Positions 1 through 64,000 of a DNA stretch of 64,000 nucleotides are shown here, one piece after another. Position numbers and translations under genes: made by a program. The stretch spans positions 3,816 to 67,815 of the forward strand of contig CAYSCN010000009.1 in assembly GCA_964429585.1 (NCBI GenBank). Reading direction: 5' to 3'. The notes beneath the pieces are model-generated. The model saw nothing but the letters and a program-made list of their open reading frames with translations. It was not told the DNA's origin and ran no database searches. Origin of the DNA: an uncultured bacterium. GTDB taxonomy: Bacteria; Desulfobacterota; Deferrimicrobia; J040. Position 1 is the first letter of the stretch. Every line of letters starts with the position of its first letter.

Positions 1-279
1 GGAGAGAAGTTCGTCCGACCCGTTTCCAGCGAGGATATGATCGGGAGGAACGCCGTAGACTTCAGCGGCTGCTTCAAGCAGTCTGTCGGCCATGGGGGGA
101 GGGTAGAGCCGCAACTCATCGGATGCGGCGGATCTTATCGCCTCCAGAACCCTTGGGGAGGGGGGGTAAGGATTTTCGTTCGTGTTCAGCTTTGTGACTC
201 GTTTTTCACCAGGTTGTTCCCCCGGCACATATCCCTTCATTCTGATTATGTTCTCTCTGGCGAATTTTTGAATGTCCAT
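1..279 (-). CDS. hisC: Histidinol-phosphate aminotransferase, 5' part only (runs off the window start)
   Basis: Manual translation from ATG at 279: [23 protein letters not shown]...[15 protein letters not shown]...LRLYP...AGNGSDELL, typical HisC N-terminal motifs; not in the ORF track because it is truncated. Confidence 0.88.
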
Positions 280-1467
280 TTATTTCCCCCACCTGGATGC
301 CAGGCGTCTCCAGGACTCTTCCGAGCGTTTCACGATTTCAGGGCTGGTGCAATACGCGACCCTGAAATATCCGGGCGTGCCGAAACCTCCGCCTGGCACG
401 ATCAGGATTCTCTCGCTCCTGGCGAGTTCGGCGAATTCTTCGTCGGATAGCCCTCCGGGCGTCTTGGGAAAGAAGTAAAAGGCCCCGTCTGGTTTTACAA
501 ATTCGACTCCGATTTCCTGAAAGAGGCTGGAGAGAAAGGATCTGTTTTCACTGTAAGGGGCCAGGTCCGGTTTGATGCCAGTGAGGATTCCGGCGACTCT
601 TTGCATCAGGGCCGGTGCATTGACGAAGCCAAGCGTCCTGTTGGCGAAAACCATGGCGCTGAAGATTTCCTCGGAGTCGGTTGCATCCGGTGAGATAGCG
701 GCGTAACCAATCCTTTCCCCGGGAACGTTCAGGTCTTTGGAGTGGGAGTAGACCACGAAGGAGTTTCTCACGTAGCGCGCCGGTGGGTGGAATTCCGCCG
801 TGTCGTAGATTATTTCTCTGTATGGCTCGTCCGAGATCAAATAGACGGGATTTCCGGTTTTTTCTTCCCATTCCTCCAGCAGACGCGAGAGTTCTTCGAG
901 CACGTATCTTCCATATACCCTGCCCGTTGGGTTGTTTGGAGTGTTTACTATTATCGCCCTGGTTCTGTTTGTCAGCGTTTCTTCCAGAACGTTCAGGTCT
1001 GGATCGAAGTTTCCGTCAGTCCGTGCGATTTTCGGCACGCCTCCGTGGTTTTTTATGTAAAAGATGTACTCAACGAAATAAGGAGCAAGAATTATCACCT
1101 CGTCGCCCGGATTCAGGATGGATTTCAGAACCACGTTCAGGCCGCCGGCTGCCCCGCAGGTCATTACAACGTTACGGGCGGTGAACTTTATGCCCGTTAA
1201 GGAGGTGAGTTCTTCTGCTTTCCTTGCCCGTACCTCTTCGAATCCGGCGTTTTCCATGTAACCGTGGGCGCCTTTTGATGGAGCGGAGATTAGGCGAGAG
1301 AGCTCTTCGTAGAATTCTTCTGGCGGTTCCCCATAGGGGTTGCCGAGGGAGAAATCGAAGACGTTTTCTTCCCCGAATTTCTCCTTCAGTTTTGCTCCTT
1401 CCTCGAACATCTTCCGGATCCAGGAGCTTCTCGACAGCATTTCTCTTATCTCGTCGGCGCAGCCCAT
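280..1467 (-). CDS. PLP-dependent class I aminotransferase (aspartate aminotransferase-like)
   Basis: FDFSLGNP, NTPNNPTG, SDEPY, SHSKDLNVPGERIGY motifs. Confidence 0.9.
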   Translation of the reverse strand: MGCADEIREMLSRSSWIRKMFEEGAKLKEKFGEENVFDFSLGNPYGEPPEEFYEELSRLISAPSKGAHGYMENAGFEEVRARKAEELTSLTGIKFTARNVVMTCGAAGGLNVVLKSILNPGDEVIILAPYFVEYIFYIKNHGGVPKIARTDGNFDPDLNVLEETLTNRTRAIIVNTPNNPTGRVYGRYVLEELSRLLEEWEEKTGNPVYLISDEPYREIIYDTAEFHPPARYVRNSFVVYSHSKDLNVPGERIGYAAISPDATDSEEIFSAMVFANRTLGFVNAPALMQRVAGILTGIKPDLAPYSENRSFLSSLFQEIGVEFVKPDGAFYFFPKTPGGLSDEEFAELARSERILIVPGGGFGTPGYFRVAYCTSPEIVKRSEESWRRLASRWGK

Positions 1468-1474
1468 CTGAGGT

Positions 1475-3199
1475 TTACCTCCTCCGGTTCTTCACGAATT
1501 CGATGACCCGCTCTACGTCCCAGGTGTTCACCACGTCTTCCGGTTCGAGCCAGCCTCTCCGGGCGGTTCCGATCCCGAAGAAAAGGTTTTTCAGGTCGTC
1601 CCTGTGGTGCATGTCGGTGGTTATCGCCACCTTTACGCCAGCATCTTTCGCCATTTTACACGCCACGTCCGGGATGTCGAGCCTTTTGGGGTGAGAATTG
1701 AGCTCCAGGATCACGTCGAGCTCTTTCGCTTTCTCGATTATCTTCTCCAGGTCGACCTCGTAGCCGCTTCTTTCGCCGAAGAGTCTTCCGCTCAAGTGTC
1801 CCACCATGTCCACAACGCCGCTTTCCATGGCGCGGATGATTCTCTCCGTCGCTTTTTCCCGGCTCATCTGAAAACCGGAGTGGATCGAACCGGTGACGAA
1901 ATCAAGCTGGGAGAGGACCTTCACGGGGAGGTCCAGTTTTCCTTCCTTGAGGATGTCGACTTCGATCCCCGAGAGTATGGTGATACCTCTGATTTTGGAG
2001 TTGAGCCTGTCTATGAGCTCTTTTTGCTCCAGGACTTCCTTCTCGGAGAGGCCCCCTGCGATTCGGAGAGATCTGGAGTGGTCCGTCACTGCCAGATACT
2101 TGAATCCATATTCTCTCATTATTTCCACCACTTCTTCGAGGGTGTGAAATCCGTCGCTCCAGTTGGTGTGCAGGTGGAGCTCGCCCATTATGTCTTTTAT
2201 GGTCACCAGCTGTGGCAATCTCTTTTCCATCGCCGCTTCCACTTCGCCTGCATCTTCCCGGAGTTCCGGCGGGATGTAGTCCATTCCCAGAGAGGAATAT
2301 ATTTCTTCTTCCTCTTTTCCAGCTATCATTTCTCCCGATGATAACTTGAAGATTCCATATTCCGACAGCTTGAGACCCTTTTCCCTGGCTACCTGTCTGA
2401 GCCTCACATTATGTGATTTGGATCCTGTAAAATAGTTCAGGGCACTGCCGAAGCAGTTTTCCGGAACGACCCTCAAGTCCACCTGGAGTTCGTCTCCCAC
2501 GCGGACGCTCCCTTTTGTGTCGCCGGCGGCGAGAACCTCTGTCACACCGGGATAGTTCACGAAGTGGCGTATCAGCTCGTCTCCCCTGTCGGAAACAGCG
2601 AGTATGTCCACATCCCCCACCGTTTCCTTCATTCTGCGAAGTGAGCCTGCGAACTCGATTCTTTTGGCCAGTCCCGAAGTGTAGATGTGTTCTTTTATGT
2701 CTTCAGCTATGAGGAACGCTTCGCCAAGAGGTATCCTTTCTCTAGAGGAGCGGTAAAAGTCGATACCTTTCAGTATGTTTTCTATGGTCTTTGTTTTCAT
2801 CCCAGGGATATTGGCGAGTTTTCCGTCTTCGATCGCCTTTTTGAGTGATTCCACGGAATCTATTCCCAGCTCTCTGTAAAACATGGATATTTTTTTGGGG
2901 CCGAGTCCTGGGATCTTTTTCATCTCGAGGAGGCCTGCCGGCACTTCCTTCTTCAGTTTTTCGAGCTGGTCGATTTTTCCCGTAGCGATGAATTCACGTA
3001 TTTTTCCGGCCAGATCTTTTCCTATTCCCGGAAGATTCAAGAGTTCGGATTCGCTCATGGATGAGATGGGTCTTGGGTGTGCGATGATCGTATCGCCGGC
3101 TTTTCTGTAGGCTCTGACCCGGAAGGGATTCTCGTCCAGGACTTCCAGGTAGTCGGCTATGAGGAATAACGCTTCGGCGATTTTCCTGTTATCAACCAT
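1475..3199 (-). CDS. polX: DNA polymerase X / PHP 3'-5' exonuclease fusion
   Basis: ENPFRVRAY, HhH GLGPKK, GSLRR..GDVDIL, YFTGSK, PHP HLHTNWSDG / TDHS; start trimmed to MVDNRKIA. Confidence 0.92.
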   Translation of the reverse strand: MVDNRKIAEALFLIADYLEVLDENPFRVRAYRKAGDTIIAHPRPISSMSESELLNLPGIGKDLAGKIREFIATGKIDQLEKLKKEVPAGLLEMKKIPGLGPKKISMFYRELGIDSVESLKKAIEDGKLANIPGMKTKTIENILKGIDFYRSSRERIPLGEAFLIAEDIKEHIYTSGLAKRIEFAGSLRRMKETVGDVDILAVSDRGDELIRHFVNYPGVTEVLAAGDTKGSVRVGDELQVDLRVVPENCFGSALNYFTGSKSHNVRLRQVAREKGLKLSEYGIFKLSSGEMIAGKEEEEIYSSLGMDYIPPELREDAGEVEAAMEKRLPQLVTIKDIMGELHLHTNWSDGFHTLEEVVEIMREYGFKYLAVTDHSRSLRIAGGLSEKEVLEQKELIDRLNSKIRGITILSGIEVDILKEGKLDLPVKVLSQLDFVTGSIHSGFQMSREKATERIIRAMESGVVDMVGHLSGRLFGERSGYEVDLEKIIEKAKELDVILELNSHPKRLDIPDVACKMAKDAGVKVAITTDMHHRDDLKNLFFGIGTARRGWLEPEDVVNTWDVERVIEFVKNRRR

Positions 3200-3289
3200 A
3201 CGTTTCAATCTGCTTTCCACGGAAAAGAAAATGAGAATGTATAATATTCTATCCCCTGCTCGGGGGATAGTATAGAGGGAGGTGGAGCT

Positions 3290-3922
3290 GTGGGTAGAAG
3301 AAATGCGTTTTTCCCGCTGTTTCTGGCGCTTGTGGCCTCGGTCGTGATTTCCTGTGCGCCTGCAAGGGAAAGATTTGTGACGATTCGTTATTCCCCCACC
3401 GCGAAGGGGAAGCAACCGGTGGTCGAGGACGTGAGAATAACCGTGAACGACTTCCTCGATGTCAGGGAGGACCGCGACAGGGCAGGTGTGGACTACACTA
3501 CCGCGGCCGACATCAGATTGAAGGAACCCGTTTCCGTGGCGGTGACGCAGATGGTGGTGGAGGCGCTAAAGGAGCGCGGTTTTTCTCCGATTACGATCAA
3601 GGAGAAGAGGGATGTTGCCGATTACGTGAGTGAATATGAAGCGGATTATCACCTTCAGGGTGAGGTGGAAGAGCTTTTCGTGACCGTGAAAAGATCTGGA
3701 TTGCTCGCTGACTTCACGGCGAGAGGAAGAATATTTTTCAGGCTCTTCGACAAAAACGGAGAGCTCCTCTGGAGCGGCAGATTCAGCTCGGAGAGAGAAG
3801 TTTCCGCCCCATTCGTTTCCGAGAAAGCGATAGAGGAAGCTCTTTCCGATTGTGTGAGCGATATTGTCAGTGGGTTTCTCGAGGACGAGGCAGTTATGAG
3901 GGCGATGAGGAAGAAGGATTGA
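3290..3922 (+). CDS. Lipoprotein, YajG-like hypothetical
   Basis: Hydrophobic signal ending VVISC lipobox; GGAGG RBS upstream; VNDFLDVRE pattern resembles YajG-type lipoproteins. Confidence 0.6.
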   Translation: MGRRNAFFPLFLALVASVVISCAPARERFVTIRYSPTAKGKQPVVEDVRITVNDFLDVREDRDRAGVDYTTAADIRLKEPVSVAVTQMVVEALKERGFSPITIKEKRDVADYVSEYEADYHLQGEVEELFVTVKRSGLLADFTARGRIFFRLFDKNGELLWSGRFSSEREVSAPFVSEKAIEEALSDCVSDIVSGFLEDEAVMRAMRKKD

Positions 3923-3924
3923 GC

Positions 3925-5637
3925 ATGTTTCTTTCATCTAAAAAGGGTTTGTCGTTTTTTGCTTTGATTCTTCTGATTGCACTGGCTTCCTGCACATCGG
4001 GGGGGAGCATCGAAGTTCTCGAGACTTCGAAGGGAAGTGAAACGGTTCGTATTGCCGTTTCCGATGAGGTGATCGACTTCGCCAAAGAGTTCTTCGAGTC
4101 CATGCCCGGCGAGAGGAATTTTTCGGTCAGGTACATCGAGACTCACTCTGGCCCCTCGGTGAAATACCTGCTCAACGGGGAAGCGGACATTGCTGTCGTT
4201 TCGAAAAGGGTCAACCTGCCATCGGAGAGCGGTCTAATATATGTTCCGATTGCCTATGGTGGGATGATTTTCGTTTGTGATGAGGCGGCGGGGATAAAAG
4301 AACTCTCACTCAAACAGCTTCTGGGGATTTATACGGGAAAAATCAACAACTGGAAGGATGTGGGCGGAAACGACCTTCCCATTACGGTTATAGATCGTCC
4401 ACCGCACTCCTCCGCAAGGATATACGCCGAGGAACTCATTTCTGCGAATTTGGACGAGAAGGCGAGAAGGAGATCTTTCTACGCCGAGACCAACAGCGCT
4501 GCTGTGGAAGCCACCAGGAGAATCAGAGGATTCATAGCCTATATAGTCGTCTCATCGCCGATATCGGGTAGTTACAGAGGGGTTCCGCTCACCGTGGAGG
4601 GGATGAAGCCTTTCCTCATGAATGTTCCTGATACGAGGTACCCTATCCCTCTCGAGATAGGGTTCGTCGCCAAAAGAGGGGCTTCGAAAGAGGTGGACGA
4701 GCTCATAGGTTACGCTTTCTCCACATCCGGTATACACAGGATAGCCGCGCTTGGGCTCATCCCGGCTTCCACTTCCATCAGGGTCAGCGAGTGTCACTGC
4801 AGTGGGGTGGATACCATAGAGCCGAGAGGCAAAGGCGTGAAAAAAGGGGTGTTGACTTTGGGGGTGGTTCCCGAGTTCACGGTGAGCAAGCAGGAAGCGA
4901 GGTATAGAAAGATAGCGGAGTTGATAGCAAGAGAATTGGATCTGGCGGTGAGGCTCAAGCATTTCGAATCCTACAGGAGGCTCGTAGAGGAGTTCAGGAA
5001 AGGGCGCCTCGATGGAGCTTTCGTGGGGAGCTTCGTTTACGGAGTCTTGAGGAAAGAGCTGGGTGTGATGCCTGTAGCCCGTCCACTTACTTCGGGCAGG
5101 TCGGAGTACAGGGGTATTCTCATCACCCGGGCTGGAATGGGTATAGATGAATTTGCCGATCTCAAGGGGAAAAAGGTTGCTTACGTTCCGAGCACTACAG
5201 CGGGTGAGCTGTTCATGAAAACGCTCTTGAGACAGAGGGGACTTAGGATGGGGGAGTTTTTCGGAAAGGCGATTTCTGTTCTGTCGCATGAGGATGCAGT
5301 GGAAGTGCTTCTCGAGGGAAAGGTTGAAGCTGCTTTTGTCAAAGACCTTGTTTTTGAAAGGATAATCACCAATCATCCTACATTGAAGCCAAAGTTTGAG
5401 ATCATAGCTAAGTCTGAACCCGTTCCCGAGAACGCTCTGGTCCTGTCCAGGGAGAGTTATGCCGTGCTGGGAGACGAGCTCAAATCTCTCCTCCTTCACA
5501 TTTCCGAGAAGAAAGGAGGAAAAGAGGCACTCAGGGCCCTGGGCGCCGATGGGTTCATAGCCACCAGAGACGAGGACTACAAAAACCTTTACTCCATGAT
5601 GAAACAGGCTGGAGTAAAGATGCAGGAGACCCTGTGA
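3925..5637 (+). CDS. Lipoprotein with two solute-binding domains (PstS-like N-terminal, PhnD/phosphonate-binding-like C-terminal)
   Basis: LASC lipobox; IYTGKINNWKDVGGNDLPITVIDR (PstS/PBP-like); LTLGVVP...YRGILITR...DLKGKKVAY..STTAG...SHEDAV (PhnD-like). Confidence 0.75.
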   Translation: MFLSSKKGLSFFALILLIALASCTSGGSIEVLETSKGSETVRIAVSDEVIDFAKEFFESMPGERNFSVRYIETHSGPSVKYLLNGEADIAVVSKRVNLPSESGLIYVPIAYGGMIFVCDEAAGIKELSLKQLLGIYTGKINNWKDVGGNDLPITVIDRPPHSSARIYAEELISANLDEKARRRSFYAETNSAAVEATRRIRGFIAYIVVSSPISGSYRGVPLTVEGMKPFLMNVPDTRYPIPLEIGFVAKRGASKEVDELIGYAFSTSGIHRIAALGLIPASTSIRVSECHCSGVDTIEPRGKGVKKGVLTLGVVPEFTVSKQEARYRKIAELIARELDLAVRLKHFESYRRLVEEFRKGRLDGAFVGSFVYGVLRKELGVMPVARPLTSGRSEYRGILITRAGMGIDEFADLKGKKVAYVPSTTAGELFMKTLLRQRGLRMGEFFGKAISVLSHEDAVEVLLEGKVEAAFVKDLVFERIITNHPTLKPKFEIIAKSEPVPENALVLSRESYAVLGDELKSLLLHISEKKGGKEALRALGADGFIATRDEDYKNLYSMMKQAGVKMQETL

Positions 5638-7541
5638 GAAACATCGGAGAAAAAATCGAGAAGAGCTTCACTTTGAAGTTCGTGCTCCTTTTCGTGATTC
5701 TCTTTTTCGTTACTGCGGGAGTTTCTGTGTATTTCTTCGCTACTTTCTCCAGGAGCCAGATGAGAAGCAGGATGAAAAAAGACCTGCTCGAGTCCATGAA
5801 AGCGTTTAACCGCGCCATCGAGTCGAAAAAGAGCCTCGCCTTTCAGTTTGCTCAGTTCATTTCGAGTTCCGAATCGCTTTCTCTTTATCCGGGCGACGTG
5901 GAGAGATTGAGGAGCCTGGAGATAATGATGACGGAACGCGCCCGCGTGATGGATTTTCAGGTCGACACAATCAGAGTCTTCCAGGGAGAGGAGGTCGACG
6001 ACCCGCTCGTCAAAAAAGGAATTTCCGGTGTTTCTTCAACTTCTCTGACGATGATAGGACGGAGGGGACACAGATTCGCGGTTGTGTCCATTGCACCGGT
6101 TCTGGCCAACGGGGAAGTCAGAAAGGTGGTGAGGGTTATATATCCCATAACGAAGACATTTCTCAAGAGACAAAAAAGAGAGGTTGGAGCCGATATAACC
6201 CTGCTCTACGGTGGAATCACCATCGTGACGACCACGAGTTGTGAGAGCTGCATGGTTTTCTTCAAAAAAATGATTGGCGACAGTGAGAACCTGAAACAGC
6301 TGAAAGAAGGCAAATTCCTGTATTTCGAGGACGAGTGTTTTCCTTACATGCACAGCGGGATCGTTATGGCCTACGACATAGGATTCGAGGAGCCAGCGTT
6401 TCTGTTCCTCACCCAGGATGTTTCCCAGGAGATTGCTGCTTATAGGAGGAGTATTCTGGCGTTTGCGGGCGGGGTGGCGGGGTATTCCCTGCTCGTCATC
6501 ATCGTGTTCGCATTTGTTGCGAGGAGGCTGGTAGCGCCGGTGAAGAAGCTGACCTGGATGGCTGACGAGATAGCGAGCGGAAGACCAGGCGTGACTGTGG
6601 ACGTAGACAGGAAAGACGAAATAGGAGCACTCCAGACGCGTTTGAACGAGATGAGCGTGAAGTTGAAGGAGACGATCGACGAGCTGAAATCCAAGAGAGA
6701 GGAATTGCAGAACCTCAATGAAGAGTTGAAAGAGGCTCATCTCGAGGTTCTGGAATGGAACAAGAAACTCGAAGAGCGAGTGAGAGAAAAGACGGTGGAA
6801 CTGGAAAGGATGCACAGGAAAATTGTCGAGATCGAAAAGATGGCGGCGATGGGAAAGCTCATCTCAGGCATGGCCCACGAAATAAACAACCCTCTTGCTG
6901 GCATTGTGGGATACGCCCAGTATGCGATGGAAAGACTCGAGAATTTGAATGAGGGTGGTCTTTCGGAGGGTGCCCTCGAGAAATTCAGGGAATACCTCAG
7001 GACGATTCTCGATCTCGCTATGAGGTGCTCATCCATAGTCACGAACTTCACGGAGTTTTCGTCCGCGAAGCTGGATGAGATGGATTACGTGAATCTACGG
7101 GAACTGGTGGATCAGGTCCTCTCTATCTTCGAGACTCAGCTCAAGGACATAGGCATCGATATCGTGAAGAAGTACACCGACGATGTGAGCATGGTCTATG
7201 GTTCAACGGAAGGATTGAAAAGAGTGATCGAGAACATCGTGCTCAACGCTGCTGAGGCGATGCCGGATGGAGGGACCCTTACGATTTCGCTAATGAGAGA
7301 TGCGGGGTGGGTGGTGCTCGAAATATCGGATACGGGGGAAGGCATTTCCCGTGAACTCATCGGGAAAATATTCGACCCGTTTTTCAGCACCAGGGAAGTC
7401 GGTAAAGGAACGGGGCTGGGGCTTTACATAAGTTACAACATCGTGAAACGCCACGGAGGAGACATCGAAGTGAGGAGTGAACCCGGGAAGGGCACAACGG
7501 TCTCGGTCAGGCTCCCATCCTTCGCGGCGAGGAGGTTTTGA
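5634..7541 (+). CDS. Membrane sensor histidine kinase (periplasmic domain, HAMP, HisKA, HATPase)
   Basis: Two TM segments, HAMP DEIGALQTRLNEM, H-box GMAHEINNPL, N/G boxes DTGEGI, GTGLGL. Confidence 0.92.
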   Translation: MRNIGEKIEKSFTLKFVLLFVILFFVTAGVSVYFFATFSRSQMRSRMKKDLLESMKAFNRAIESKKSLAFQFAQFISSSESLSLYPGDVERLRSLEIMMTERARVMDFQVDTIRVFQGEEVDDPLVKKGISGVSSTSLTMIGRRGHRFAVVSIAPVLANGEVRKVVRVIYPITKTFLKRQKREVGADITLLYGGITIVTTTSCESCMVFFKKMIGDSENLKQLKEGKFLYFEDECFPYMHSGIVMAYDIGFEEPAFLFLTQDVSQEIAAYRRSILAFAGGVAGYSLLVIIVFAFVARRLVAPVKKLTWMADEIASGRPGVTVDVDRKDEIGALQTRLNEMSVKLKETIDELKSKREELQNLNEELKEAHLEVLEWNKKLEERVREKTVELERMHRKIVEIEKMAAMGKLISGMAHEINNPLAGIVGYAQYAMERLENLNEGGLSEGALEKFREYLRTILDLAMRCSSIVTNFTEFSSAKLDEMDYVNLRELVDQVLSIFETQLKDIGIDIVKKYTDDVSMVYGSTEGLKRVIENIVLNAAEAMPDGGTLTISLMRDAGWVVLEISDTGEGISRELIGKIFDPFFSTREVGKGTGLGLYISYNIVKRHGGDIEVRSEPGKGTTVSVRLPSFAARRF

Positions 7542-9035
7542 GTGAGCTCCGGAAGACTTCTTATCGTGGATGATGAAGGTGCGATAAGGACACTTCTGAA
7601 AGAGGTGTTCGAGAGCGAAGGTTACCACGTGAAGATAGCCCCCGATGCGTTCGAAGCGCTGGACATGATAAAGTCCTTCGACTTTGACCTGGTTCTGACC
7701 GACATAAAGATGCCCGGTATGTCGGGCCTTGAACTGATAAAGGAAGCGGAAAAGATAAAGAAGAACCTGGTTTTCATGATAATAACCGGATATGCCTCCA
7801 TCGAGTCTGCTCAGGCCGCAGTCAAATACGGTGTTTACGACTACATATCGAAACCTTTCGATATTTCTTACGTGAAGATGGCCGTTTCCAGGGCTCTGGA
7901 GCGAAAGAGGCTGTTCGACGAGAACACCAGGCTGAGAGAACTGGCCAAGTTGTTTTCCCTGACTGAATCTATAAGCACAACTCTCGAGAAGACTCGCCTT
8001 TCGAAACTGCTTCTTCATTCATCGATTACTTATACTGGGTCCGAGGGAGGGGCGATTTTCATTTTTACTGGTGATGAGGAAAACGGCGGAGAAATAACTC
8101 TAGACGAGTGGATTGCGGGCGGGACGTTTCAGGACGTGGTTTCCATTTCCCCAGAGGATTTCGGGAAGAAGGTACTTCGTCTCCTGTCGGGTCTGGGCAA
8201 GGCGATAATTCTCTCCAGTCACGATACTGTGGACTCGAGAAACGTGCGGGTCACGGTCGTGAAAGACGGACTGGAATCCTGGGGACTTCCAGGCGATGTG
8301 AGAGCGCTTCTGGTTCCGGTGATGAGGCTCGACAGGCTCCACGCTGGTATCGTTCTGGTGAAGAGCGGCAGACCCTTCACGCTCGATAACCTGGAACTCG
8401 TCAGCATAATAGCGAGCCAGGGGGCGGTCGCCTTCGAGAACGCCAACTTGATAACGAGCCTGAAAGACGCTTACATATCCATGATAGAGTCTCTCATCCT
8501 GATAGTCGAAGCCAAGGATTCCTACACGTACGGTCATTCTAGGAGGGTTTCCAATCTTTGCGTGAGGCTTGCCAGGAAGCTGGGGATACCGGAGAAGGAA
8601 GTGGAAACTCTCAGACTCGCTGCCAATCTTCACGACATCGGCAAAATCTCCGTGCCGGAGGGCATTCTGAACAAGCCGGGCAAGCCCGACGATGAGGAAT
8701 GGCTCTATATAAAAAGGCATACGCTCATAGGTGACGAGGTGCTCAAGCCTCTCAAGTTTCTCGACGAGGCGAGAGAGATAATCAGATATCACCACGAGCG
8801 ATACGATGGACGCGGCTACCCTCACGGGCTGAAAGGGGATGATATTCCTCTGCTTACCCGCATAATGACTGTTGCCGACGCGTATGATGCTATGTCGTCG
8901 GTTCGGGCCTACAGGAAGCCGCTGACGCGGGAGGAGATAAAAAGAGAGCTTCTCGAGAATGCGGGGAAACAATTCGATCCCGAAATAGTCAGAGCGATGA
9001 TAGAAATCATGGAAGAAGAGGGTGAGGAGCGATGA
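7542..9035 (+). CDS. Response regulator with REC-GAF-HD-GYP domains (cyclic di-GMP phosphodiesterase)
   Basis: LIVDDE..DIKMPG receiver; GHSRRV, LHDIGK, HHERYDGRGYP, VADAYDAM. Confidence 0.92.
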   Translation: MSSGRLLIVDDEGAIRTLLKEVFESEGYHVKIAPDAFEALDMIKSFDFDLVLTDIKMPGMSGLELIKEAEKIKKNLVFMIITGYASIESAQAAVKYGVYDYISKPFDISYVKMAVSRALERKRLFDENTRLRELAKLFSLTESISTTLEKTRLSKLLLHSSITYTGSEGGAIFIFTGDEENGGEITLDEWIAGGTFQDVVSISPEDFGKKVLRLLSGLGKAIILSSHDTVDSRNVRVTVVKDGLESWGLPGDVRALLVPVMRLDRLHAGIVLVKSGRPFTLDNLELVSIIASQGAVAFENANLITSLKDAYISMIESLILIVEAKDSYTYGHSRRVSNLCVRLARKLGIPEKEVETLRLAANLHDIGKISVPEGILNKPGKPDDEEWLYIKRHTLIGDEVLKPLKFLDEAREIIRYHHERYDGRGYPHGLKGDDIPLLTRIMTVADAYDAMSSVRAYRKPLTREEIKRELLENAGKQFDPEIVRAMIEIMEEEGEER

Positions 9036-10033
9036 TGGAGTTCGAGGTGGTGCGCTTCGATTCTTCTCTGCTCGAGCTGGTTGAGGAGCTCAATGAGCAG
9101 TCTTTCGAGCCGTCGCCTTTTTTGACCGCCACGTACCTGGAAGCGTGGGATTTTTGCTTCTCTGTCGAGAGGGAGAAGCTGGGGATAGTGGGTAAGAAAG
9201 ATGGTCAGTTGATCGGGGCAGGGGTGTTCTACAGGAGAAGTTTTCCCGACGCTTATGTGTGCCTTGGGGGGAAATCATTGTCCGACAGGCTGGGGTTCGC
9301 CATACGCAAAGGATTCGAAAACGAGTTTATTCGAGATTTTGCAGGCTGGATTGCCGCCGAGGGAAGGTTCGATCTGCCATTCGTCATAAACAACCTGAAC
9401 TGTGAATCACCTCAGTGTGAGGTGTTTTTGAGGCTTGCGGAGGAGACTGACCGTGTTTTCGTGGAGGAAACGGATGTTTCTCCTTACATCGAGCTGCCCT
9501 CGTCGTTTGACGAATATCTGTCCGGGCTCTCCGGTAAGCAGAGGCACGAGCTGCGCAGGAAGATGAGAAGGTGCGAGGAGAAGCTCGGTGGAGTGATTGT
9601 CGACGATGCGGCCATCGCTTCGGAAGAGTCTCTCGCCGATGCGTTCGAGGACTTCGTTCGTCTTCACTGCCTGTCCAACCAGAGGAAGGCGAACTTCTGG
9701 AAGGGTATGAGAAAAAAGTTTTTCCAGGAGATCGTGAAAAGATTCAGGGAGAGGGGGTGGCTTCGCCTTTTTTTCCTCAGGCGAAAATCGACGGGCGAGC
9801 CCGTATCTTCCCTCATGGTCTTCGATTACAACGGTGATTTCCTGCTTTACAATTCCGGCTTCAACCCCTCGTGGAAGTCGGCTTCTCCCGGGCTCACCCT
9901 GGTTGGGATGACGATCCGCCTCGCAATCGAGGAGGGGAAGAGGCGCTACGATTTCCTGAGAGGAGACGAAAAGTACAAGTTCGATCTTGGAGGCAATCCG
10001 AGGGGGGTTTTCAGGGTGGAAATCTCGCCATGA
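9032..10033 (+). CDS. GNAT-family acyltransferase (CelD/BcsL-like, Acetyltransf_6)
   Basis: LPSSFDEYLSGLSGKQRHELRRKMRR, YNSGF..SPG, YDFLRGDEKYK. Confidence 0.82.
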   Translation: MMEFEVVRFDSSLLELVEELNEQSFEPSPFLTATYLEAWDFCFSVEREKLGIVGKKDGQLIGAGVFYRRSFPDAYVCLGGKSLSDRLGFAIRKGFENEFIRDFAGWIAAEGRFDLPFVINNLNCESPQCEVFLRLAEETDRVFVEETDVSPYIELPSSFDEYLSGLSGKQRHELRRKMRRCEEKLGGVIVDDAAIASEESLADAFEDFVRLHCLSNQRKANFWKGMRKKFFQEIVKRFRERGWLRLFFLRRKSTGEPVSSLMVFDYNGDFLLYNSGFNPSWKSASPGLTLVGMTIRLAIEEGKRRYDFLRGDEKYKFDLGGNPRGVFRVEISP

Positions 10034-11199
10034 GAATCGCGGTGATTTCCTATCACACGTGCCCGTTCGAGGAGTTCGGGAGGGGGTTTTCGGGGGGCAT
10101 GAACAGCTTCCTCCGTGAGACGTCCTTGCGTCTGTCCCTTTCAGGCTACAGGGTGGTCGTGTTTACCAGGGATATCGGTGGACTGGGAAGAGCCTTCAAG
10201 CACGATTTCCTGGAAGTGCGTCATGTGGATTGCGGTTTGCCTGAGTCCCCGACTCTCGCGGACTATTTGAACGGGGTGGAAAAGTTCACCGGTTCTCTGC
10301 TCGAGTTGAAGGAAAACGAGTTCGACGTGGTCTTCTCCAATTACTGGCTCTCTGTTCTCCCCGCAATTACGTTGAAGAGAACACTCGGGGTCCCAATAGT
10401 CCACATGCATCACACTCTGGAGGCGGTGAAGGAAGAGTTTTCGGGAACCAGATACGATGACGAGCGGCTCAGACAATCGCGGCTTTTCTATGAGTTCCAC
10501 GCTCACCGGGAGGCGGACGTGGTGCTATATCCTTCCGAGATGGACAGGGAAGTCTCGTTGCGTTTTTACGGATGGGCTGCAGATAGAGCAGAGGTCGTGA
10601 CTCCAGGGATTGACGATATGTTTTTCGACCTCCCCGATATGAGAGAAAGGGGGAGAGAGATTCTCGGAGCCGGGGCTGACGAAATAGTCATTCTTTTTTC
10701 CGGCAGAGATGAGAGGATCAAGAACCTGAAGGGGTTGATGGAGGCTTTTGATAGAGTGAGAGAGAAATACAATCTGAAACTTGCGGTTCTCGGGGGCTGG
10801 AAGGGAGAGAATCTGGAGGGGGTGAGCGTTCTACCGCCCACCTTCGGGGAAGAGCTGGTCGCCGTCATCGATGGCGCGGATCTGGTGGCGATTCCTTCGT
10901 TTTACGAGAGCTTCTCCATATTCGGCTTCGAGGCATTGGTCAGGGGAAGGCTTCTTCTCGCGCCTCGAGGGACATATATTGGGGAGTTCGTTTCACGACA
11001 CGGGCTGGGAGAAGTCTTCTCCCCGCGGGAGGGGGACCTGGGTGAGGCGCTGGAGAGGCTCGTCTGCAATCTGGAGAAGCACGGTTCGAAGAAGGGCGAA
11101 GCGAAGAGCCTCTGCTCCAGGTTTACCTGGGAGATGACCCATCACCTACTTATACAGGTTTTTCATCGGGTTGTGAGGCCTTCACTGCGTTTTCAATGA
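10030..11199 (+). CDS. GT4 glycosyltransferase, MshA (D-inositol-3-phosphate glycosyltransferase)-like
   Basis: MRIAVISYHTCP...GGMN, SNYWLS, VHMHHTL, PSFYESF match MshA-type motifs; start at ATG 10030 overlapping the GNAT stop. Confidence 0.75.
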   Translation: MRIAVISYHTCPFEEFGRGFSGGMNSFLRETSLRLSLSGYRVVVFTRDIGGLGRAFKHDFLEVRHVDCGLPESPTLADYLNGVEKFTGSLLELKENEFDVVFSNYWLSVLPAITLKRTLGVPIVHMHHTLEAVKEEFSGTRYDDERLRQSRLFYEFHAHREADVVLYPSEMDREVSLRFYGWAADRAEVVTPGIDDMFFDLPDMRERGREILGAGADEIVILFSGRDERIKNLKGLMEAFDRVREKYNLKLAVLGGWKGENLEGVSVLPPTFGEELVAVIDGADLVAIPSFYESFSIFGFEALVRGRLLLAPRGTYIGEFVSRHGLGEVFSPREGDLGEALERLVCNLEKHGSKKGEAKSLCSRFTWEMTHHLLIQVFHRVVRPSLRFQ

Positions 11200-12277
11200 A
11201 GTTTTTCAGCCCTTCCCTCGCTTCTTCGTCGGTGAATTGCACGGGCGGGTGCTTCATGAAATAGGATGAGGGCTCGAGGACGGGCCCGCCGATTCCTGCG
11301 TCGAGCGCCAGCTTCAGGCATCTTATTACGTCTATTATGACCCCGGCGCTGTTCGGTGAATCTATAACCGATAGGCGTATTTCGAGGTTGATGGGTGAAT
11401 TCCCGAAACCCTCCCCTTCGATTCTGATGAAAGCGACCTTGTTGTCTCCCTGCCACGGGACGTAGTCGGAAGGTCCGACATGGATGTTTTCGTCTTCCAG
11501 CGGGTGGTCCACAACCGATCGGACCGATTCGGTTTTGGATATCTTCTTTGAGGCGAGTCTGCTTCTGTTTAGCATGTTCAGGAAGTCGGTGTTGCCTCCG
11601 GTATTCAACTGGTATGTCCTTTTGATTTTGACTCCCCGTTCGTTGAACAGCCTCGCGAGCGCTCTGTGCAGAATCGTTGCTCCGAGCTGAGACTTCACGT
11701 CGTCTCCTATGATGGGGATGTTTCTCTCCATGAAGAGCTTCCCCCAGCCGGGCTCGGATGCGATGAATACGGGGATGCAGTTTGCCATCGCGATTCCGAG
11801 GTCCAGGCAGACACGCGCGTAGAACTCCGTTGCTTTTTGAGCTCCGACCGGCAGGAGGTTCACGAGTATTTCTGCTCCTGATTCCCTGAGCACTGCTTTG
11901 ACGTCGTCGGGCTTCCTCTCGGCTGGTAGAAAGGCTCTGGCATCCGGGTAGTCTTTCATGTGATCGGGATACCCGTCGAGAACAGGTCCCATGTGGACGA
12001 CAGCGGGTGTGTCCACCGGTTTTTCGAAGAACCTGGGCGTGCAGTTGGGTTTTTCAAATATGGCCTCTCCCAATCTTTTCCCCACCTTTCTCCTGTCGAT
12101 GTCGAAGGCTGCCACGATCTCAATGTCGTCGGGGGCGTATGGTCCTATGAACGTGTTTATGAGTCCCCATGCCTGTTCTTCGTCACTCGTTCTGGCTTCT
12201 CTGTAGAATTCGATTCCCTGCACGAGCGCGCTCGCGCAGTTTCCAACTCCTGCTATCGCCACCTTAATTTTTCCCAT
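11150..12277 (-). CDS. ino1: myo-inositol-1-phosphate synthase
   Basis: IAGVGNCASALVQG, GDDVKSQLGATILHR, QLNTGGNTDFLNM, SKKISKT, DSPNSAG. Confidence 0.93.
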   Translation of the reverse strand: MGKIKVAIAGVGNCASALVQGIEFYREARTSDEEQAWGLINTFIGPYAPDDIEIVAAFDIDRRKVGKRLGEAIFEKPNCTPRFFEKPVDTPAVVHMGPVLDGYPDHMKDYPDARAFLPAERKPDDVKAVLRESGAEILVNLLPVGAQKATEFYARVCLDLGIAMANCIPVFIASEPGWGKLFMERNIPIIGDDVKSQLGATILHRALARLFNERGVKIKRTYQLNTGGNTDFLNMLNRSRLASKKISKTESVRSVVDHPLEDENIHVGPSDYVPWQGDNKVAFIRIEGEGFGNSPINLEIRLSVIDSPNSAGVIIDVIRCLKLALDAGIGGPVLEPSSYFMKHPPVQFTDEEAREGLKNFIENAVKASQPDEKPV

Positions 12278-12464
12278 TTCTGTCTCCGTGCCTCCGCATT
12301 TTGGACTGACAGATATTCGATTCGGGTTTTGCCTCCCCGGTTTCTCCTCCAACTGGCAGAGTCTTTTGACATACCCAGCAAAGCGGGGGGTGTTCCTTCA
12401 CGACCTTCATACGTTCCGGTCCGATGAAATTTTGCGCTCCACATTCAGAACAGTAGATTATCAT
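12264..12464 (-). CDS. Small zinc-ribbon-like protein
   Basis: MIIYCSECG...PLCWVCQK, two CxxC pairs; fills the gap between the TPP enzyme and ino1 on the same strand. Confidence 0.55.
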   Translation of the reverse strand: MIIYCSECGAQNFIGPERMKVVKEHPPLCWVCQKTLPVGGETGEAKPESNICQSKMRRHGDRNGKN

Positions 12465-12466
12465 CC

Positions 12467-14074
12467 TTACAGTATGCTCCACGGTGGTGTCAGATCTGCC
12501 GTGACTTCGATGAGGTTTGGACCCGTTCCGCCGTTGAAAAACTTTTTCAAAGCTTCACCGAGCCCGGACGGAGAATCGCATCTATTATAGTCCATGCCGA
12601 TACCTTCGCAAATATGGGACAGGGGCATTTCCGGGAGGTCGACGCCTATGGGAGGAGTGCTCTTCCACCCCCGCCACTTTCTGAGCACGCCGTATCCTCT
12701 GTCGCTGAAAACCAGGATGGTGATGGGCAGATTTTTGTTTCTTATCAGGGCGAGTTCCATCGCGCAGTAGGGTATGTTGCCGTCCCCCGTGATGACGAGT
12801 TTTCTCTTGACGGGGTTTGCGGCGGAGGCACCAGCCGCAGCCGGCACGGCGTATCCCAGGGAATTGGATCCCCATGGATAATGATAAGTTCCGGGTTCCG
12901 CGACGGGGAAGAAATATCGTCCCCAGTACGAGATGATGGTCGGGTCGGTGAAAACGGGCGTGCCTTGCGGGACGGATTCGATGATGGCGCGCAGAAATCC
13001 CATTTCTGCCGGGAACGATGCTTCGGCTTCTTCCATGAGCTTCCTTCTGGCTTTTGCTGCCTCCTCCACTAGCCCTGAACCCCGGCTCGCGTTGACCTTT
13101 GCTGCGGCTTCGAGGAAAGAAAGCACGGGCATCCTCAGGTGAGTCACATCCACTCCCGTGTATGAAGGCGTTCTGTCTTCGAGACTGATGAGGAGGCACC
13201 TAGCAGGAAGCGGAGCGGTCCGGTTGAAGGTGGAGGTGTGTGAAAGAACCGTTCCCAGCGCAATCATGAGATCGGATTTCGGGGCCACTTCTCTCAATAC
13301 TTTCGGGGTTATGACGCCTGCTGCGCCGTTAATTGTGTCCGGGATTGCGCCTTTCCCGGATATGGAAGTGAACACTGGGGCTTCCAGCTTTGCGGAGAGG
13401 ACTTCGAGAAGCTTTCCTGCAGGCGGCGTCAAACAGCCGTATCCGGCGTATATGATGGGAGCTTTCGCCTCTTCCACGAGGCGCAGAGCTTTTTCGAGTT
13501 CTCCCACGCCGGGAGTCGGCGGCGTGGAAGAGTCTCCCTTGCTGGCGTAAGTAGGCTGTGTAAACTCGTGAGGTTTCAGCGCGTCCACGGTAATTTCCAC
13601 TACAGCGGGTGATGGTGGGATGGTTCCACAGTGCACGAGGGCCTCCAGCAGCGCTCTGTTCGCTTCTTCTGCAGAGTCGACCCGGATGAGCTTTGCTGCG
13701 AGCAGTTTTCCCATTTCCTCCTGGTCGGGGAGTTCGTGGAGCGCTTTCCCCCATTCTCTCAGCTGGGACGACGCCACCTGCCCCACGAGAAAGATCACGG
13801 GTGTGCCCTTCATTCGAGCTTCGTGGATGGCTGCTGCCCCCATCAGAAAGCCGGGTCCCGGTGTCAGTAGACACAGGGAGGGCTTCCCGCTGGTCCTGCT
13901 GTATCCGACGGCTGCGAATCCCCCTGCAATCTCAGTGGAAGAAGGGTGATACAGGTGGGACAGGCCTTCTTCCGCCAGTCCTTTCAAAAATCTCATTACG
14001 TGTGTTCCTGCCACTCCGAAAACGGGGAGCGAGAGTTTTCCCATGATTTCCGTGAAGGGGTAAGTCTTCTTCAA
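12467..14074 (-). CDS. Thiamine pyrophosphate-dependent enzyme (acetolactate synthase-like superfamily, divergent)
   Basis: E..GGFAAVGYSRTSGKP, TPGPG, GQV, SLGYAVPAAAGA, TGDG..SDRGYG. Confidence 0.8.
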   Translation of the reverse strand: MKKTYPFTEIMGKLSLPVFGVAGTHVMRFLKGLAEEGLSHLYHPSSTEIAGGFAAVGYSRTSGKPSLCLLTPGPGFLMGAAAIHEARMKGTPVIFLVGQVASSQLREWGKALHELPDQEEMGKLLAAKLIRVDSAEEANRALLEALVHCGTIPPSPAVVEITVDALKPHEFTQPTYASKGDSSTPPTPGVGELEKALRLVEEAKAPIIYAGYGCLTPPAGKLLEVLSAKLEAPVFTSISGKGAIPDTINGAAGVITPKVLREVAPKSDLMIALGTVLSHTSTFNRTAPLPARCLLISLEDRTPSYTGVDVTHLRMPVLSFLEAAAKVNASRGSGLVEEAAKARRKLMEEAEASFPAEMGFLRAIIESVPQGTPVFTDPTIISYWGRYFFPVAEPGTYHYPWGSNSLGYAVPAAAGASAANPVKRKLVITGDGNIPYCAMELALIRNKNLPITILVFSDRGYGVLRKWRGWKSTPPIGVDLPEMPLSHICEGIGMDYNRCDSPSGLGEALKKFFNGGTGPNLIEVTADLTPPWSIL

Positions 14075-14181
14075 AGTCCTCGGGGCCTCCTTGTTTTGTC
14101 GGTGCTCAATAAACTTGATATGTGTAAATTCATGTCTTATTTTACAATGGAGTTGAACCGAGCGAAGGGAGGTTGTTCGTC

Positions 14182-15534
14182 ATGCAGATAGAAAAGGGCA
14201 CCGACAAGCTGGTGAAGACCCTGCGGTTGATGATAAAAGATGCGCCCGGCTACCTGGGAAAGCTGGCAACGACCATAGGAGCACTGGGCGGAAACATAGG
14301 TGATATAAAGCTCATTCGCTTCGGAATGGAATACAACATACGGGATTTCACGGTTTTCTTCGATGACGAGGGGCATCTCGAAAGGGTCCTGGAGGCCATA
14401 GGAAAGATAGAGGGCGTAGTGATTTCGGACGTGATCGATCCGGTGCTGGAGCTCCACAGGGGAGGGAAGATAAGGGTCAGGTCCACCTGCACGATAGAGG
14501 GAATAAACACCGTGAGGAAGATATACACTCCCGGCGTCGCCAAGGTTTGCAGGATGATTCAGGAAGACCCGGACAACGCTTATTACTACACCTCCATAGG
14601 AAACAGCGTCGCCATAGTGACCAACGGCACGGCGATACTGGGGCTCGGAGACATAGGAGCCGTGGCCGGAATGCCGGTTATGGAGGGCAAAGCCGTGCTC
14701 TTCGATTATCTCGTTGGAATAAACGGCATCCCGATTCTCGTGGATTCTCACGACCCCGACGAGGTGATAAGGGTTGTCTCGAGGATTGCACCCACTTTCG
14801 GCGCGATAAAGTTGGAGGACATAAAGGCTCCGGATTGTTTCTACATAGAGGACAAACTGAGCGAGATGCTGGACATACCGGTTCTGCACGACGACCAGCA
14901 CGGAACCGCCGTCGTGGTGCTGGCTGCTCTTTTCAACGCGAGCAAGTACGTTGGGATAATGATAAAGAACGAGATCGTGGGCATGGTGGGGCTCGGCGCT
15001 GCCGGCATGGGAATAGCGAAGCTGCTCATAGCTTACGGCGTGAGGAAGGTGTTGGGAACCGACATCAATGAGAAGGCGGTGGAAATATTCAGGGAGAGGG
15101 GAGGTGTCCCGAGCACGCTAGAGGAGGTCATGGAGAAGTCGAACATAGTGATATGCACGACCGGAGTGGGTGGTCTCATAAAGAAGGAAATGATCAAAAA
15201 GGGGCAGGTGATCCTGGCTCTTTCCAATCCTTATCCGGAGATAACGCCTCAGGATGCGAAGGAGGCGGGAGCTTCGTTTGCCGCGGACGGGCGTGCGGTG
15301 AACAACGCCCTCGCTTTTCCGGGATTGTTCAGGGGGGCCCTGAACGCTCGAGCCAAGAAGATAAACAACAGGATGAAAATAGCCGCTGCGAAAGTCATAG
15401 CGAAATACGCCGAGCCGGGTGAGCTCGTTCCGGGGCTTTTGAATCTCGAGATGCACAGCGAAGTGGCGAAAGCCGTCGAGCGCGCCGCTTTCGAATCGGG
15501 TGTTGCGAAGCCGGTGAAGGACATAGGGGAGTGA
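14182..15534 (+). CDS. NAD(P)-dependent malic enzyme with N-terminal ACT domain
   Basis: [53 protein letters not shown]. Confidence 0.92.
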
Positions 15535-15547
15535 CGGAGGTAGACTG

Positions 15548-16168
15548 GTGCAGCTCGAGTATGTGGGAAAGATAGCTGGATTCGTCATCTTCTCGTATCT
15601 GCTGGGGTCTATACCGTTTGGCCTGATAATCGCGAAGCTCTTTGGTGGAGGCGTGGATCCAAGGAAAGTGGGTTCCGGTAACATCGGTGCCACGAATGTG
15701 GCGAGGGCGGTTGGAAAGGTGGGCGGTGCCATCACGCTCCTGCTGGATGCTTCAAAAGGGTTTGTCCCTCTGCTTCTTGCGAGGAGCACGTTCACTGAAG
15801 GTTATTATCCTGTCCTGGCGCTTACCGCGGCCTTCGCCTTTCTGGGACACATTTTCCCCATATACCTGAAATTCAGGGGAGGGAAGGGGGTTGCCACTGC
15901 GTTCGGCATAGTGCTGTATCTTTCCCCGGTGTCTGCCATAATCCTGGTGGTTGTTTTCGCCGTCGCTTTGTTGCTCACGGGTTACGTTTCAGTGGGTTCG
16001 TTGAGCGCTGCGTTTTTCTTCCCCCTTCTCATGGCTTTTCTGGGACCGTCTCCATATTACGTGGGCCTCGCCCTCTTCATGGCGTTCACCGTGTTCTACA
16101 CGCACAGGGAGAACATAAGGAGACTTCTGGAGGGAAAGGAGAACAGATTTTTGGGGAAGAAGGAGTGA
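15548..16168 (+). CDS. plsY: Glycerol-3-phosphate acyltransferase
   Basis: YLLGSIPFG, GSGNIGATN, FRGGKGVAT, HRENIRRL. Confidence 0.95.
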   Translation: MQLEYVGKIAGFVIFSYLLGSIPFGLIIAKLFGGGVDPRKVGSGNIGATNVARAVGKVGGAITLLLDASKGFVPLLLARSTFTEGYYPVLALTAAFAFLGHIFPIYLKFRGGKGVATAFGIVLYLSPVSAIILVVVFAVALLLTGYVSVGSLSAAFFFPLLMAFLGPSPYYVGLALFMAFTVFYTHRENIRRLLEGKENRFLGKKE

Positions 16169-16181
16169 TATAGGGAAAGGG

Positions 16182-17393
16182 TCAATTCCGCTTTTTCAGC
16201 CTCAGAAACACGTCGTATCCCACCAGGAGTATGGTTATCACCAGAACTATCAGGAGAATCGCCAGAACGGTCCTGTTCCACCGTTCTTCTTCGAGCGATA
16301 TGTCGGAGAATTTGATACGCACTCTCTTCAGATTCGGGTCTGGGGATGGCAGCTCGTAGAACAACGACGCCGTCCCGTGAACCTTCTCGAAGACTCCTTT
16401 CAGAGGGATTGTCAGCGTGATTTTCCTGGTTTCCTTGGGACCCACTCTGTTGTCGCTCAAAACTTCCCTGGCGTTTAGAAACATGTCGGCAGGCTTTTCT
16501 ATGGGGTTTCCTCGCCCGTCTCCGAGCACTCTCTCCAGATACGTTTCTCCTTCTCCGAGCCTGTTTCCCCTCTCGTCGAAGATCACGACCGATATGACGA
16601 CTCTGTGAGTCGGAATGCCTGTCGGTATCATGTGGCCCGACTTGTCGTTCGTGAGATAGAGCGTCACGATGGCTTTGTTCCCCGTGAACGCTATCTCCCC
16701 TTTCCCTTTGAGCGAGTCTCTCAACTGTGATGGGAAGTGTCCGCCCTTCATCGTGTGGTCCGGCGGTCTCGTGCTGACCTCGTGTTCCTGGTACTGGAGA
16801 TCTCGATACAGCTCGGGGAGGTGGCAATACTGGCACTGAATTTCCTCTCCACGGTAGAAGCTTTCCTTCCACTCGGAATAGGTGGAGAGCACCTTGATGC
16901 CGTGGGGGTTCACGTAGTCGTGGCAACTCCCGCAAAACTTGGAGTCAAGGTGGAGAGAGGAGAAGGCGGTTCTGTGAAAGGAGGTGTCGGCGTCTTCCAC
17001 GGGTCCCCTTCTCGTTCCAGGCGTGTTGACGAAGTGGGGAAGCTCGCTGGATGTATCGACTTCTTTCACAGTGTGACAGAAGTCACATGTTACACCTTCG
17101 TTCGCGAGTTTTTCCCCTCCTGCTTCCGGGAGAAGGGTCGTGGGGCTGTGGCAGGTGATGCACTTTTTGGCGTTTTCGGGATTTTCTTTCGAAATCTCTT
17201 CAAAGGTCATTCTGAAAAATGGTTCCGTGAAGGAGCTGGCGTGCCTCGATTTCGCCCACTGGTAGTAAATCTGGAGATGACACGGCTTGCAGGTTTCCGA
17301 CGATTCGAGCTTTTCCTGCGCTAGGACTTGGACCGGGGATGAGAGGGCTATGGCGAGAATCAACGCAGTGAGGATCTTGCCCGTTGTTCCCAT
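16182..17393 (-). CDS. Membrane-anchored pentaheme c-type cytochrome (c554-like family)
   Basis: Signal peptide; five CxxCH motifs (CKPCH, CITCH, CDFCH, CGSCH, CQYCH); GHMIPTG; C-terminal TM helix. Confidence 0.85.
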   Translation of the reverse strand: MGTTGKILTALILAIALSSPVQVLAQEKLESSETCKPCHLQIYYQWAKSRHASSFTEPFFRMTFEEISKENPENAKKCITCHSPTTLLPEAGGEKLANEGVTCDFCHTVKEVDTSSELPHFVNTPGTRRGPVEDADTSFHRTAFSSLHLDSKFCGSCHDYVNPHGIKVLSTYSEWKESFYRGEEIQCQYCHLPELYRDLQYQEHEVSTRPPDHTMKGGHFPSQLRDSLKGKGEIAFTGNKAIVTLYLTNDKSGHMIPTGIPTHRVVISVVIFDERGNRLGEGETYLERVLGDGRGNPIEKPADMFLNAREVLSDNRVGPKETRKITLTIPLKGVFEKVHGTASLFYELPSPDPNLKRVRIKFSDISLEEERWNRTVLAILLIVLVITILLVGYDVFLRLKKRN

Positions 17394-17521
17394 CGTACCC
17401 CCTTTGGATTTTTGCTGATTTTACTTCAATTGGTAACGTGAGGCAATCTGCCATATAATATCCTGGAGATTTTTCCCCGAGCGGCTTTTCAAGAAGAATC
17501 AACCAGTTTCTGGAGCTTGGA

Positions 17522-18670
17522 TTGATCAAGAGAGAAGACATATCCCCGTTTCTGGCGATGGAGATCCTGGAGAGGGCTCTCGTGCTCGAAAGGGAGGGGA
17601 AAAGGATAATTCACCTCGAGATAGGAGAGCCGGATTTCGACACGCCTGAGCCGGTGAAAGAAGCCGCTGCCAGAGCCCTCAGAGAGGGGAAGACGAATTA
17701 CACTCACTCCCTCGGATTGCTTCCTCTGAGAGAGGCGATAGCGGAGCATTATTCGGGGAAATACGGAGTCGATGTTTCTCCCGAACAGGTTGTGGTTACC
17801 AGTGGGACCTCACCTGCCTTGCTCCTTGCGCTTTCTGCCGTTTTGTCTCCCGGCGACGAGGTGATCCTGACGAATCCCTGCTATGCGTGCTACCCGAATT
17901 TTGTCAAATTCGTGGGCGGATTCCCGAGGTTCGTCAACGTATATGACAGGGAAAACTTCGAGCTCGATGTGTGGGCCGTCAAGAAGATCCTGAACAGGAG
18001 GACGAGGGCTCTCATTATCAATTCCCCAGGAAACCCGACGGGAACGCTCATATCACCGGACAAGATGAGGGAGCTCGCTTCTCTCGGCATTACGATCGTA
18101 TCCGACGAGATATACCACGGTCTGGTATACGAAGGGGAAGAGGAGACGATACTGAAATTCACGGACAACGCCTTCGTTTTAAACGGCTTCTCCAAGGCTT
18201 ACGCCATGACCGGGTGGAGGCTGGGGTATCTCATTGCTCCTCGCAGGTTCGTCAGGACGATCCAAAAGCTTCAACAGAACCTGTTCATTTCCGCCAACGA
18301 ATTCGTCCAGTATGGGGGAATAGCCGCTCTGAAGAAGGGCGGCGGCTTTGTATCCAAGATGCGGGAGGAGTTCGATGCGAGGAGAAGGCTGGTTCTGGAG
18401 AAGGTCAGGGAGGTGGGCTTCGAAGTCAGGAGCGAACCCAAAGGGGCGTTTTACGTGATGGCGGACGTGAGGAAGTTTTCGGGCGATTCGTTCCGCTTCG
18501 CCTTCGAGATTCTGGAGGAAGCGGGAGTTGGGGTTACCCCGGGGGTGGATTTCGGCACGAACGGCGAGGGTTACCTTCGTTTTTCATATGCAAGTAGCAG
18601 GGAGAACATAGAGGAGGCGTTCGACAGAATAGGCAGATATTTGCGGGAGAAGTATTCGAGCGTTTTTTGA
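17522..18670 (+). CDS. PLP-dependent class I aminotransferase (aspartate aminotransferase-like)
   Basis: LEIGEPDF, NSPGNPTG, SDEIY, GFSKAYAMTGWRLGY. Confidence 0.92.
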   Translation: MIKREDISPFLAMEILERALVLEREGKRIIHLEIGEPDFDTPEPVKEAAARALREGKTNYTHSLGLLPLREAIAEHYSGKYGVDVSPEQVVVTSGTSPALLLALSAVLSPGDEVILTNPCYACYPNFVKFVGGFPRFVNVYDRENFELDVWAVKKILNRRTRALIINSPGNPTGTLISPDKMRELASLGITIVSDEIYHGLVYEGEEETILKFTDNAFVLNGFSKAYAMTGWRLGYLIAPRRFVRTIQKLQQNLFISANEFVQYGGIAALKKGGGFVSKMREEFDARRRLVLEKVREVGFEVRSEPKGAFYVMADVRKFSGDSFRFAFEILEEAGVGVTPGVDFGTNGEGYLRFSYASSRENIEEAFDRIGRYLREKYSSVF

Positions 18671-18685
18671 AGGGGGAGGTGAGCC

Positions 18686-18982
18686 ATGTTGATGGTAGAG
18701 TTTTCCATCGTTCCAATAGGTAAAGGCGAAAGCTTGAGCCAGTTCGTGGCGAGGTGCACGAAAATCGTGCAGGAAAGCGGACTCCCCAACCAGCTCAACC
18801 CTATGGGAACGGTGATAGAGGGGGAGTGGGACGAGGTCTTCGGCGTGATAAAGGAATGCTTCGAGGAGCTCAGGAAAGATTGCTCCCGCATATCTCTCTA
18901 CATCAAGGTGGATTACAGAGAGGGGAAAGATTCGAGGATGGAGCAGAAGGTTCGTTCGGTCATGGATAAGCTGTCTCCCTGA
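18686..18982 (+). CDS. MTH1187/YkoF family thiamine-binding protein
   Basis: EFSIVPIG.GESLS, PMGTVIEG, KVDYR pattern. Confidence 0.85.
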   Translation: MLMVEFSIVPIGKGESLSQFVARCTKIVQESGLPNQLNPMGTVIEGEWDEVFGVIKECFEELRKDCSRISLYIKVDYREGKDSRMEQKVRSVMDKLSP

Positions 18983-18985
18983 TTT

Positions 18986-19485
18986 TCAGAGTTTCTCCAG
19001 CTTCCTTGCTCGTTTCCTGAGTTTTTTCGGCAGCCGTCTGGCGGGTCCTTTTTTCTCTCTTCGTCGTTCTTCCATTTCTTCAGGTGACTCCCCTTTGACC
19101 GTAGCGTAGTGCGCCATGAACACCTTTTCGGCGAACTCGGAGGCGCGGACTCGCGTCGCGCCGTGCCGTTCCACTCTTCCGGCGAGTTCGTTGTCGTCGG
19201 TTACAACGATGGCTCCTTCCCCGTGCTTTCTTGCGAGCGTTTCTATCAGGTCATCGGCGGTCTGGGGTGGTTTCGAGAACAGAATTTTCACCCATTTTTT
19301 CCCCGCGGGACCGGCGGGGCTGTGGCGTGCCCCGTCGAAGACGACCGTCACCTGGCGCCGCTTGAGCTCGCCGTAAGAGGAGAGCATGGAAGTGAGCGTT
19401 TCCCTCCCTTCCTCGATGTCGTTCCCCTCTGCCAGGCCGAGGCTGAAGATTAGGTTGTATCCGTCGACTATGACTGTTACCCCAT
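18986..19485 (-). CDS. NYN-domain (YacP-like) ribonuclease; apparent frameshift just after the start codon
   Basis: Frame of ORF 18986..19387 extends upstream to VTVIVDGYNLIF; VVFDG, TADDLI, VVTDDNEL motifs; the RBS-preceded ATG at 19485 reads ATG GGG TAA, one base out of frame. Confidence 0.75.
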
Positions 19486-19496
19486 GGGAGTTCCTC

Positions 19497-20075
19497 TTAT
19501 TTTTTCTCGCCCGAGAAATCCACGACCGGGACTTTTTCCTTCCCTTTTTCTACCTGGAAGTATGGTTTTTTCTCCAGTCCCATCATCCCGGCGATCACGT
19601 TCTCCGGGAAAACTCTGATCGCGGTGTTGAATCTCCTCACAGCCTCGTTGTATCGTTTCCTCTCGAGGGCGATCCTGTTTTCGGTTCCCGCCAGCTCGTC
19701 CATGAGGCGCGTGAATGTCCTGTCGGCTTTGAGGTCGGGATATCTCTCGGCTATCGCCAGCAACCTTCCGAGAGCAGAAGATAATGCGGCGTTGGCCTGG
19801 AGGGTTTCGCCGATGTTTCTGGCACCCAAAAGCTTCGATCTCGCGTTCGCCACCTCCTCGAAAATTTCCTTTTCGTGGGCGGCGTATCCCTTGACGGTGT
19901 TCACCAGGTTGGGTATCAGGTCCGCCCTTCTCTGGAGGACGTTTTCCACCTGTGCCCACTTCTCCTCCACCTCTATTTCCAGCTTCACCAGCTTGTTCCT
20001 TATGCCTATGAAGTAGAGTCCGGTGATAACTACCACCGCAGCGATGGCGATTGCGATCTTTGTCCCTCTTTTCAT
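19497..20075 (-). CDS. lemA: LemA family protein
   Basis: WAQVENVLQRRADLIPNLVNTVKGYAAHE, YPDLKA, ENRIALERKRYN; AGGAGG RBS before ATG 20075. Confidence 0.92.
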   Translation of the reverse strand: MKRGTKIAIAIAAVVVITGLYFIGIRNKLVKLEIEVEEKWAQVENVLQRRADLIPNLVNTVKGYAAHEKEIFEEVANARSKLLGARNIGETLQANAALSSALGRLLAIAERYPDLKADRTFTRLMDELAGTENRIALERKRYNEAVRRFNTAIRVFPENVIAGMMGLEKKPYFQVEKGKEKVPVVDFSGEKK

Positions 20076-20113
20076 GTTCGACCTCCTGCCGTAGTCGTGC
20101 TTTTCTGCCTGTG

Positions 20114-20869
20114 TCACCAGCCTCCGCCGGCTCCTCCTCCGCCGAATCCTCCCCCGCCGAATCCGCCGAACCCCCCTCCGCCGAATCCTCCTCCACCGAA
20201 TCCTCCCCCGCCGATGAAGGGCCCTCCGAAGAAGATGAAGGGACCTCTGAAAATAGAGATGGAGCTGAAAACAATCACGAGGAGGATGATGATCAGGAGG
20301 AAGACCGTTCCTTTCGAGAGAGGGGCTTTCCTGGCTGGCTCCTGGGGGCTGCCCGGGACTCCTTTGGGCTTAAGGACGGATACTTTTCCGTCGGATAGAA
20401 GACGCGCTATCTCCCCTGTGGCGTAAAAAAGCCCCTCGCCGAATTTGCCCTGTCTGAAGTATGGTACCAGGAGGGTATCCCTTATTTCGCCCGCTTTCCC
20501 GTCAGTTATGACCGATTCTGCGCCGTATCCAGTGGCGATGAACAGCTGCCTGTCCTTGACCGCCACGACGATCAATACGCCGTTGTCTTTACCCTTTTCT
20601 CCTACCTTCCACTTTTCGAAGACGGCGAAGGTGTATTCGCTTATGGGAACTCCTCCCGTGGTGTCGATGGTGAGAATGCCTATTTCAGCGCCGGATACGC
20701 TCTTAAGCTGTCGTATCACCGCGTCGATCTTCGTTTCCCACTCGGGGGGAATCACGCCTGCGTAGTCATTCACGTATCCCCTGGGAGGGGGGACTTGAAT
20801 CGGCTTCGCCCAGGAAAGCGATGCGGCGAGGATGAGAAATCCAAGGAACGCAATGCCGATTTTCTTCAT
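20114..20869 (-). CDS. TPM domain (DUF477/YgcG) membrane protein with Gly-rich tail
   Basis: YVNDYAGVI, WKVGEKGKDNGVLIVVA, TGYGAE; C-terminal GGGGFGG repeats ending GGGW. Confidence 0.9.
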   Translation of the reverse strand: MKKIGIAFLGFLILAASLSWAKPIQVPPPRGYVNDYAGVIPPEWETKIDAVIRQLKSVSGAEIGILTIDTTGGVPISEYTFAVFEKWKVGEKGKDNGVLIVVAVKDRQLFIATGYGAESVITDGKAGEIRDTLLVPYFRQGKFGEGLFYATGEIARLLSDGKVSVLKPKGVPGSPQEPARKAPLSKGTVFLLIIILLVIVFSSISIFRGPFIFFGGPFIGGGGFGGGGFGGGGFGGFGGGGFGGGGAGGGW

Positions 20870-21570
20870 TTTTTCTCTTCCAGTTCGTCTGCTACCGTGC
20901 ACAGAGCTTTCACCTCCTCGAGATACCGGAGATAAAGTTTGACCGGCTCTTTGGTTTTGAGGTCCTTCTTTCTCAGCTCTCTCACTTCTTTTATGGCATC
21001 GAATTTTTTTCCCGTTTTTTCCTCGATGGCCGCGAGGTCTTTCTTCGGGTCTCCCGTGGGACTTTCTCCCATAAGAATCAAAAGTCCCCTGACCAGAGCG
21101 AGTATGGAGGATATGCTCTCGTTCAGCGGAATTGTGAGATTTCTGTCGTTGAAGGTGGAGAGGAAAATCTTTTTGAGAAGGAGAAGTTTTCCCTTGAGCT
21201 CGAATTCTATCTGGTGCCTGAGATTTTTGGGATCAACCTCTATGGTGTCGAAGGGGTCTGCTCCGTGCAGTACCCGTCTCCTTTTCAAAATGTCGATGTA
21301 TTCCATCGGAAAGACGTCGGCGGAGTTTTTCAGGAATTCCTCGGCCAAAAGCAGTGGGTTGCGAATCCCCTTCTTGATGTATTTTGGAGCTATGTTCCTG
21401 TATTCTGTGAGGTGTTTCGGTTCCACGTTCCGGGCTACAACCATCAGGTTTATGTCTTTCGGGTGAGTTTCATCCGGGTCTGCCGCGCTACCGTATAGAA
21501 TCACCGAAACCAGGTCGTCCCCGAATATCTTCTTCATTCTTTCGGTGAAATCGTTCAGTATCCCTTCCAT
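20866..21570 (-). CDS. Nucleotidyltransferase-fold protein
   Basis: LVSVILYGSAA...DINLMVV, DVFPMEYIDI; usual companion of lemA/TPM genes. Confidence 0.7.
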   Translation of the reverse strand: MEGILNDFTERMKKIFGDDLVSVILYGSAADPDETHPKDINLMVVARNVEPKHLTEYRNIAPKYIKKGIRNPLLLAEEFLKNSADVFPMEYIDILKRRRVLHGADPFDTIEVDPKNLRHQIEFELKGKLLLLKKIFLSTFNDRNLTIPLNESISSILALVRGLLILMGESPTGDPKKDLAAIEEKTGKKFDAIKEVRELRKKDLKTKEPVKLYLRYLEEVKALCTVADELEEKK

Positions 21571-21585
21571 CTTTCAAACCTCTCC

Positions 21586-21625
21586 TGCTTAATTTTTCGA
21601 CACCGTCATGTCCAAAAATTGGGCA
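21586..21625. promoter_or_regulatory. Tandem NtrC-type enhancer-binding sites (putative)
   Basis: Two 17-bp quasi-palindromes TGCTTAATTTTTCGACA (21586-21602) and TGTCCAAAAATTGGGCA (21609-21625), TGC-N11-GCA-like with an A/T core, about 130-165 bp upstream of a -24/-12 element. Confidence 0.55.
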
Positions 21626-21719
21626 TCGTCGGCTCGTTCTAAAATGATATCAGACGGAGGCGTCACATTGACAGCAAAATAGGGTTTCAATTTCATTGAC
21701 GTTTCGGTAGATTATTTAA

Positions 21720-22130
<411 letters not shown>

Positions 22131-22150
22131 CATACAAGGAGGAATTGGTC

Positions 22151-23572
22151 ATGGTGCCGAAGACACCGAAAGAAATCATCGATTTTTGCAAGAAAGAAAA
22201 CGTGGAGATGGTGGATCTGAAATTCCTCGATTTCCTCGGGATATGGCAGCACTTCGCTGTGCCCGTTTACGAGCTGAGCGAGGAGTCCTTCGAGGAAGGT
22301 TTCGGTTTCGATGGGTCCTCTATCAGGGGCTGGCAGCCGATCCACGCCAGCGACATGCTCGTCGTCCCGGATCCGGAGACTGCTGTAATTGACCCATTCA
22401 TCAAGAGGAAAACCATCACCTTCATCTGCAACGTGGTTGACCCCATAACCAAGGAGCCATACACCAGGGATCCGAGGAACATAGCAAGGAAGGCGGAGGC
22501 TTATCTCAAATCCACCGGGATAGGCGACGTGGCATTCTTTGGTCCGGAAGCGGAGTTCTTCATACTGGATGACGTGAGATACGCCTGTGACAAGAGCTTC
22601 TCTTTCTATCAGATTGATTCGATCGAGGGACAGTGGAATACCGGTAGAGAGGAAAACCCCAACCTCGGTTACAAGCCCAGATACAAAGAAGGGTATTTCC
22701 CCGTTCCTCCGACAGACTCCCTCCACGATCTGAGGGATGAGATGGTTCGCGTGATGGAGAGCATAGGCATAAAGGTCGAGTGCCAGCACCACGAAGTTGC
22801 TTGCGGCGGACAGGCGGAGATCGACCTGAGATACGCTCCCCTCGTGAAGTGCGCCGACAATCTCCAGTGGTACAAATACATAGTCAAGAACGTGGCGAGA
22901 AGGTTCGGCAAGACGGTCACTTTCATGCCGAAGCCGCTGTTCGAGGACAACGGTTCAGGGATGCACACCCACCAGTCGATATGGAAGGGTGATACCCCTG
23001 TTTTCGCCGGTGAGGAATACGGCGGGCTTTCCAAGATAGCTCTTTACTACGTCGGAGGAATTCTGAAGCACGCGAAGGCGCTCTGCGCGTTCACCAACCC
23101 CACCACCAATTCTTACAAGAGACTCGTTCCCGGATTCGAGGCTCCGGTCAATCTGGCCTATTCCAGCAGAAACAGGTCCGCAGCTGTGAGGATACCCATG
23201 TATTCCCCCTCCCCGAAGGCGAAGAGAATCGAGTACAGGACTCCGGACCCGTCGTGCAACGGTTATCTGGCGTTTGCCGCCATGTTGATGGCTGGCCTCG
23301 ACGGGATACTCAACAAGATCGATCCGGGCGAACCGATGGACAAAGACCTCTACTCCCTTTCCCCCGAGGAGCTGGCTGGCATTCCTCAGACGCCGGCCTC
23401 CCTGGAAGAGGCTCTCAAGGCTCTCGAGGAGGATCACGAGTTTCTCCTCAAGGGTGATGTGTTTACTCCGGACGTCATCGAGACCTGGATCCAGTACAAG
23501 AGGGAGAACGAAGTCTCTCAGTTTTACAGCAGGCCTCACCCGGTGGAGTTCATGCTTTACTTCGACTGCTGA
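22151..23572 (+). CDS. glnA: Glutamine synthetase type I
   Basis: [50 protein letters not shown], adenylylation-site motif DKDLY. Confidence 0.97.
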
Positions 23573-23589
23573 TACTGCCCATATTGATT

Positions 23590-23625
23590 AAAAGGCGGAC
23601 CTTTTACGGTCCGCCTTTTTTTTTT
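23590..23625 (+). terminator. Rho-independent terminator after glnA
   Basis: AAAAGGCGGACC-TTTTAC-GGTCCGCCTTTTTTTTTT hairpin plus T-tract. Confidence 0.9.
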
Positions 23626-23650
23626 CGTGATAATCACCCCATTTTTGGAG

Positions 23651-23669
23651 TAGAATAATCATTCTCAAT
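23651..23669. promoter_or_regulatory. Fur-box-like or TetR operator site (putative)
   Basis: TAGAATAATCATTCTCAAT contains the inverted repeat AGAAT-AATC-ATTCT, just upstream of tetR-tolC. Confidence 0.35.
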
Positions 23670-23692
23670 CATCTCGTTTTCGGAGGCTCGTT

Positions 23693-24307
23693 TTGGGCGT
23701 GAGGAATCTGGCGAGAGAAGAGAGAAAAAAGCTCGTGCTGGATGCGGCGGAGAAGGTGATTGCCAGGAAGGGATTCTCGTCGACGACGATGGAGGATGTT
23801 TCCAGAAGCTGTGGTCTTGGAATGAGGTCTCTCTACTCCCTCTTTCCGAGCAAGGGGGCTCTGTTTGCTGCCGTGGCCGAGAGAAAGGCGGAGGAGATAA
23901 GGAAATGCGTAGAGCAGAGCATCGAGAAGGAAAAGACCCCACCTGGAAAGGTGAGGGCGCTTCTTCTCTCGGTTCTCGCCATGAGAGAGAGAAACAGGGA
24001 GATGTTTCGGTTTTACGTGTTCGAACGGCACCTCTTCGAGTGGGAGATTCGCTCAGAGCTCGGAGAGAAGTTTCACAATCTCTACAGAGATCTTCTTCTC
24101 ATGCTGTCCCGACTCATAGAGGAGGGCGTGAAAGCGGGAGATTTTTCCTCCATAGAGCCGGAGCTGGGCGCATCGATTTTGATGGGGGGGATAAATACCA
24201 TTACATATCTTTGGCTTTACAACGAGGAAAAGCGGAATCTCATGGAAGAGGGGGAGAAATTGTGGGAATTCTTCATGAAGGCGGTGGGGAAAAGGAGCGA
24301 AGAATGA
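23693..24307 (+). CDS. TetR/AcrR family transcriptional regulator
   Basis: N-terminal HTH LDAAEKVIARKGFSSTTMEDV...LYSLFPSKGALF. Confidence 0.88.
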   Translation: MGVRNLAREERKKLVLDAAEKVIARKGFSSTTMEDVSRSCGLGMRSLYSLFPSKGALFAAVAERKAEEIRKCVEQSIEKEKTPPGKVRALLLSVLAMRERNREMFRFYVFERHLFEWEIRSELGEKFHNLYRDLLLMLSRLIEEGVKAGDFSSIEPELGASILMGGINTITYLWLYNEEKRNLMEEGEKLWEFFMKAVGKRSEE

Positions 24308-25620
24308 AGAGAAGGGCCAGTGGGTTGTTTATCGTCGCTTTTCTCGCCTTTTTTGCTCTTTTCCCGGAGCTCGGAATGGGAAAGGAGTGGCGATTGTCGG
24401 AGCTGGTCAGGATTTCCATCGAAAAATCGCCGGAGGTGAAGAGGGCTCTTTTGGCTTCTGAGATGGCTCTGGTGAAGAAGAAGGAAGCTCTTTCGTATTA
24501 TTTCCCGACTCTCGATTTGTCCGGGGAGCTGGTTTTCCTGGACAACCCGCCTTCCGCGATAATTCCCGGTCTTCCAGGGCCTGTGCCAATATCGGAGAAG
24601 AACCTCCAGAGGTATCGTCTTGAGATGAATTACGTTGTCTTCGATTTCGGCAGGAGAAAAGGTGCGAATAAGATCGCTTCCATAGGGGAGAAACTTTCCG
24701 GCGAGAGTGAAAGGCTGACCAGGGAGGAAAAGGCTTTCTCCGTGGCCAGGGCGGTTGTGGACCTTTTGAGAGCCAGGTCCCTGTCCCGGGTGGCTTCTGA
24801 AGCTCTGGAGATGGCGAAGGAGCATGCCCGGGTTGCTGAGGCTTTTTACGAGGAGGGTGTTATTCCCAAGACCGGCCTGCTCGAGGCGGAAGTCAGCGTG
24901 AAGGAAGCCGAGAGAAGACTTTTGTCTGCGAAAAACAGGGTGGAGCTGGCATTCGCGAGACTTATGGTGGAGCTTGGGACGGAACTTCCTGGGGATGAGT
25001 TTAGAGTGGAGGACCTTCCGCAGGTGGAGCTTGCTGGCGGGATGGATGAGGACTTAAAGGTGGCGCTCGCCAGACGGAGCGAAATTTCCCTGAAGGAATT
25101 GGCGAAGAAAATGTCGGAGGAAGAAAGAAAACTGGCGACCACGGAGATCTTCCCCGTTGTATTCCTGAACTCGAGCGTTTCCTACGAGTCGAACGAGCTG
25201 AACCCCTACAGGCGGGTCTACGCAGGGGTAGTTGGCGTGAAGTGGAACCTGTTCTCAGGATTCAGGGATGTTCAGAAGAGGAGGCTCGCCGCGCTGGAGG
25301 CGGAGCAGTTGAAGACGGATAAAAGAAAGGTCAGGGACCTGATTTCTCTCGAGGTGAAAGATGCCTATTTAAAGTTCGTGGAGGCGAGAGAGCAGCTTAA
25401 GGTGGCGGAGGCGGCTGTGGAGAAAGCGCGGGAAAACTTCAGGATGACTTCCGAGAGGTTCAAGGAGGGCGAAGCGACGTCTTCGGATGTGATAGACGCC
25501 CAGTTTCTCCTGACCCGTTCCATGACGGAGGAAGAGAACGCGAGATTCGACCTGATACTCGCGGGTTTCAGAAGACTCAGGGCGAGGGGAGAATTCCTGG
25601 AGTGGGTGTTGGGAAGGTGA
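24304..25620 (+). CDS. TolC family outer membrane efflux protein
   Basis: Signal peptide from MKRRASG; two OEP repeats (YFPTLDL..FDFG; FPVVFL..WNLFSG), F..GEATSSDVIDAQ. Confidence 0.88.
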   Translation: MKRRASGLFIVAFLAFFALFPELGMGKEWRLSELVRISIEKSPEVKRALLASEMALVKKKEALSYYFPTLDLSGELVFLDNPPSAIIPGLPGPVPISEKNLQRYRLEMNYVVFDFGRRKGANKIASIGEKLSGESERLTREEKAFSVARAVVDLLRARSLSRVASEALEMAKEHARVAEAFYEEGVIPKTGLLEAEVSVKEAERRLLSAKNRVELAFARLMVELGTELPGDEFRVEDLPQVELAGGMDEDLKVALARRSEISLKELAKKMSEEERKLATTEIFPVVFLNSSVSYESNELNPYRRVYAGVVGVKWNLFSGFRDVQKRRLAALEAEQLKTDKRKVRDLISLEVKDAYLKFVEAREQLKVAEAAVEKARENFRMTSERFKEGEATSSDVIDAQFLLTRSMTEEENARFDLILAGFRRLRARGEFLEWVLGR

Positions 25621-25635
25621 CGGTGAACGGAGATG

Positions 25636-25896
25636 CCGGACAGTCGAATTGCCGAACCACGTGGCTTCGAACCGCGAAAGCGCCGAACCAACGAGGCACC
25701 GAGGCACCGAGGAACCGAACCGCCGCATCTGCGAGCGGGTGGGCCGTGATTACGTGATTGCGTGGATGCGTGATTGCGTAAAATTCCACGTAACGACGCA
25801 ACCACCCAACCACTCAGCTACGAACCATCGTTTTCGTGGTTGGAACATTCGAATTTCGGGCTTGTTTCGTGTTTCGAATTTCGTGCTTCGTGCTTG
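25636..25896. repeat. Modular periodic-repeat palindrome, locus 1 (C arm, A hairpin 25741-25826, B arm)
   Basis: 8-mer CCGAACCN/CCGAGGCA tract, then (GTGATTGC)n...(GCAACCAC)n hairpin, then 7-mer TTCGAAT/TTCGTGC tract. Confidence 0.8.
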
Positions 25897-25918
25897 AAAA
25901 AACAATGGGAGGGGTCCG

Positions 25919-26845
25919 GTGAACAAGAAAAAACTTATCGAGGACGTACTGGCTGGGAAGGAAGTGGAACATCCGCCAGTGACGCTATGGTATCACTTCG
26001 GGGTTCACCACGGGAGCGGCGAGAGGTTCGCGGAACTTGCCCTCGACTATTTCTTCCACTACGACTTCGACTTCCTCAAGGTGATGAACGACTACTACTA
26101 TCCTCTGCCTGATGGGCTGGAAAGAATAAAAACCGCTGGTGACATAGAGAAACTCTGTCTTCTCACGATTGAGAAGACAGACTGGTCCGAGCAGTTGAAG
26201 GCACTCCGGGTCGTAGGTAGGAAACTCCGGGATGAGGCCTATTTCATAGATACCGTGTTCGACCCATGGCACACCTTCAAGAGAGCCCTGGCGGGTGAGA
26301 ATCTGGAGAGGCTGATGGAGGATGAGCCCGTGGCGACTCACAGGGGGCTCGAGATAATAACGGAGAACCTCATCAGATACTGCAAGAAGGCCATAGCCGA
26401 GGGAGCTGCCGGGATATTCCTTTCCATTCCCGCCGGAGAAGAGATGGTGTCAAGGGAGCAATTCCTCGAGTTCGTGAAGCCATATTCGAAAACGCTTCTG
26501 GAGGAGATAAAGAGTGAGGCGCTTTTCAACGTTGCGCATGTTCACGGAGAAAAGGTTTACATGGACGAGTGCCTAGACCTCCCCGCCCACGTGTTCAACT
26601 GGTGGGACAGGGGACCGCACGGACCTTCGCTTTCGGACGTGAAGGGTAAAATAAATGGCTGCGTGATGGGAGGGATCGACCACACGATTCTGCCGAGACA
26701 CACCCTGGAGTTCATCAGGAATCACGTGAGGGAAGGGAAAGCTCTCGGAGGGAATAGCAGGTTCATTCTGGCGGGTGGGTGCTCGATAAGCTCGTCGCTT
26801 CCCCCGAGGGCAATAAGAGTTATAGTGGATGAGGCGAGGAGATGA
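25919..26845 (+). CDS. Uroporphyrinogen decarboxylase / MtaA-like superfamily protein
   Basis: PPVTLWYHF, DFDFLKVMND, HVHG, CVMGGID, FILAGGCS. Confidence 0.75.
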   Translation: MNKKKLIEDVLAGKEVEHPPVTLWYHFGVHHGSGERFAELALDYFFHYDFDFLKVMNDYYYPLPDGLERIKTAGDIEKLCLLTIEKTDWSEQLKALRVVGRKLRDEAYFIDTVFDPWHTFKRALAGENLERLMEDEPVATHRGLEIITENLIRYCKKAIAEGAAGIFLSIPAGEEMVSREQFLEFVKPYSKTLLEEIKSEALFNVAHVHGEKVYMDECLDLPAHVFNWWDRGPHGPSLSDVKGKINGCVMGGIDHTILPRHTLEFIRNHVREGKALGGNSRFILAGGCSISSSLPPRAIRVIVDEARR

Positions 26846-26856
26846 TGTATTTTTGA

Positions 26857-26944
26857 AAACGGGCGGGGATGAACCGCCGCCCCTACGGAGTTTGCCCGAA
26901 AATAATGATATGTCGTAGGGGAGGGGTTTACCCCCTCCCGTTTT
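26857..26944. repeat. REP-like doublet (two GTAG-headed palindromes in inverted orientation)
   Basis: Minus strand GTAGGGGCGGCGGTTCATCCCCGCCC (26886-26861) and plus strand GTAGGGGAGGGGTTTACCCCCTCCC (26915-26939), flanked by AAAAC/GTTTT. Confidence 0.75.
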
Positions 26945-26949
26945 AAACG

Positions 26950-26989
26950 TGGCCCGAGGTTGCGTATTTGTGTGGTTGCGTGGTTGCGA
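26950..26989. repeat. Modular repeat locus 2: left half of an A-type octamer hairpin only
   Basis: GAGGTTGC GTATTTGT GTGGTTGC GTGGTTGC G; no complementary arm before the msrA stop. Confidence 0.65.
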
Positions 26990-27014
26990 GAAGGGCGAAA
27001 GTAAATCCCCCCTG

Positions 27015-27638
27015 CTATTTCCATATTTTCTTCAGGAACTGATCTCTCCCTGAGCCGTATCTGTAAAATTTGTACCTGAGAGGGTTCTTTTTGTAGTAGT
27101 CCTGGTGATATTCTTCGGCGGGGTAGAAGGGGCCTGCCGGCAGTATCTCTGTGACGATGGGAGAATCGAAGATGCCCGACCTCTGGAGCTTTGTCTTGGA
27201 TTCCTCAGCAGTCCGCTTCTGTTCGTCCGAGTGGTAAAAAATTGCTGTTCTGTACTGAGGCCCCCTGTCCACGAACTGACCTCCGGAATCGGTCGGATTC
27301 ACGTTTCTCCAGAAAACGTCGAGCAGCTCGGCGTATGACACGACAGACGGATCGAAGGTGACTCGAATTGCTTCCAGGTGACCGGTCGTTCCCGAAGATA
27401 CCTCTTCGTAAGTGGGGTTTTTCGTCGTTCCTCCGGTGTAGCCGACGATGGTATCGACAACGCCCTCCGTCGCGTCGAACGGAGGCTCCATGCACCAGAA
27501 GCACCCTCCGGCGAAAGTAGCGACTTCTAGCCCGGTTTCTTTTGATTTCCCGCTTTCTCCTTTCACGTCCAATCCTCCGAGTATCACTGTTCCCGCGAGG
27601 GCGAGCGCCATCAGAACCGCTTTGAATGTTTTTTTCAT
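27015..27638 (-). CDS. msrA: Peptide-methionine (S)-S-oxide reductase with N-terminal signal/anchor
   Basis: [51 protein letters not shown]. Confidence 0.93.
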
Positions 27639-27793
27639 CTGATTATATCCATGCCGTTTGTCATAAGATGCCGCTACTGCGGGATGGGTGCCTGTTTTTT
27701 CAAATCCGTTTCTTTTCCTATTCAACCGGATTTGATGCAAAATATGGTGAAGAGTATCGCGCTCGTTGTCAATTCATCCTTCAGGGGGGCGAA

Positions 27794-28210
27794 ATGGTTC
27801 ACACAGGAAGAATAGCTCTCACGACCAGAGGGTTTTGCGATTTCCACGACGTGACCGGAGAGGTGGAAGCGGTTCTGTCGGAATCGGGTGTTTCCAACGG
27901 GATTGTCACCGTCTTCGCAGTGGGCTCGACCTGCGCTGTCACCACGATCGAATTCGAGAGCGGAGCTTTGAACGACCTGAGGAAGGCGATAGAGAGAATC
28001 GCTCCCGCCGATATCCATTACGACCACGACAGAAGGTGGGGAGACGGCAACGGCTTTTCCCACGTGAGGGCTGCGCTTCTCAAACCCTCCGTCTCTATTC
28101 CTGTCATAGGTGGGCGTCTTTCGCTCGGCACGTGGCAGCAGGTTGTCTTCGTTGATTTCGACAACAGGGCGCGCCGCAGGGAGATAATCGTTCAGGTGGT
28201 GGGGGAGTGA
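27794..28210 (+). CDS. yjbQ: YjbQ/UPF0047 family protein
   Basis: GSTCAVTTIE, HD...GDGNGFSHVRAAL, LGTWQQVVFVDFD. Confidence 0.9.
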   Translation: MVHTGRIALTTRGFCDFHDVTGEVEAVLSESGVSNGIVTVFAVGSTCAVTTIEFESGALNDLRKAIERIAPADIHYDHDRRWGDGNGFSHVRAALLKPSVSIPVIGGRLSLGTWQQVVFVDFDNRARRREIIVQVVGE

Positions 28211-28215
28211 GCCGG

Positions 28216-28455
28216 GAATCTCGAAACAAATCCTTCCCTGATGAAACGCGTGGTTCGAAGTTCGTGTAGTTGGGTAGTTGACGTAGTTGGGTGGTTGTGT
28301 GGCTGCGTAATTTTACGCAAACACGCATCCACGATAACTACGCCACCACAAAAACACGAACCACTTTAACACCACGTTTCGGTCATTAGAATTTTGATAT
28401 TCGAATTCGTTTCGAGTTTAGTGCTTTGTACTTCGGATTTAGGATTCGCAATTCC
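28216..28455. repeat. Modular repeat locus 3 (B remnant, A hairpin 28250-28364, B arm 28376-28445)
   Basis: GTGGTTCG...(GTAGTTGG)n...(ACGCANNC)n...CGAACCAC hairpin followed by a GTTTCGGTCATT...TTCGAAT heptamer tract similar to 46108-46172. Confidence 0.8.
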
Positions 28456-28508
28456 TGCCTTCCCGCCCGGAGATGCCAACCTAGGACTGCTGAAATAATG
28501 GGAGGAGT

Positions 28509-29222
28509 TCAACCCTCGTCGACGTATTTCCGTATCAGACGGGCGCTTCGTTCGTCGATTTTTTCGAAGTAGACGGCGAATCCGGGGAAAGAGATCACCT
28601 TTCTCTCTTTGCCCTCGGGGCCGGACACGATCATGCCGGACGGACTCACTCTCGTGGAATACAGCACGGGGCCTTCCGCTTCTATTTTCTGGCTTCCAAT
28701 GCTGAAACGGACCTTGACGCGCTCACCTCTTTCGGGGGGCGAAACAGTCCTTATAAACGCGCCGAAGTAGCTGAGAGAGCTGATTTCGCTCACCTTTATG
28801 ATTCCTTTTACCTCGTATTCCACCGGGATGGACGTCCACAAACGGGGGGATTTTCTCGTGTTTTCCCCTTCGTAGAGAATCCCGCGAATGAGCGAGGAGA
28901 TTTCCTCGTCGGAGGAGGTGGGAGATATGGTTTGTTTCCCTCTCAAGGTAGAGTCTTCCGGCTCGTCTGCGCATATGATGAAGCCGCCGGCTTTGGAAAG
29001 TAGCTCAAAGGGGCTCTCTTCTTCCAGATATGAGAGGAAAGACGAGGAGAGGACCAGTAGACATTCTTCTATCGGTTGAGGGATCCTTCCGATGGAGGAT
29101 TTTTCCGGAGGAAAGACGATGACAGACAGCCCGCTCTCGGACAGAAGTGGTTTCACTCTTTCCTCCAGGAACCTGCCCATTCCTATTATGACGGCGCGCT
29201 TGAGAGGCATGCTTCTCCTCAC
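28509..29222 (-). CDS. PilZ domain protein with degenerate N-terminal domain
   Basis: RKSPR (RxxxR) then SLSYFGAFI, C-terminal GFAVYF. Confidence 0.7.
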   Translation of the reverse strand: MRRSMPLKRAVIIGMGRFLEERVKPLLSESGLSVIVFPPEKSSIGRIPQPIEECLLVLSSSFLSYLEEESPFELLSKAGGFIICADEPEDSTLRGKQTISPTSSDEEISSLIRGILYEGENTRKSPRLWTSIPVEYEVKGIIKVSEISSLSYFGAFIRTVSPPERGERVKVRFSIGSQKIEAEGPVLYSTRVSPSGMIVSGPEGKERKVISFPGFAVYFEKIDERSARLIRKYVDEG

Positions 29223-30466
29223 GTCATTATTTTCTCGTCGAGCCTTCCCTTGAGAATTCCCGAAATCACGGCTCTGTGCTGCCAGAGAACTTTCTCCTGT
29301 ATTTTCGTCGGGTCCAAATCTTCTCCAGACAGCTCATCATATGTTGTCGTTTTGGAAAAGAGAACTTCCCCGCTGCGGAATACGACGGTTACCACCTCTT
29401 TCCGGTCGGGACCCAGGTCCTCTGTTTGAACGTGAAGCCTGATTCCCTTGTGATTCACGTCGTCGTTTAGAACCAGGTGAGCTGTTTTCTTCTCCTGAGG
29501 GGGAAGATTCTCGATGAACTCTTCCAACGTCTGAGGCGGTTCAACCCTCTTTGCACGTCCATTCTTCGAAAGCTCCAGTATCTTGCAGGCTGCACGCTCG
29601 ATTTCCTGAACTCCAGCTGCATTCCCATTCAGAATGAAGGGCCTCATTTTCCTCACTGATTCCTCTATTTTCCTCGTGAAGGGGATGTTTCCCAGGTATC
29701 TGAGCTTGAGTCCCAAAAACTGAGCCGATACGGTTTCCAGCGCCTTGAAAACTTTTTCCCCTTCCTTTTCAGAGGCCATGTTTACCACGACGAGATAAGA
29801 AGAGCTGGAGATTTCCTCGAAAATTTCCTCGAATTTTTCCCTGTTCACCTTTTCTATTGCGGATATGAGCTTTTTTGGCTCCATTTCCCGCACCGAGCTA
29901 CTCGATGAATCCGGGAAGAGCTTCGACGCCAGATCTTTTCCTAATCTCCGGATTATCTTCCTGTGCAGGGATAGTTTCAGGAAACCGTACGCGTTCTGAA
30001 TCGCGGTGGGAGTGGGCGCTGTAACGATGACGCCGCATCTGGAGGCGTTGAAAAAGTCGAGATTGTTCAGAGTCGCGCCAGCTCCCACATCTACCACGAC
30101 GATGTCCGCATCGAGGCGGGATATTTCCCTTATCAGTCGTGCTTTTTGCGCGAAATTGGGATTTGCGATGGAAAGCAGGGCAGACGCTCCGCAGAGAAGC
30201 GAAAGGTTTTTCAATCCCGAGGGTATGAGGACTTCGGCAAGCGAATCGACTTCTCGCCTGATGAAATGTTTCAGCGTTTTTCCAGGCAACGTGATGCCGA
30301 AAAAGGTGTGAACGTTTGCTCCACCAAGGTCGGCATCGGCGAGGACCACTTTCGTGCCTTTTTTCGCCAGCGCGCAGGCCGCGTTCACTGCGAAGAGGCT
30401 CTTCCCGACTCCTCCCTTTCCGCCTCCGACCGACACGATTGTGGGACCGTTTCTTTCGCGTTTCAT
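29219..30466 (-). CDS. MinD/FlhG (FleN)-like ATPase with extra C-terminal domain
   Basis: Deviant Walker A GGGKGGVGKS, DADLGGAN, DVGAG, PTPTAIQNAYGF; C-terminal LHVQTEDLG domain. Confidence 0.85.
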   Translation of the reverse strand: MKRERNGPTIVSVGGGKGGVGKSLFAVNAACALAKKGTKVVLADADLGGANVHTFFGITLPGKTLKHFIRREVDSLAEVLIPSGLKNLSLLCGASALLSIANPNFAQKARLIREISRLDADIVVVDVGAGATLNNLDFFNASRCGVIVTAPTPTAIQNAYGFLKLSLHRKIIRRLGKDLASKLFPDSSSSSVREMEPKKLISAIEKVNREKFEEIFEEISSSSYLVVVNMASEKEGEKVFKALETVSAQFLGLKLRYLGNIPFTRKIEESVRKMRPFILNGNAAGVQEIERAACKILELSKNGRAKRVEPPQTLEEFIENLPPQEKKTAHLVLNDDVNHKGIRLHVQTEDLGPDRKEVVTVVFRSGEVLFSKTTTYDELSGEDLDPTKIQEKVLWQHRAVISGILKGRLDEKIMT

Positions 30467-30516
30467 TCCCTCTTCCTCGCCGCTTTTTTATGATATTCGG
30501 CAGATGAACGTGAGAA

Positions 30517-31305
30517 TTAAACTATCAGCCTCTTCCTCAAGGCCACAAGCGCCGCCCAGGTGAGAAAAAAGGAGACCACGACGAGGTAAAGGAGGTTGCG
30601 CAGAAGCGGCGCGGTGAGGTGATCGAGACAGATGTCTCTCGAGAGCTTTGTCAGGTGATAAAGAGGAAGAAATTCCGCGACCATCTTCGCCCAGCCGGGA
30701 AGAGTATCGATGGGGAAGAAGGTATCGCTGAAAAGGAACATGGGGGTGATTATCAGGAAGACCGGAAGGTTGAACGATTCTATAGTCGGCAGTATCCCGG
30801 TGAAGAACATACCCATCGCCCCGAAAAGCATTCCCCCTATGAAGGAGAGAGGTATCATCAAAAGTGCCGAAGGAAACTCGAGCAGACCGAACAGTGATAT
30901 GACCATCCCCATGAGAATGGTTCCGAGCATCGCCTTGGTGGTGCCCCAGAGGATCTCCCCGATTATGATTTCGTCTAGTGACAGAGGCGTGGCGAGCATC
31001 GCGTCGTAAGTTTTCAGGTAGTGCATTCTCACGAAAGAGGCGTAGGTGTTTTCGAAGAACGAGTGGTACATGATGTTGATTGCTATGAGCGAAGGGGCGA
31101 TGTAGGTTACGTAGGATATGTTTTCCCCCTTGTAGGGTATCTCGTGTACCAGCGCACCCAGACCCACTCCGAACGCGAGCAGGTAGAAAATCGGTTCGAG
31201 CACCGGCAGTAGAAAGTCCATGAACCACGTGCGTCGGTAGACGGTGAAGTTTCTGAACCAGACTTTGGTGAAACGGAGAGTTATGTCCGGGCACTTGAAA
31301 ATCAT
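30517..31305 (-). CDS. ABC-2 type permease, NodJ-like
   Basis: EPIFYLLAFGVGLG, YIAPSL, ITPMFLFSDTFFP, LPLYH. Confidence 0.88.
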   Translation of the reverse strand: MIFKCPDITLRFTKVWFRNFTVYRRTWFMDFLLPVLEPIFYLLAFGVGLGALVHEIPYKGENISYVTYIAPSLIAINIMYHSFFENTYASFVRMHYLKTYDAMLATPLSLDEIIIGEILWGTTKAMLGTILMGMVISLFGLLEFPSALLMIPLSFIGGMLFGAMGMFFTGILPTIESFNLPVFLIITPMFLFSDTFFPIDTLPGWAKMVAEFLPLYHLTKLSRDICLDHLTAPLLRNLLYLVVVSFFLTWAALVALRKRLIV

Positions 31306-32240
31306 TCCCTGAGGTTCCTCCCAGTGAGTTTCAGGAACACGTCTTCCAGGTTCCCCATCCTCAGAGCCACGTTCGTTCCAGGAAATCTCGTTGTGAGAGT
31401 CAGAAAGAGCCTCTCCGAGTCCTGGTTGTATATGAGGGCTCTCCGCCCGACTACTTCGAAGGATATGCCCATTTCGGACAGATAGCTCCGGATGTCTGCG
31501 TCTACTCCGTGTATTTCTATCACGAACCTCCCCGCCTCCTCTTCGACGAGCTTTTTCGGGTTGCCCTCGAGTATTTTCGTCCCGTTGTCCACGATTATTA
31601 TCCTGTCGCAGAGGTGGGCCGCTTCTTCCATGTAATGCGTGGTGAGTAGAATGGTCTTCCCGGAGCTCTTGAGTTCTTCGAGTCTCTCCCAGATCTTGTG
31701 CCTAGATTGAGGATCGAGACCGGTCGTGGGTTCGTCGAGAATCAGAAGTTCCGGATTGTTCACCAGCGATCGAGCGAGGGTGAGTCTTCTCTTCATCCCC
31801 CCAGAGAGGCGAACAACCTTCTCATGCCTTTTTTCGGTCAGTTCCATGAATTGGAGAAGCTCTTCCGTTTTTTCCCTCGCTTCCTTTCCTTTTATGTCGA
31901 AATATAAAGCATATATCCTCAGGTTCTCCTCAACGGTCAGGTCGGGGTCGAGATTGTCCTCCTGGGCGCAGACACCGAGGTGATACTTGGCTGTTCTGAC
32001 CTGATCGGGGATGCTGAATCCGAGCACCTCCAGCCTTCCACTCGTTTTGGGAACCACACCGTATATCATTTTTATCGTCGTGGTTTTGCCGGCTCCGTTG
32101 GGTCCAAGGATTCCGAAGCACTCTCCCCTGTAGACCTCGAATGAGAGGTCCCTGACAGCAACGGTTTTTCCGTAGGTTTTTTCGAGCGATTCGGCTCTGA
32201 TTACGATTTCTGTTCTTTTGAGCGGGTCTGAGTCCTGCAT
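31302..32240 (-). CDS. ABC transporter ATP-binding protein, NodI-like
   Basis: GPNGAGKTT, QEDNLDPDLTV, LSGGMKRR, LDEPTTGLDPQSRH. Confidence 0.9.
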   Translation of the reverse strand: MQDSDPLKRTEIVIRAESLEKTYGKTVAVRDLSFEVYRGECFGILGPNGAGKTTTIKMIYGVVPKTSGRLEVLGFSIPDQVRTAKYHLGVCAQEDNLDPDLTVEENLRIYALYFDIKGKEAREKTEELLQFMELTEKRHEKVVRLSGGMKRRLTLARSLVNNPELLILDEPTTGLDPQSRHKIWERLEELKSSGKTILLTTHYMEEAAHLCDRIIIVDNGTKILEGNPKKLVEEEAGRFVIEIHGVDADIRSYLSEMGISFEVVGRRALIYNQDSERLFLTLTTRFPGTNVALRMGNLEDVFLKLTGRNLRE

Positions 32241-32252
32241 TACGACTCCGGT

Positions 32253-32711
32253 TCAACGCTTTCTTTTTTCCCTGAAGAAATCCTGAATCATAGACCTGCA
32301 CCTATCTTCGAGCACCCCATATTTTACTTCGACTCTGTGGTTCAGGTTCCCGTCGGTTCCTATTTTGTAAACGCTCAGCATTCCACCGCCCTTTTCATCC
32401 TTTGCCCCGAAGATCACCCTGGATATCCTGGCGTGAACTATCGCTCCTGCGCACATGGGGCAGGGTTCTATGGTGACGTAAAGAGCGTGTCCCGGCAACC
32501 TGTAGTTACCCGTCTTTTTCGACGCTTCTCGCAGCGCTTCCAGCTCCGCGTGAGCGGTCGGGTCTCTGTCTGTGATGGGAGAGTTGTGACCTCTGCCGAC
32601 GATTTTTCCGCCCGGGTCGACGACCACGCACCCGATAGGCACTTCTCCTTTGTCGAGGGCTTTGAGAGCTTCGACTATTGCTTCTTCCATGAATTTTTCG
32701 TCTTTTGCCAC
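32253..32711 (-). CDS. tadA: tRNA adenosine(34) deaminase
   Basis: GEVPIG, DPTAHAE, TIEPCPMCAGA. Confidence 0.93.
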   Translation of the reverse strand: MAKDEKFMEEAIVEALKALDKGEVPIGCVVVDPGGKIVGRGHNSPITDRDPTAHAELEALREASKKTGNYRLPGHALYVTIEPCPMCAGAIVHARISRVIFGAKDEKGGGMLSVYKIGTDGNLNHRVEVKYGVLEDRCRSMIQDFFREKRKR

Positions 32712-32820
32712 TTCTTGATTATTCTCCTTCGATGGAATATAAATAATTGGATACGTTTATGAATTTATCACACGAGGTTCAACCCTTCTACAGGGCTTGA
32801 CCCGGGAGGCGCATTTAATC

Positions 32821-33594
32821 ATGTTGCAGATTTCGGTGATTTTCCCATCATTTTTCCTTTTTTCGGGTCTCGTGAACAACCGGCTCCTTAAGCATGTGGC
32901 AGGTTCAGGACCCGTGGTGAAGTCTGTGCTTTTGATTCTACTCATTTTTTCGGTGGTTTCGTGGGCGATTGTCTTCCTCAAATACAGGACTTACCGCGGC
33001 ATCGAGAAGAAAAACAGGGAATTCATGGACCTGTTCTACGAGGGGAGACAGCTGTCTCACCTGCTGGATTACGCCGAGAGAAGCTCCGGTGACGTTCCTG
33101 TGATCAAGGTTTTCAAGGCGGGTTACACGGAACTTGTGAGATTCAGAAAGGCGGCGAGGCGGGATTCGGAAGTGGTGAGTCTCTCCGAGGGAGGGACAGG
33201 ATTCAAGGTGGTGAGCACTCTCGACCCGGTCGACGGGATATCGAGAGCCATGCAGAAGACGATAAACGAGGTTCAGTCCGACATGGAGTCGTATCTTCCC
33301 TTCCTCGCTACCTGCGGTTCGACCACACCATTCATAGGGCTGTTTGGGACCGTGTGGGGGATCATGAACGCTTTCGCCGGCATAGGCGTCACGGGGTCGG
33401 CGAGTCTCGCGACCGTGGCTCCAGGAATCGCCGAGGCCCTCGTCGCGACTGCAGCGGGTCTCGCGGCTGCTATCCCAGCGGTCATTTTCTACAATTATTT
33501 CCTCAACCGGGTCAGGAGGATAGTCGTCGAGATGGAATCTTTTTCCAGCGATTTTCTCAATTTCATCGAGAGAAACCTCGAGAGGATGTCCTGA
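32821..33594 (+). CDS. tolQ: Tol-Pal system protein TolQ
   Basis: LATCGSTTPFIGLFGTVWGIM, VAPGIAEALVATAAGL; operon context. Confidence 0.93.
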   Translation: MLQISVIFPSFFLFSGLVNNRLLKHVAGSGPVVKSVLLILLIFSVVSWAIVFLKYRTYRGIEKKNREFMDLFYEGRQLSHLLDYAERSSGDVPVIKVFKAGYTELVRFRKAARRDSEVVSLSEGGTGFKVVSTLDPVDGISRAMQKTINEVQSDMESYLPFLATCGSTTPFIGLFGTVWGIMNAFAGIGVTGSASLATVAPGIAEALVATAAGLAAAIPAVIFYNYFLNRVRRIVVEMESFSSDFLNFIERNLERMS

Positions 33595-34007
33595 TGGCTA
33601 TTTCGGGCAACGGCAACGGCAGAAGGCCCATGGCGGAGATAAACGTCACGCCTCTTGTGGACGTGATGCTCGTTCTGCTCATAATCTTCATGGTGGCCGC
33701 ACCCATGCTCCAGCAGGGTGTGGACGTCAACCTTCCCCAGGCTGCGGCCAAGGCGATAGAAACGAAGGCGGAGAGAGTGGTGGTAACCGTAGACCGGTCG
33801 GGCCGGATTTTCATCGGCAAGCAGCCGGTGAAACTCAACCAGCTGAGGAGGAAGCTGAAGGCGATATTCAAAAACCGCAGGGACAGAGAAGTATATTTCA
33901 GGGCGGACAGAGGCGTTTCATACGGCCTGGCGGTGAAGGTGATAGCCGAGATCAAAAACGCGGGCATAGAGAAGCTGGGGATGGTCACGGAACCCCTCGA
34001 AAGGTAG
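33594..34007 (+). CDS. tolR: Tol-Pal system protein TolR
   Basis: EINVTPLVDVMLVLLIIFMV; start at ATG 33594. Confidence 0.93.
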   Translation: MAISGNGNGRRPMAEINVTPLVDVMLVLLIIFMVAAPMLQQGVDVNLPQAAAKAIETKAERVVVTVDRSGRIFIGKQPVKLNQLRRKLKAIFKNRRDREVYFRADRGVSYGLAVKVIAEIKNAGIEKLGMVTEPLER

Positions 34008-34015
34008 CCCCGCAG

Positions 34016-34897
34016 GTGAGCTTTGTGTTCGGAGTGGGTTTGAGCAAAGACTTCAAAAAGATGCTCGCCCTTTCTCTTCTTTTTCACCTGATACTGATTC
34101 TTCCTCTGTTTCTGGCATCCTTGAAGAGCAGGACGATGATAATCTACTCTCCCGTTTATACAGTTGATCTCGTGTCTCCCAGAAAGTTGAGCCGCGCGGT
34201 GCGAGCCCGGGGTAAGGGCGGTGTGGTCGCCCGTTCGAAGAAAAAGAGAACGGGGATCGTCTCCAGGCGCAGGAAGACAGAGGCGTTGAGGAAGAAAAAA
34301 ATGAAGGAAGAGAGAGAGGCGATGGCTCTTCTGTCCCAGAAGCTTGCCCTTTTGAGGGAGAGGAAGAAGCTTTCCGAGAGAATTTCGGAGCTGGAGAAAA
34401 AAAGGGAGAAGCGGAAGGAAGCCGAGGAGGCTCTCGCGCAAATCGAGAGGAAGCTAAAGGAGCTGGAGAAGAGGCTGGAGAAAGAGACTGCTGAAGAAAC
34501 TGAACCGGGGGAGGAGATTTCCCGGCCGGAAAGGCTGGCGAGGCAGCCTCTGGCAAGAAGAGGTGTGACCCCTCAGACCCTCTCCATTGCGCCTGAGATC
34601 AAAGCTTACCTGAACCTTCTCGACGAGAAGGTGAGGGAGGCATGGGTGGTTCCGAGGGCCCTTGTGGACAACAGAGAAGACCTGATGGTTCAGGTGAGGA
34701 TAATAATAGAAACCAACGGGGATGTGTCGTCGATAATCCTGGAGCGCCCTTCTGGAAACAGGCTTTTCGACGACTCGGTGCTCAGGGCGATACAGAAGGC
34801 CTCTCCTCTTCCCGTTCCGCCGGAGATCCTGAGGGAGGGAAGGGATTACTACGAGGTAGGGTTCCGATTTCACTACTTCCGCGGAGAGTCGAAATGA
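34016..34897 (+). CDS. tolA: TolA/TonB family protein
   Basis: N-terminal TM with S..H motif, charged coiled coil, C-terminal SGNRLFDDSVLRAI..ASPLP. Confidence 0.85.
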   Translation: MSFVFGVGLSKDFKKMLALSLLFHLILILPLFLASLKSRTMIIYSPVYTVDLVSPRKLSRAVRARGKGGVVARSKKKRTGIVSRRRKTEALRKKKMKEEREAMALLSQKLALLRERKKLSERISELEKKREKRKEAEEALAQIERKLKELEKRLEKETAEETEPGEEISRPERLARQPLARRGVTPQTLSIAPEIKAYLNLLDEKVREAWVVPRALVDNREDLMVQVRIIIETNGDVSSIILERPSGNRLFDDSVLRAIQKASPLPVPPEILREGRDYYEVGFRFHYFRGESK

Positions 34898-36192
34898 GGA
34901 AACTGGTCGCTTTTTTCGTGGTGTTGTCGATCTTTTTCTTTCCCGGTGCTTCTCGAGGGATCATATACATAGATATCAACTCGCCGGGCGGGATCAAGAT
35001 ACCGGTGGCGATACCGTATCTTTTCCCCGAGAATCAGGAGGCACGGGGTGTTTCTAAAAAAATAGCCGAGGTTCTGGGTGAGGACCTCGAGACCTCTTCC
35101 ATATTCAACGTGATCGACAGGGATGCTTATCTGCAGGAGATAAATTCTACAGCTTTTGCCCCGGGTGGAATTTCTTTCTCTGACTGGAGAATGATCGGAG
35201 CCGATTCCCTGGTGGTGGGAAAGGTCAGGATGGAAGGAAAGAAACTCGTCGTTGAGCTCAGGCTCTACGACGTGGCGGTGGGAAAGCTTCTAGTTGGAAA
35301 GATTTACAGAGGCCCGGCGAAGCGCTTCGACATGATAGCGCACAAATTCGCTAACGAGATTTTGTATCAATACACCGGCAGCTACGGGGTTTTCGACACG
35401 GAGATTGCCTTCTCCGCCAAAAAAGGAAAGGGGAAGGAAATATTCATAATCGACCTGGCGGGCAAAAGGCTCAAACAGGTGACCTCGAACGGGTCGATAA
35501 ACATGTTCCCCCGCTGGTCGCCCGATGGCTACAAACTCGCATATCTTTCGTACAAAAGAGGAAAACCCTTCATATTCGTTCGCAACTTCCTGACCGGTGA
35601 AGACAGGTTGCTTTTGAGGACCGGTGGATTCAAATCTCCCGGCTGTTTTTCGCCGACAGGAGATTCTCTGTTCATCACTCTGGCGAAATCGGGCAACGTG
35701 GACATATATCAGTTCTTCTTGCGGAAGAGAAAACTGAAGAAAGTGGTTTCGGGTTACGGGATAGAGGTTTCTCCATCGGTGTCCCCGGACGGCAAGAAAA
35801 TAGCTTTCGTCTCCGACAGGTCCGGTTTTCCCCAGATATACGTGAAGGAGATAGGGGGTGGCAGGGCTAAAAGAATCTCGTTTGCGGGCTATTACAGCAC
35901 CTCTCCGTCCTGGTCTCCGAGGGGGGACTGGATTGCGTACACCTCCATGTCCGAAGGAAAGTTCTCGATTTATCTGGTCAAACCAGACGGTTCGGACCAG
36001 AGGTTGCTCGTTTCTGGTGACGGCAGCTGCGAGGACCCGTCCTTCTCTCCCGATGGGAGATACGTGGTTTACATTTTCAGAAAAAAAGGATATTCTGAAT
36101 TGCGAATAACCAGCGTCACGGGGTTCGGAGACAGGCTTCTATACAGAGGTTTGAAGGACATAGGGTCGCCGTCCTGGTCTCCGAGGAGATAA
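34894..36192 (+). CDS. tolB: Tol-Pal beta-propeller protein TolB
   Basis: Signal peptide, TolB_N domain, repeated P.WSPDG units. Confidence 0.92.
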   Translation: MRKLVAFFVVLSIFFFPGASRGIIYIDINSPGGIKIPVAIPYLFPENQEARGVSKKIAEVLGEDLETSSIFNVIDRDAYLQEINSTAFAPGGISFSDWRMIGADSLVVGKVRMEGKKLVVELRLYDVAVGKLLVGKIYRGPAKRFDMIAHKFANEILYQYTGSYGVFDTEIAFSAKKGKGKEIFIIDLAGKRLKQVTSNGSINMFPRWSPDGYKLAYLSYKRGKPFIFVRNFLTGEDRLLLRTGGFKSPGCFSPTGDSLFITLAKSGNVDIYQFFLRKRKLKKVVSGYGIEVSPSVSPDGKKIAFVSDRSGFPQIYVKEIGGGRAKRISFAGYYSTSPSWSPRGDWIAYTSMSEGKFSIYLVKPDGSDQRLLVSGDGSCEDPSFSPDGRYVVYIFRKKGYSELRITSVTGFGDRLLYRGLKDIGSPSWSPRR

Positions 36193-36372
36193 CGACCCGA
36201 AAATCCTATGGGGCATATGCTGAAAAGAGAAGCGGTAATCTTTTTTCCACTTATATTCAACACATTTGCGGGCTGTTCCTCCGTGAAGAGCGTCGTGGAA
36301 AAATCCTCTTCGGGGAAGGCATTGATAGAGGCGCCGGTAGAGGGAATTTAGAAATTCAGAGGAGGTGGTCAA

Positions 36373-36960
36373 ATGAGGAGGGCGCGAAATCTCCTGACGT
36401 TGATTGTCGTGGTCGTATTCATGGGGACTCTTGTAGCCTCATGCGCCAAAAGGTCTACCACCAAGGGTGAAGCCGAGAAGGTGGAAAAACCTCAGGTCGT
36501 CACAACCGGACCCGAGATAAAGGGAGAAAAGGTCGAAGAAATCAAGGAAGAGGTGATAAAACCCGAGAAGGTGGAGGTGGCGAAGGGCGAGAAGGAGGCT
36601 GGTGAAAAGGCGGTTGCCCAAGAGGAAGTCACCTTCGAGGACATACATTTCGATTTCGACAAATATTTCATAAGAGATGACGCCAAGCCGATTCTCGAAA
36701 AGCTTGCCGAATATCTTCTCAAGAACCCTTCCGTGAGATTGCTGATAGAAGGGCATTGTGACGAGAGGGGAACCAATGAATACAACATGGCCCTGGGAGA
36801 GAAAAGAGCCCAGGCGGCGAAGGATTATCTTGTGAACCTGGGAGTTTCCCCCAGCAGGATAGACACGATAAGCTACGGTGAGGAGCGTCCTCTCGACCCG
36901 AGGCACAATGAGGAGGCGTGGGCGAAAAACAGAAGAGACCACTTCGTCATACTCAAGTAA
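36373..36960 (+). CDS. pal: Peptidoglycan-associated lipoprotein
   Basis: VASC lipobox; IHFDFDK, IEGHCDERGTNEYNMALGE, SYGEERP, AWAKNRR. Confidence 0.95.
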   Translation: MRRARNLLTLIVVVVFMGTLVASCAKRSTTKGEAEKVEKPQVVTTGPEIKGEKVEEIKEEVIKPEKVEVAKGEKEAGEKAVAQEEVTFEDIHFDFDKYFIRDDAKPILEKLAEYLLKNPSVRLLIEGHCDERGTNEYNMALGEKRAQAAKDYLVNLGVSPSRIDTISYGEERPLDPRHNEEAWAKNRRDHFVILK

Positions 36961-36965
36961 CGAGG

Positions 36966-37934
36966 ATGCAGATGACGCGCTTCCTCAGGGATTTATTACT
37001 CTTTTCAATCCTCGCATCGTTTGTCACCGGGTGCGCTTATGTCAGCCCGGAGGTGATATATCGTCTTCAGGACGACGTGCGTGAACTGAGGAAGGAAGTT
37101 GCTTACCTGAAGGCGGAGAGGGAAAAGGAAAAGCGTTTCTTCGAGGAGGCCGTGAGTCAATCTTCAGGGGTGGCGAGCGCTTCCGAACTGGAGATAAGGA
37201 AGCAAATAGCTTCGATGAAGGCGGACATAGAGGCTTTGAGAGGTGAGATAAGCGCTTTTCAGGGTTTCATCGATGAGACCAAGTATCAGTTCAAGCAGGA
37301 TCAGATGGCCATCGGGGAGCGCCTCGGAGAGGACGAGAAGAAAATACTGGAGCTGGAAGCGAAACTCGAGAGACTCGCTGAGCTCGAGCAGAGGCTGAAG
37401 TCGCTCGAGGAAAGACTCAGTCGGATATCCGCTGGACCGTCACCAGCTCCTGCTAGAGAATTGCCGGAAAAACCCGCTGTCCCCAAAGGGGAAAGTGTCT
37501 TTACGACGGAAAAGGAGGTTACTCCCTCTTACAGGGGCACCTTCGATACCCCGGAGGACTTATATCATTACGCGCTCGGCCTGATAAAAGAAGGTAAATT
37601 CAGGGAAGCGAGGAGAGCCCTCGACGAATTCGCCAGCTCCTACAAAGACCACAGACTTATGCCGAACGTTTATTACTGGAGGGGAGAGACCTTCTACGCG
37701 GAGAAGGACTTCGAGTCTGCGGCGATAACGTTCCAGGAGGTAATAGACAAGTATCCCAACTCCGTGAAGGCTCCAGACGCTCTCTTCAAACAGGGCTTAT
37801 GCTTCCTCAATCTGAAGGACCCGGTGAGCGCGAAGGCTGCGTTCAAGCTCGTCATCTCCAGATACCCCGCTTCTGATGCGGCCAAGAAGGCAGAGTTGAA
37901 ACTGAGGGAAATGGAGGGCAAAGGCGGCAGATGA
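36966..37934 (+). CDS. cpoB: Cell division coordinator CpoB (YbgF)
   Basis: VTGC lipobox, coiled coil, C-terminal TPR (YYWRGE, YPNSVKAPDALFK); follows pal. Confidence 0.85.
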   Translation: MQMTRFLRDLLLFSILASFVTGCAYVSPEVIYRLQDDVRELRKEVAYLKAEREKEKRFFEEAVSQSSGVASASELEIRKQIASMKADIEALRGEISAFQGFIDETKYQFKQDQMAIGERLGEDEKKILELEAKLERLAELEQRLKSLEERLSRISAGPSPAPARELPEKPAVPKGESVFTTEKEVTPSYRGTFDTPEDLYHYALGLIKEGKFREARRALDEFASSYKDHRLMPNVYYWRGETFYAEKDFESAAITFQEVIDKYPNSVKAPDALFKQGLCFLNLKDPVSAKAAFKLVISRYPASDAAKKAELKLREMEGKGGR

Positions 37935-39250
37935 AAAACTTCGTGCTCGACACCAACGTTCTGCTTCACGATCCTTATTCCATTTACAAGTTCGAAGACA
38001 ACAACCTGATAATCCCGATAACGGTAATCGAGGAGCTCGACAAGTTCAAGAAAGAGCTTAGCATGGTGGGCAGAAATGCCAGGGTGGCGCTTCGGCTTCT
38101 CGATTCTTTCCGGCAGAAGGGAAGTCTCTCCGAAGGAGTGAAGATATCTGCCAACGGGGGAACGCTCAAGGTTATATTCGACGGCGAGGGAGAGCGACTT
38201 TTGCCAAAAGAGCTCAGGGGGAGCAAGGAGGACAACGAAATCCTCGCGGTGGCTCTGGGCGTCAAGGCGAGAGACGGCGATTCTCCGGTGATACTCGTTT
38301 CCAAGGATACCAATCTCAGGATAAAGGCGGATGCTCTTGGGATAAGGGCAGAAGATTACGAGAGCGACAGGGTGGGAAGCATAGAGGAGCTCTACTCTGG
38401 ATACGCAGAGGTTGACGTTACAAAAGACGTAATAGACGGATTCTACCGGGAAGGTTCCGTTTCGCTCGGAAATCAGGAATTCCTGCCGAACCAGTGCGTG
38501 ATGTTGAAGGATATACAGACGGGGGCTTCCGCGCTTGGGATGTTCAGGGCGAAAACCGGTCTGGTTGAGCTCATTCCTTCGTTCAAGGAAGGCGTGTGGG
38601 GAGTGAAACCCAGGAACAAGGAACAGCACTTCGCGTTTGCCCTGCTGATGGATGATTCGATAAAGCTGGTGACTCTGGCAGGAAAAGCGGGAACGGGGAA
38701 GACCCTTCTGGCTCTGGCTGCAGGTTTGAGAAAGGTTTCAGATGAGGGAGTCTACGGAAGGCTGCTCGTGTCCAGGCCTGTTTTTCCCATGGGCAAGGAC
38801 ATAGGATTCCTCCCCGGTGATGTGGAGGAGAAGCTGAAACCGTGGATGCAGCCCATCTTTGACAATGTGGAGTATCTATTCGGGATAGAGAGGGCGAGGA
38901 AGAGACAGGGAATCAGAGGATATTCCGAATTGATGAATCTGGGGATTCTGGAGATCGAACCGCTCACTTATATAAGAGGGAGGTCGATCCCGAATCAGTT
39001 CATAATCATAGACGAGGCGCAGAACCTGACTCCACACGAGGTGAAGACGATTCTCACGAGAGCCGGTGAAAACACCAAGGTGGTCTTGACCGGCGACCCG
39101 TATCAAATAGACAACCCGTTCATCGATTCCACGAGTAACGGGCTTTCCTACGTCATAGAAAAGTTCAAGAAGGAAGGCCTGTCGGGGCACATAATGCTGC
39201 TGAAAGGTGAACGCTCCGAGCTGGCGGAACTCGCAGCCAACATTCTCTGA
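37931..39250 (+). CDS. PhoH family ATPase with N-terminal PIN domain (PhoH2/YlaK-like)
   Basis: FVLDTNVLLHDP (PIN); GKAGTGKT, IGFLPG, YIRGRS, IIDEAQN. Confidence 0.92.
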   Translation: MKNFVLDTNVLLHDPYSIYKFEDNNLIIPITVIEELDKFKKELSMVGRNARVALRLLDSFRQKGSLSEGVKISANGGTLKVIFDGEGERLLPKELRGSKEDNEILAVALGVKARDGDSPVILVSKDTNLRIKADALGIRAEDYESDRVGSIEELYSGYAEVDVTKDVIDGFYREGSVSLGNQEFLPNQCVMLKDIQTGASALGMFRAKTGLVELIPSFKEGVWGVKPRNKEQHFAFALLMDDSIKLVTLAGKAGTGKTLLALAAGLRKVSDEGVYGRLLVSRPVFPMGKDIGFLPGDVEEKLKPWMQPIFDNVEYLFGIERARKRQGIRGYSELMNLGILEIEPLTYIRGRSIPNQFIIIDEAQNLTPHEVKTILTRAGENTKVVLTGDPYQIDNPFIDSTSNGLSYVIEKFKKEGLSGHIMLLKGERSELAELAANIL

Positions 39251-39294
39251 GTTTAGGGTTTCGTGCTTCTAGTTTTCAGTGTAGAGGTGATCGT

Positions 39295-40293
39295 TTGGTT
39301 ACCCTTGGAATAGAGTCTTCCTGCGATGAGACCGCCGTCGCTCTCATAGACGGAGAGAGAAGGATACTCGCTGACTTCGTGCTTTCACAGGTGAAGGTCC
39401 ACTCGCGCTTTGGCGGAGTGGTTCCGGAACTCGCCTCCCGGGAACACCTGAAGTCCATAGTTCCCCTTTATAGAATGGCAATGGAGGAAGCGGGGCTCTC
39501 CCTCGATGACGTCGACCTGATAGCCGTCACCGAGGGTCCAGGCCTGATAGGTTCATTGCTTGTGGGTCTTTGCTTTGCCAAGGCGCTATCTTACTTCGGC
39601 GGGAAGCCGATTGTAGGCGTGGACCACGTCAGGGCCCACGTGTTCTCGGTGTTCTTCACTTCGCCGGTGGAGTTTCCCTTCATCTCCCTGGTTGTCTCAG
39701 GCGGACATACCGTCCTGTTCGAGGTCAGGGACTACGATGAAGTGATAACCCTGGGGCACACTCGGGACGACGCTGCCGGAGAGGCTTTCGACAAGGTGGC
39801 AAAACTGCTCGGTCTGGGTTATCCAGGCGGAGTCGAAATAGACAGGCTCTCCAGGGATGGTGATTCGTCGTTCGTCCAATTTCCCAGACCGTTTATGAGG
39901 GGGAAAAATCTGGAGTTCTCCTTCAGCGGACTTAAAACGGCCGTCCTCAACTACGTGCGAAGCGAGGGTTTGGAAAAGGTGAGGCGAAACATCGCGCACG
40001 TGTGCGCTTCGTTTCAGGAGGCGGTGGTGGATGTTCTCGTGGGCAAGCTGCTGCTTGCAGCATCCGATAGAGGAATAAGGAGGGTTTCGATTGCGGGAGG
40101 CGTGGCGGCAAATTCCAGGTTGAGGGAGAAGCTTATGGAGGCTTGCGAGCGCGAGGGTCTGGAGCTTCACCTTCCTGAAAGGAAGTTCTGCACGGACAAC
40201 GCTCTGATGGTGGCTTATCTCGGGCAGAGGCTTTACGATAAAGGGGTTGAATCCGGGCTGGATTTGAACGCCTACGCTAACATAAGATATTGA
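39295..40293 (+). CDS. tsaD: tRNA N6-adenosine threonylcarbamoyltransferase
   Basis: LGIESSCDET, GGVVPELASREH, VSGGHT, DDAAGEAFDK, FSFSGLKT, CTDNA. Confidence 0.96.
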   Translation: MVTLGIESSCDETAVALIDGERRILADFVLSQVKVHSRFGGVVPELASREHLKSIVPLYRMAMEEAGLSLDDVDLIAVTEGPGLIGSLLVGLCFAKALSYFGGKPIVGVDHVRAHVFSVFFTSPVEFPFISLVVSGGHTVLFEVRDYDEVITLGHTRDDAAGEAFDKVAKLLGLGYPGGVEIDRLSRDGDSSFVQFPRPFMRGKNLEFSFSGLKTAVLNYVRSEGLEKVRRNIAHVCASFQEAVVDVLVGKLLLAASDRGIRRVSIAGGVAANSRLREKLMEACEREGLELHLPERKFCTDNALMVAYLGQRLYDKGVESGLDLNAYANIRY

Positions 40294-40294
40294 C

Positions 40295-41164
40295 GTGGAG
40301 CACCCTTCCAAAATCCTTCGCGATATCGGTCTGAGGCCGCGGAAGTCCCTGGGCCAGAATTTTCTCGCCGACGGAAACGTGGCGAGGAAGATAGTCTCCA
40401 TTTGTGACGTTTTCGGGAAAGAGGTGCTAGAAATAGGCCCAGGCCTCGGAGCTCTGACGGAACTTTTGATCGATGCCTGCACCCTTCTTGTGGCGGTGGA
40501 GGTAGACCCGAGGCTGGCCGATTACCTTCGGAGTAAACTTTCTTGCGACAGGGCAAAGATCATCCATGCCGATTTTTTGGCGATAGATGAAGATGAGCTT
40601 TTCGGTTTTTTCGGGGGCCGCGGTGAGGTGATTCTGGTGGGGAACCTCCCTTACAGCATTTCCGGGCCGCTTCTGTTCAGGATTCTGTCCCTCAGGAAGA
40701 GAATAGGCCGTTGCTGTATCATGCTGCAGAAGGAAGTGGGTGAGAGGCTGGCGGCATCTCCAGGCGGGAAGGATTACGGAATACTTTCGGTTCTGTTCCA
40801 GGCAGTGGGGGCTGTCAGGAAACTCTTCCCCGTCAAGAGAACGTGTTTCTATCCGGTTCCGGAAGTGGATTCAACCGTTCTGGAAATAGTCTTTGACGCC
40901 GAGAGGGATGGGCGGATCTCCGATTTCGCACTGTTTTCGGAGCTGGTGAGTGCTGCCTTCGGAAAGAGGAGGAAGGTTCTCAAGAATTCCCTCAAGGATT
41001 TTCTTGGGAGGCTCGGGGTTGCTCCGGAGGCGGGCTGGGAGCTTTTGCTGGCTGCGGGAGTGGACCCGGGAGCCCGGGCCGAAGAGGTTCCCGTGGAGCG
41101 TTACGTGGAACTTGCCGAGGTGCTGAGGCAAAATCGCCTGGACAAGGGGGGAGGGGCGAATTAA
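40295..41164 (+). CDS. rsmA: 16S rRNA adenine dimethyltransferase
   Basis: KSLGQNFL, LEIGPGLG, GNLPY, MLQKEV, F.PVPEVDS. Confidence 0.95.
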   Translation: MEHPSKILRDIGLRPRKSLGQNFLADGNVARKIVSICDVFGKEVLEIGPGLGALTELLIDACTLLVAVEVDPRLADYLRSKLSCDRAKIIHADFLAIDEDELFGFFGGRGEVILVGNLPYSISGPLLFRILSLRKRIGRCCIMLQKEVGERLAASPGGKDYGILSVLFQAVGAVRKLFPVKRTCFYPVPEVDSTVLEIVFDAERDGRISDFALFSELVSAAFGKRRKVLKNSLKDFLGRLGVAPEAGWELLLAAGVDPGARAEEVPVERYVELAEVLRQNRLDKGGGAN

Positions 41165-41205
41165 AATTTGAAACCAGCTGACTTCCCGCGGGGAATCCGG
41201 AAAAG

Positions 41206-41880
41206 GTGAGCAGGGAGAAGGAAGGAAAGAGCGGCATCCTGGACAGGCCACGCTACATAGCGGTCGAAGGCCCGATAGGCGTGGGGAAGACGTCCCTCGC
41301 CAGATACCTGGCGAAGGTTTTTCAGGCCCGTCTCGTCCTGGAAGAGGCTGACAAAAACCCGTTCCTCGAGAGGTTCTACGAGGACAGGGAAAAATACGCC
41401 TTCCAGACCCAGATATTTTTTCTCCTTTCCAGATACAGGCAGCAGAGAGAACTCCTTCAGGGCAACCTGTTCGAGATGAACGTGGTCAGCGATTACATAT
41501 TCCAGAAAGACAAGATTTTCGCTTACATCAACCTCGAGGAGGACGAGCTTAAGCTTTACGAATCTCTTTACAGGCTCCTTGGCGCCAACGTGCCCAGGCC
41601 GGACCTGGTAATCTACCTGCAGGCGAAGCCGGAGGTGCTTTTGGCGAGAATAAAAAAGAGGAGCCATCCCTTCGAAAAGAACATTTCCCTTGACTATCTC
41701 AAGACTTTGAGCGAAGCTTATAATGAATTTTTCTTCCATTACAGGGAAACTCCGCTTCTGGTGGTGAACACCTCGGAGATAGATTTTGTCGAGTCGAAGA
41801 GGGACCTTGAGCATATAATAAAAGAGATAAAAAACATAAAGAAAGGGGTCCAGCATTACATACCGCTTGGATCCAGGTGA
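41206..41880 (+). CDS. Deoxynucleoside kinase
   Basis: IAVEGPIGVGKTSL, NPFLERFY, QIFFLLSR, PDLVIYL. Confidence 0.92.
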   Translation: MSREKEGKSGILDRPRYIAVEGPIGVGKTSLARYLAKVFQARLVLEEADKNPFLERFYEDREKYAFQTQIFFLLSRYRQQRELLQGNLFEMNVVSDYIFQKDKIFAYINLEEDELKLYESLYRLLGANVPRPDLVIYLQAKPEVLLARIKKRSHPFEKNISLDYLKTLSEAYNEFFFHYRETPLLVVNTSEIDFVESKRDLEHIIKEIKNIKKGVQHYIPLGSR

Positions 41881-41975
41881 TCTGGACCGAGACGGAAGCT
41901 TCTCAAAGGACCGAGTTAAACGAATAATAGAATAGCTTTGAGTGGGAAGCCTTCCGTCTGGAAGGCTTTTTTTTT
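41872..41975 (+). promoter_or_regulatory. panB leader with terminator/antiterminator (pan RNA motif-like attenuator)
   Basis: Terminator AAGCCTTCC-GTCT-GGAAGGCTT+T-tract (41947-41975); its 5' arm CTTCCGTCT can alternatively pair with upstream AGACGGAAG (41890-41898); the pan RNA motif is known upstream of pan operons. Confidence 0.7.
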
Positions 41976-41987
41976 GAGGGGGTGGCG

Positions 41988-42797
41988 ATGAAGAAAGTGA
42001 GCGTTCTCGATATCAGGCGGATGAAGGCGGAAGGCGAGAAGATAGTGATGATAACGGCATACGAATACGCGTTCGCGAAGATATTCGATCCTCTTGTGGA
42101 GATCATTCTGGTGGGCGATTCCCTGGGGACCGTTGTCTACGGTTACGATACTACTCTTCCCGTCACGATGGAGGACATGATAAGGCATACCCAGGCGGTT
42201 GCCAGGGGGCGAAACAGGGCCTTTCTGGTGGCTGACATGCCCTTTATGAGCTTCCAGGTATCGGTTGACAGAGCTGTGGAGAACGCCTGCCTCCTGGTGA
42301 AGGAAGGCGGTGCCGAAGCAGTGAAGCTGGAAGGGGGCGTGAGCGTGTTCAATACGATAGAGAGAATCACTTCGTTCGACATACCTGTGATGGGACATGT
42401 GGGGTTGACTCCTCAATCCATTCACCGCATGGGCGGTTACAGGATACAGGGAAAGGAAGAAGAGGCGCGGAAGAAGCTTCTCGAGGACGCGAAGGCGGTA
42501 GAAGAGGCTGGGGCGTTCTCCGTTGTTCTCGAGGGCATCCCTGCGGAGGTCGCCGCGGAGATAACCGAATCGTTGTCCATACCGACCATAGGCATAGGCG
42601 CGGGACCTCACTGCGACGGTCAGGTCCTGGTCATGCACGACCTTCTGGGCCTTTTCTTCGATTTCACCCCGAAGTTCGTGAAAAGGTACGCGGATCTCAA
42701 GCCTGTGATCGAAAGAGCGGTTTCAGACTTCGCCAGAGAAGTCAAGGAAGGAAAGTTTCCAGACAAGGAGCACTCCTTTTTCCTGGAGGGCAAGTGA
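41988..42797 (+). CDS. panB: 3-methyl-2-oxobutanoate hydroxymethyltransferase
   Basis: [40 protein letters not shown]. Confidence 0.97.
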
Positions 42798-43642
42798 TGG
42801 AAATTGTGAGGGAACCCGAAGAGATGCAGAAATTGGCGGACAGGTTCCGCTTCGAAGGGAAGAGAATAGGACTGGTTCCAACCATGGGTTATCTTCATGA
42901 GGCGCATCTTTCGCTTGTCAGGAAGGCGAAGGAACACGCGGATGTGGTCGTCGTTTCAATATTCGTGAATCCCACTCAGTTCGGTCCCGGCGAGGACTTC
43001 GAGCGTTACCCCAGGGACGAGGAGGGCGACAGGAAGAAGCTGGAGGCGGAGGGCGTGGACGTGCTGTTCTCCCCATCTGTTGAAGCCATGTATCCCCGGG
43101 GATATCAGACGTATGTGGAAGTTACGGAGGTTTCCAGAGGGCTTTGCGGTGACTTCAGGCCCGGCCACTTCAGAGGGGTTGCCACCGTTGTTGCGAAGCT
43201 ATTCAACATAGTGAAGCCTCACGTGGCGGTTTTCGGCGAGAAGGACTATCAGCAGCTCATCGTTTTGAAGAGGATGACGGAAGACCTCAACTTCGACGTG
43301 GAAATAATCCCCGGCGAGCTGATAAGGGAAAAGGATGGACTGGCCATGAGCTCCAGAAATGTATATCTTTCCCCGGAGGAGAGGGAACGCGCCCTCATTC
43401 TATCGAGGGCTCTTTTCACGGGAAAGGAGCTTTATGAGAACGGAGAGAGGGACGCAGAAACCATAAGAAATGCCGTAAGGGAGATGATAGAGGCCCAGGA
43501 AGGGGTGACGCTCCAGTATGTCGAGGTGAGGGACGCCGAGACGCTGGAGAAAATAGACAGGATAGAGAAGCCCGCGGTCATCGCGGTGGCTGCAATCGTG
43601 GGGCCCGCGAGGCTAATAGATAACGTAGTTATAGGGAGGTAG
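42797..43642 (+). CDS. panC: Pantoate-beta-alanine ligase
   Basis: [50 protein letters not shown]. Confidence 0.97.
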
Positions 43643-43647
43643 CCAAA

Positions 43648-44016
43648 GTGAAGAGGATCATGCTGAAATCCAAGATTCACAGGGCAACAGTGACCGATGC
43701 GGATCTTAACTACGAGGGGAGCATCACGGTCGACGAAGACCTGATGGATGCGGCTAAGCTGGTGGAATACGAGCAGGTCGACATCTACAACATCTCCAAC
43801 GGTGCCAGGTTCTCGACCTACGTGATCAAAGGAGAGAGGGGCAAGGGAGACATATGCCTGAACGGCGCCGCCGCGAGGCTCGTATCCAAAGGAGACCTGA
43901 TAATCATCTGCTCCTATTCCGTCTACGACGAGGAGGAGGTGAAGAAGCACTCCCCCGCCCTGATTTTCGTGGACGAGAGAAACAGGATCAAGTCTCTCAA
44001 AGTGGCGAATTCGTGA
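43648..44016 (+). CDS. panD: Aspartate 1-decarboxylase
   Basis: [38 protein letters not shown]. Confidence 0.97.
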
Positions 44017-44048
44017 GCGTTTCCCTCCACTGGTAGGGTGGGGGTGAT

Positions 44049-45323
44049 ATGAAAAACGGAAATTTCCTCCTGACAGCTTCTCACCTCGTGGTCTCCCCGG
44101 AGAAAGTTTTCTCTCCAGGGGGGCTCATAATTTCCGAAGGGCGGGTGCTCTTCTCCGGAGATGCGGCGAGAGCCCGTCTGTTTGCTCCTTCTGACTTTGA
44201 GAAAGTCGATCTCCCCGAGTGCGTCGTTCTCCCGGGTTTCGTCAACGCACACACGCACCTGTGCATCCCCGAGGTTGGGAGAGACAGGGGCGGAGACTTC
44301 GTGGGCTGGATACTCGAGGTCATGAAGTGGAGACTTTTTGCCACCGACGAGGAAATGAGAAAAAACGTGAGATGCGCCCTCGAAGAATGCGCCAGGTCGG
44401 GTGTGACACTTGTGGGCGATATCTCCTACGGAATTCCGGGACAGTACGATGGGCTCGAGCAAAGAGTCAGGAGTTTCGTGGAAGTCATAGGGCTTTCTAG
44501 GGCCAGGTGGGAGGAGACTAAGGAGAGAGCGGTGGAGGTCATATCGGCAATGGGCGCAGGCGACTTTCGTCTCCGCCCGGGGCTTTCTCCCCATGGACTT
44601 TACACCACAGGCAGGGGATGCTTCGAGTGGGTGAGGGAGTATGCTGCAAGAGAAGACTTGCCCGTTCAGGTACACTTCTGTGAGTCGGTCGAGGAGATGG
44701 CTTTTTTCTCGGACGGTTCGGGTCCTCTTCAGGACAGGATTTACGGGCCGCTTGGTCTGGATATGGACGATTTCGAGCCTTACGGTGACGATCTGGTAGA
44801 TGTGGCTTCGCGGATTCTCCCGCCAAAAGCGACGCTGGTGCACGGCACGTATCTGACGCCCCATCAGGTTGGAGAACTCGGGAGGAAGGGGTTCGGATTC
44901 GTGATTTGCGTTAGATCCAACAGGTTTTTGACGGGGACCGTGCCTCCGGTTTCGGAGATGATGGATGGGGGAATGCCCCTGGCCATCGGGACGGACAGCA
45001 GGGGTTCTGGCGGTACGCTGAATATGTTCGACGAGCTGAGGGCTGTGGCTGATGCCTATCACGGAAAGCTCAAAGCGTCCGAATTTTATCCCGAGCTTTT
45101 GGGGGCAGCCACGAAGGGTGGAGCGAAAATTTTGAGGTTCCACGACGTGACCGGGACGCTGGAAGAAGAGAAACGTGCCGATTTCCAGGTGCTGGAGCTT
45201 CACGCGAAAGAAAAGGCGCTCTTTTCGAGGCTCCTCGAGCTGGGGGAGCCCTCGCGTGTGCTCTCTCTTTTCGTCGACGGCAAGCCTCTGTTTGGTGGGG
45301 ATGCTCTTGGATTTCCAGTATAA
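44049..45323 (+). CDS. Metal-dependent amidohydrolase (deaminase family, aminodeoxyfutalosine/MTA deaminase-like)
   Basis: PGFVNAHTHL, SPHGLYT, HFCES, LVHG, IGTDS. Confidence 0.8.
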   Translation: MKNGNFLLTASHLVVSPEKVFSPGGLIISEGRVLFSGDAARARLFAPSDFEKVDLPECVVLPGFVNAHTHLCIPEVGRDRGGDFVGWILEVMKWRLFATDEEMRKNVRCALEECARSGVTLVGDISYGIPGQYDGLEQRVRSFVEVIGLSRARWEETKERAVEVISAMGAGDFRLRPGLSPHGLYTTGRGCFEWVREYAAREDLPVQVHFCESVEEMAFFSDGSGPLQDRIYGPLGLDMDDFEPYGDDLVDVASRILPPKATLVHGTYLTPHQVGELGRKGFGFVICVRSNRFLTGTVPPVSEMMDGGMPLAIGTDSRGSGGTLNMFDELRAVADAYHGKLKASEFYPELLGAATKGGAKILRFHDVTGTLEEEKRADFQVLELHAKEKALFSRLLELGEPSRVLSLFVDGKPLFGGDALGFPV

Positions 45324-45332
45324 TTGGGAGTC

Positions 45333-45794
45333 ATGGAAAGGATAAGAACCATAGCGGTCAACAGGAGAGCCAGAAGGGACTTCGAGATTCTCGAGACCTT
45401 CGAGGCTGGCATAGTGCTGGAGGGGAGCGAGGTCAAGTCGATCCGACTTGGTAAGGTGAATATAAAGGACAGCTTCGCCAGAGTGAAGGATGGCGAGGTT
45501 TTCGTCCACAACATGCACATCACTCCGTACACTCACGCCGACAGGAGATTCGTCGACCCCGACAGGACCAGGAAGCTTCTGTTGAAGAAAAAGGAGATAA
45601 ACTACCTCCTCGGCAAGACGAGGGAAAAGGGGCTCACTCTAATTCCCCTCAAGGTCTACATCAAGGGCAGATATGTGAAGCTGGAGCTTGGCCTGGCGAA
45701 GGGAAAGAGAAAGTTCGACCGGAGAGATGACATCAAGGAGCGCGAGGCTAGGAGGGAGATGGACAGAGCGCTCAAGAAGAAACTCAGATCTTGA
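45333..45794 (+). CDS. smpB: SsrA-binding protein
   Basis: NRRAR.DF, EAGIVLEGSEVKS, RTRKLLL, AKGKRKFDRR. Confidence 0.96.
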   Translation: MERIRTIAVNRRARRDFEILETFEAGIVLEGSEVKSIRLGKVNIKDSFARVKDGEVFVHNMHITPYTHADRRFVDPDRTRKLLLKKKEINYLLGKTREKGLTLIPLKVYIKGRYVKLELGLAKGKRKFDRRDDIKEREARREMDRALKKKLRS

Positions 45795-45810
45795 GACTTG
45801 CCGAGGCCCC

Positions 45811-46271
45811 GGGCCACCGAACTACCGATATATCAAGCACGAAATTCTAAATCCGAAGCACGAAACAAATCCGAAATTCAAATGTCCAAAACATGGAATG
45901 AGAGATGATCCGTAGTTGTGTAGTTGCGTAGCTGCGTGGTTGGGTGTGGTTTTTCGCAACTACGATAACCACGCAACCACGTATCCACGAACCGTTTTTA
46001 CCGCAAGTCGGTTCGTAGTTGAGTGGTTGAGTAGTTGGGTAGTTGCGCGGGTTTTACACAATCACGCAGCTACACAACCACGTATCTACGGACCAAGCTT
46101 ATACTGCGTTTCGGTCATTTGAATCTGCGTATTCGAATTTGTTTTGTATTTCGTGCTTAGGATTTAGAATTTAATCAATTCCGCATTCTGCAATCCGAAT
46201 TCCGAATTACCAGATGAGCAATCGCCGGCGGCTCGGAAGTTCGGTGGTTCGGATGATCGGCGGTTCGGTGA
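45811..46271. repeat. Modular repeat locus 4: nested C[B[A][A]B][D]C palindrome
   Basis: B arms 45835-45892 and 46108-46172 are inverted copies; two A hairpins 45907-45993 and 46010-46094; D tract 46178-46208; C tracts at both outer ends. Confidence 0.85.
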
Positions 46272-46346
46272 TTATTTTTGCAACCAATTCCCAATTAGCT
46301 GCATCCTAAAGGGCAAAACCAAACAATAATCACAGGAGGGGAAAAT

Positions 46347-46952
46347 ATGAGCGAACACGTACCCGTCAAGGTTGGACAGGAAGTTCCCGACTTCACGATT
46401 GAGATTTACGACCCAGTCAAGGGAGATTTCGGAGAAATCAGCCTGTCTACGCTCAAATCCCAGAAGAAGTGGACCATTTTGTTCTTCTATCCCGCGGATT
46501 TCACCTTCGTTTGCCCGACGGAGCTGGCGGATCTGGCCGAAAAGTATGACGAGATAAAGGCGAACAACGGAGAGGTGATAAGCGTAAGCACCGACACCAA
46601 ATACGTCCACCTGGCCTGGCACAACGACGAGAAACTCTTGGAAAACGTCAAGTTCCCAATGGGCGCCGACCCGACAGGGAAGATTTCCAGGCTCTTCGGG
46701 GTCTACGACGAGGAATCCGGGCTCGCGCTGAGGGGGACGTTCATAATCAGCCCCGATGGAAGGCTCGTGTCCTCTGAAGTGAACTTTTTCAACGTGGGCA
46801 GGAATTCGGATGAGCTGCTCAGAAAGTTCCACTGCAACACCTATCTCTCCGCGCACACCGACGAGGCCTGTCCGGCGAAGTGGACAAAGGGACAGAAGAC
46901 GCTGAAGCCATCTGCCAAGCTCGTCGGGAAGGTTTACGAGGAGTTGTCCTGA
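46347..46952 (+). CDS. Peroxiredoxin (AhpC/Prx1 type)
   Basis: FYPADFTFVCPTE, ALRGTFII, VGRN, resolving ACPAKW. Confidence 0.93.
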   Translation: MSEHVPVKVGQEVPDFTIEIYDPVKGDFGEISLSTLKSQKKWTILFFYPADFTFVCPTELADLAEKYDEIKANNGEVISVSTDTKYVHLAWHNDEKLLENVKFPMGADPTGKISRLFGVYDEESGLALRGTFIISPDGRLVSSEVNFFNVGRNSDELLRKFHCNTYLSAHTDEACPAKWTKGQKTLKPSAKLVGKVYEELS

Positions 46953-46996
46953 CAAAAAGCCCCCATCCCCCCCTTCTGGTGTAACCACCAGATAGG

Positions 46997-47025
46997 ACCC
47001 CGGGCTTAAAGCCCGGGGTTTTTTT
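46997..47025 (+). terminator. Rho-independent terminator after the peroxiredoxin gene
   Basis: ACCCCGGGCTT-A-AAGCCCGGGGT + T-tract. Confidence 0.85.
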
Positions 47026-47068
47026 GTTCTTTTTCGTATTCAGGAGGCGCTTCGGAGACGAGCCTTTA

Positions 47069-47902
47069 TCACTTCGGGCAGGAGGGGAGCTTTCTCTCAA
47101 GCCCGAACTTCCAGGTGAACCCCACCGATGCCTGAAAGTCGCCCGATTCTTCGGTGAGACCTGCCGCGACGGATGCATCTAGCAGTATCCCCAGGAAAGG
47201 AGTGGCGATTCCCCCGCGAATGAAAAGCCTGTCGTTACCGTATCTGGAAAATTCGACGCCCTCGACCTCCAGACCCACGGCTGTATTTTCTCCCGCCGGA
47301 AATATCAGACCCACCTTGTAAATGAGCACATCATCCTGTTTGGTTTCAGTAGCCTCCGGGTTACCCAGTATCGCGAAATCGGTATTCACCAGAAGCTTTA
47401 CCTTATCGAATTTCTTCTCGAAAACTCCCCCGACGAAGAAGTCCGTCTGGTCCGTGCCGAATTCCTTGGTGTCGTCGGCATTGGGGAGCTTGACCGCAAA
47501 TTTTATGGCGGAAACGGGAAGATGCCTGGTTTCGGTGAGAAACCTGAAGACGCCTCCTATTTTCAGGTCCCCGGAACCGTATTCGTAGGACTGGCCGTCC
47601 TGTTTCATGTAGAGGAAAGGGTAGCAGAATAGGAGCTCCACGTTTGGCGAGACTCCGATGGCCACGTCGATGATGGGAAGGTGGAATTCTTTCCTGTTCT
47701 TGTCAACCTCCTGGAAGAGGAGACGTTCTCCATGATTGTAGTCCACGGCCACTCGGATTCTCTGTTCGCCGAATGGCGTGGTGACGGGAGAGAGACTCTT
47801 CAGGGGAAACTGGAATTCCGCTCTGGATGTTCCTGTGGCGTTGACGAGATAGAGCGTAGCGAAGATGAGGGTCGCCACGGCTCTCAGGATTGCGCGTTTC
47901 AT
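47069..47902 (-). CDS. Putative outer membrane beta-barrel transporter (Phenol_MetA_deg-like)
   Basis: Signal peptide; GSGDLKIG, AVKLPNA..FGTDQTD, amphipathic strands ending VGFTWKF. Confidence 0.6.
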   Translation of the reverse strand: MKRAILRAVATLIFATLYLVNATGTSRAEFQFPLKSLSPVTTPFGEQRIRVAVDYNHGERLLFQEVDKNRKEFHLPIIDVAIGVSPNVELLFCYPFLYMKQDGQSYEYGSGDLKIGGVFRFLTETRHLPVSAIKFAVKLPNADDTKEFGTDQTDFFVGGVFEKKFDKVKLLVNTDFAILGNPEATETKQDDVLIYKVGLIFPAGENTAVGLEVEGVEFSRYGNDRLFIRGGIATPFLGILLDASVAAGLTEESGDFQASVGFTWKFGLERKLPSCPK

Positions 47903-47903
47903 C

Positions 47904-48581
47904 CTATTCGACCTCCTCGAAGATGCTCCAGTCGAGAACCTTGATCTGGGGCCCTTTCACCTCTATGAGCCCTTTTTCTGTCATCCTTTTCAACATCCGG
48001 GAGAATGTCTCTGGAGCGGCGTGGATTTTGGAAGCAATTACCGATTTTTCCACGTCGAATCTGATGACCTGACCGTCCCCCGGTGGAATTCCCTCTTTCT
48101 CTGCGGTTTCTTTGAGGAATTTGATGAATCTCTCTTCCACGTCTCTAAGCGTCAGATCTTCCACCAGGTCTACCATGCGCCTGAGCCAGATGGAGAGAGA
48201 CCTGAGTATTTGCAGACTCAGCTCGTGGTTTTCTTTCAGGGCGGAGAGCAACTCTTTTTTGGGGACGAAAACCAGCGTGGTGTCTGTGAGGGTCCTGCAC
48301 GATGCGGGGTACTCGTTTCCTCCGAAGACCGCTGCCTCGGCGAAGGTGTGGGGCGGTTCGACTATGTGGAGTATCTGTTCCTTCCCCTCGTATGACGTCT
48401 TGAAAACGGCGACCTTTCCTTCGACGACGGCGTAGAACCCCTTTGCTTTTTCGCCTTCTGAGAAGATGAGGGTTTTTCTGGGGAATTTGACGAGTTTCGA
48501 AAACGACGAGACGAGTTCCAGGTTTTCAGGGCTTATGCCCTCGAAAATGGGTGTTCTTTTCAGGTAGTCCCTTACATTCAT
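47904..48581 (-). CDS. Crp/Fnr family transcriptional regulator (no Fe-S Cys cluster)
   Basis: IFSEGE, GKEQIL, FAEAAVF...YPAS, HTH IASKIHAAPETFSRML. Confidence 0.9.
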   Translation of the reverse strand: MNVRDYLKRTPIFEGISPENLELVSSFSKLVKFPRKTLIFSEGEKAKGFYAVVEGKVAVFKTSYEGKEQILHIVEPPHTFAEAAVFGGNEYPASCRTLTDTTLVFVPKKELLSALKENHELSLQILRSLSIWLRRMVDLVEDLTLRDVEERFIKFLKETAEKEGIPPGDGQVIRFDVEKSVIASKIHAAPETFSRMLKRMTEKGLIEVKGPQIKVLDWSIFEEVE

Positions 48582-48611
48582 GAGATGAAATTTACATCAA
48601 ATGGGCGCCAA

Positions 48612-49715
48612 TTACCAGAGCAGATGCGCGTTTCCTATTCTCACCCGGGAAAGCCCCGCGTCCCTTGCTGCTTTGAGAGCATCCATCGCGAGTTTCCTGG
48701 GCGTTCTCGGAAGATCTTTCATCGCGTGTCTCGGGTAGAAGGCGAGAAGTGAATAAGGGATGTTCGGGTCGAGGGAAGCTATGAACCTGGCGATTTTACC
48801 CACCTCTTCGGCTTCTACATATCCCGGCACGAGGAGAGTGGACGCCACGACTGGTGGCGGTTCGGGCCTTTCGGGGATGTTCGAGGCAGCTTCTTCGAAT
48901 GCTCTGAATGAGGGAGCTTTTTTCTGGCCCGTCAGCTTGACGTAGAGGTTGTCGGACCACGCTTTCAGGTCGAATTTCAGACATCCTCCCGACGTGAGGA
49001 CCAGTGGGGCGATCCTCTTCAGGTGTTCGATGCTCAGAAATCCGTTGGTTTCGAGGCATATTCTCAGAATTCTGCTTTTTCTGTTTTCAAAAGCCCTCTG
49101 TGATGCCTCGATGATGAAGTCCATCTGCGGCGTGGGGTCGCCCCCGAAGTAGCATATGCAGGCCGTGTCCTCTCGCAGAATGGAAGGGATGTGATCCGGC
49201 GAGTGAGAAGGGCGTTTGCGTTGCGCCAGGTTCTTGTAAGAGGCGTTCTGACAGAAGAGACAGTTGAGCGAACAGGCTCCCATGAACACGGCGAGGTTGA
49301 AGTAGCCGTGTTCTGGCCCGTCCCTGTATGAATAATCCGGAAATCCAGCTCCGGTTCCCCCCGCGCAGACCCAGTCGGCCACGCAGTTGGTCGGGAGGGG
49401 GTCGAAATACCATTCGTAGACGCCTTCTCCCGCTTTCCCAGCGTGCGAGATGGTTCCGTCTGCGTTTGCTTTCTTCAGGCCGCAGAAACCGGGTTCTCCC
49501 TTTGTTATGACGCAGCGCGATCCGCAGCCGGTGCAGACAGTTCCCCCCTTGTTTCTCGGAGGGTAAGCGGGAAGCCCGAAGGGCTCTCTGGTTTCCCGGT
49601 GGGATGTCAGATTGGACTCGGTCCTGTCCGGCCGGGAGACGGCGCACTCGTAACATTCTCCCACCGAGCGCGACAGAAACCTCACTTCTTTTTCGCAAAC
49701 GGGGCACTGGGGCAT
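48612..49715 (-). CDS. Radical SAM protein (PFL-activating enzyme / AmmeMemoRadiSam-like)
   Basis: CSLNCLFC (CxxxCxxC), CYFGGDP, LETNG, STLLVPGY; additional N-terminal Cys clusters. Confidence 0.85.
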   Translation of the reverse strand: MPQCPVCEKEVRFLSRSVGECYECAVSRPDRTESNLTSHRETREPFGLPAYPPRNKGGTVCTGCGSRCVITKGEPGFCGLKKANADGTISHAGKAGEGVYEWYFDPLPTNCVADWVCAGGTGAGFPDYSYRDGPEHGYFNLAVFMGACSLNCLFCQNASYKNLAQRKRPSHSPDHIPSILREDTACICYFGGDPTPQMDFIIEASQRAFENRKSRILRICLETNGFLSIEHLKRIAPLVLTSGGCLKFDLKAWSDNLYVKLTGQKKAPSFRAFEEAASNIPERPEPPPVVASTLLVPGYVEAEEVGKIARFIASLDPNIPYSLLAFYPRHAMKDLPRTPRKLAMDALKAARDAGLSRVRIGNAHLLW

Positions 49716-49770
49716 GTTTTTAGTTTAGCAGGAAGAGACAATGTAATAGGGGTGTTTGTTTAAATACGCC

Positions 49771-49846
49771 ATTGCGGATTTCGGATTGCAGATTTCGGTA
49801 TTTTACGTCCCACATTCTGCAATCCGCAGTCCGAATTCCGAAATAC
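49771..49846. repeat. Modular repeat locus 5: D-type heptamer palindrome
   Basis: ATTGCGG ATTTCGG ATTGCAG ATTTCGG ... CTGCAAT CCGCAGT CCGAATT CCGAAAT; same unit as 46178-46208 and 52596-52615. Confidence 0.75.
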
Positions 49847-49855
49847 CGGTGGTGG

Positions 49856-51301
49856 CTATAATTGCACCCACACGTTTTTGACCTGGGTGTATTCTCTTAT
49901 GACCTCGAAGCCCCCTTCCCTGCCGTATCCGCTCTGCTTGTAGCCGCCAAACGGGGCTGAGGGGGCCATCGGCAGGTAGGTGTTCACCCAGACCGTTCCG
50001 GCTTTCAGCTCCCGAGTTATCCTGTGGGCTTTCGCCACGTCCCTGGTCCAGATACCCGCTGCGAGACCGTATATCGAGTCATTCGCTATGGCGACTGCTT
50101 CTTCTTCCGTCCTGAATTTGATTATGGTGGCAACGGGCCCGAAAATTTCCTCGCAGGCGATTTTCATGTCGTTTCTGGCGTCGGCGAAGACAGTGGGCAG
50201 GAAGTAGAATCCCCTTGAGAGCGCGGGATCATCTGGCCTCTTACCGCCGCACAAAAGCTTTGCTCCCTCTTCTATTCCCGCTTTCACGTAGGATTCGATT
50301 CTGCTTCTGTGCTCCTCTGTAATGAGAGGTCCTATGACGGTGTCCTCGTCGAACGGGTCTCCCACCTTCAGAGCCTTTGCCCTTTCGACGAATTTTTCCA
50401 CGAACTCTTCGTAGACGCTTTCCTGAACCAGTATCCTGGAGCCGGCGACGCACATCTGACCGGCGTTGCTGAATATGCCAGGAACTGCCCTTTTCACCGC
50501 CAGGTCGAGGTCCGCGTCTTCGAAGACTATGTTGGGGGATTTTCCGCCAAGCTCTAGAGTCACCTTCTTGTGATTCACGGTGGCGGCTTTCGCAACTAAC
50601 CTTCCGGTCTCGGTAGACCCTGTGAAGGCGATTTTGTCCACGCCTGGGTGTCCTGCCAGGGCGGCTCCGGCTTCTTCACCGTATCCCTGAACCACGTTCA
50701 CCGCACCATCCGGGAATCCCGCCTCCTTTATCAACTTTGCCAGCTCGACTGCCGTTATGGGAGTCTGTTCGGCGGGCTTCAAAACCACGGTGTTTCCCGC
50801 AGCCAGCGCCGGCGCTATTTTCCACGCCGCCATCAGGATCGGGTAGTTCCAGGGTATTATCGCCCCACAAACTCCCAGCGGCTCCACGAGGGTGTAGTTG
50901 AAAAATCTTCCGGGGACTTCAATCGTGTTCCCGCGGATTTTGCCCGCGACTCCCGCGAAGAACTTGAAGTACTCGGCGGTGCTCCTCAAATCCACGGCGA
51001 GGGCTTCTTTGAAGGGTTTTCCGTTGTCCTTCGACTCGAGCTCTGCGAGGCGCTTCGCTTCTCTGTTTATGAGCTCGGAAAGCTTGAACAGAAGTTCCCC
51101 TCTGCGAAAGCCGGAGAGCTTTTTCCACTCTTTGGACTCGAAGCAGGTCCTGGCAGCGTCCACCGCCCTGTCCACGTCTGCTCCAGTTCCTCTCGCCACG
51201 CGCGCCAGGACCTCGCCAGTGGCGGGGTTTACCGTCTCGAAGTAATCTCCTCCTGATGGTTCTGTATCTTCACCTCCTATGAAGTGGAGAACTCTTTCCA
51301 T
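49856..51301 (-). CDS. NAD(P)-dependent aldehyde dehydrogenase
   Basis: IIPWNYP, LKPAEQTP, FTGSTETG, LELGGKSP, GQMCVAG, EEIFGPV. Confidence 0.95.
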   Translation of the reverse strand: MERVLHFIGGEDTEPSGGDYFETVNPATGEVLARVARGTGADVDRAVDAARTCFESKEWKKLSGFRRGELLFKLSELINREAKRLAELESKDNGKPFKEALAVDLRSTAEYFKFFAGVAGKIRGNTIEVPGRFFNYTLVEPLGVCGAIIPWNYPILMAAWKIAPALAAGNTVVLKPAEQTPITAVELAKLIKEAGFPDGAVNVVQGYGEEAGAALAGHPGVDKIAFTGSTETGRLVAKAATVNHKKVTLELGGKSPNIVFEDADLDLAVKRAVPGIFSNAGQMCVAGSRILVQESVYEEFVEKFVERAKALKVGDPFDEDTVIGPLITEEHRSRIESYVKAGIEEGAKLLCGGKRPDDPALSRGFYFLPTVFADARNDMKIACEEIFGPVATIIKFRTEEEAVAIANDSIYGLAAGIWTRDVAKAHRITRELKAGTVWVNTYLPMAPSAPFGGYKQSGYGREGGFEVIREYTQVKNVWVQL

Positions 51302-51331
51302 TTCCTCCTCCCGAACTCATTGGTCAATTTA

Positions 51332-51856
51332 TTACTGTTTTTGCTGAGCCGGTTTCTTGTATACCTTTCTCCTGAAAAGATTGCCCTTCACGGAAGTTAT
51401 TCTGTCCAGGAACAGTATCCCATCCAGGTGGTCTATCTCGTGCTGGATCACCACCGCCTCGAAGCCTTCCGCCTCGATGACGGTCTGATTGCCGAACCTG
51501 TCGAGTCCCTCAACGAGAATCCAGGTCGCCCGCTCCACGTTGCCCGTGTAGTCGGGCACGCTCATGCAGCCCTCACGAACCACCTGCCGTCCCCTCCTGG
51601 AGAGTATCGTTGGGTTGATTATGACCGTTAGCCCGTGGTGCGAGTTGGCTTTTTTGTGTTTGGAGACGTCGAACACGATTATTCTCTTCTGCTCGCCCAC
51701 CTGGGGCGCCGCGATTCCCACTCCGCCTGGGGATGAGTACATCGTTTCTATCAGGTCATCGATGAGGTTGCTGATCTCTTCGGTGACCCATTCGACTGGA
51801 TGCGAGACTTCCTTGAGCCGGGGGTCCGGGTATTTGAGTATCTCCCTGATGGCCAT
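51332..51856 (-). CDS. def: Peptide deformylase
   Basis: GVGIAAPQVG, EGCMS, QHEIDHLDG. Confidence 0.95.
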   Translation of the reverse strand: MAIREILKYPDPRLKEVSHPVEWVTEEISNLIDDLIETMYSSPGGVGIAAPQVGEQKRIIVFDVSKHKKANSHHGLTVIINPTILSRRGRQVVREGCMSVPDYTGNVERATWILVEGLDRFGNQTVIEAEGFEAVVIQHEIDHLDGILFLDRITSVKGNLFRRKVYKKPAQQKQ

Positions 51857-51860
51857 TCTT

Positions 51861-52403
51861 TCACAGTTCCATGGTTTCTATTGGTTTTAGCGTTATGTTC
51901 ACGTTCAGGTCTTTCTTGACCTCTTCCAGGACCCCCTGAAGCTCATCCATGTCGACTTCCTCCGGAATGTCTATTTCCATTATCATCACGTAAATGGGTC
52001 TCTCCTTCTCGCCCACAAGATGCGTGTGGAGATCCGTTATGTTTACTCTCCTGGCGGCTAACTCGGTGGAGACCCTGTACACGATTCCAGGCCTGTCTGC
52101 TCCATATACGGAGAGAATGTATGGGTGTCCCTTGTATCCTCTCTCGTGGCAGACGTCCTCGTCCCTGACCGTGGTGACCGAGATGGTTAGCCCCTCCAGT
52201 TTTAGCTGCGCGAAGGCTTTTTCGAACTCCTCGGTGGTGTTGAACTTCTCGTGGAACACGATCAGAATCATCGCGAACTGGCCGGCCAGAATCGTGCAGG
52301 AGGAATCCTCTATGTTGCATCCCAGTTCATAGAGGACCTTGCTGACCGAGGCGACTATGCCCGGCCTGTCCTTTCCTATCACGCTCACGGAAAAGTGGCC
52401 CAT
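51861..52403 (-). CDS. Tandem ACT-domain protein (GcvR-like)
   Basis: Two ACT repeats GKDRPGIV and GADRPGIV. Confidence 0.85.
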   Translation of the reverse strand: MGHFSVSVIGKDRPGIVASVSKVLYELGCNIEDSSCTILAGQFAMILIVFHEKFNTTEEFEKAFAQLKLEGLTISVTTVRDEDVCHERGYKGHPYILSVYGADRPGIVYRVSTELAARRVNITDLHTHLVGEKERPIYVMIMEIDIPEEVDMDELQGVLEEVKKDLNVNITLKPIETMEL

Positions 52404-52460
52404 ACCTCACCCCTTCTCATTTTTCAGACAAATATAACACAAAATAACGGCGCAGATGGG

Positions 52461-52700
52461 ACGAACATACGAATCACGAGCCACCGAACCGCCGAGGCTC
52501 CGAGGGTTCGTGGATACGTGGTTGCGTGGTTATCGTGGTTGCGAAAAAGCACCCAACCACCCAGCCACTCAATTACGCGCCTACGAACCATCACTCCGCC
52601 ATCCGAATTCCGAATTGGCGGATTGACATCCGGCGGCGGTTCGGAGCTTCGGATGTTCTGATGCTCGGTTGCTCGGAGGTTCGGCGGTTCCGAGGTTCGT
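52461..52700. repeat. Modular repeat locus 6: C[A][D]C palindrome
   Basis: (ACCGAACC-like)n left tract, A hairpin 52505-52589, short D tract, (GGTTCGGN)n right tract. Confidence 0.85.
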
Positions 52701-52806
52701 TGCCTTAGGTGATGAATTTCCTTGAATTTCAAAACGTCCGGTGCTAATTTTTAACAATTACGGATTTCCCGGATTTGCGGATTTTCGAAACTCAGGCGGG
52801 GTGGTG

Positions 52807-54354
52807 ATGAGGCGGATTCAAATTTTGCTGGCAGCGGCTGTTTTTTTCCTCGTTCTTTCTGCCGGTTCGGTTCTGGCTACATCGGCGAAGGTGGCGATAC
52901 TTCCATTCGATGGTATATCTCAGGAAGACATATCCTTCATCCTGAAGGCGGTGCCCAGGCTTCTAAAATCCAGGATTCAGGCTTTGACCGGCGAAGAGGT
53001 CCTCCTGACCGAGCGGGAGGGTCTTGAGAAGCTGGCTCCCGATTACGTCGTCACGGGAACTGTTACCAAGCTTGGCGGCGCGTATTCCGTCGATGTGGTG
53101 GTTTCCGACTCCTCTGGGAAGAAAGTCGCCGGCTCGTTCGTGACAGCGAAGGACGAAAACGGGATAATATCCGGCCTCGACTCGCTCGCAGCCGACCTGG
53201 TAGGGAAAATTCCAGCCTTCGCAGTTCGAGCTCCAGCGAAGGCAGAATATGCGAAAGAAGAAAGGCCGGCTGGGGCTGCTGCTTTACCTCTTCCCGGCAG
53301 GGAGATTTCTTCCGCTTCACCTGCCGCGGCTGAGGGAAAAACAGAGGATGAATTCAGGTCCATAAAGAGACTGAAGATTCTGGGAGAGCTCCCAGGAGAG
53401 ATAATAAGGGTCGCCGCCGGTGAGGCGGACGGAGACGGGAAGGTTGAGGTTGCATTTTCTTCGGTCAACAGGCTCTTCATATACAGGTTTGACGGGGAGG
53501 AACTGAGAAGGATTTACTTCATGGACAGGGAAAAGGGTGCCGAAATCCTGAACCTGAACTTTTTCGACCTGGAAGGGGACGGGAAGGAGGAGCTGATAGT
53601 AACGGAGAAAAGCGGCGATTTCCTCCAGAGCTTCATCCTCGCCTGGAGGGATGGCAGGTTCAGGGTGATAGCCAAAAAACTTCCTTATTATTTCAACGTT
53701 CTCGATGATTTCCGAGGGAAGAGGGTTCTCGCAGGTCAGAGGATGGGGTTCGGTACTGCATACGTTGACAGGGCTCACGTCCTTTCCTGGAACGGGAGCG
53801 GATTCGAGGAGAAGGAAAAGATAAAGATGCCCGAGTCGGGTGAGTTCACGGCGGGAATCATTAACGTAAACGCGTTGAGGTTCAAGGGCGAGCAAAGGCT
53901 TGTGTGGCTCGACGAATACGAGAAACTGAAGGTGTTCGATTTGAACGGAAAGCTCCTTTTCAAGAGCAAGGAGGCCTACTCAGGTGCCCTGCTCTCGTTT
54001 ATAATACCGAGCGAGCCTTTGAAGCTGGAGGGACACACTAATTTTTACGTGAAAGGGAGGGTGGTAAAGGTCGGAGAAAAACAGGGTTTGCCTCTTCTGC
54101 TTGTCAGATTTGCTCCCGAGCCTGCCCTGATTAAGAGCGTGAGAAAATTCGACTGGTCGAAGCTAGAAGTTCTGGAATGGGACGGGATTTCCTTTGTGGA
54201 AAAGGCTTCCAGCGAAAAGGTGTCGGATTTGATGACGGACTTCGCAGTTATGGATGTAGGGGAGAAGAAGTATATTGTCGCTCCGGTCGTGGAGACGACG
54301 ACTTTTGGGACTGTTGCCGAGACCTCTAAACTACTGCTTTTCATTTTAGAATGA
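52807..54354 (+). CDS. Exported FG-GAP/VCBS repeat protein
   Basis: Signal peptide, VAILPF N-terminal domain, GEADGDGKVE and DLEGDGKEE repeats. Confidence 0.7.
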   Translation: MRRIQILLAAAVFFLVLSAGSVLATSAKVAILPFDGISQEDISFILKAVPRLLKSRIQALTGEEVLLTEREGLEKLAPDYVVTGTVTKLGGAYSVDVVVSDSSGKKVAGSFVTAKDENGIISGLDSLAADLVGKIPAFAVRAPAKAEYAKEERPAGAAALPLPGREISSASPAAAEGKTEDEFRSIKRLKILGELPGEIIRVAAGEADGDGKVEVAFSSVNRLFIYRFDGEELRRIYFMDREKGAEILNLNFFDLEGDGKEELIVTEKSGDFLQSFILAWRDGRFRVIAKKLPYYFNVLDDFRGKRVLAGQRMGFGTAYVDRAHVLSWNGSGFEEKEKIKMPESGEFTAGIINVNALRFKGEQRLVWLDEYEKLKVFDLNGKLLFKSKEAYSGALLSFIIPSEPLKLEGHTNFYVKGRVVKVGEKQGLPLLLVRFAPEPALIKSVRKFDWSKLEVLEWDGISFVEKASSEKVSDLMTDFAVMDVGEKKYIVAPVVETTTFGTVAETSKLLLFILE

Positions 54355-54387
54355 GCTGGAAAGGGTTAATATATGGAGAATAAAAAC

Positions 54388-54416
54388 TTGACAATCCCTT
54401 GCGCGAATGGTATTTA
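54388..54416 (+). promoter_or_regulatory. Sigma-70-type promoter upstream of the porin gene (putative)
   Basis: Perfect TTGACA, 17-nt spacer ending TGG, then TATTTA. Confidence 0.5.
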
Positions 54417-54576
54417 TCCAGAAAAAAACGCGGTTTTTTTTCTGGCACCGCAGGCGAAAAAGGAAGGCGGTGAATACACATCTTAAACTGGGAGGGGGTG
54501 ATAGAAGGGAAACCGAGGTTTTCGTCGTTAATTGCAAGCGTCATCAAACCAACTCAAATTTCAAGGAGGGGAAGTT

Positions 54577-56034
54577 ATGAGAAGATTTTGGCTGATTTCT
54601 CTCGTAGTTGCTCTGGCAGTGCTTCTGACACTTCCGGCTTTTGCCGAGCACGACATTGGCGGTTTCATCAGGATCAAGGGATGGGTTTCAAACTTTGGCC
54701 CGAACGCGGGCTACATTGAGGGGTACAACACCTCTTTGAAGAATCAGCTGTCGAAAGATCCCAGCACGACGTCTTTCGTGGAGGAGAGGGCGAGACTGAA
54801 ATTCAAATTCAAAGGAAATGAGTACGTAACCGGTATCGCTTACTTCGAGCTCGACCAGGACTGGGGTGGTTCCGCCTATACGAACGGCCGTAACGTTGGC
54901 GGTGCTCTCGAAGCGGACACCACGAATCTGGAAACAAAGAACCTCTACATCGATTTCAGGGTGCCCGATACCACTCTTGCCCTTCGCGCGGGTGTTCAGA
55001 ACGTGACGGATGCCTATGCTGGAACGATTGTCGGCGTGGCTGATATGGCCGGGGTGTTCGGAACCTACAAGATCGACCCCGTTTCCTTCCGTTTCGGCTG
55101 GGCGAAGTGGTGGGAAAACGACAGGACTCAAGCTGACGACGTTGATTTTTATCTCCTGGAAGGTAAGTTTACGCCTGTGGAAAACTTCAAACTCGGTCTC
55201 AACCTTTACCTGATCAAGGATGGTGTTGGTGCTGACGGGTATGTGGATAAAAGAGAAAAAGGAACTGGCGGTGGCACGATTCCTGTTGGTCAGAGAGGGC
55301 CTGCTCTTGCGTGGACACCTGCGGAGATCGATGTCAGAGGGAAAGCATCTCTCTATTACGTCGGTTTTGACGCGTCCTACAAGCTCGACGTTGCGACGAT
55401 CAGCGGGTTCTTCTTCTACAACTTCGGAACTTTCGACAAGGCAGCACTTGGTGGGACCAAGGACCTGGACGTTGGCGGTTTCGCTGCCGATCTCAGAGCC
55501 GATGCGAAGCTCGGCCCCGGCAAGGGCTTCATTGAGCTTCTCTACGTCTCCGGCGACGACAACCCGAACGACGACTCCTACGACAGCATCCTGACCGCCA
55601 GCAACTACAACCTGGCTGCTTCCTTCTACTACAGAATGGACACTCAGATTCTTCTTCCCAACGGCGACGACATCAACTCCTCGCCAGCTCTTGCTTACGA
55701 CGTCGCCAACAAGGGAAGAGGTCTTCTCGCAGTGGCAGCTGGATACAGCATGAAGCTGACGGATGACCTCACCGGGAAGATAGGGGTCGGTTACATGCAG
55801 GATGCGGAGAAAGATTACGCGAACACTGACCCATTCGGTGGAACTGTGAGGAAGGCCGGGCAGGAAGCGAGCGCGTTCGAGATCAACGCGAAGGTCAACT
55901 ACCAGATTACCAAGGGGCTCACGTTCGGTCTCTATGGCGCCTACGCTTCGCTCTCCGATTACTATGCGGGCTCCACGGCTGATGAGGCTGATGACCTCTA
56001 CATGACCTACGCCAGGCTCCAGCTCAAGTTCTGA
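54577..56034 (+). CDS. Major outer membrane porin-like protein (deltaproteobacterial OmpJ-like)
   Basis: Signal peptide ending AFA; EERARL, YFELD..WG, LETKNLYIDF; alternating aromatic strands; C-terminal Phe (ARLQLKF). Confidence 0.75.
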   Translation: MRRFWLISLVVALAVLLTLPAFAEHDIGGFIRIKGWVSNFGPNAGYIEGYNTSLKNQLSKDPSTTSFVEERARLKFKFKGNEYVTGIAYFELDQDWGGSAYTNGRNVGGALEADTTNLETKNLYIDFRVPDTTLALRAGVQNVTDAYAGTIVGVADMAGVFGTYKIDPVSFRFGWAKWWENDRTQADDVDFYLLEGKFTPVENFKLGLNLYLIKDGVGADGYVDKREKGTGGGTIPVGQRGPALAWTPAEIDVRGKASLYYVGFDASYKLDVATISGFFFYNFGTFDKAALGGTKDLDVGGFAADLRADAKLGPGKGFIELLYVSGDDNPNDDSYDSILTASNYNLAASFYYRMDTQILLPNGDDINSSPALAYDVANKGRGLLAVAAGYSMKLTDDLTGKIGVGYMQDAEKDYANTDPFGGTVRKAGQEASAFEINAKVNYQITKGLTFGLYGAYASLSDYYAGSTADEADDLYMTYARLQLKF

Positions 56035-56060
56035 TCGAACTCGAGCGCTAAATCGGACTG

Positions 56061-56093
56061 AAAGGCGGTTCCCTGAAGGGAACCGCCTTTTTT
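56061..56093 (+). terminator. Rho-independent terminator after the porin gene
   Basis: AAAGGCGGTTCCCT-GA-AGGGAACCGCCTTTTTT. Confidence 0.9.
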
Positions 56094-56187
56094 GTGGTTC
56101 TCACCGTCCTCATACACTTGAGGAAACCTCCCGCCTTCGGTGTTAATCTAAATATATGAGTCAAAAAAGCACGGTGAGGGTGATGAG

Positions 56188-56658
56188 ATGAGGAGACTAA
56201 GGGGTAATGTTATAGCTACGATGGTCGTGATGGTGCTGGCTGGTTTTTTGTTCGTTATCAATACTTCGGAGGTTTCATACGGCGGATTTCTGACCGTTGC
56301 GGGGATAGGAGGGGATGGGAACGTCTATCTCGACATAGAGATTGAAAAGGTGGAACTGGACAGGACAGAGCTTGCCCGGGGCGATACCCTGAACGTGAAG
56401 GTTACTATCAGGAACAGGGGAGACATGGCGATGAGCCAGGCTCAGCTTTTTCTCATAGCCGGTGAGAAAGTGGTGGAATCCAGGCTCGTTGACCTTTATC
56501 TTTTCGGCGTCGATGAAAGGCAGGTGGTGACGATATCGTGGAACACCGGGGATGTGGAACCTGGCGAGTATCAGCTGAGAGTTGAAATTCCGATAATCCC
56601 CGATGCGGACGAGTTCGACAACGAATACACGGTGCCGGGGAAGGTCATCATCAGGTGA
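56188..56658 (+). CDS. CARDB/Ig-like domain protein
   Basis: N-terminal TM; GDTLNVKVTIRNRG...WNTGDVEPGEYQL...DEFDNE. Confidence 0.7.
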   Translation: MRRLRGNVIATMVVMVLAGFLFVINTSEVSYGGFLTVAGIGGDGNVYLDIEIEKVELDRTELARGDTLNVKVTIRNRGDMAMSQAQLFLIAGEKVVESRLVDLYLFGVDERQVVTISWNTGDVEPGEYQLRVEIPIIPDADEFDNEYTVPGKVIIR

Positions 56659-56663
56659 GTGAC

Positions 56664-56807
56664 TGGTTCGGTGGTTCGTTGTCTCGTAATTGCGTGGTTG
56701 AGTGGTTGAGTAGTGGCGTTTGATTTTACGCAATCACGCATCTACGCATCTACGTAACCACGGACCATCTGTGCTCAGATGCGGAGGTTCGGTGGTTCGG
56801 AGGTTCG
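56664..56807. repeat. Modular repeat locus 7: A hairpin inside a C-type tract
   Basis: GGTTCGGT GGTTCG...(GTGGTTGA)n...(ACGCATCT)n...CGGACC ATCTGTGCTCAGAT GCGGAGGTTCGGTGGTTCGGAGGTTCG; right half resembles the reverse complement of 25715-25784. Confidence 0.8.
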
Positions 56808-56812
56808 TTTTT

Positions 56813-57559
56813 TCACGGTTTATTCAAAAATTCCATCAACCTACGCGCGTTGCGGGGTGCCGATGCTCCCACGTCGTTGTTGAAATAAACGTACACTTCA
56901 TTGCTTTCGCACTTTCTCACGGCTTCTGCTATTTTTCTCAGCTCCTCGTCGCTGTAATCGTAGGCGTACCACTTCGTAATTCCGTGAAGCCTGAGATAGG
57001 AGAATTCGGGACACCCGAAAATGTATCCGGGGATGCCCTCGAATCCTGGCGCGCTCACTGCCACCATCGCGATACCCGAATCCGTGAGGGTTTCTCTCGT
57101 TTCATCATCGAACCAGGAGATGTGGCGGAATTCCACGGCGTTTTTGAAATGGCTCGAAAGGGAGGAAGCAAGAAGCCTCATGAAATCGTGATCTTTTTTC
57201 ACCGATGGTGGGAGTTGAAACAAAACTGCCCCGAGTTTGTCACCGAGAATCTCGATGGTCTCGTAAAATTCCCTCAGGTAGCCCTCGCAGTCTCTGAATT
57301 TCTTCAGGTGTGTTATGATTCTCGGGGCTTTAATGGCGTAAATGAATCCATCGGGAGCTTCCTTTAGCCACCTCCTGACCCTTTCTTTCTTCGGGAAGTT
57401 GTAGAAGGTGGAATTTAGCTCGACGGTGTTGAATTTAGATGAGTAGTATGAGAACCATCCTGACTGGGGAAGTTCGTTCGGGTAAAAAACTCCCTTCCAG
57501 GCTCTGTAGAACCAGCCGGAGCAACCGACCCGTATCGTTTTACCCCTTTTCCCGCTCAC
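56813..57559 (-). CDS. DUF72 domain protein
   Basis: VGCSGWFY..W.G.FYP, VELNSTFY, KAPRIITH, LFQLPPS, EFRH, YLRLHG, VYFNND. Confidence 0.9.
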   Translation of the reverse strand: MSGKRGKTIRVGCSGWFYRAWKGVFYPNELPQSGWFSYYSSKFNTVELNSTFYNFPKKERVRRWLKEAPDGFIYAIKAPRIITHLKKFRDCEGYLREFYETIEILGDKLGAVLFQLPPSVKKDHDFMRLLASSLSSHFKNAVEFRHISWFDDETRETLTDSGIAMVAVSAPGFEGIPGYIFGCPEFSYLRLHGITKWYAYDYSDEELRKIAEAVRKCESNEVYVYFNNDVGASAPRNARRLMEFLNKP

Positions 57560-58269
57560 TTCCCGAACAGTTTCTTTATGCCCTTAAGTCCCTCTTCTAT
57601 CTTTTCCCTTGCTTTTTCAGGATTTTTCAGGGATTTGACCGCTTCCTTCACGGCTTTCTTCTGAAGCTCCTTTGCCAGAGAGTCGAGAATTTTTTTCAGT
57701 CCTCCCTCTGGACCGAGCCTGAAGGGTCCTTCGAGTGACATCCTTTTTATCTGCAGGGGGTTTTTCTCAGCTATCTTCGGGGCGAAAAATTTCACGTTTT
57801 CAATCGTGATCCTAGAAATCGTCACGTGGATGGGCTTTTTCTCTCCCGGGGTCCGGGGTTTTTGGGAGCTCGCTTTTTTCCTTTTTTTGCCCCCGAATGC
57901 TTCAGTCACGTTGGTTCTTACGCCCGAGCGTTCTACCCTGAAGGTCAGATCCCTGAGTTTGAGTTCCTCGATGTTTATTTTTTTGTCGATCAGCTCTCTG
58001 AGAGATACCCTGGTGAAACCGTTTCCGAGGATGAGCATCTCGTTGCTGTTGAAACCCTCCGGATTAAATATTTTCAGATTTTCGATGGTCAGTTCGCCGG
58101 AGAAAAGCCCCACGTGGACTCTCTCCACTTTCCCACCGGACGCGAGTTCTCTCGCGAGAAGGCGATTCACCGCATCGGTGACCATTGTGTCGCCGTAGGT
58201 TGCTATCGTGACGCCGAAGGCGACTATCGCGAGTATCACGACCACCAGGACTCCTATCGCTTTTTTCAC
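57556..58269 (-). CDS. AsmA-like membrane-anchored protein
   Basis: N-terminal TM; LFSGELTIENLKIFNPEGF motif; GGAGG RBS before GTG. Confidence 0.65.
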   Translation of the reverse strand: MKKAIGVLVVVILAIVAFGVTIATYGDTMVTDAVNRLLARELASGGKVERVHVGLFSGELTIENLKIFNPEGFNSNEMLILGNGFTRVSLRELIDKKINIEELKLRDLTFRVERSGVRTNVTEAFGGKKRKKASSQKPRTPGEKKPIHVTISRITIENVKFFAPKIAEKNPLQIKRMSLEGPFRLGPEGGLKKILDSLAKELQKKAVKEAVKSLKNPEKAREKIEEGLKGIKKLFGK

Positions 58270-58326
58270 GCTCACCCTCCTTTTCCGGGATATATTTATA
58301 ATACACTTTTTCACCGCCCGTTTAAT

Positions 58327-58514
58327 TCAAGCACGAAGCACTAAATTCGAAACCCTACAAATCCGCCAATTCAAAATACAAATGTCCCAAACATATCCGG
58401 AGAAATGGTCTGTGGTTGAGTAGTTGCGTAGTTGGGTGGTGGGGTGTTGTTTCTCGCAACCACGATAACCACGCAACCACGCATCCACGAACCCTCGGCG
58501 GCTCGGTGGTTCGA
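58327..58514. repeat. Modular repeat locus 8 (B arm, A hairpin 58407-58493, C arm)
   Basis: AAGCACG AAGCACT AAATTCG...AAATGTCCCAAAC, octamer hairpin, CTCGGCGG CTCGGTGG TTCG; shares the 39-nt core with loci 4 and 6. Confidence 0.85.
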
Positions 58515-58516
58515 AT

Positions 58517-59323
58517 CTACCTGAATATTCCCCTCGCCAAAGTCGCCCCCACGAATATCCCGCACGAGGCGAGAACTATGCTCGCTCCGGTGGATGCGTT
58601 GGCGAGGAGCGAGAGGTACGTTCCAAAAAGTCCGGATGCCAGGCTGAATAGGATCGATAGGTAGAACATGCGTGTCATGGAGCGACTCACGACTCTCGCC
58701 GAGGCTGCAGGGACTATCAGGATTGCGGAAACCAGGAGAATCCCCACGCTCTTTATCGATACTGTTACCACCAGCGCGAGGAAGAAGGAGAAAGCGTATT
58801 TCAGAAGCTGGAGATTTTTCACACTCGTTTCGGCGTAGCTTTCATCGACCCCGATAAGTACCAGGTTATCGAAATTAGAAACCAGAAAGGCGAGGATGAC
58901 CGCGAACAGGATTGCCGTGATGAGCAGGTCCTTTGGACCCACCAGGAGAATGTCACCGTAAAGAAAGGAACGGAAGTTAGCGAATATGTTCTTTGTGGAC
59001 GAGACCAGAAAAATTCCTATCGATACGGAGAATGCGAAGATGACACCTATTATCGTGTCGTAGGACGCGCCGGTCCTTTTTCCCAGAAAGATCACGAGAA
59101 GTCCCATCAGGATTCCGAAGGCGATGATGGTCACCAGGGGGTCGATTCCCAGCAAAAGGCCCAGCGCAACGCCTGTGAAGGCGGAGTGGGAAATGGCATC
59201 GCTGAAAAAAGCCATCCTGTAATTGACCACGAACGGTCCCAGCATGCCGCACAGAAGACAGATAAGGAGTATTTCAGCCAGGGGGAACTTGAGCAGCTCG
59301 AATATTCCCGGATCCAGGTTCAA
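58517..59323 (-). CDS. Zn/Mn ABC transporter permease (ZnuB-like)
   Basis: MAFFSDAISHSAFTGVALG, FLYGDIL, VGILLVSAILIVPA. Confidence 0.9.
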   Translation of the reverse strand: MNLDPGIFELLKFPLAEILLICLLCGMLGPFVVNYRMAFFSDAISHSAFTGVALGLLLGIDPLVTIIAFGILMGLLVIFLGKRTGASYDTIIGVIFAFSVSIGIFLVSSTKNIFANFRSFLYGDILLVGPKDLLITAILFAVILAFLVSNFDNLVLIGVDESYAETSVKNLQLLKYAFSFFLALVVTVSIKSVGILLVSAILIVPAASARVVSRSMTRMFYLSILFSLASGLFGTYLSLLANASTGASIVLASCGIFVGATLARGIFR

Positions 59324-60108
59324 GACTCTGACCCCTCCTTTCCGTTTTTTCCCCCGTGCCTGCAGACTGAATCGTGTTCATCTCCGTGGAGGTAGAGCGA
59401 TGAGTGAGGGCCAAAGAGGGAAAGAAGGTTTTCCCTGCTCATGATTTCCACCGGGAGCCCTGAGCATTTGATGGTTTTGTCGAGGCATATGACGCTGTCG
59501 GCGTGTCTCGTGACGACGGAGAGGTCGTGAGATACGAGAACTATCGTTTTCCCGGTGGCTTTCTGTATGTCTTCAAGCAGCTCGCAGAAGAGTTCCTCGC
59601 CGGCTATGTCGATACCCGAGGCTGGTTCATCGAGCAGCAGGACCTCGGGCTTGTCTGAGAGCGATCTGGCGAGAAGAACTCTTTGAAGTTCTCCTCCCGA
59701 CAGTTCTGCCAGTGTCTTGTCTATGAGGTGTTCACCCCTGACCCGGTAGAGAAGGCTTTCGAGCTGTTTTCTCCTCTTTCTTCCTGTTCCCAGCAGAATC
59801 GGCTTCCCCGTTCCCAGAGACAGGAATTCGCAAACCGAAAGGGGCGTGCCTGGCTCGATTGCCAGATGCTGGGGGACGTATCCTATTTTGGGGTCGTTCA
59901 CTTCCGTTCCTGCGGGAGTCAGAATTTTTATCTTTCCCCGATAGGGGATCGTTCCCATGATGCACTTGAGGAGGGTTGTCTTTCCGGCGCCGTTTGGGCC
60001 GATTATGGCGGTGAGTTTCCCGGATTCTATGGTGACGTTCACGTCCTCGAGAATGGTCTTTCCGCTGAGCGAGACGGAGAGATTTTCGATTTTTATCGTG
60101 TAGCTCAT
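59320..60108 (-). CDS. Zn/Mn ABC transporter ATP-binding protein (ZnuC-like)
   Basis: GPNGAGKTT, IGYVPQ, LSGGELQR, LLDEP, VSHDL; His/Cys-rich tail. Confidence 0.9.
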   Translation of the reverse strand: MSYTIKIENLSVSLSGKTILEDVNVTIESGKLTAIIGPNGAGKTTLLKCIMGTIPYRGKIKILTPAGTEVNDPKIGYVPQHLAIEPGTPLSVCEFLSLGTGKPILLGTGRKRRKQLESLLYRVRGEHLIDKTLAELSGGELQRVLLARSLSDKPEVLLLDEPASGIDIAGEELFCELLEDIQKATGKTIVLVSHDLSVVTRHADSVICLDKTIKCSGLPVEIMSRENLLSLFGPHSSLYLHGDEHDSVCRHGGKNGKEGSES

Positions 60109-61013
60109 GGTTTTCTCATTTTAATAGGCCCTGTGATTTTTTCCACGATTTTGACGAGCCACTCGGCGTATTCCCACCCTTTTTCGAACTGTGGCGGCAG
60201 AACGCTGATCGTTACAAGGGGAGAGTTAAGAATAGTAGCGATCTTCTCCATTGTCTTTTTCCCGGATCGGGTTTCGGCTATTACCACGAGTCTGCCGTCG
60301 AATTTTTTTCCCCTGTTTATCACGGAGAACAGGTCTCTGGGAGAAGGTGGGACACCGTGCCGTTTCTGGGCGTGTCCCACCACCGTTATTCCGAACCTCT
60401 TGCAAAACCCGTCTAGTCCGTCGTGGTAGGTGATTACTCCAAGTTTGCCGACGCCAGAGAGAATTTCTTCTATCTTCCTCTCCACCTTGCGCAGGGCCTC
60501 CTGGAAATTCGAGAGATTAAGGGAGATTTTTTTCTTTTCCCCGGGGAAGAGACCGGTTAGTTCATCGGCTATTGTCTCGAGTTCCAGGGAAACCGATTCC
60601 GGATTCAGCCAGGTGTGGGGGGTTACCTGACCTTTGTCAGTTGTCGAGTCGAACAGCTCGTCGAACGTGAATACGAAAGGGGCGTTTCTGTTTACGTTCC
60701 TCAATCGACTGATTTCTATCAAATTTTCGACTTTTCCGTTTCCCAGCACGAGTTTTGCCCTTTTAAGCAGGGAGAGGGTGGATGGGGTAAGGGAGAAGGC
60801 GTGGGGGTCGCTGCCTGGAGGAATCAGGGTTTTCACTTCTACGCCGGGAACTCCCTCGAGCAGGATTTTCGCGTACGAGGCGTAAGGGGTGAGAGTGGCC
60901 AGAATCAGGGTCCTGTCTGCTGCTTTCGCCTGGAGAATCCCTGTGCTTGAGAAGAGAAAAAAAACGAAGCACGCTGCTTTGGCCAAATGCCGTGGCTTTT
61001 TTTTATGTTTCAT
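60105..61013 (-). CDS. Zn/Mn ABC transporter substrate-binding protein (ZnuA-like)
   Basis: Signal peptide; PPGSDPHAF, PHTWLNP, TYHDG. Confidence 0.85.
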   Translation of the reverse strand: MKHKKKPRHLAKAACFVFFLFSSTGILQAKAADRTLILATLTPYASYAKILLEGVPGVEVKTLIPPGSDPHAFSLTPSTLSLLKRAKLVLGNGKVENLIEISRLRNVNRNAPFVFTFDELFDSTTDKGQVTPHTWLNPESVSLELETIADELTGLFPGEKKKISLNLSNFQEALRKVERKIEEILSGVGKLGVITYHDGLDGFCKRFGITVVGHAQKRHGVPPSPRDLFSVINRGKKFDGRLVVIAETRSGKKTMEKIATILNSPLVTISVLPPQFEKGWEYAEWLVKIVEKITGPIKMRKP

Positions 61014-64000
61014 GACCTCTGCGAGACGAGTTCGAGAAGTATTCCGATGAGCTCGTCGCTTCTCACGGGTTTTGGTATTATTCTGTCGACTCCGTGGAGG
61101 GATGCATGGGAGGCCTCAATGAAGCTTCCCCAGCCAGTCAGCATGATTACGGGGATTTTTCTGTCGAGCATCTTCGTCTTTCTCGCGATTTCGAATCCGT
61201 TCACAGCGGGCATTCCCAGATCCGTGATGACGACTTTCTTCTTTGTGTTTTTGTCCTTCTTCAGGGAATTTTCCACTGATTCCAGACCCGTTTCGGGATC
61301 TCCGAAGGCGTGGACGACGCAACCTCTTGCCCGGAGTATTTCTTCGAGGGATGCTCTTATGCCGTCGTCGTCCTCGAACAGGAATACTTCCACTCCCGAG
61401 AGGCTTCCCGCCGAGGTGGCGACATCCTGTTTCTCCTGGTGAGTCGTTTCTCTCGCGACGGGGAACGTGATTGTGAAAGTGGTCCCCTTGCCGGGTTCGG
61501 AGTCTATTTCGATGGTTCCCCCGTGTCGCGTGATTATCCCGTAGACCGTGGACAGGCCAAGCCCCGTTCCCCGGTCTCCCTTGGTGCTGAAGAAGGGTTC
61601 GAACGCCCTCTGCCTGACTTCCTCGGACATTCCTGTGCCCGTATCGGAGAACTCCACCCGCACGGAGTTGTAGACGCTGGATGTCTTGATCGTGATCTCT
61701 CCCCCATCGGGCATCGCGTCGACGGCGTTTATTATCAGGTTGATGAAAGCGTCCTTCAGTTCGCCCTCGTTGCCCTCGATCATCCTCAGGTTTTTATCCA
61801 GGTTGAGCGTGACCCTGTTGTGGATTCCACGGGATTCTGCCATGTTTTTCCACCTGGGGGAGGTTATCTCCACGGATTCCCGTATGACGCTGTTCAGGTT
61901 CACGGGTTTGAACCCGTGGGCGTCTCTCTTGTAGAAGGTTTTCAGTTTATCGACCGTGTTGGAGCCCTTGATGGCGGCGTTTTCTATGACGTCCAGCTCT
62001 TTCAGAATCTCCTCGTCTTTCACTTTCATTTTCAAGAGTTCCGTTCTCATCGATATGGCGGTCAGGATGTTGTTGAAGTCGTGGGCGATTCCCGAGGCGA
62101 GCTTGCCAAGGGCTGTGAGTTTCTCGGCCTGCCTCAGGTGCTCTTCCATCTTCTTAACCTGCGAGACGTCTTTGGATATGCCCACCGTTCCCGCTTTGTT
62201 CCCGTTTTCGTCGTACAGGGTTGCGACGGAGATGAGGACGTCCACGAGGGTTCCATCCTTTTTCTTCAACCTGCTGTTGAAGTTCCTGATCCGTCCACCG
62301 TTCTTACGCATTGCTTCTCCCACTCTCCGGGCCTCTTCCAGTGAGGGGTAGACCAAAGCAACGTGCCTGCCCACCAGCTCTTCTTCCGTGTATCCGAGAA
62401 GCTCCTGGGCTCCCCTGTTCAGAAAGACGATGTTGCCCCTGGCGTCTGCGGATATGATGCAGTCTGGAGATGAGTCGAGGAGCGTTTCCAGGTAGTCGGA
62501 CGTCTCCTTGGCTTTTTTCAGGCTCTCGCTCAGTTTTTTCTCTATTTCTCTCTCTTTTGTTATGTCGTGTATCAGGTGGACGGTTTTCTCTACTTCACCC
62601 GCTTCATTCAGGATGGGCGAGACCTTCACGCGAAAAACGCCGGGAACCTGGAAATTCTCGTAGAACGACTCGACGGGTTTTTTTTCCCTCATACACTTTT
62701 TGTGTTCGCACTCGAGGGAGGGGTATTTGTCGCACCCGAAAAGCTCGTAGCACTTCTTTCCTATGGTTTCTTCCCGGGAAAGTCTGTGTCTCACCAGAAA
62801 TATCTCGTTGCAGTTGACGATGTGAAAGTCCTTGTCGAGTATGAAGATCATGTCCGAAATGGAGTTGAAGGTGTGCTCCCACTCGTTTCTGCTCTTGAGC
62901 ACGTTCATGAACATGGTAGCGTTGTGGATTGTGCTGCCCAGCTGCGAGGCCACGGCTGCTCCCATTTCCACGTCGGGTGGAGTGAACTTTCTCTCCGGAT
63001 TCGATTGGACCATTACTATGAGGCCCACTGACTCGCCGTGCTGAACGACGGGAAGGAGCAGTATGTGCTCCGCTGAAAACTCCTTTAGGGTTTTCCTTTC
63101 GTGAGGCGTCAGGTTGTGGTTTGTGGCGTGATTGAGTAGAAGGGGTTTTTTGGTTATTAGAGGCCTGGACAAGTTCGGGTAATCCTGAACCCTGAAGACG
63201 CGTCCTCTCCTCACGAAAGGTTCTTTTTCCGTGGAGCTGAAAAGGAGCACTCCTTCGTCGCTTTTTTCCACTTTGAGTATTATTCCGCAGCGCGAGATCC
63301 TGAAGAATTCCCGTATTTCCCTCACCAGGAGCCTCATGGCGTGGTTCACGTCGAGAGTGGATGACACCAGCGTGCTGAGTTTCAGGAGCCAGGAAATTCT
63401 CCTTTTTTCCTCGAGCAACTCTCCCATCGTATTGAACAGGCTCGCCTTGTTCAGCTGGCTTTCCACCGCCACGGAAGCCAGCTCCGAGAACGGGTTGATC
63501 ATCCGGGTGAGTTTTTTGAAATATTCTTCATCCAGTGGTTCGAACAGGTGGGCTATGAAGTTGACATCCTTCCCGAAAGGATAGATGGGGATTACGATGA
63601 GTTTTTCGAGCCCCAGTGACCCGAGGAGAGGGAGAAGCGTCTTTTCGAGCTTTTTCTGATAGAAGGTGAAGCCAAAATGCCAGTCCTTCGAGAAGGTTCC
63701 GTTCACCTGAATGGGTACGTTCTTCAACGACTCCAGGGTGTGGATTTTCTCACGGAGCTCTGGGGTTCCCATGACTTCTTCAAGCTTGAGGAATTCGTCC
63801 TCTTTCCGGTAGAGGAGGGTTAACCTGCTCTCGAAGAGGGATGCGGATACCTCGGCGATCTTGTTCACGGTTTCCCTGAGCTCCTTCCTCGCGAAGGAGG
63901 GCGTCGTGGAAGACATCCCGAGAAAGATGGTGTGATTTTTCTCCATTTCCCTTAGTTTGCTGGAGAGAATGGCCTTTTCAAGGTAGGCGGAAATCACCTC
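61010..64000 (-). CDS. Hybrid sensor kinase (GAF-PAS-PAS-HisKA-HATPase-REC), 5' end probably outside the window
   Basis: GIAHDFNNIL H-box, DTGTGM, GTGLGL, C-terminal receiver TDLGMP; frame open to the window edge. Confidence 0.9.
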   Translation of the reverse strand, partial: EVISAYLEKAILSSKLREMEKNHTIFLGMSSTTPSFARKELRETVNKIAEVSASLFESRLTLLYRKEDEFLKLEEVMGTPELREKIHTLESLKNVPIQVNGTFSKDWHFGFTFYQKKLEKTLLPLLGSLGLEKLIVIPIYPFGKDVNFIAHLFEPLDEEYFKKLTRMINPFSELASVAVESQLNKASLFNTMGELLEEKRRISWLLKLSTLVSSTLDVNHAMRLLVREIREFFRISRCGIILKVEKSDEGVLLFSSTEKEPFVRRGRVFRVQDYPNLSRPLITKKPLLLNHATNHNLTPHERKTLKEFSAEHILLLPVVQHGESVGLIVMVQSNPERKFTPPDVEMGAAVASQLGSTIHNATMFMNVLKSRNEWEHTFNSISDMIFILDKDFHIVNCNEIFLVRHRLSREETIGKKCYELFGCDKYPSLECEHKKCMREKKPVESFYENFQVPGVFRVKVSPILNEAGEVEKTVHLIHDITKEREIEKKLSESLKKAKETSDYLETLLDSSPDCIISADARGNIVFLNRGAQELLGYTEEELVGRHVALVYPSLEEARRVGEAMRKNGGRIRNFNSRLKKKDGTLVDVLISVATLYDENGNKAGTVGISKDVSQVKKMEEHLRQAEKLTALGKLASGIAHDFNNILTAISMRTELLKMKVKDEEILKELDVIENAAIKGSNTVDKLKTFYKRDAHGFKPVNLNSVIRESVEITSPRWKNMAESRGIHNRVTLNLDKNLRMIEGNEGELKDAFINLIINAVDAMPDGGEITIKTSSVYNSVRVEFSDTGTGMSEEVRQRAFEPFFSTKGDRGTGLGLSTVYGIITRHGGTIEIDSEPGKGTTFTITFPVARETTHQEKQDVATSAGSLSGVEVFLFEDDDGIRASLEEILRARGCVVHAFGDPETGLESVENSLKKDKNTKKKVVITDLGMPAVNGFEIARKTKMLDRKIPVIMLTGWGSFIEASHASLHGVDRIIPKPVRSDELIGILLELVSQRS

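Follow-up and report, generated by a model that had tools for sequence, protein, structure and literature searches.

Modular hairpins built of seven- and eight-base words in the gene spacers of a Deferrimicrobia genome

Related repeat systems

REP, BIME and REPIN elements with their RAYT partners are extragenic palindromes that code for nothing and occur in many copies, often as clustered mosaics; short-read assemblies break at them, and orthologous sites can lack them. All of these traits are shared by the elements described here, from a 64,000-nucleotide stretch (the window) of the genome of an uncultured bacterium (2.34 Mb, in an assembly of 68 contigs); the BOX elements of pneumococci are a modular analogue. 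REPs pair with a RAYT gene that they flank and are 20–40 nt long with a conserved GTAG head, whereas in the present elements tandem words make up arms of 30–60 nt, and neither of the genome's two Y1 genes has modules at its flanks. The STRR heptanucleotide repeats of heterocystous cyanobacteria are short tandem heptamer runs concentrated between genes; their words differ from lineage to lineage, and they are not known to have a function. The heptamer repeats of Xanthomonas and Nostoc (PMC4692102) and of Beggiatoaceae (PMC4679880) have the same features as far as those accounts describe them, and the present elements likewise contain short tandem heptamer runs between genes. However, the arrays of all these groups are, in the sources consulted, mainly direct and some form G-quadruplexes, whereas here they are inverted and nested, include octamers and have linkers copied along with them.

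Sites of this kind were catalogued in 2009 in Geobacter metallireducens, as paired tandem octa- and heptanucleotide sites of classes 1–3 (Aklujkar et al., PMC2700814). The system is therefore not wholly uncharacterised, as an earlier note on this DNA had held it to be. By the text and supplement legends of that account, with which the comparison is made rather than with its alignments, the Geobacter sites likewise lie between genes in many copies, each of three to five tandem 7–8-nt units and mostly paired on opposite strands at variable distance; insertion sequences lie at a fixed distance from some of them. The words differ, but the class 1 consensus GTTGCTYN and the A word described below (GTTGCGTR in the same rotation) have the core GTTGC in common. 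The 2009 account read the sites as putative sites of an IHF/HU-type global regulator, whereas the empty orthologous sites, copied composites and placement found here argue for selfish repeats. Module nesting and a link to PF05635, both features of the present elements, go without mention for Geobacter in the passages and legends consulted (PMC2700814).

The 23S rRNA intervening sequence of Coxiella burnetii has complementary termini forming a long stem, an S23p (PF05635) ORF and an RNase III cut (PMC4990558). As described in that source, it resembles the present elements in its fold-back with complementary termini, in sometimes having a PF05635-family ORF, in its sporadic occurrence and in being called selfish, and module D matches the arms of a PF05635-ORF cassette in relatives. 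In contrast, the copies here lie between protein-coding genes rather than in rRNA and are ORF-less, and their arms are periodic and ~70–80% complementary where the 28 bp of the Coxiella stem pair almost perfectly. Avd, a PF05635-like accessory protein of diversity-generating retroelements (DGRs), has by the account consulted (PMC10053308) the same fold and family as the cargo between periodic arms in relatives. Unlike DGR systems, this genome has neither a reverse transcriptase nor a PF05635 gene, and it showed no template or variable repeats of the DGR kind.

Modules of the eight loci

The features of the eight loci lie between window positions 25,650 and 58,518 (Table 1). The earlier note described periodic-repeat palindromes at eight places, and Tandem Repeats Finder (TRF) reports period-7 or period-8 arrays at all eight, in agreement with direct reading; all are arrays of 7- or 8-base words, with inverted pairs in most. 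TRF lists no array of the modular-hairpin kind before 25.6 kb, as the note had also observed for the first 25 kb, or after 58.5 kb. The 27.0-kb locus has only one unpaired four-unit A arm, plus two GC-rich REP-like hairpins that had gone unlisted.

Direct reading confirms the words given earlier for modules A–D. The A hairpin consists of GTRGTTGN units, a loop and NCAACYAC units. C-type arms are made of octamer words of the CCGAACCA / CCGAGGCA kind, and the C′ arm at locus 4 of GGTTCGGW units. At locus 4 the B1 heptamers are AAGCACG, AAATTCT and AAATCCG and the D arm words are ATTCCGC, ATTCTGC, AATCCG and AATTCCG; the B2′-type arm at locus 1 has the inverted heptamers CGAATTT and CGTGCTT. Modules A and B are not independent of each other as had been supposed, but form one ~255-nt composite, B1-A-B2′, at no fewer than 10 unlinked sites. 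A fifth module, absent from the earlier note, consists of GC-rich REP-like hairpins of the GTAGGGGAGGGG-TTTA-CCCCCTCCC kind; its pattern has 24 loose matches in the genome, 9 of them within 300 nt of a periodic locus, and matches at C9:30675 and C9:30733.

The module types are fold-back elements in their own right, and they nest in each other's apex. Each paired B in this genome surrounds one or two A hairpins. Four B loci were examined in three relatives (G002, G003 and G004); three are B1-apex-B2′ with a non-periodic apex of 35–60 nt, and none of the four has an octamer hairpin inside B. In the present lineage an A hairpin became lodged in a B apex, after which the composite was copied to at least 10 unlinked spacers. 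Unit number differs among copies, and copies swap segments or overwrite one another. Non-periodic linkers also recur, the 13-mer AATGACCGAAACG being exact at ~18 sites.

Most of the complementarity between arms follows from the shared word; it is 0.71–0.81 in the correct register versus 0.55–0.71 when shifted by one unit. As single-stranded DNA each of the eight hairpins has a better predicted fold than its dinucleotide shuffles have on average (z −1.8 to −4.7), and for four of them none of 200 shuffles folds as well. Arm-to-arm covariation, for which the earlier note had proposed a test, is weak at the R/Y position (98 of 168 pairs Watson-Crick, odds ratio 1.67, p = 0.14).

Table 1. Features of the eight loci (window positions; TRF, Tandem Repeats Finder)
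Feature	Position	Strand	Evidence
Locus 1, unpaired C-type arm	25650..25722		direct reading; TRF period 8 and 16 at 25683-25721
Locus 1, A hairpin	25741..25832		TRF and reading; ssDNA fold −15.9 kcal/mol, z −1.76; nhmmer C9:29554-29722
Locus 1, B2′-type arm	25833..25897		TRF period 7 at 25863-25895
Locus 2, two GC-rich REP-like hairpins, inverted orientation	26860..26940		direct reading and pattern
Locus 2, lone A-type arm, four octamers, no partner arm	26957..26988		TRF and reading
Locus 3, A hairpin	28252..28366		ssDNA fold −27.6 kcal/mol, z −4.68; 0/200 shuffles as good
Locus 3, B2′ arm, linker the complement of AATGACCGAAACG	28367..28450		nhmmer C9:32066-32258
Locus 4, outer C arm, left	45803..45828		direct reading
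Locus 4, B1 arm, linker AAATGTCCAAAACA	45835..45895	+	TRF and reading; nhmmer seed
Locus 4, A hairpin 1	45905..45996		fold z −2.74
Locus 4, A hairpin 2	46008..46099		fold z −3.81; inside core near-identical at C28 and C10
Locus 4, B2′ arm, partner of B1	46100..46176	+	composite as a whole folds into one long hairpin
Locus 4, single D arm	46177..46212		28/33 bases identical to right arm of G005 PF05635 cassette
Locus 4, outer C′ arm	46226..46272		TRF and reading
Locus 5, gene-less D hairpin, heptamer arms, loop ~12 nt	49765..49848		TRF and reading; fold z −3.10
Locus 6, C arm, left	52470..52505		direct reading
Locus 6, A hairpin	52500..52592		TRF and reading; fold z −3.07
Locus 6, short D-like palindrome	52593..52630		20/24 bases as in G005 cassette arm
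Locus 6, C′ arm, ~eight octamers	52636..52700		TRF period 8, 7.6 copies, 52639-52699
Locus 7, A hairpin capped GGTTCG / CGGACC	56664..56768		TRF and reading; fold z −3.95
Locus 7, C′ arm	56782..56812		TRF and reading
Locus 8, B1 arm, linker AAATGTCCCAAACA	58330..58395	+	nhmmer C9:62134-62309
Locus 8, A hairpin	58408..58494		TRF and reading; fold z −2.19
Locus 8, C′ arm abutting ABC-3 stop codon	58495..58518		direct reading and ORF annotation

Copies in the genome and in its relatives

A periodicity scan of the whole genome, counting windows with at least 19 of 24 self-matches, finds 54 regions of period 8 and 15 of period 7; the other periods (5, 6, 9, 10, 11 and 12) give 2, 1, 1, 1, 0 and 6 regions. 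The three-unit A-arm pattern with up to two mismatches has 65+49 matches and the reversed pattern none and, together with the shuffle folds, these counts place the excess of arrays far above chance. The arrays make up 62 loci, a contig end lies no more than 150 nt from at least 15 of these, and the k-mer depth of module A is ~800 versus a background of ~30 in the probable source run. The family is dispersed genome-wide as the earlier note had proposed: nhmmer, seeded with the stretch of the locus 4 B1 arm, returns 128 matches, 41 of them near full length. The spacers occupied by the 44 classifiable loci are tandem (18), convergent (15) and divergent (11). The note's statement that none lie within genes is correct for the family; long ORFs contain a few tracts, and these are either repeats crossed by a spurious ORF or unrelated to the family. 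The distribution of modules across genomes is patchy, with module B in three of six family relatives and none of 34 genomes of the sister family, and A-type arrays in five of eight genomes of f21, a family that is unrelated but belongs to the same phylum, and in none of eight of the sister family.

Loci on C9, C28 and C10 have ~230 near-identical bases in common within unrelated flanks, and sequence comparison indicates that hairpins have been copied between unlinked loci in the gaps between housekeeping genes, in line with the mobility claimed earlier. BLAST identities between copies are 92.7% over 233 nt and 82.7% over 376 nt; most copies are old (66–80%). Gene conversion among copies already in place, instead of fresh insertion, could account for the near-identical three-locus core. 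At C28 the A1 left arm is one unit long, at C9 and C10 four or five, and a 27-nt unit indel distinguishes the relatives G005 and G006.

The elements are dispensable insertions, missing from the corresponding spacers of relatives, where the earlier note had suggested looking for empty sites. The SmpB|AhpC spacer is 552 nt in this genome versus ~108 repeat-free nt in a genome of the sister genus (G003), and this genome and G001 have a conserved AhpC promoter-proximal stretch downstream of the insert. A 9.8-kb stretch of G001 syntenic with window 24–30 kb is array-free, and the DUF72 3′ flank carries A and C modules in this genome versus a D module in G001. The comparisons yielded no junction-exact filled/empty pair, hence no target site or target-site duplication is defined.

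The note had named, for other genomes, a link to four-helix-bundle and GxxExxY genes, of which the first part holds in relatives. At 21 of the 23 loci examined that have a PF05635 (Avd-like four-helix-bundle) gene, an array lies no more than 500 nt away, and 14 of the 23 have arrays on both sides; up to 200 nt from the gene the arrays have a density of 3.51 per kb, versus 0.48 per kb further off at the same loci; PF13366 (GxxExxY/PDDEXK_3) is found in none of seven family genomes. In G005 and G006 the PF05635 genes lie between D-word arms, and no PF05635 gene at the loci examined has A-, B- or C-word arms. Window positions 46177–46209 at locus 4 match the right arm of the G005 cassette at 28 of 33 bases, and this D arm is also present at ~17 places in G005 (89–94% match); the locus 5 D hairpin matches the cassette at 25 of 28 bases (right arm) and 16 of 20 (left arm). 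No cargo other than PF05635 turned up between the periodic arms of relatives, and cassettes common to two genomes are in syntenic context in all three pairs found, none occurring in two different contexts. Module D appears to be an empty form of the cassette that holds a PF05635 gene between the same arms in relatives.

Explanations for the periodic hairpins

The modules are probably gene-less copies of a selfish non-coding palindromic repeat family with arms of three to eight 7- or 8-base words, and the interpretation in the earlier note is partly supported. An RNA-level role, as terminators, 3′ stabilisers or RNase III sites that uncouple cistrons, like REPs or 23S rRNA intervening sequences, is unlikely. 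Several copies are inside probable operons or right after stop codons (locus 8 is between ABC-3 and DUF748, both on the same strand, and locus 4 begins 9 nt after the SmpB stop), the composites have predicted RNA folds with long stems (−74 to −158 kcal/mol for 230–364 nt), and the Coxiella stem with its PF05635-family ORF is reported to be cut by RNase III (PMC4990558). However, G:T and A:C mismatches are equally common (35 and 35 in A stems; 40 and 49 in B stems, p = 0.40), and this strand symmetry, favouring the RNA of neither strand, argues against a selected RNA fold. Moreover, 11 of the 44 loci are between divergent genes, no T-run was read 3′ of the stems at the eight loci, Rfam has no match and the elements are not conserved at orthologous sites; effects on RNA are likely side effects rather than the cause of the elements' existence. 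It is rather improbable that the arrays are sites for a nucleoid-associated or global regulator (IHF/HU) as proposed for G. metallireducens, with one protomer per word and paired arrays bending or bridging DNA. Period and phase are kept better than exact sequence, the weak unit-specific pairing of arms fits word-by-word reading better than a selected stem, and the GTTGC core is common to the A word and the Geobacter class 1 consensus as published. Against such sites, arrays are missing from the same spacers in relatives although the AhpC promoter-proximal sequence is conserved, 15 of the 44 loci are between convergent genes and promoterless, long non-periodic linkers and whole composites are copied together with the arrays, the words vary by module and by genome, and an 8-bp period would, by the geometry of DNA, keep no single face of the double helix.

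It is very doubtful that the arrays originated where they stand, in AT/GC-skewed spacers by slippage during replication and by fold-back synthesis, and never moved between loci. Unit number varies between near-identical copies, as in the A1 left arm and the G005/G006 indel, and single unpaired arms occur (loci 1 and 2), but linkers, nesting order and the ~230-base core recur at unlinked loci with unrelated flanks, for which independent local origin cannot account; slippage explains array growth and shrinkage, not dispersal. Regarding the enzyme acting in trans that the earlier note invoked, the search yielded none. A Pfam scan of 38 ORFs (23.9–64 kb of the window) finds no transposase or integrase, as the note had reported, and the genome, which has the heaviest A/B/C load, has no PF05635, reverse transcriptase or DDE_Tnp_1 gene, so that a mobilising protein is missing from the assembly; an assembly in 68 contigs, with breaks at these repeats, may conceal one. 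HUH enzymes recognise DNA hairpins, and the genome has two intact Y1_Tnp (IS200/RAYT-like) genes (44.2 and 39.7 bits, both above cut-off) with HUH-type and tyrosine motifs visible in their translations and no further transposase family among those searched. That these enzymes move the modules as REP/REPIN-type elements, acting on single-stranded hairpins, is nevertheless hardly credible: neither gene is flanked by A–D modules, both being amid copies of the 10-mer GGTGTCAGAG instead (50 occurrences versus ~4.5 expected), and the A–D hairpins are 85–115 nt with periodic arms, unlike the 20–40 nt GTAG-headed REPs, for which the GTAG-headed GC-rich fifth module is the better candidate.

Copying of the selfish repeats would act on DNA rather than RNA, as the strand-symmetric mismatches, the blank Rfam search and the occupation of tandem, convergent and divergent spacers alike suggest. 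The word arrays would be the cis-acting part, forming a hairpin or cruciform on single-stranded DNA, or might instead provide microhomology for template switching and ectopic recombination. Elements in spacers are presumably tolerated because genes are left uninterrupted, and those transcribed within operons would fold into long, imperfectly paired stems and affect mRNA incidentally, much as REPs do.

Periodic arrays and their modules

The genome carrying the window comprises 2.34 Mb in 68 contigs and is complete by marker genes. From 23.9 to 64 kb, 38 ORFs were scanned, all of them ordinary housekeeping genes; they include those for an outer-membrane efflux protein, URO-D, MsrA, Tol-Pal, TsaD, KsgA, panBCD, SmpB, AhpC, an aldehyde dehydrogenase, def and a Znu-type ABC transporter; the earlier note saw no transposase, integrase or cas gene, and this holds for all ORFs scanned. 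Tandem Repeats Finder (TRF) recovers period-7 or period-8 arrays of 2.3–7.6 copies at all eight loci of the earlier note (see table) and no comparable array in the rest of the window, and the module words agree on direct reading.

These periods stand out genome-wide. At least 19 of 24 self-matches are seen in 54 genome windows for period 8 and in 15 for period 7, versus 2, 1, 1, 1, 0 and 6 for periods 5, 6, 9, 10, 11 and 12, and the unit consensus sequences group into a few word families. Periodic tracts cluster into 62 loci, situated between tandem (18), convergent (15) or divergent (11) genes or at contig ends (another 18); inverted array pairs enclose loops of 0 to 256 nt. At least 15 loci are no more than 150 nt from a contig end, so the family breaks the assembly and is under-counted. 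In the probable source run of the assembly contigs also stop at repeats, and word depth over the A module is ~800 versus ~30 nearby. Three DNA runs contain contig ends at repeats, raised k-mer depth there and chimeric joints between family members, and no form skipping an element was found among their contigs.

Scanning the whole genome for the modules gives 74 arrays of at least three units of A (an octamer hairpin, GTRGTTGN/NCAACYAC) and 128 nhmmer matches, 41 near full length, to a 191-nt query of A plus the heptamer arms B (one iteration). The nhmmer alignment shows that A and B, taken in the earlier note as separate reusable modules, form a single element in this genome. B1 heptamers with a terminal linker of the AAATGTTCAAAACA kind are followed by one or two A hairpins and then by the B2′ arm, whose start is the complement of AATGACCGAAACG; the whole is ~255 nt and folds as one long hairpin. 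Ten such B1-A-B2′ composites were found, plus many halves at contig ends, and every paired B encloses A. The octamer arms C lie outside the composite, and D (ATTCCGC/ATTCCGA) is a separate heptamer hairpin. Loose linker patterns were too permissive (367 and 81 matches, mostly chance) and exact matches alone were used; pairwise identities including 40-nt flanks, which underestimate similarity, are left out.

The locus at 27.0 kb, one of the eight in the earlier note, contains only a single A arm, adjoining two GC-rich hairpins. Hairpins of this type, with a GTAG head and of the GTAGGGGAGGGG-TTTA-CCCCCTCCC kind, are a fifth recurrent neighbour of the arrays; a loose pattern gives 24 matches in the genome, of which ~15 are clear; 9 of the 24 have a periodic locus no more than 300 nt away. 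They often adjoin B arms and look like classical REP.

Two further repeats in the window lie within ORF calls. A short array of CGGATTT-like units is just inside the longest call of an ORF of 537 aa with no Pfam match, whose real start probably comes after them. A 15-nt-period array of CCTCCGCCGAATCCT (6.7 copies by TRF) lies inside overlapping ORF calls. It probably encodes a low-complexity stretch, Gly/Ser-rich or similar, and is unrelated to the A–D family.

Locations of repeat features. G000 is the genome under study, C its contigs (C9, CAYSCN010000009.1, contains the window), G001 a family relative
Feature	Sequence	Location
Period-7/8 arrays (TRF)	window	25.7, 27.0, 28.3, 45.8–46.3, 49.8, 52.5–52.7, 56.7 and 58.4 kb
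Contig stops in probable source run	window	45.9, 46.2, 52.5 and 58.4–58.5 kb
nhmmer query, B plus A	window	45815–46005
D arm aligned with PF05635 cassette	window	46177–46209
GC-rich GTAG-headed hairpins	window	26860–26940
GC-rich GTAG-headed hairpins	G000	C5:96983, C15:19791, C40:6722, C47:2392, others
CGGATTT-like units	window	52741–52800 (TRF 52761–52784)
ORF call containing these units	window	52741–54354
CCTCCGCCGAATCCT array	window	20121–20214
Gene order compared	window	23905–30466
Gene order compared	G001	C186:1–9800
GGTGTCAGAG clusters, outside window	G000	C5:20291–33290, C20:55–1558
GGTGTCAGAG, one copy, outside window	G000	C9:40

Copying between loci and repeat-free spacers in relatives

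The 552-nt composite at 46 kb is 82.7% identical over 376 nt to a locus on contig C28 and 92.7% identical over 233 nt to one on C10. All three have ~230 near-identical bases in common, from the A1 apex through A2 into B2′, but their flanks are unrelated and the number of units in the A1 left arm differs in each. Sequence has thus moved from one locus to another, whether inserted anew or through conversion of an older copy, and the arrays have undergone slippage. As to MITE features, the arms are inverted arrays; neither a target-site duplication nor a sharp common terminus appears in alignments of the 41 copies or of these three.

Empty sites in relatives, which the earlier note suggested looking for, do occur. 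SmpB and AhpC are also adjacent in the sister genus (G003), with a repeat-free spacer of ~108 nt, and the promoter-proximal stretch of AhpC, downstream of the insert, is conserved in G001 and the genome under study. A 9.8-kb G001 contig with the genes of window 24–30 kb, in rearranged order, contains no array. The DUF72 3′ flank has A and C modules in the genome under study and a D module in G001, and the aldehyde dehydrogenase–def spacers of two other relatives (G004 and G005), which are longer than in the genome under study, contain no periodic repeats. Among 80 SmpB loci kept from metagenome contigs, only one exceeds 60% identity (82%); this locus is followed by a different gene and lacks arrays, and thus offers no empty-site comparison.

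Gene order in the region covered by the G001 contig differs between genera: the MsrA-to-ParA-like block is inverted and URO-D lies on its other side. In the genome under study the breakpoints fall at the 25.7- and 27.0-kb repeat loci, and an inverted-repeat-mediated rearrangement is possible.

Relatives also bear on how the composite arose. In G002, G003 and G004, three of four B loci examined are organized as B1-apex-B2′ with a non-periodic apex of 35–60 nt and the fourth is B2′ only; none of the four contains an octamer hairpin within B. A-type arrays alone, paired or single, are present in five of eight genomes of an unrelated family of the same phylum and in none of eight from the sister family. 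On the simplest reading, A and B would have been independent fold-back elements at the start, A would have entered the B apex in the lineage of the genome under study, and the composite would have multiplied afterwards. At two loci in a genome of a distant family (L105, G322:C8; L106, G322:C5), the 75–200-nt spacers between paired octamer arrays contain a ATGTCCAA motif resembling the B–A linker AAATGTCCAAAACA, which could be chance.

Stem pairing and candidate mechanisms

Folded as single-stranded DNA, all eight hairpins are better than the shuffle mean (z −1.8 to −4.7). Complementarity of the arms is 70–80%, and because it falls only from 0.71–0.81 in the true register to 0.55–0.71 when shifted by one unit, it is mostly due to the shared word. 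Covariation in the stems, raised in the earlier note, is weak: the R/Y position of A units is Watson-Crick paired in 98 of 168 true partners versus 92 of 232 one unit away, which indicates some unit-specific pairing, but among true partners the R/Y association does not reach significance (odds ratio 1.67, p = 0.14).

If selection maintained an RNA fold on one strand, G:U should be tolerated and A:C avoided. Mismatches in the A stems are exactly balanced (35 G:T, 35 A:C) and those in the B stems nearly so (40 and 49, p = 0.40). This symmetry favours palindromes at the DNA level, decaying by transitions; with the odds ratio above and no Rfam match at gathering thresholds, it argues against a structured non-coding RNA. 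Conserved regulator sites or terminators fit poorly with the copying between loci, the placement in spacers and the absence from orthologous spacers of relatives. Mobilisation by a RAYT was considered since the genome encodes two Y1 (IS200/RAYT-like) transposases, and was rejected: the flanks of both genes contain copies of the 10-mer GGTGTCAGAG and no A–D module. GGTGTCAGAG occurs 50 times in the genome (~4.5 expected), with 17 copies within 13 kb around one Y1 gene and four around the other, and may be the cognate repeat of these genes or a regulator site of a polysaccharide locus. The assembly contains no RVT_1 (reverse transcriptase) or DDE_Tnp_1 transposase gene, and its four integrase-family genes are on other contigs. 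The catalyst that copies modules A–D may be a host function or hidden in assembly gaps.

PF05635 cassettes and known periodic repeats

The earlier note mentioned similar arms around two kinds of genes in other genomes. Those around four-helix-bundle (23S rRNA IVP-like) genes, here PF05635, are borne out in relatives: 21 of 23 PF05635 loci have a periodic array within 500 nt, 14 of them on both sides and inverted. Array density is 3.51 per kb within 200 nt of the gene versus 0.48 per kb further out at the same loci (~7-fold), a generous control because the distant parts are mostly coding. The second kind, GxxExxY (PDDEXK_3), is absent from all seven family genomes. PF05635 genes are present in four of six family relatives, in none of 70 sister-family genomes, and in several copies in each of the five unrelated-family genomes with A-type arrays. 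The genome under study gives no match (100% complete by marker genes, although repeats may be unassembled).

The arm word differs in each cassette (7 or 9 nt) and none of the 23 loci uses A, B or C words; arm homology is confined to module D. The PF05635 gene of G005 and G006 has a (GCGGAAT)n arm on one side and (ATTCCGM)n on the other, as the right arm. In the D arm of the window near 46.2 kb, 28 of 33 bases are identical to this right arm in G005, the end of the arm included; the D hairpin at 49.8 kb agrees at 25 of 28 bases with the right arm and at 16 of 20 with the left. G005 has another ~17 matches of 35 nt to the D arm (89–94% identity). The elements resemble a PF05635 fold-back cassette of the intervening-sequence type in that their inverted arms can pair into a long stem and that the D arms are homologous, but they have no PF05635 ORF between the arms. 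The earlier note envisaged genes between paired arms, yet the four candidate pairs of the genome under study enclose no ORF of note, two of them being separate loci with housekeeping genes between them.

At the G005/G006 site G004 has no cassette; its spacer there is unrelated, so that no exact junction can be read. A 27-nt unit indel in one cassette arm distinguishes G005 from G006. All three cassette pairs shared between species are syntenic and none occurs in two contexts, so no cassette is caught moving.

REP elements are imperfect palindromes of 20–40 nt with a conserved GTAG head. In contrast, the A hairpins are 85–115 nt with periodic arms, the GTAG head occurs only in the separate GC-rich hairpin, and the Y1 genes are not flanked by A–D modules. 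Cyanobacterial STRR are arrays of heptamers. Others have been published for Xanthomonas/Nostoc (PMC4692102) and Beggiatoaceae (PMC4679880). In Geobacter metallireducens, Aklujkar et al. 2009 describe 48 paired sites with four tandem GTTGCTYN octanucleotides, along with two other classes (units TCTCCGTS and MTYCTGA), and propose binding of an IHF/HU-type global regulator (PMC2700814). The loci described here are similar in their tandem 7–8-nt units and in being multicopy, intergenic and mostly inverted pairs at variable distance. Compared with the consensuses in the figure legends of that paper, the A word in the same rotation, GTTGCGTR, shares only the core GTTGC, and the words of B, C and D bear no relation to the Geobacter units. 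The window elements belong to a kind already known and poorly understood. Full-text literature searching found no paper linking periodic arms to PF05635.

PF05635 resembles Avd of diversity-generating retroelements (PMC10053308). The 23S rRNA intervening sequence of Coxiella, a fold-back element that RNase III excises, has a PF05635 protein as its ORF (PMC4990558). A speculative reading, which we consider rather improbable, is that periodic hairpins are the cis sites of cross-phylum selfish cassettes with PF05635 as their only gene. The word arrays in the arms of a cassette would be recognised by the protein encoded between them, which would bring in a host polymerase or recombination step to copy the fold-back; the hairpins of the window would be non-autonomous riders or orphans, and ORF-bearing 23S rRNA intervening sequences would be this element inserted into an rRNA gene.

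Periodic repeats take up a considerable part of the spacers in this small genome and break its assembly, and because they lie within housekeeping operons they matter for its annotation, binning and the reading of its regulatory signals. The empty orthologous sites and copied composites argue that the similar Geobacter sites are selfish repeats rather than, as published, putative sites of a global regulator. That periodic arms accompany PF05635 genes in two unrelated families of the phylum gives a reproducible context to a widespread protein family with no assigned function, and suggests an origin for rRNA intervening sequences.
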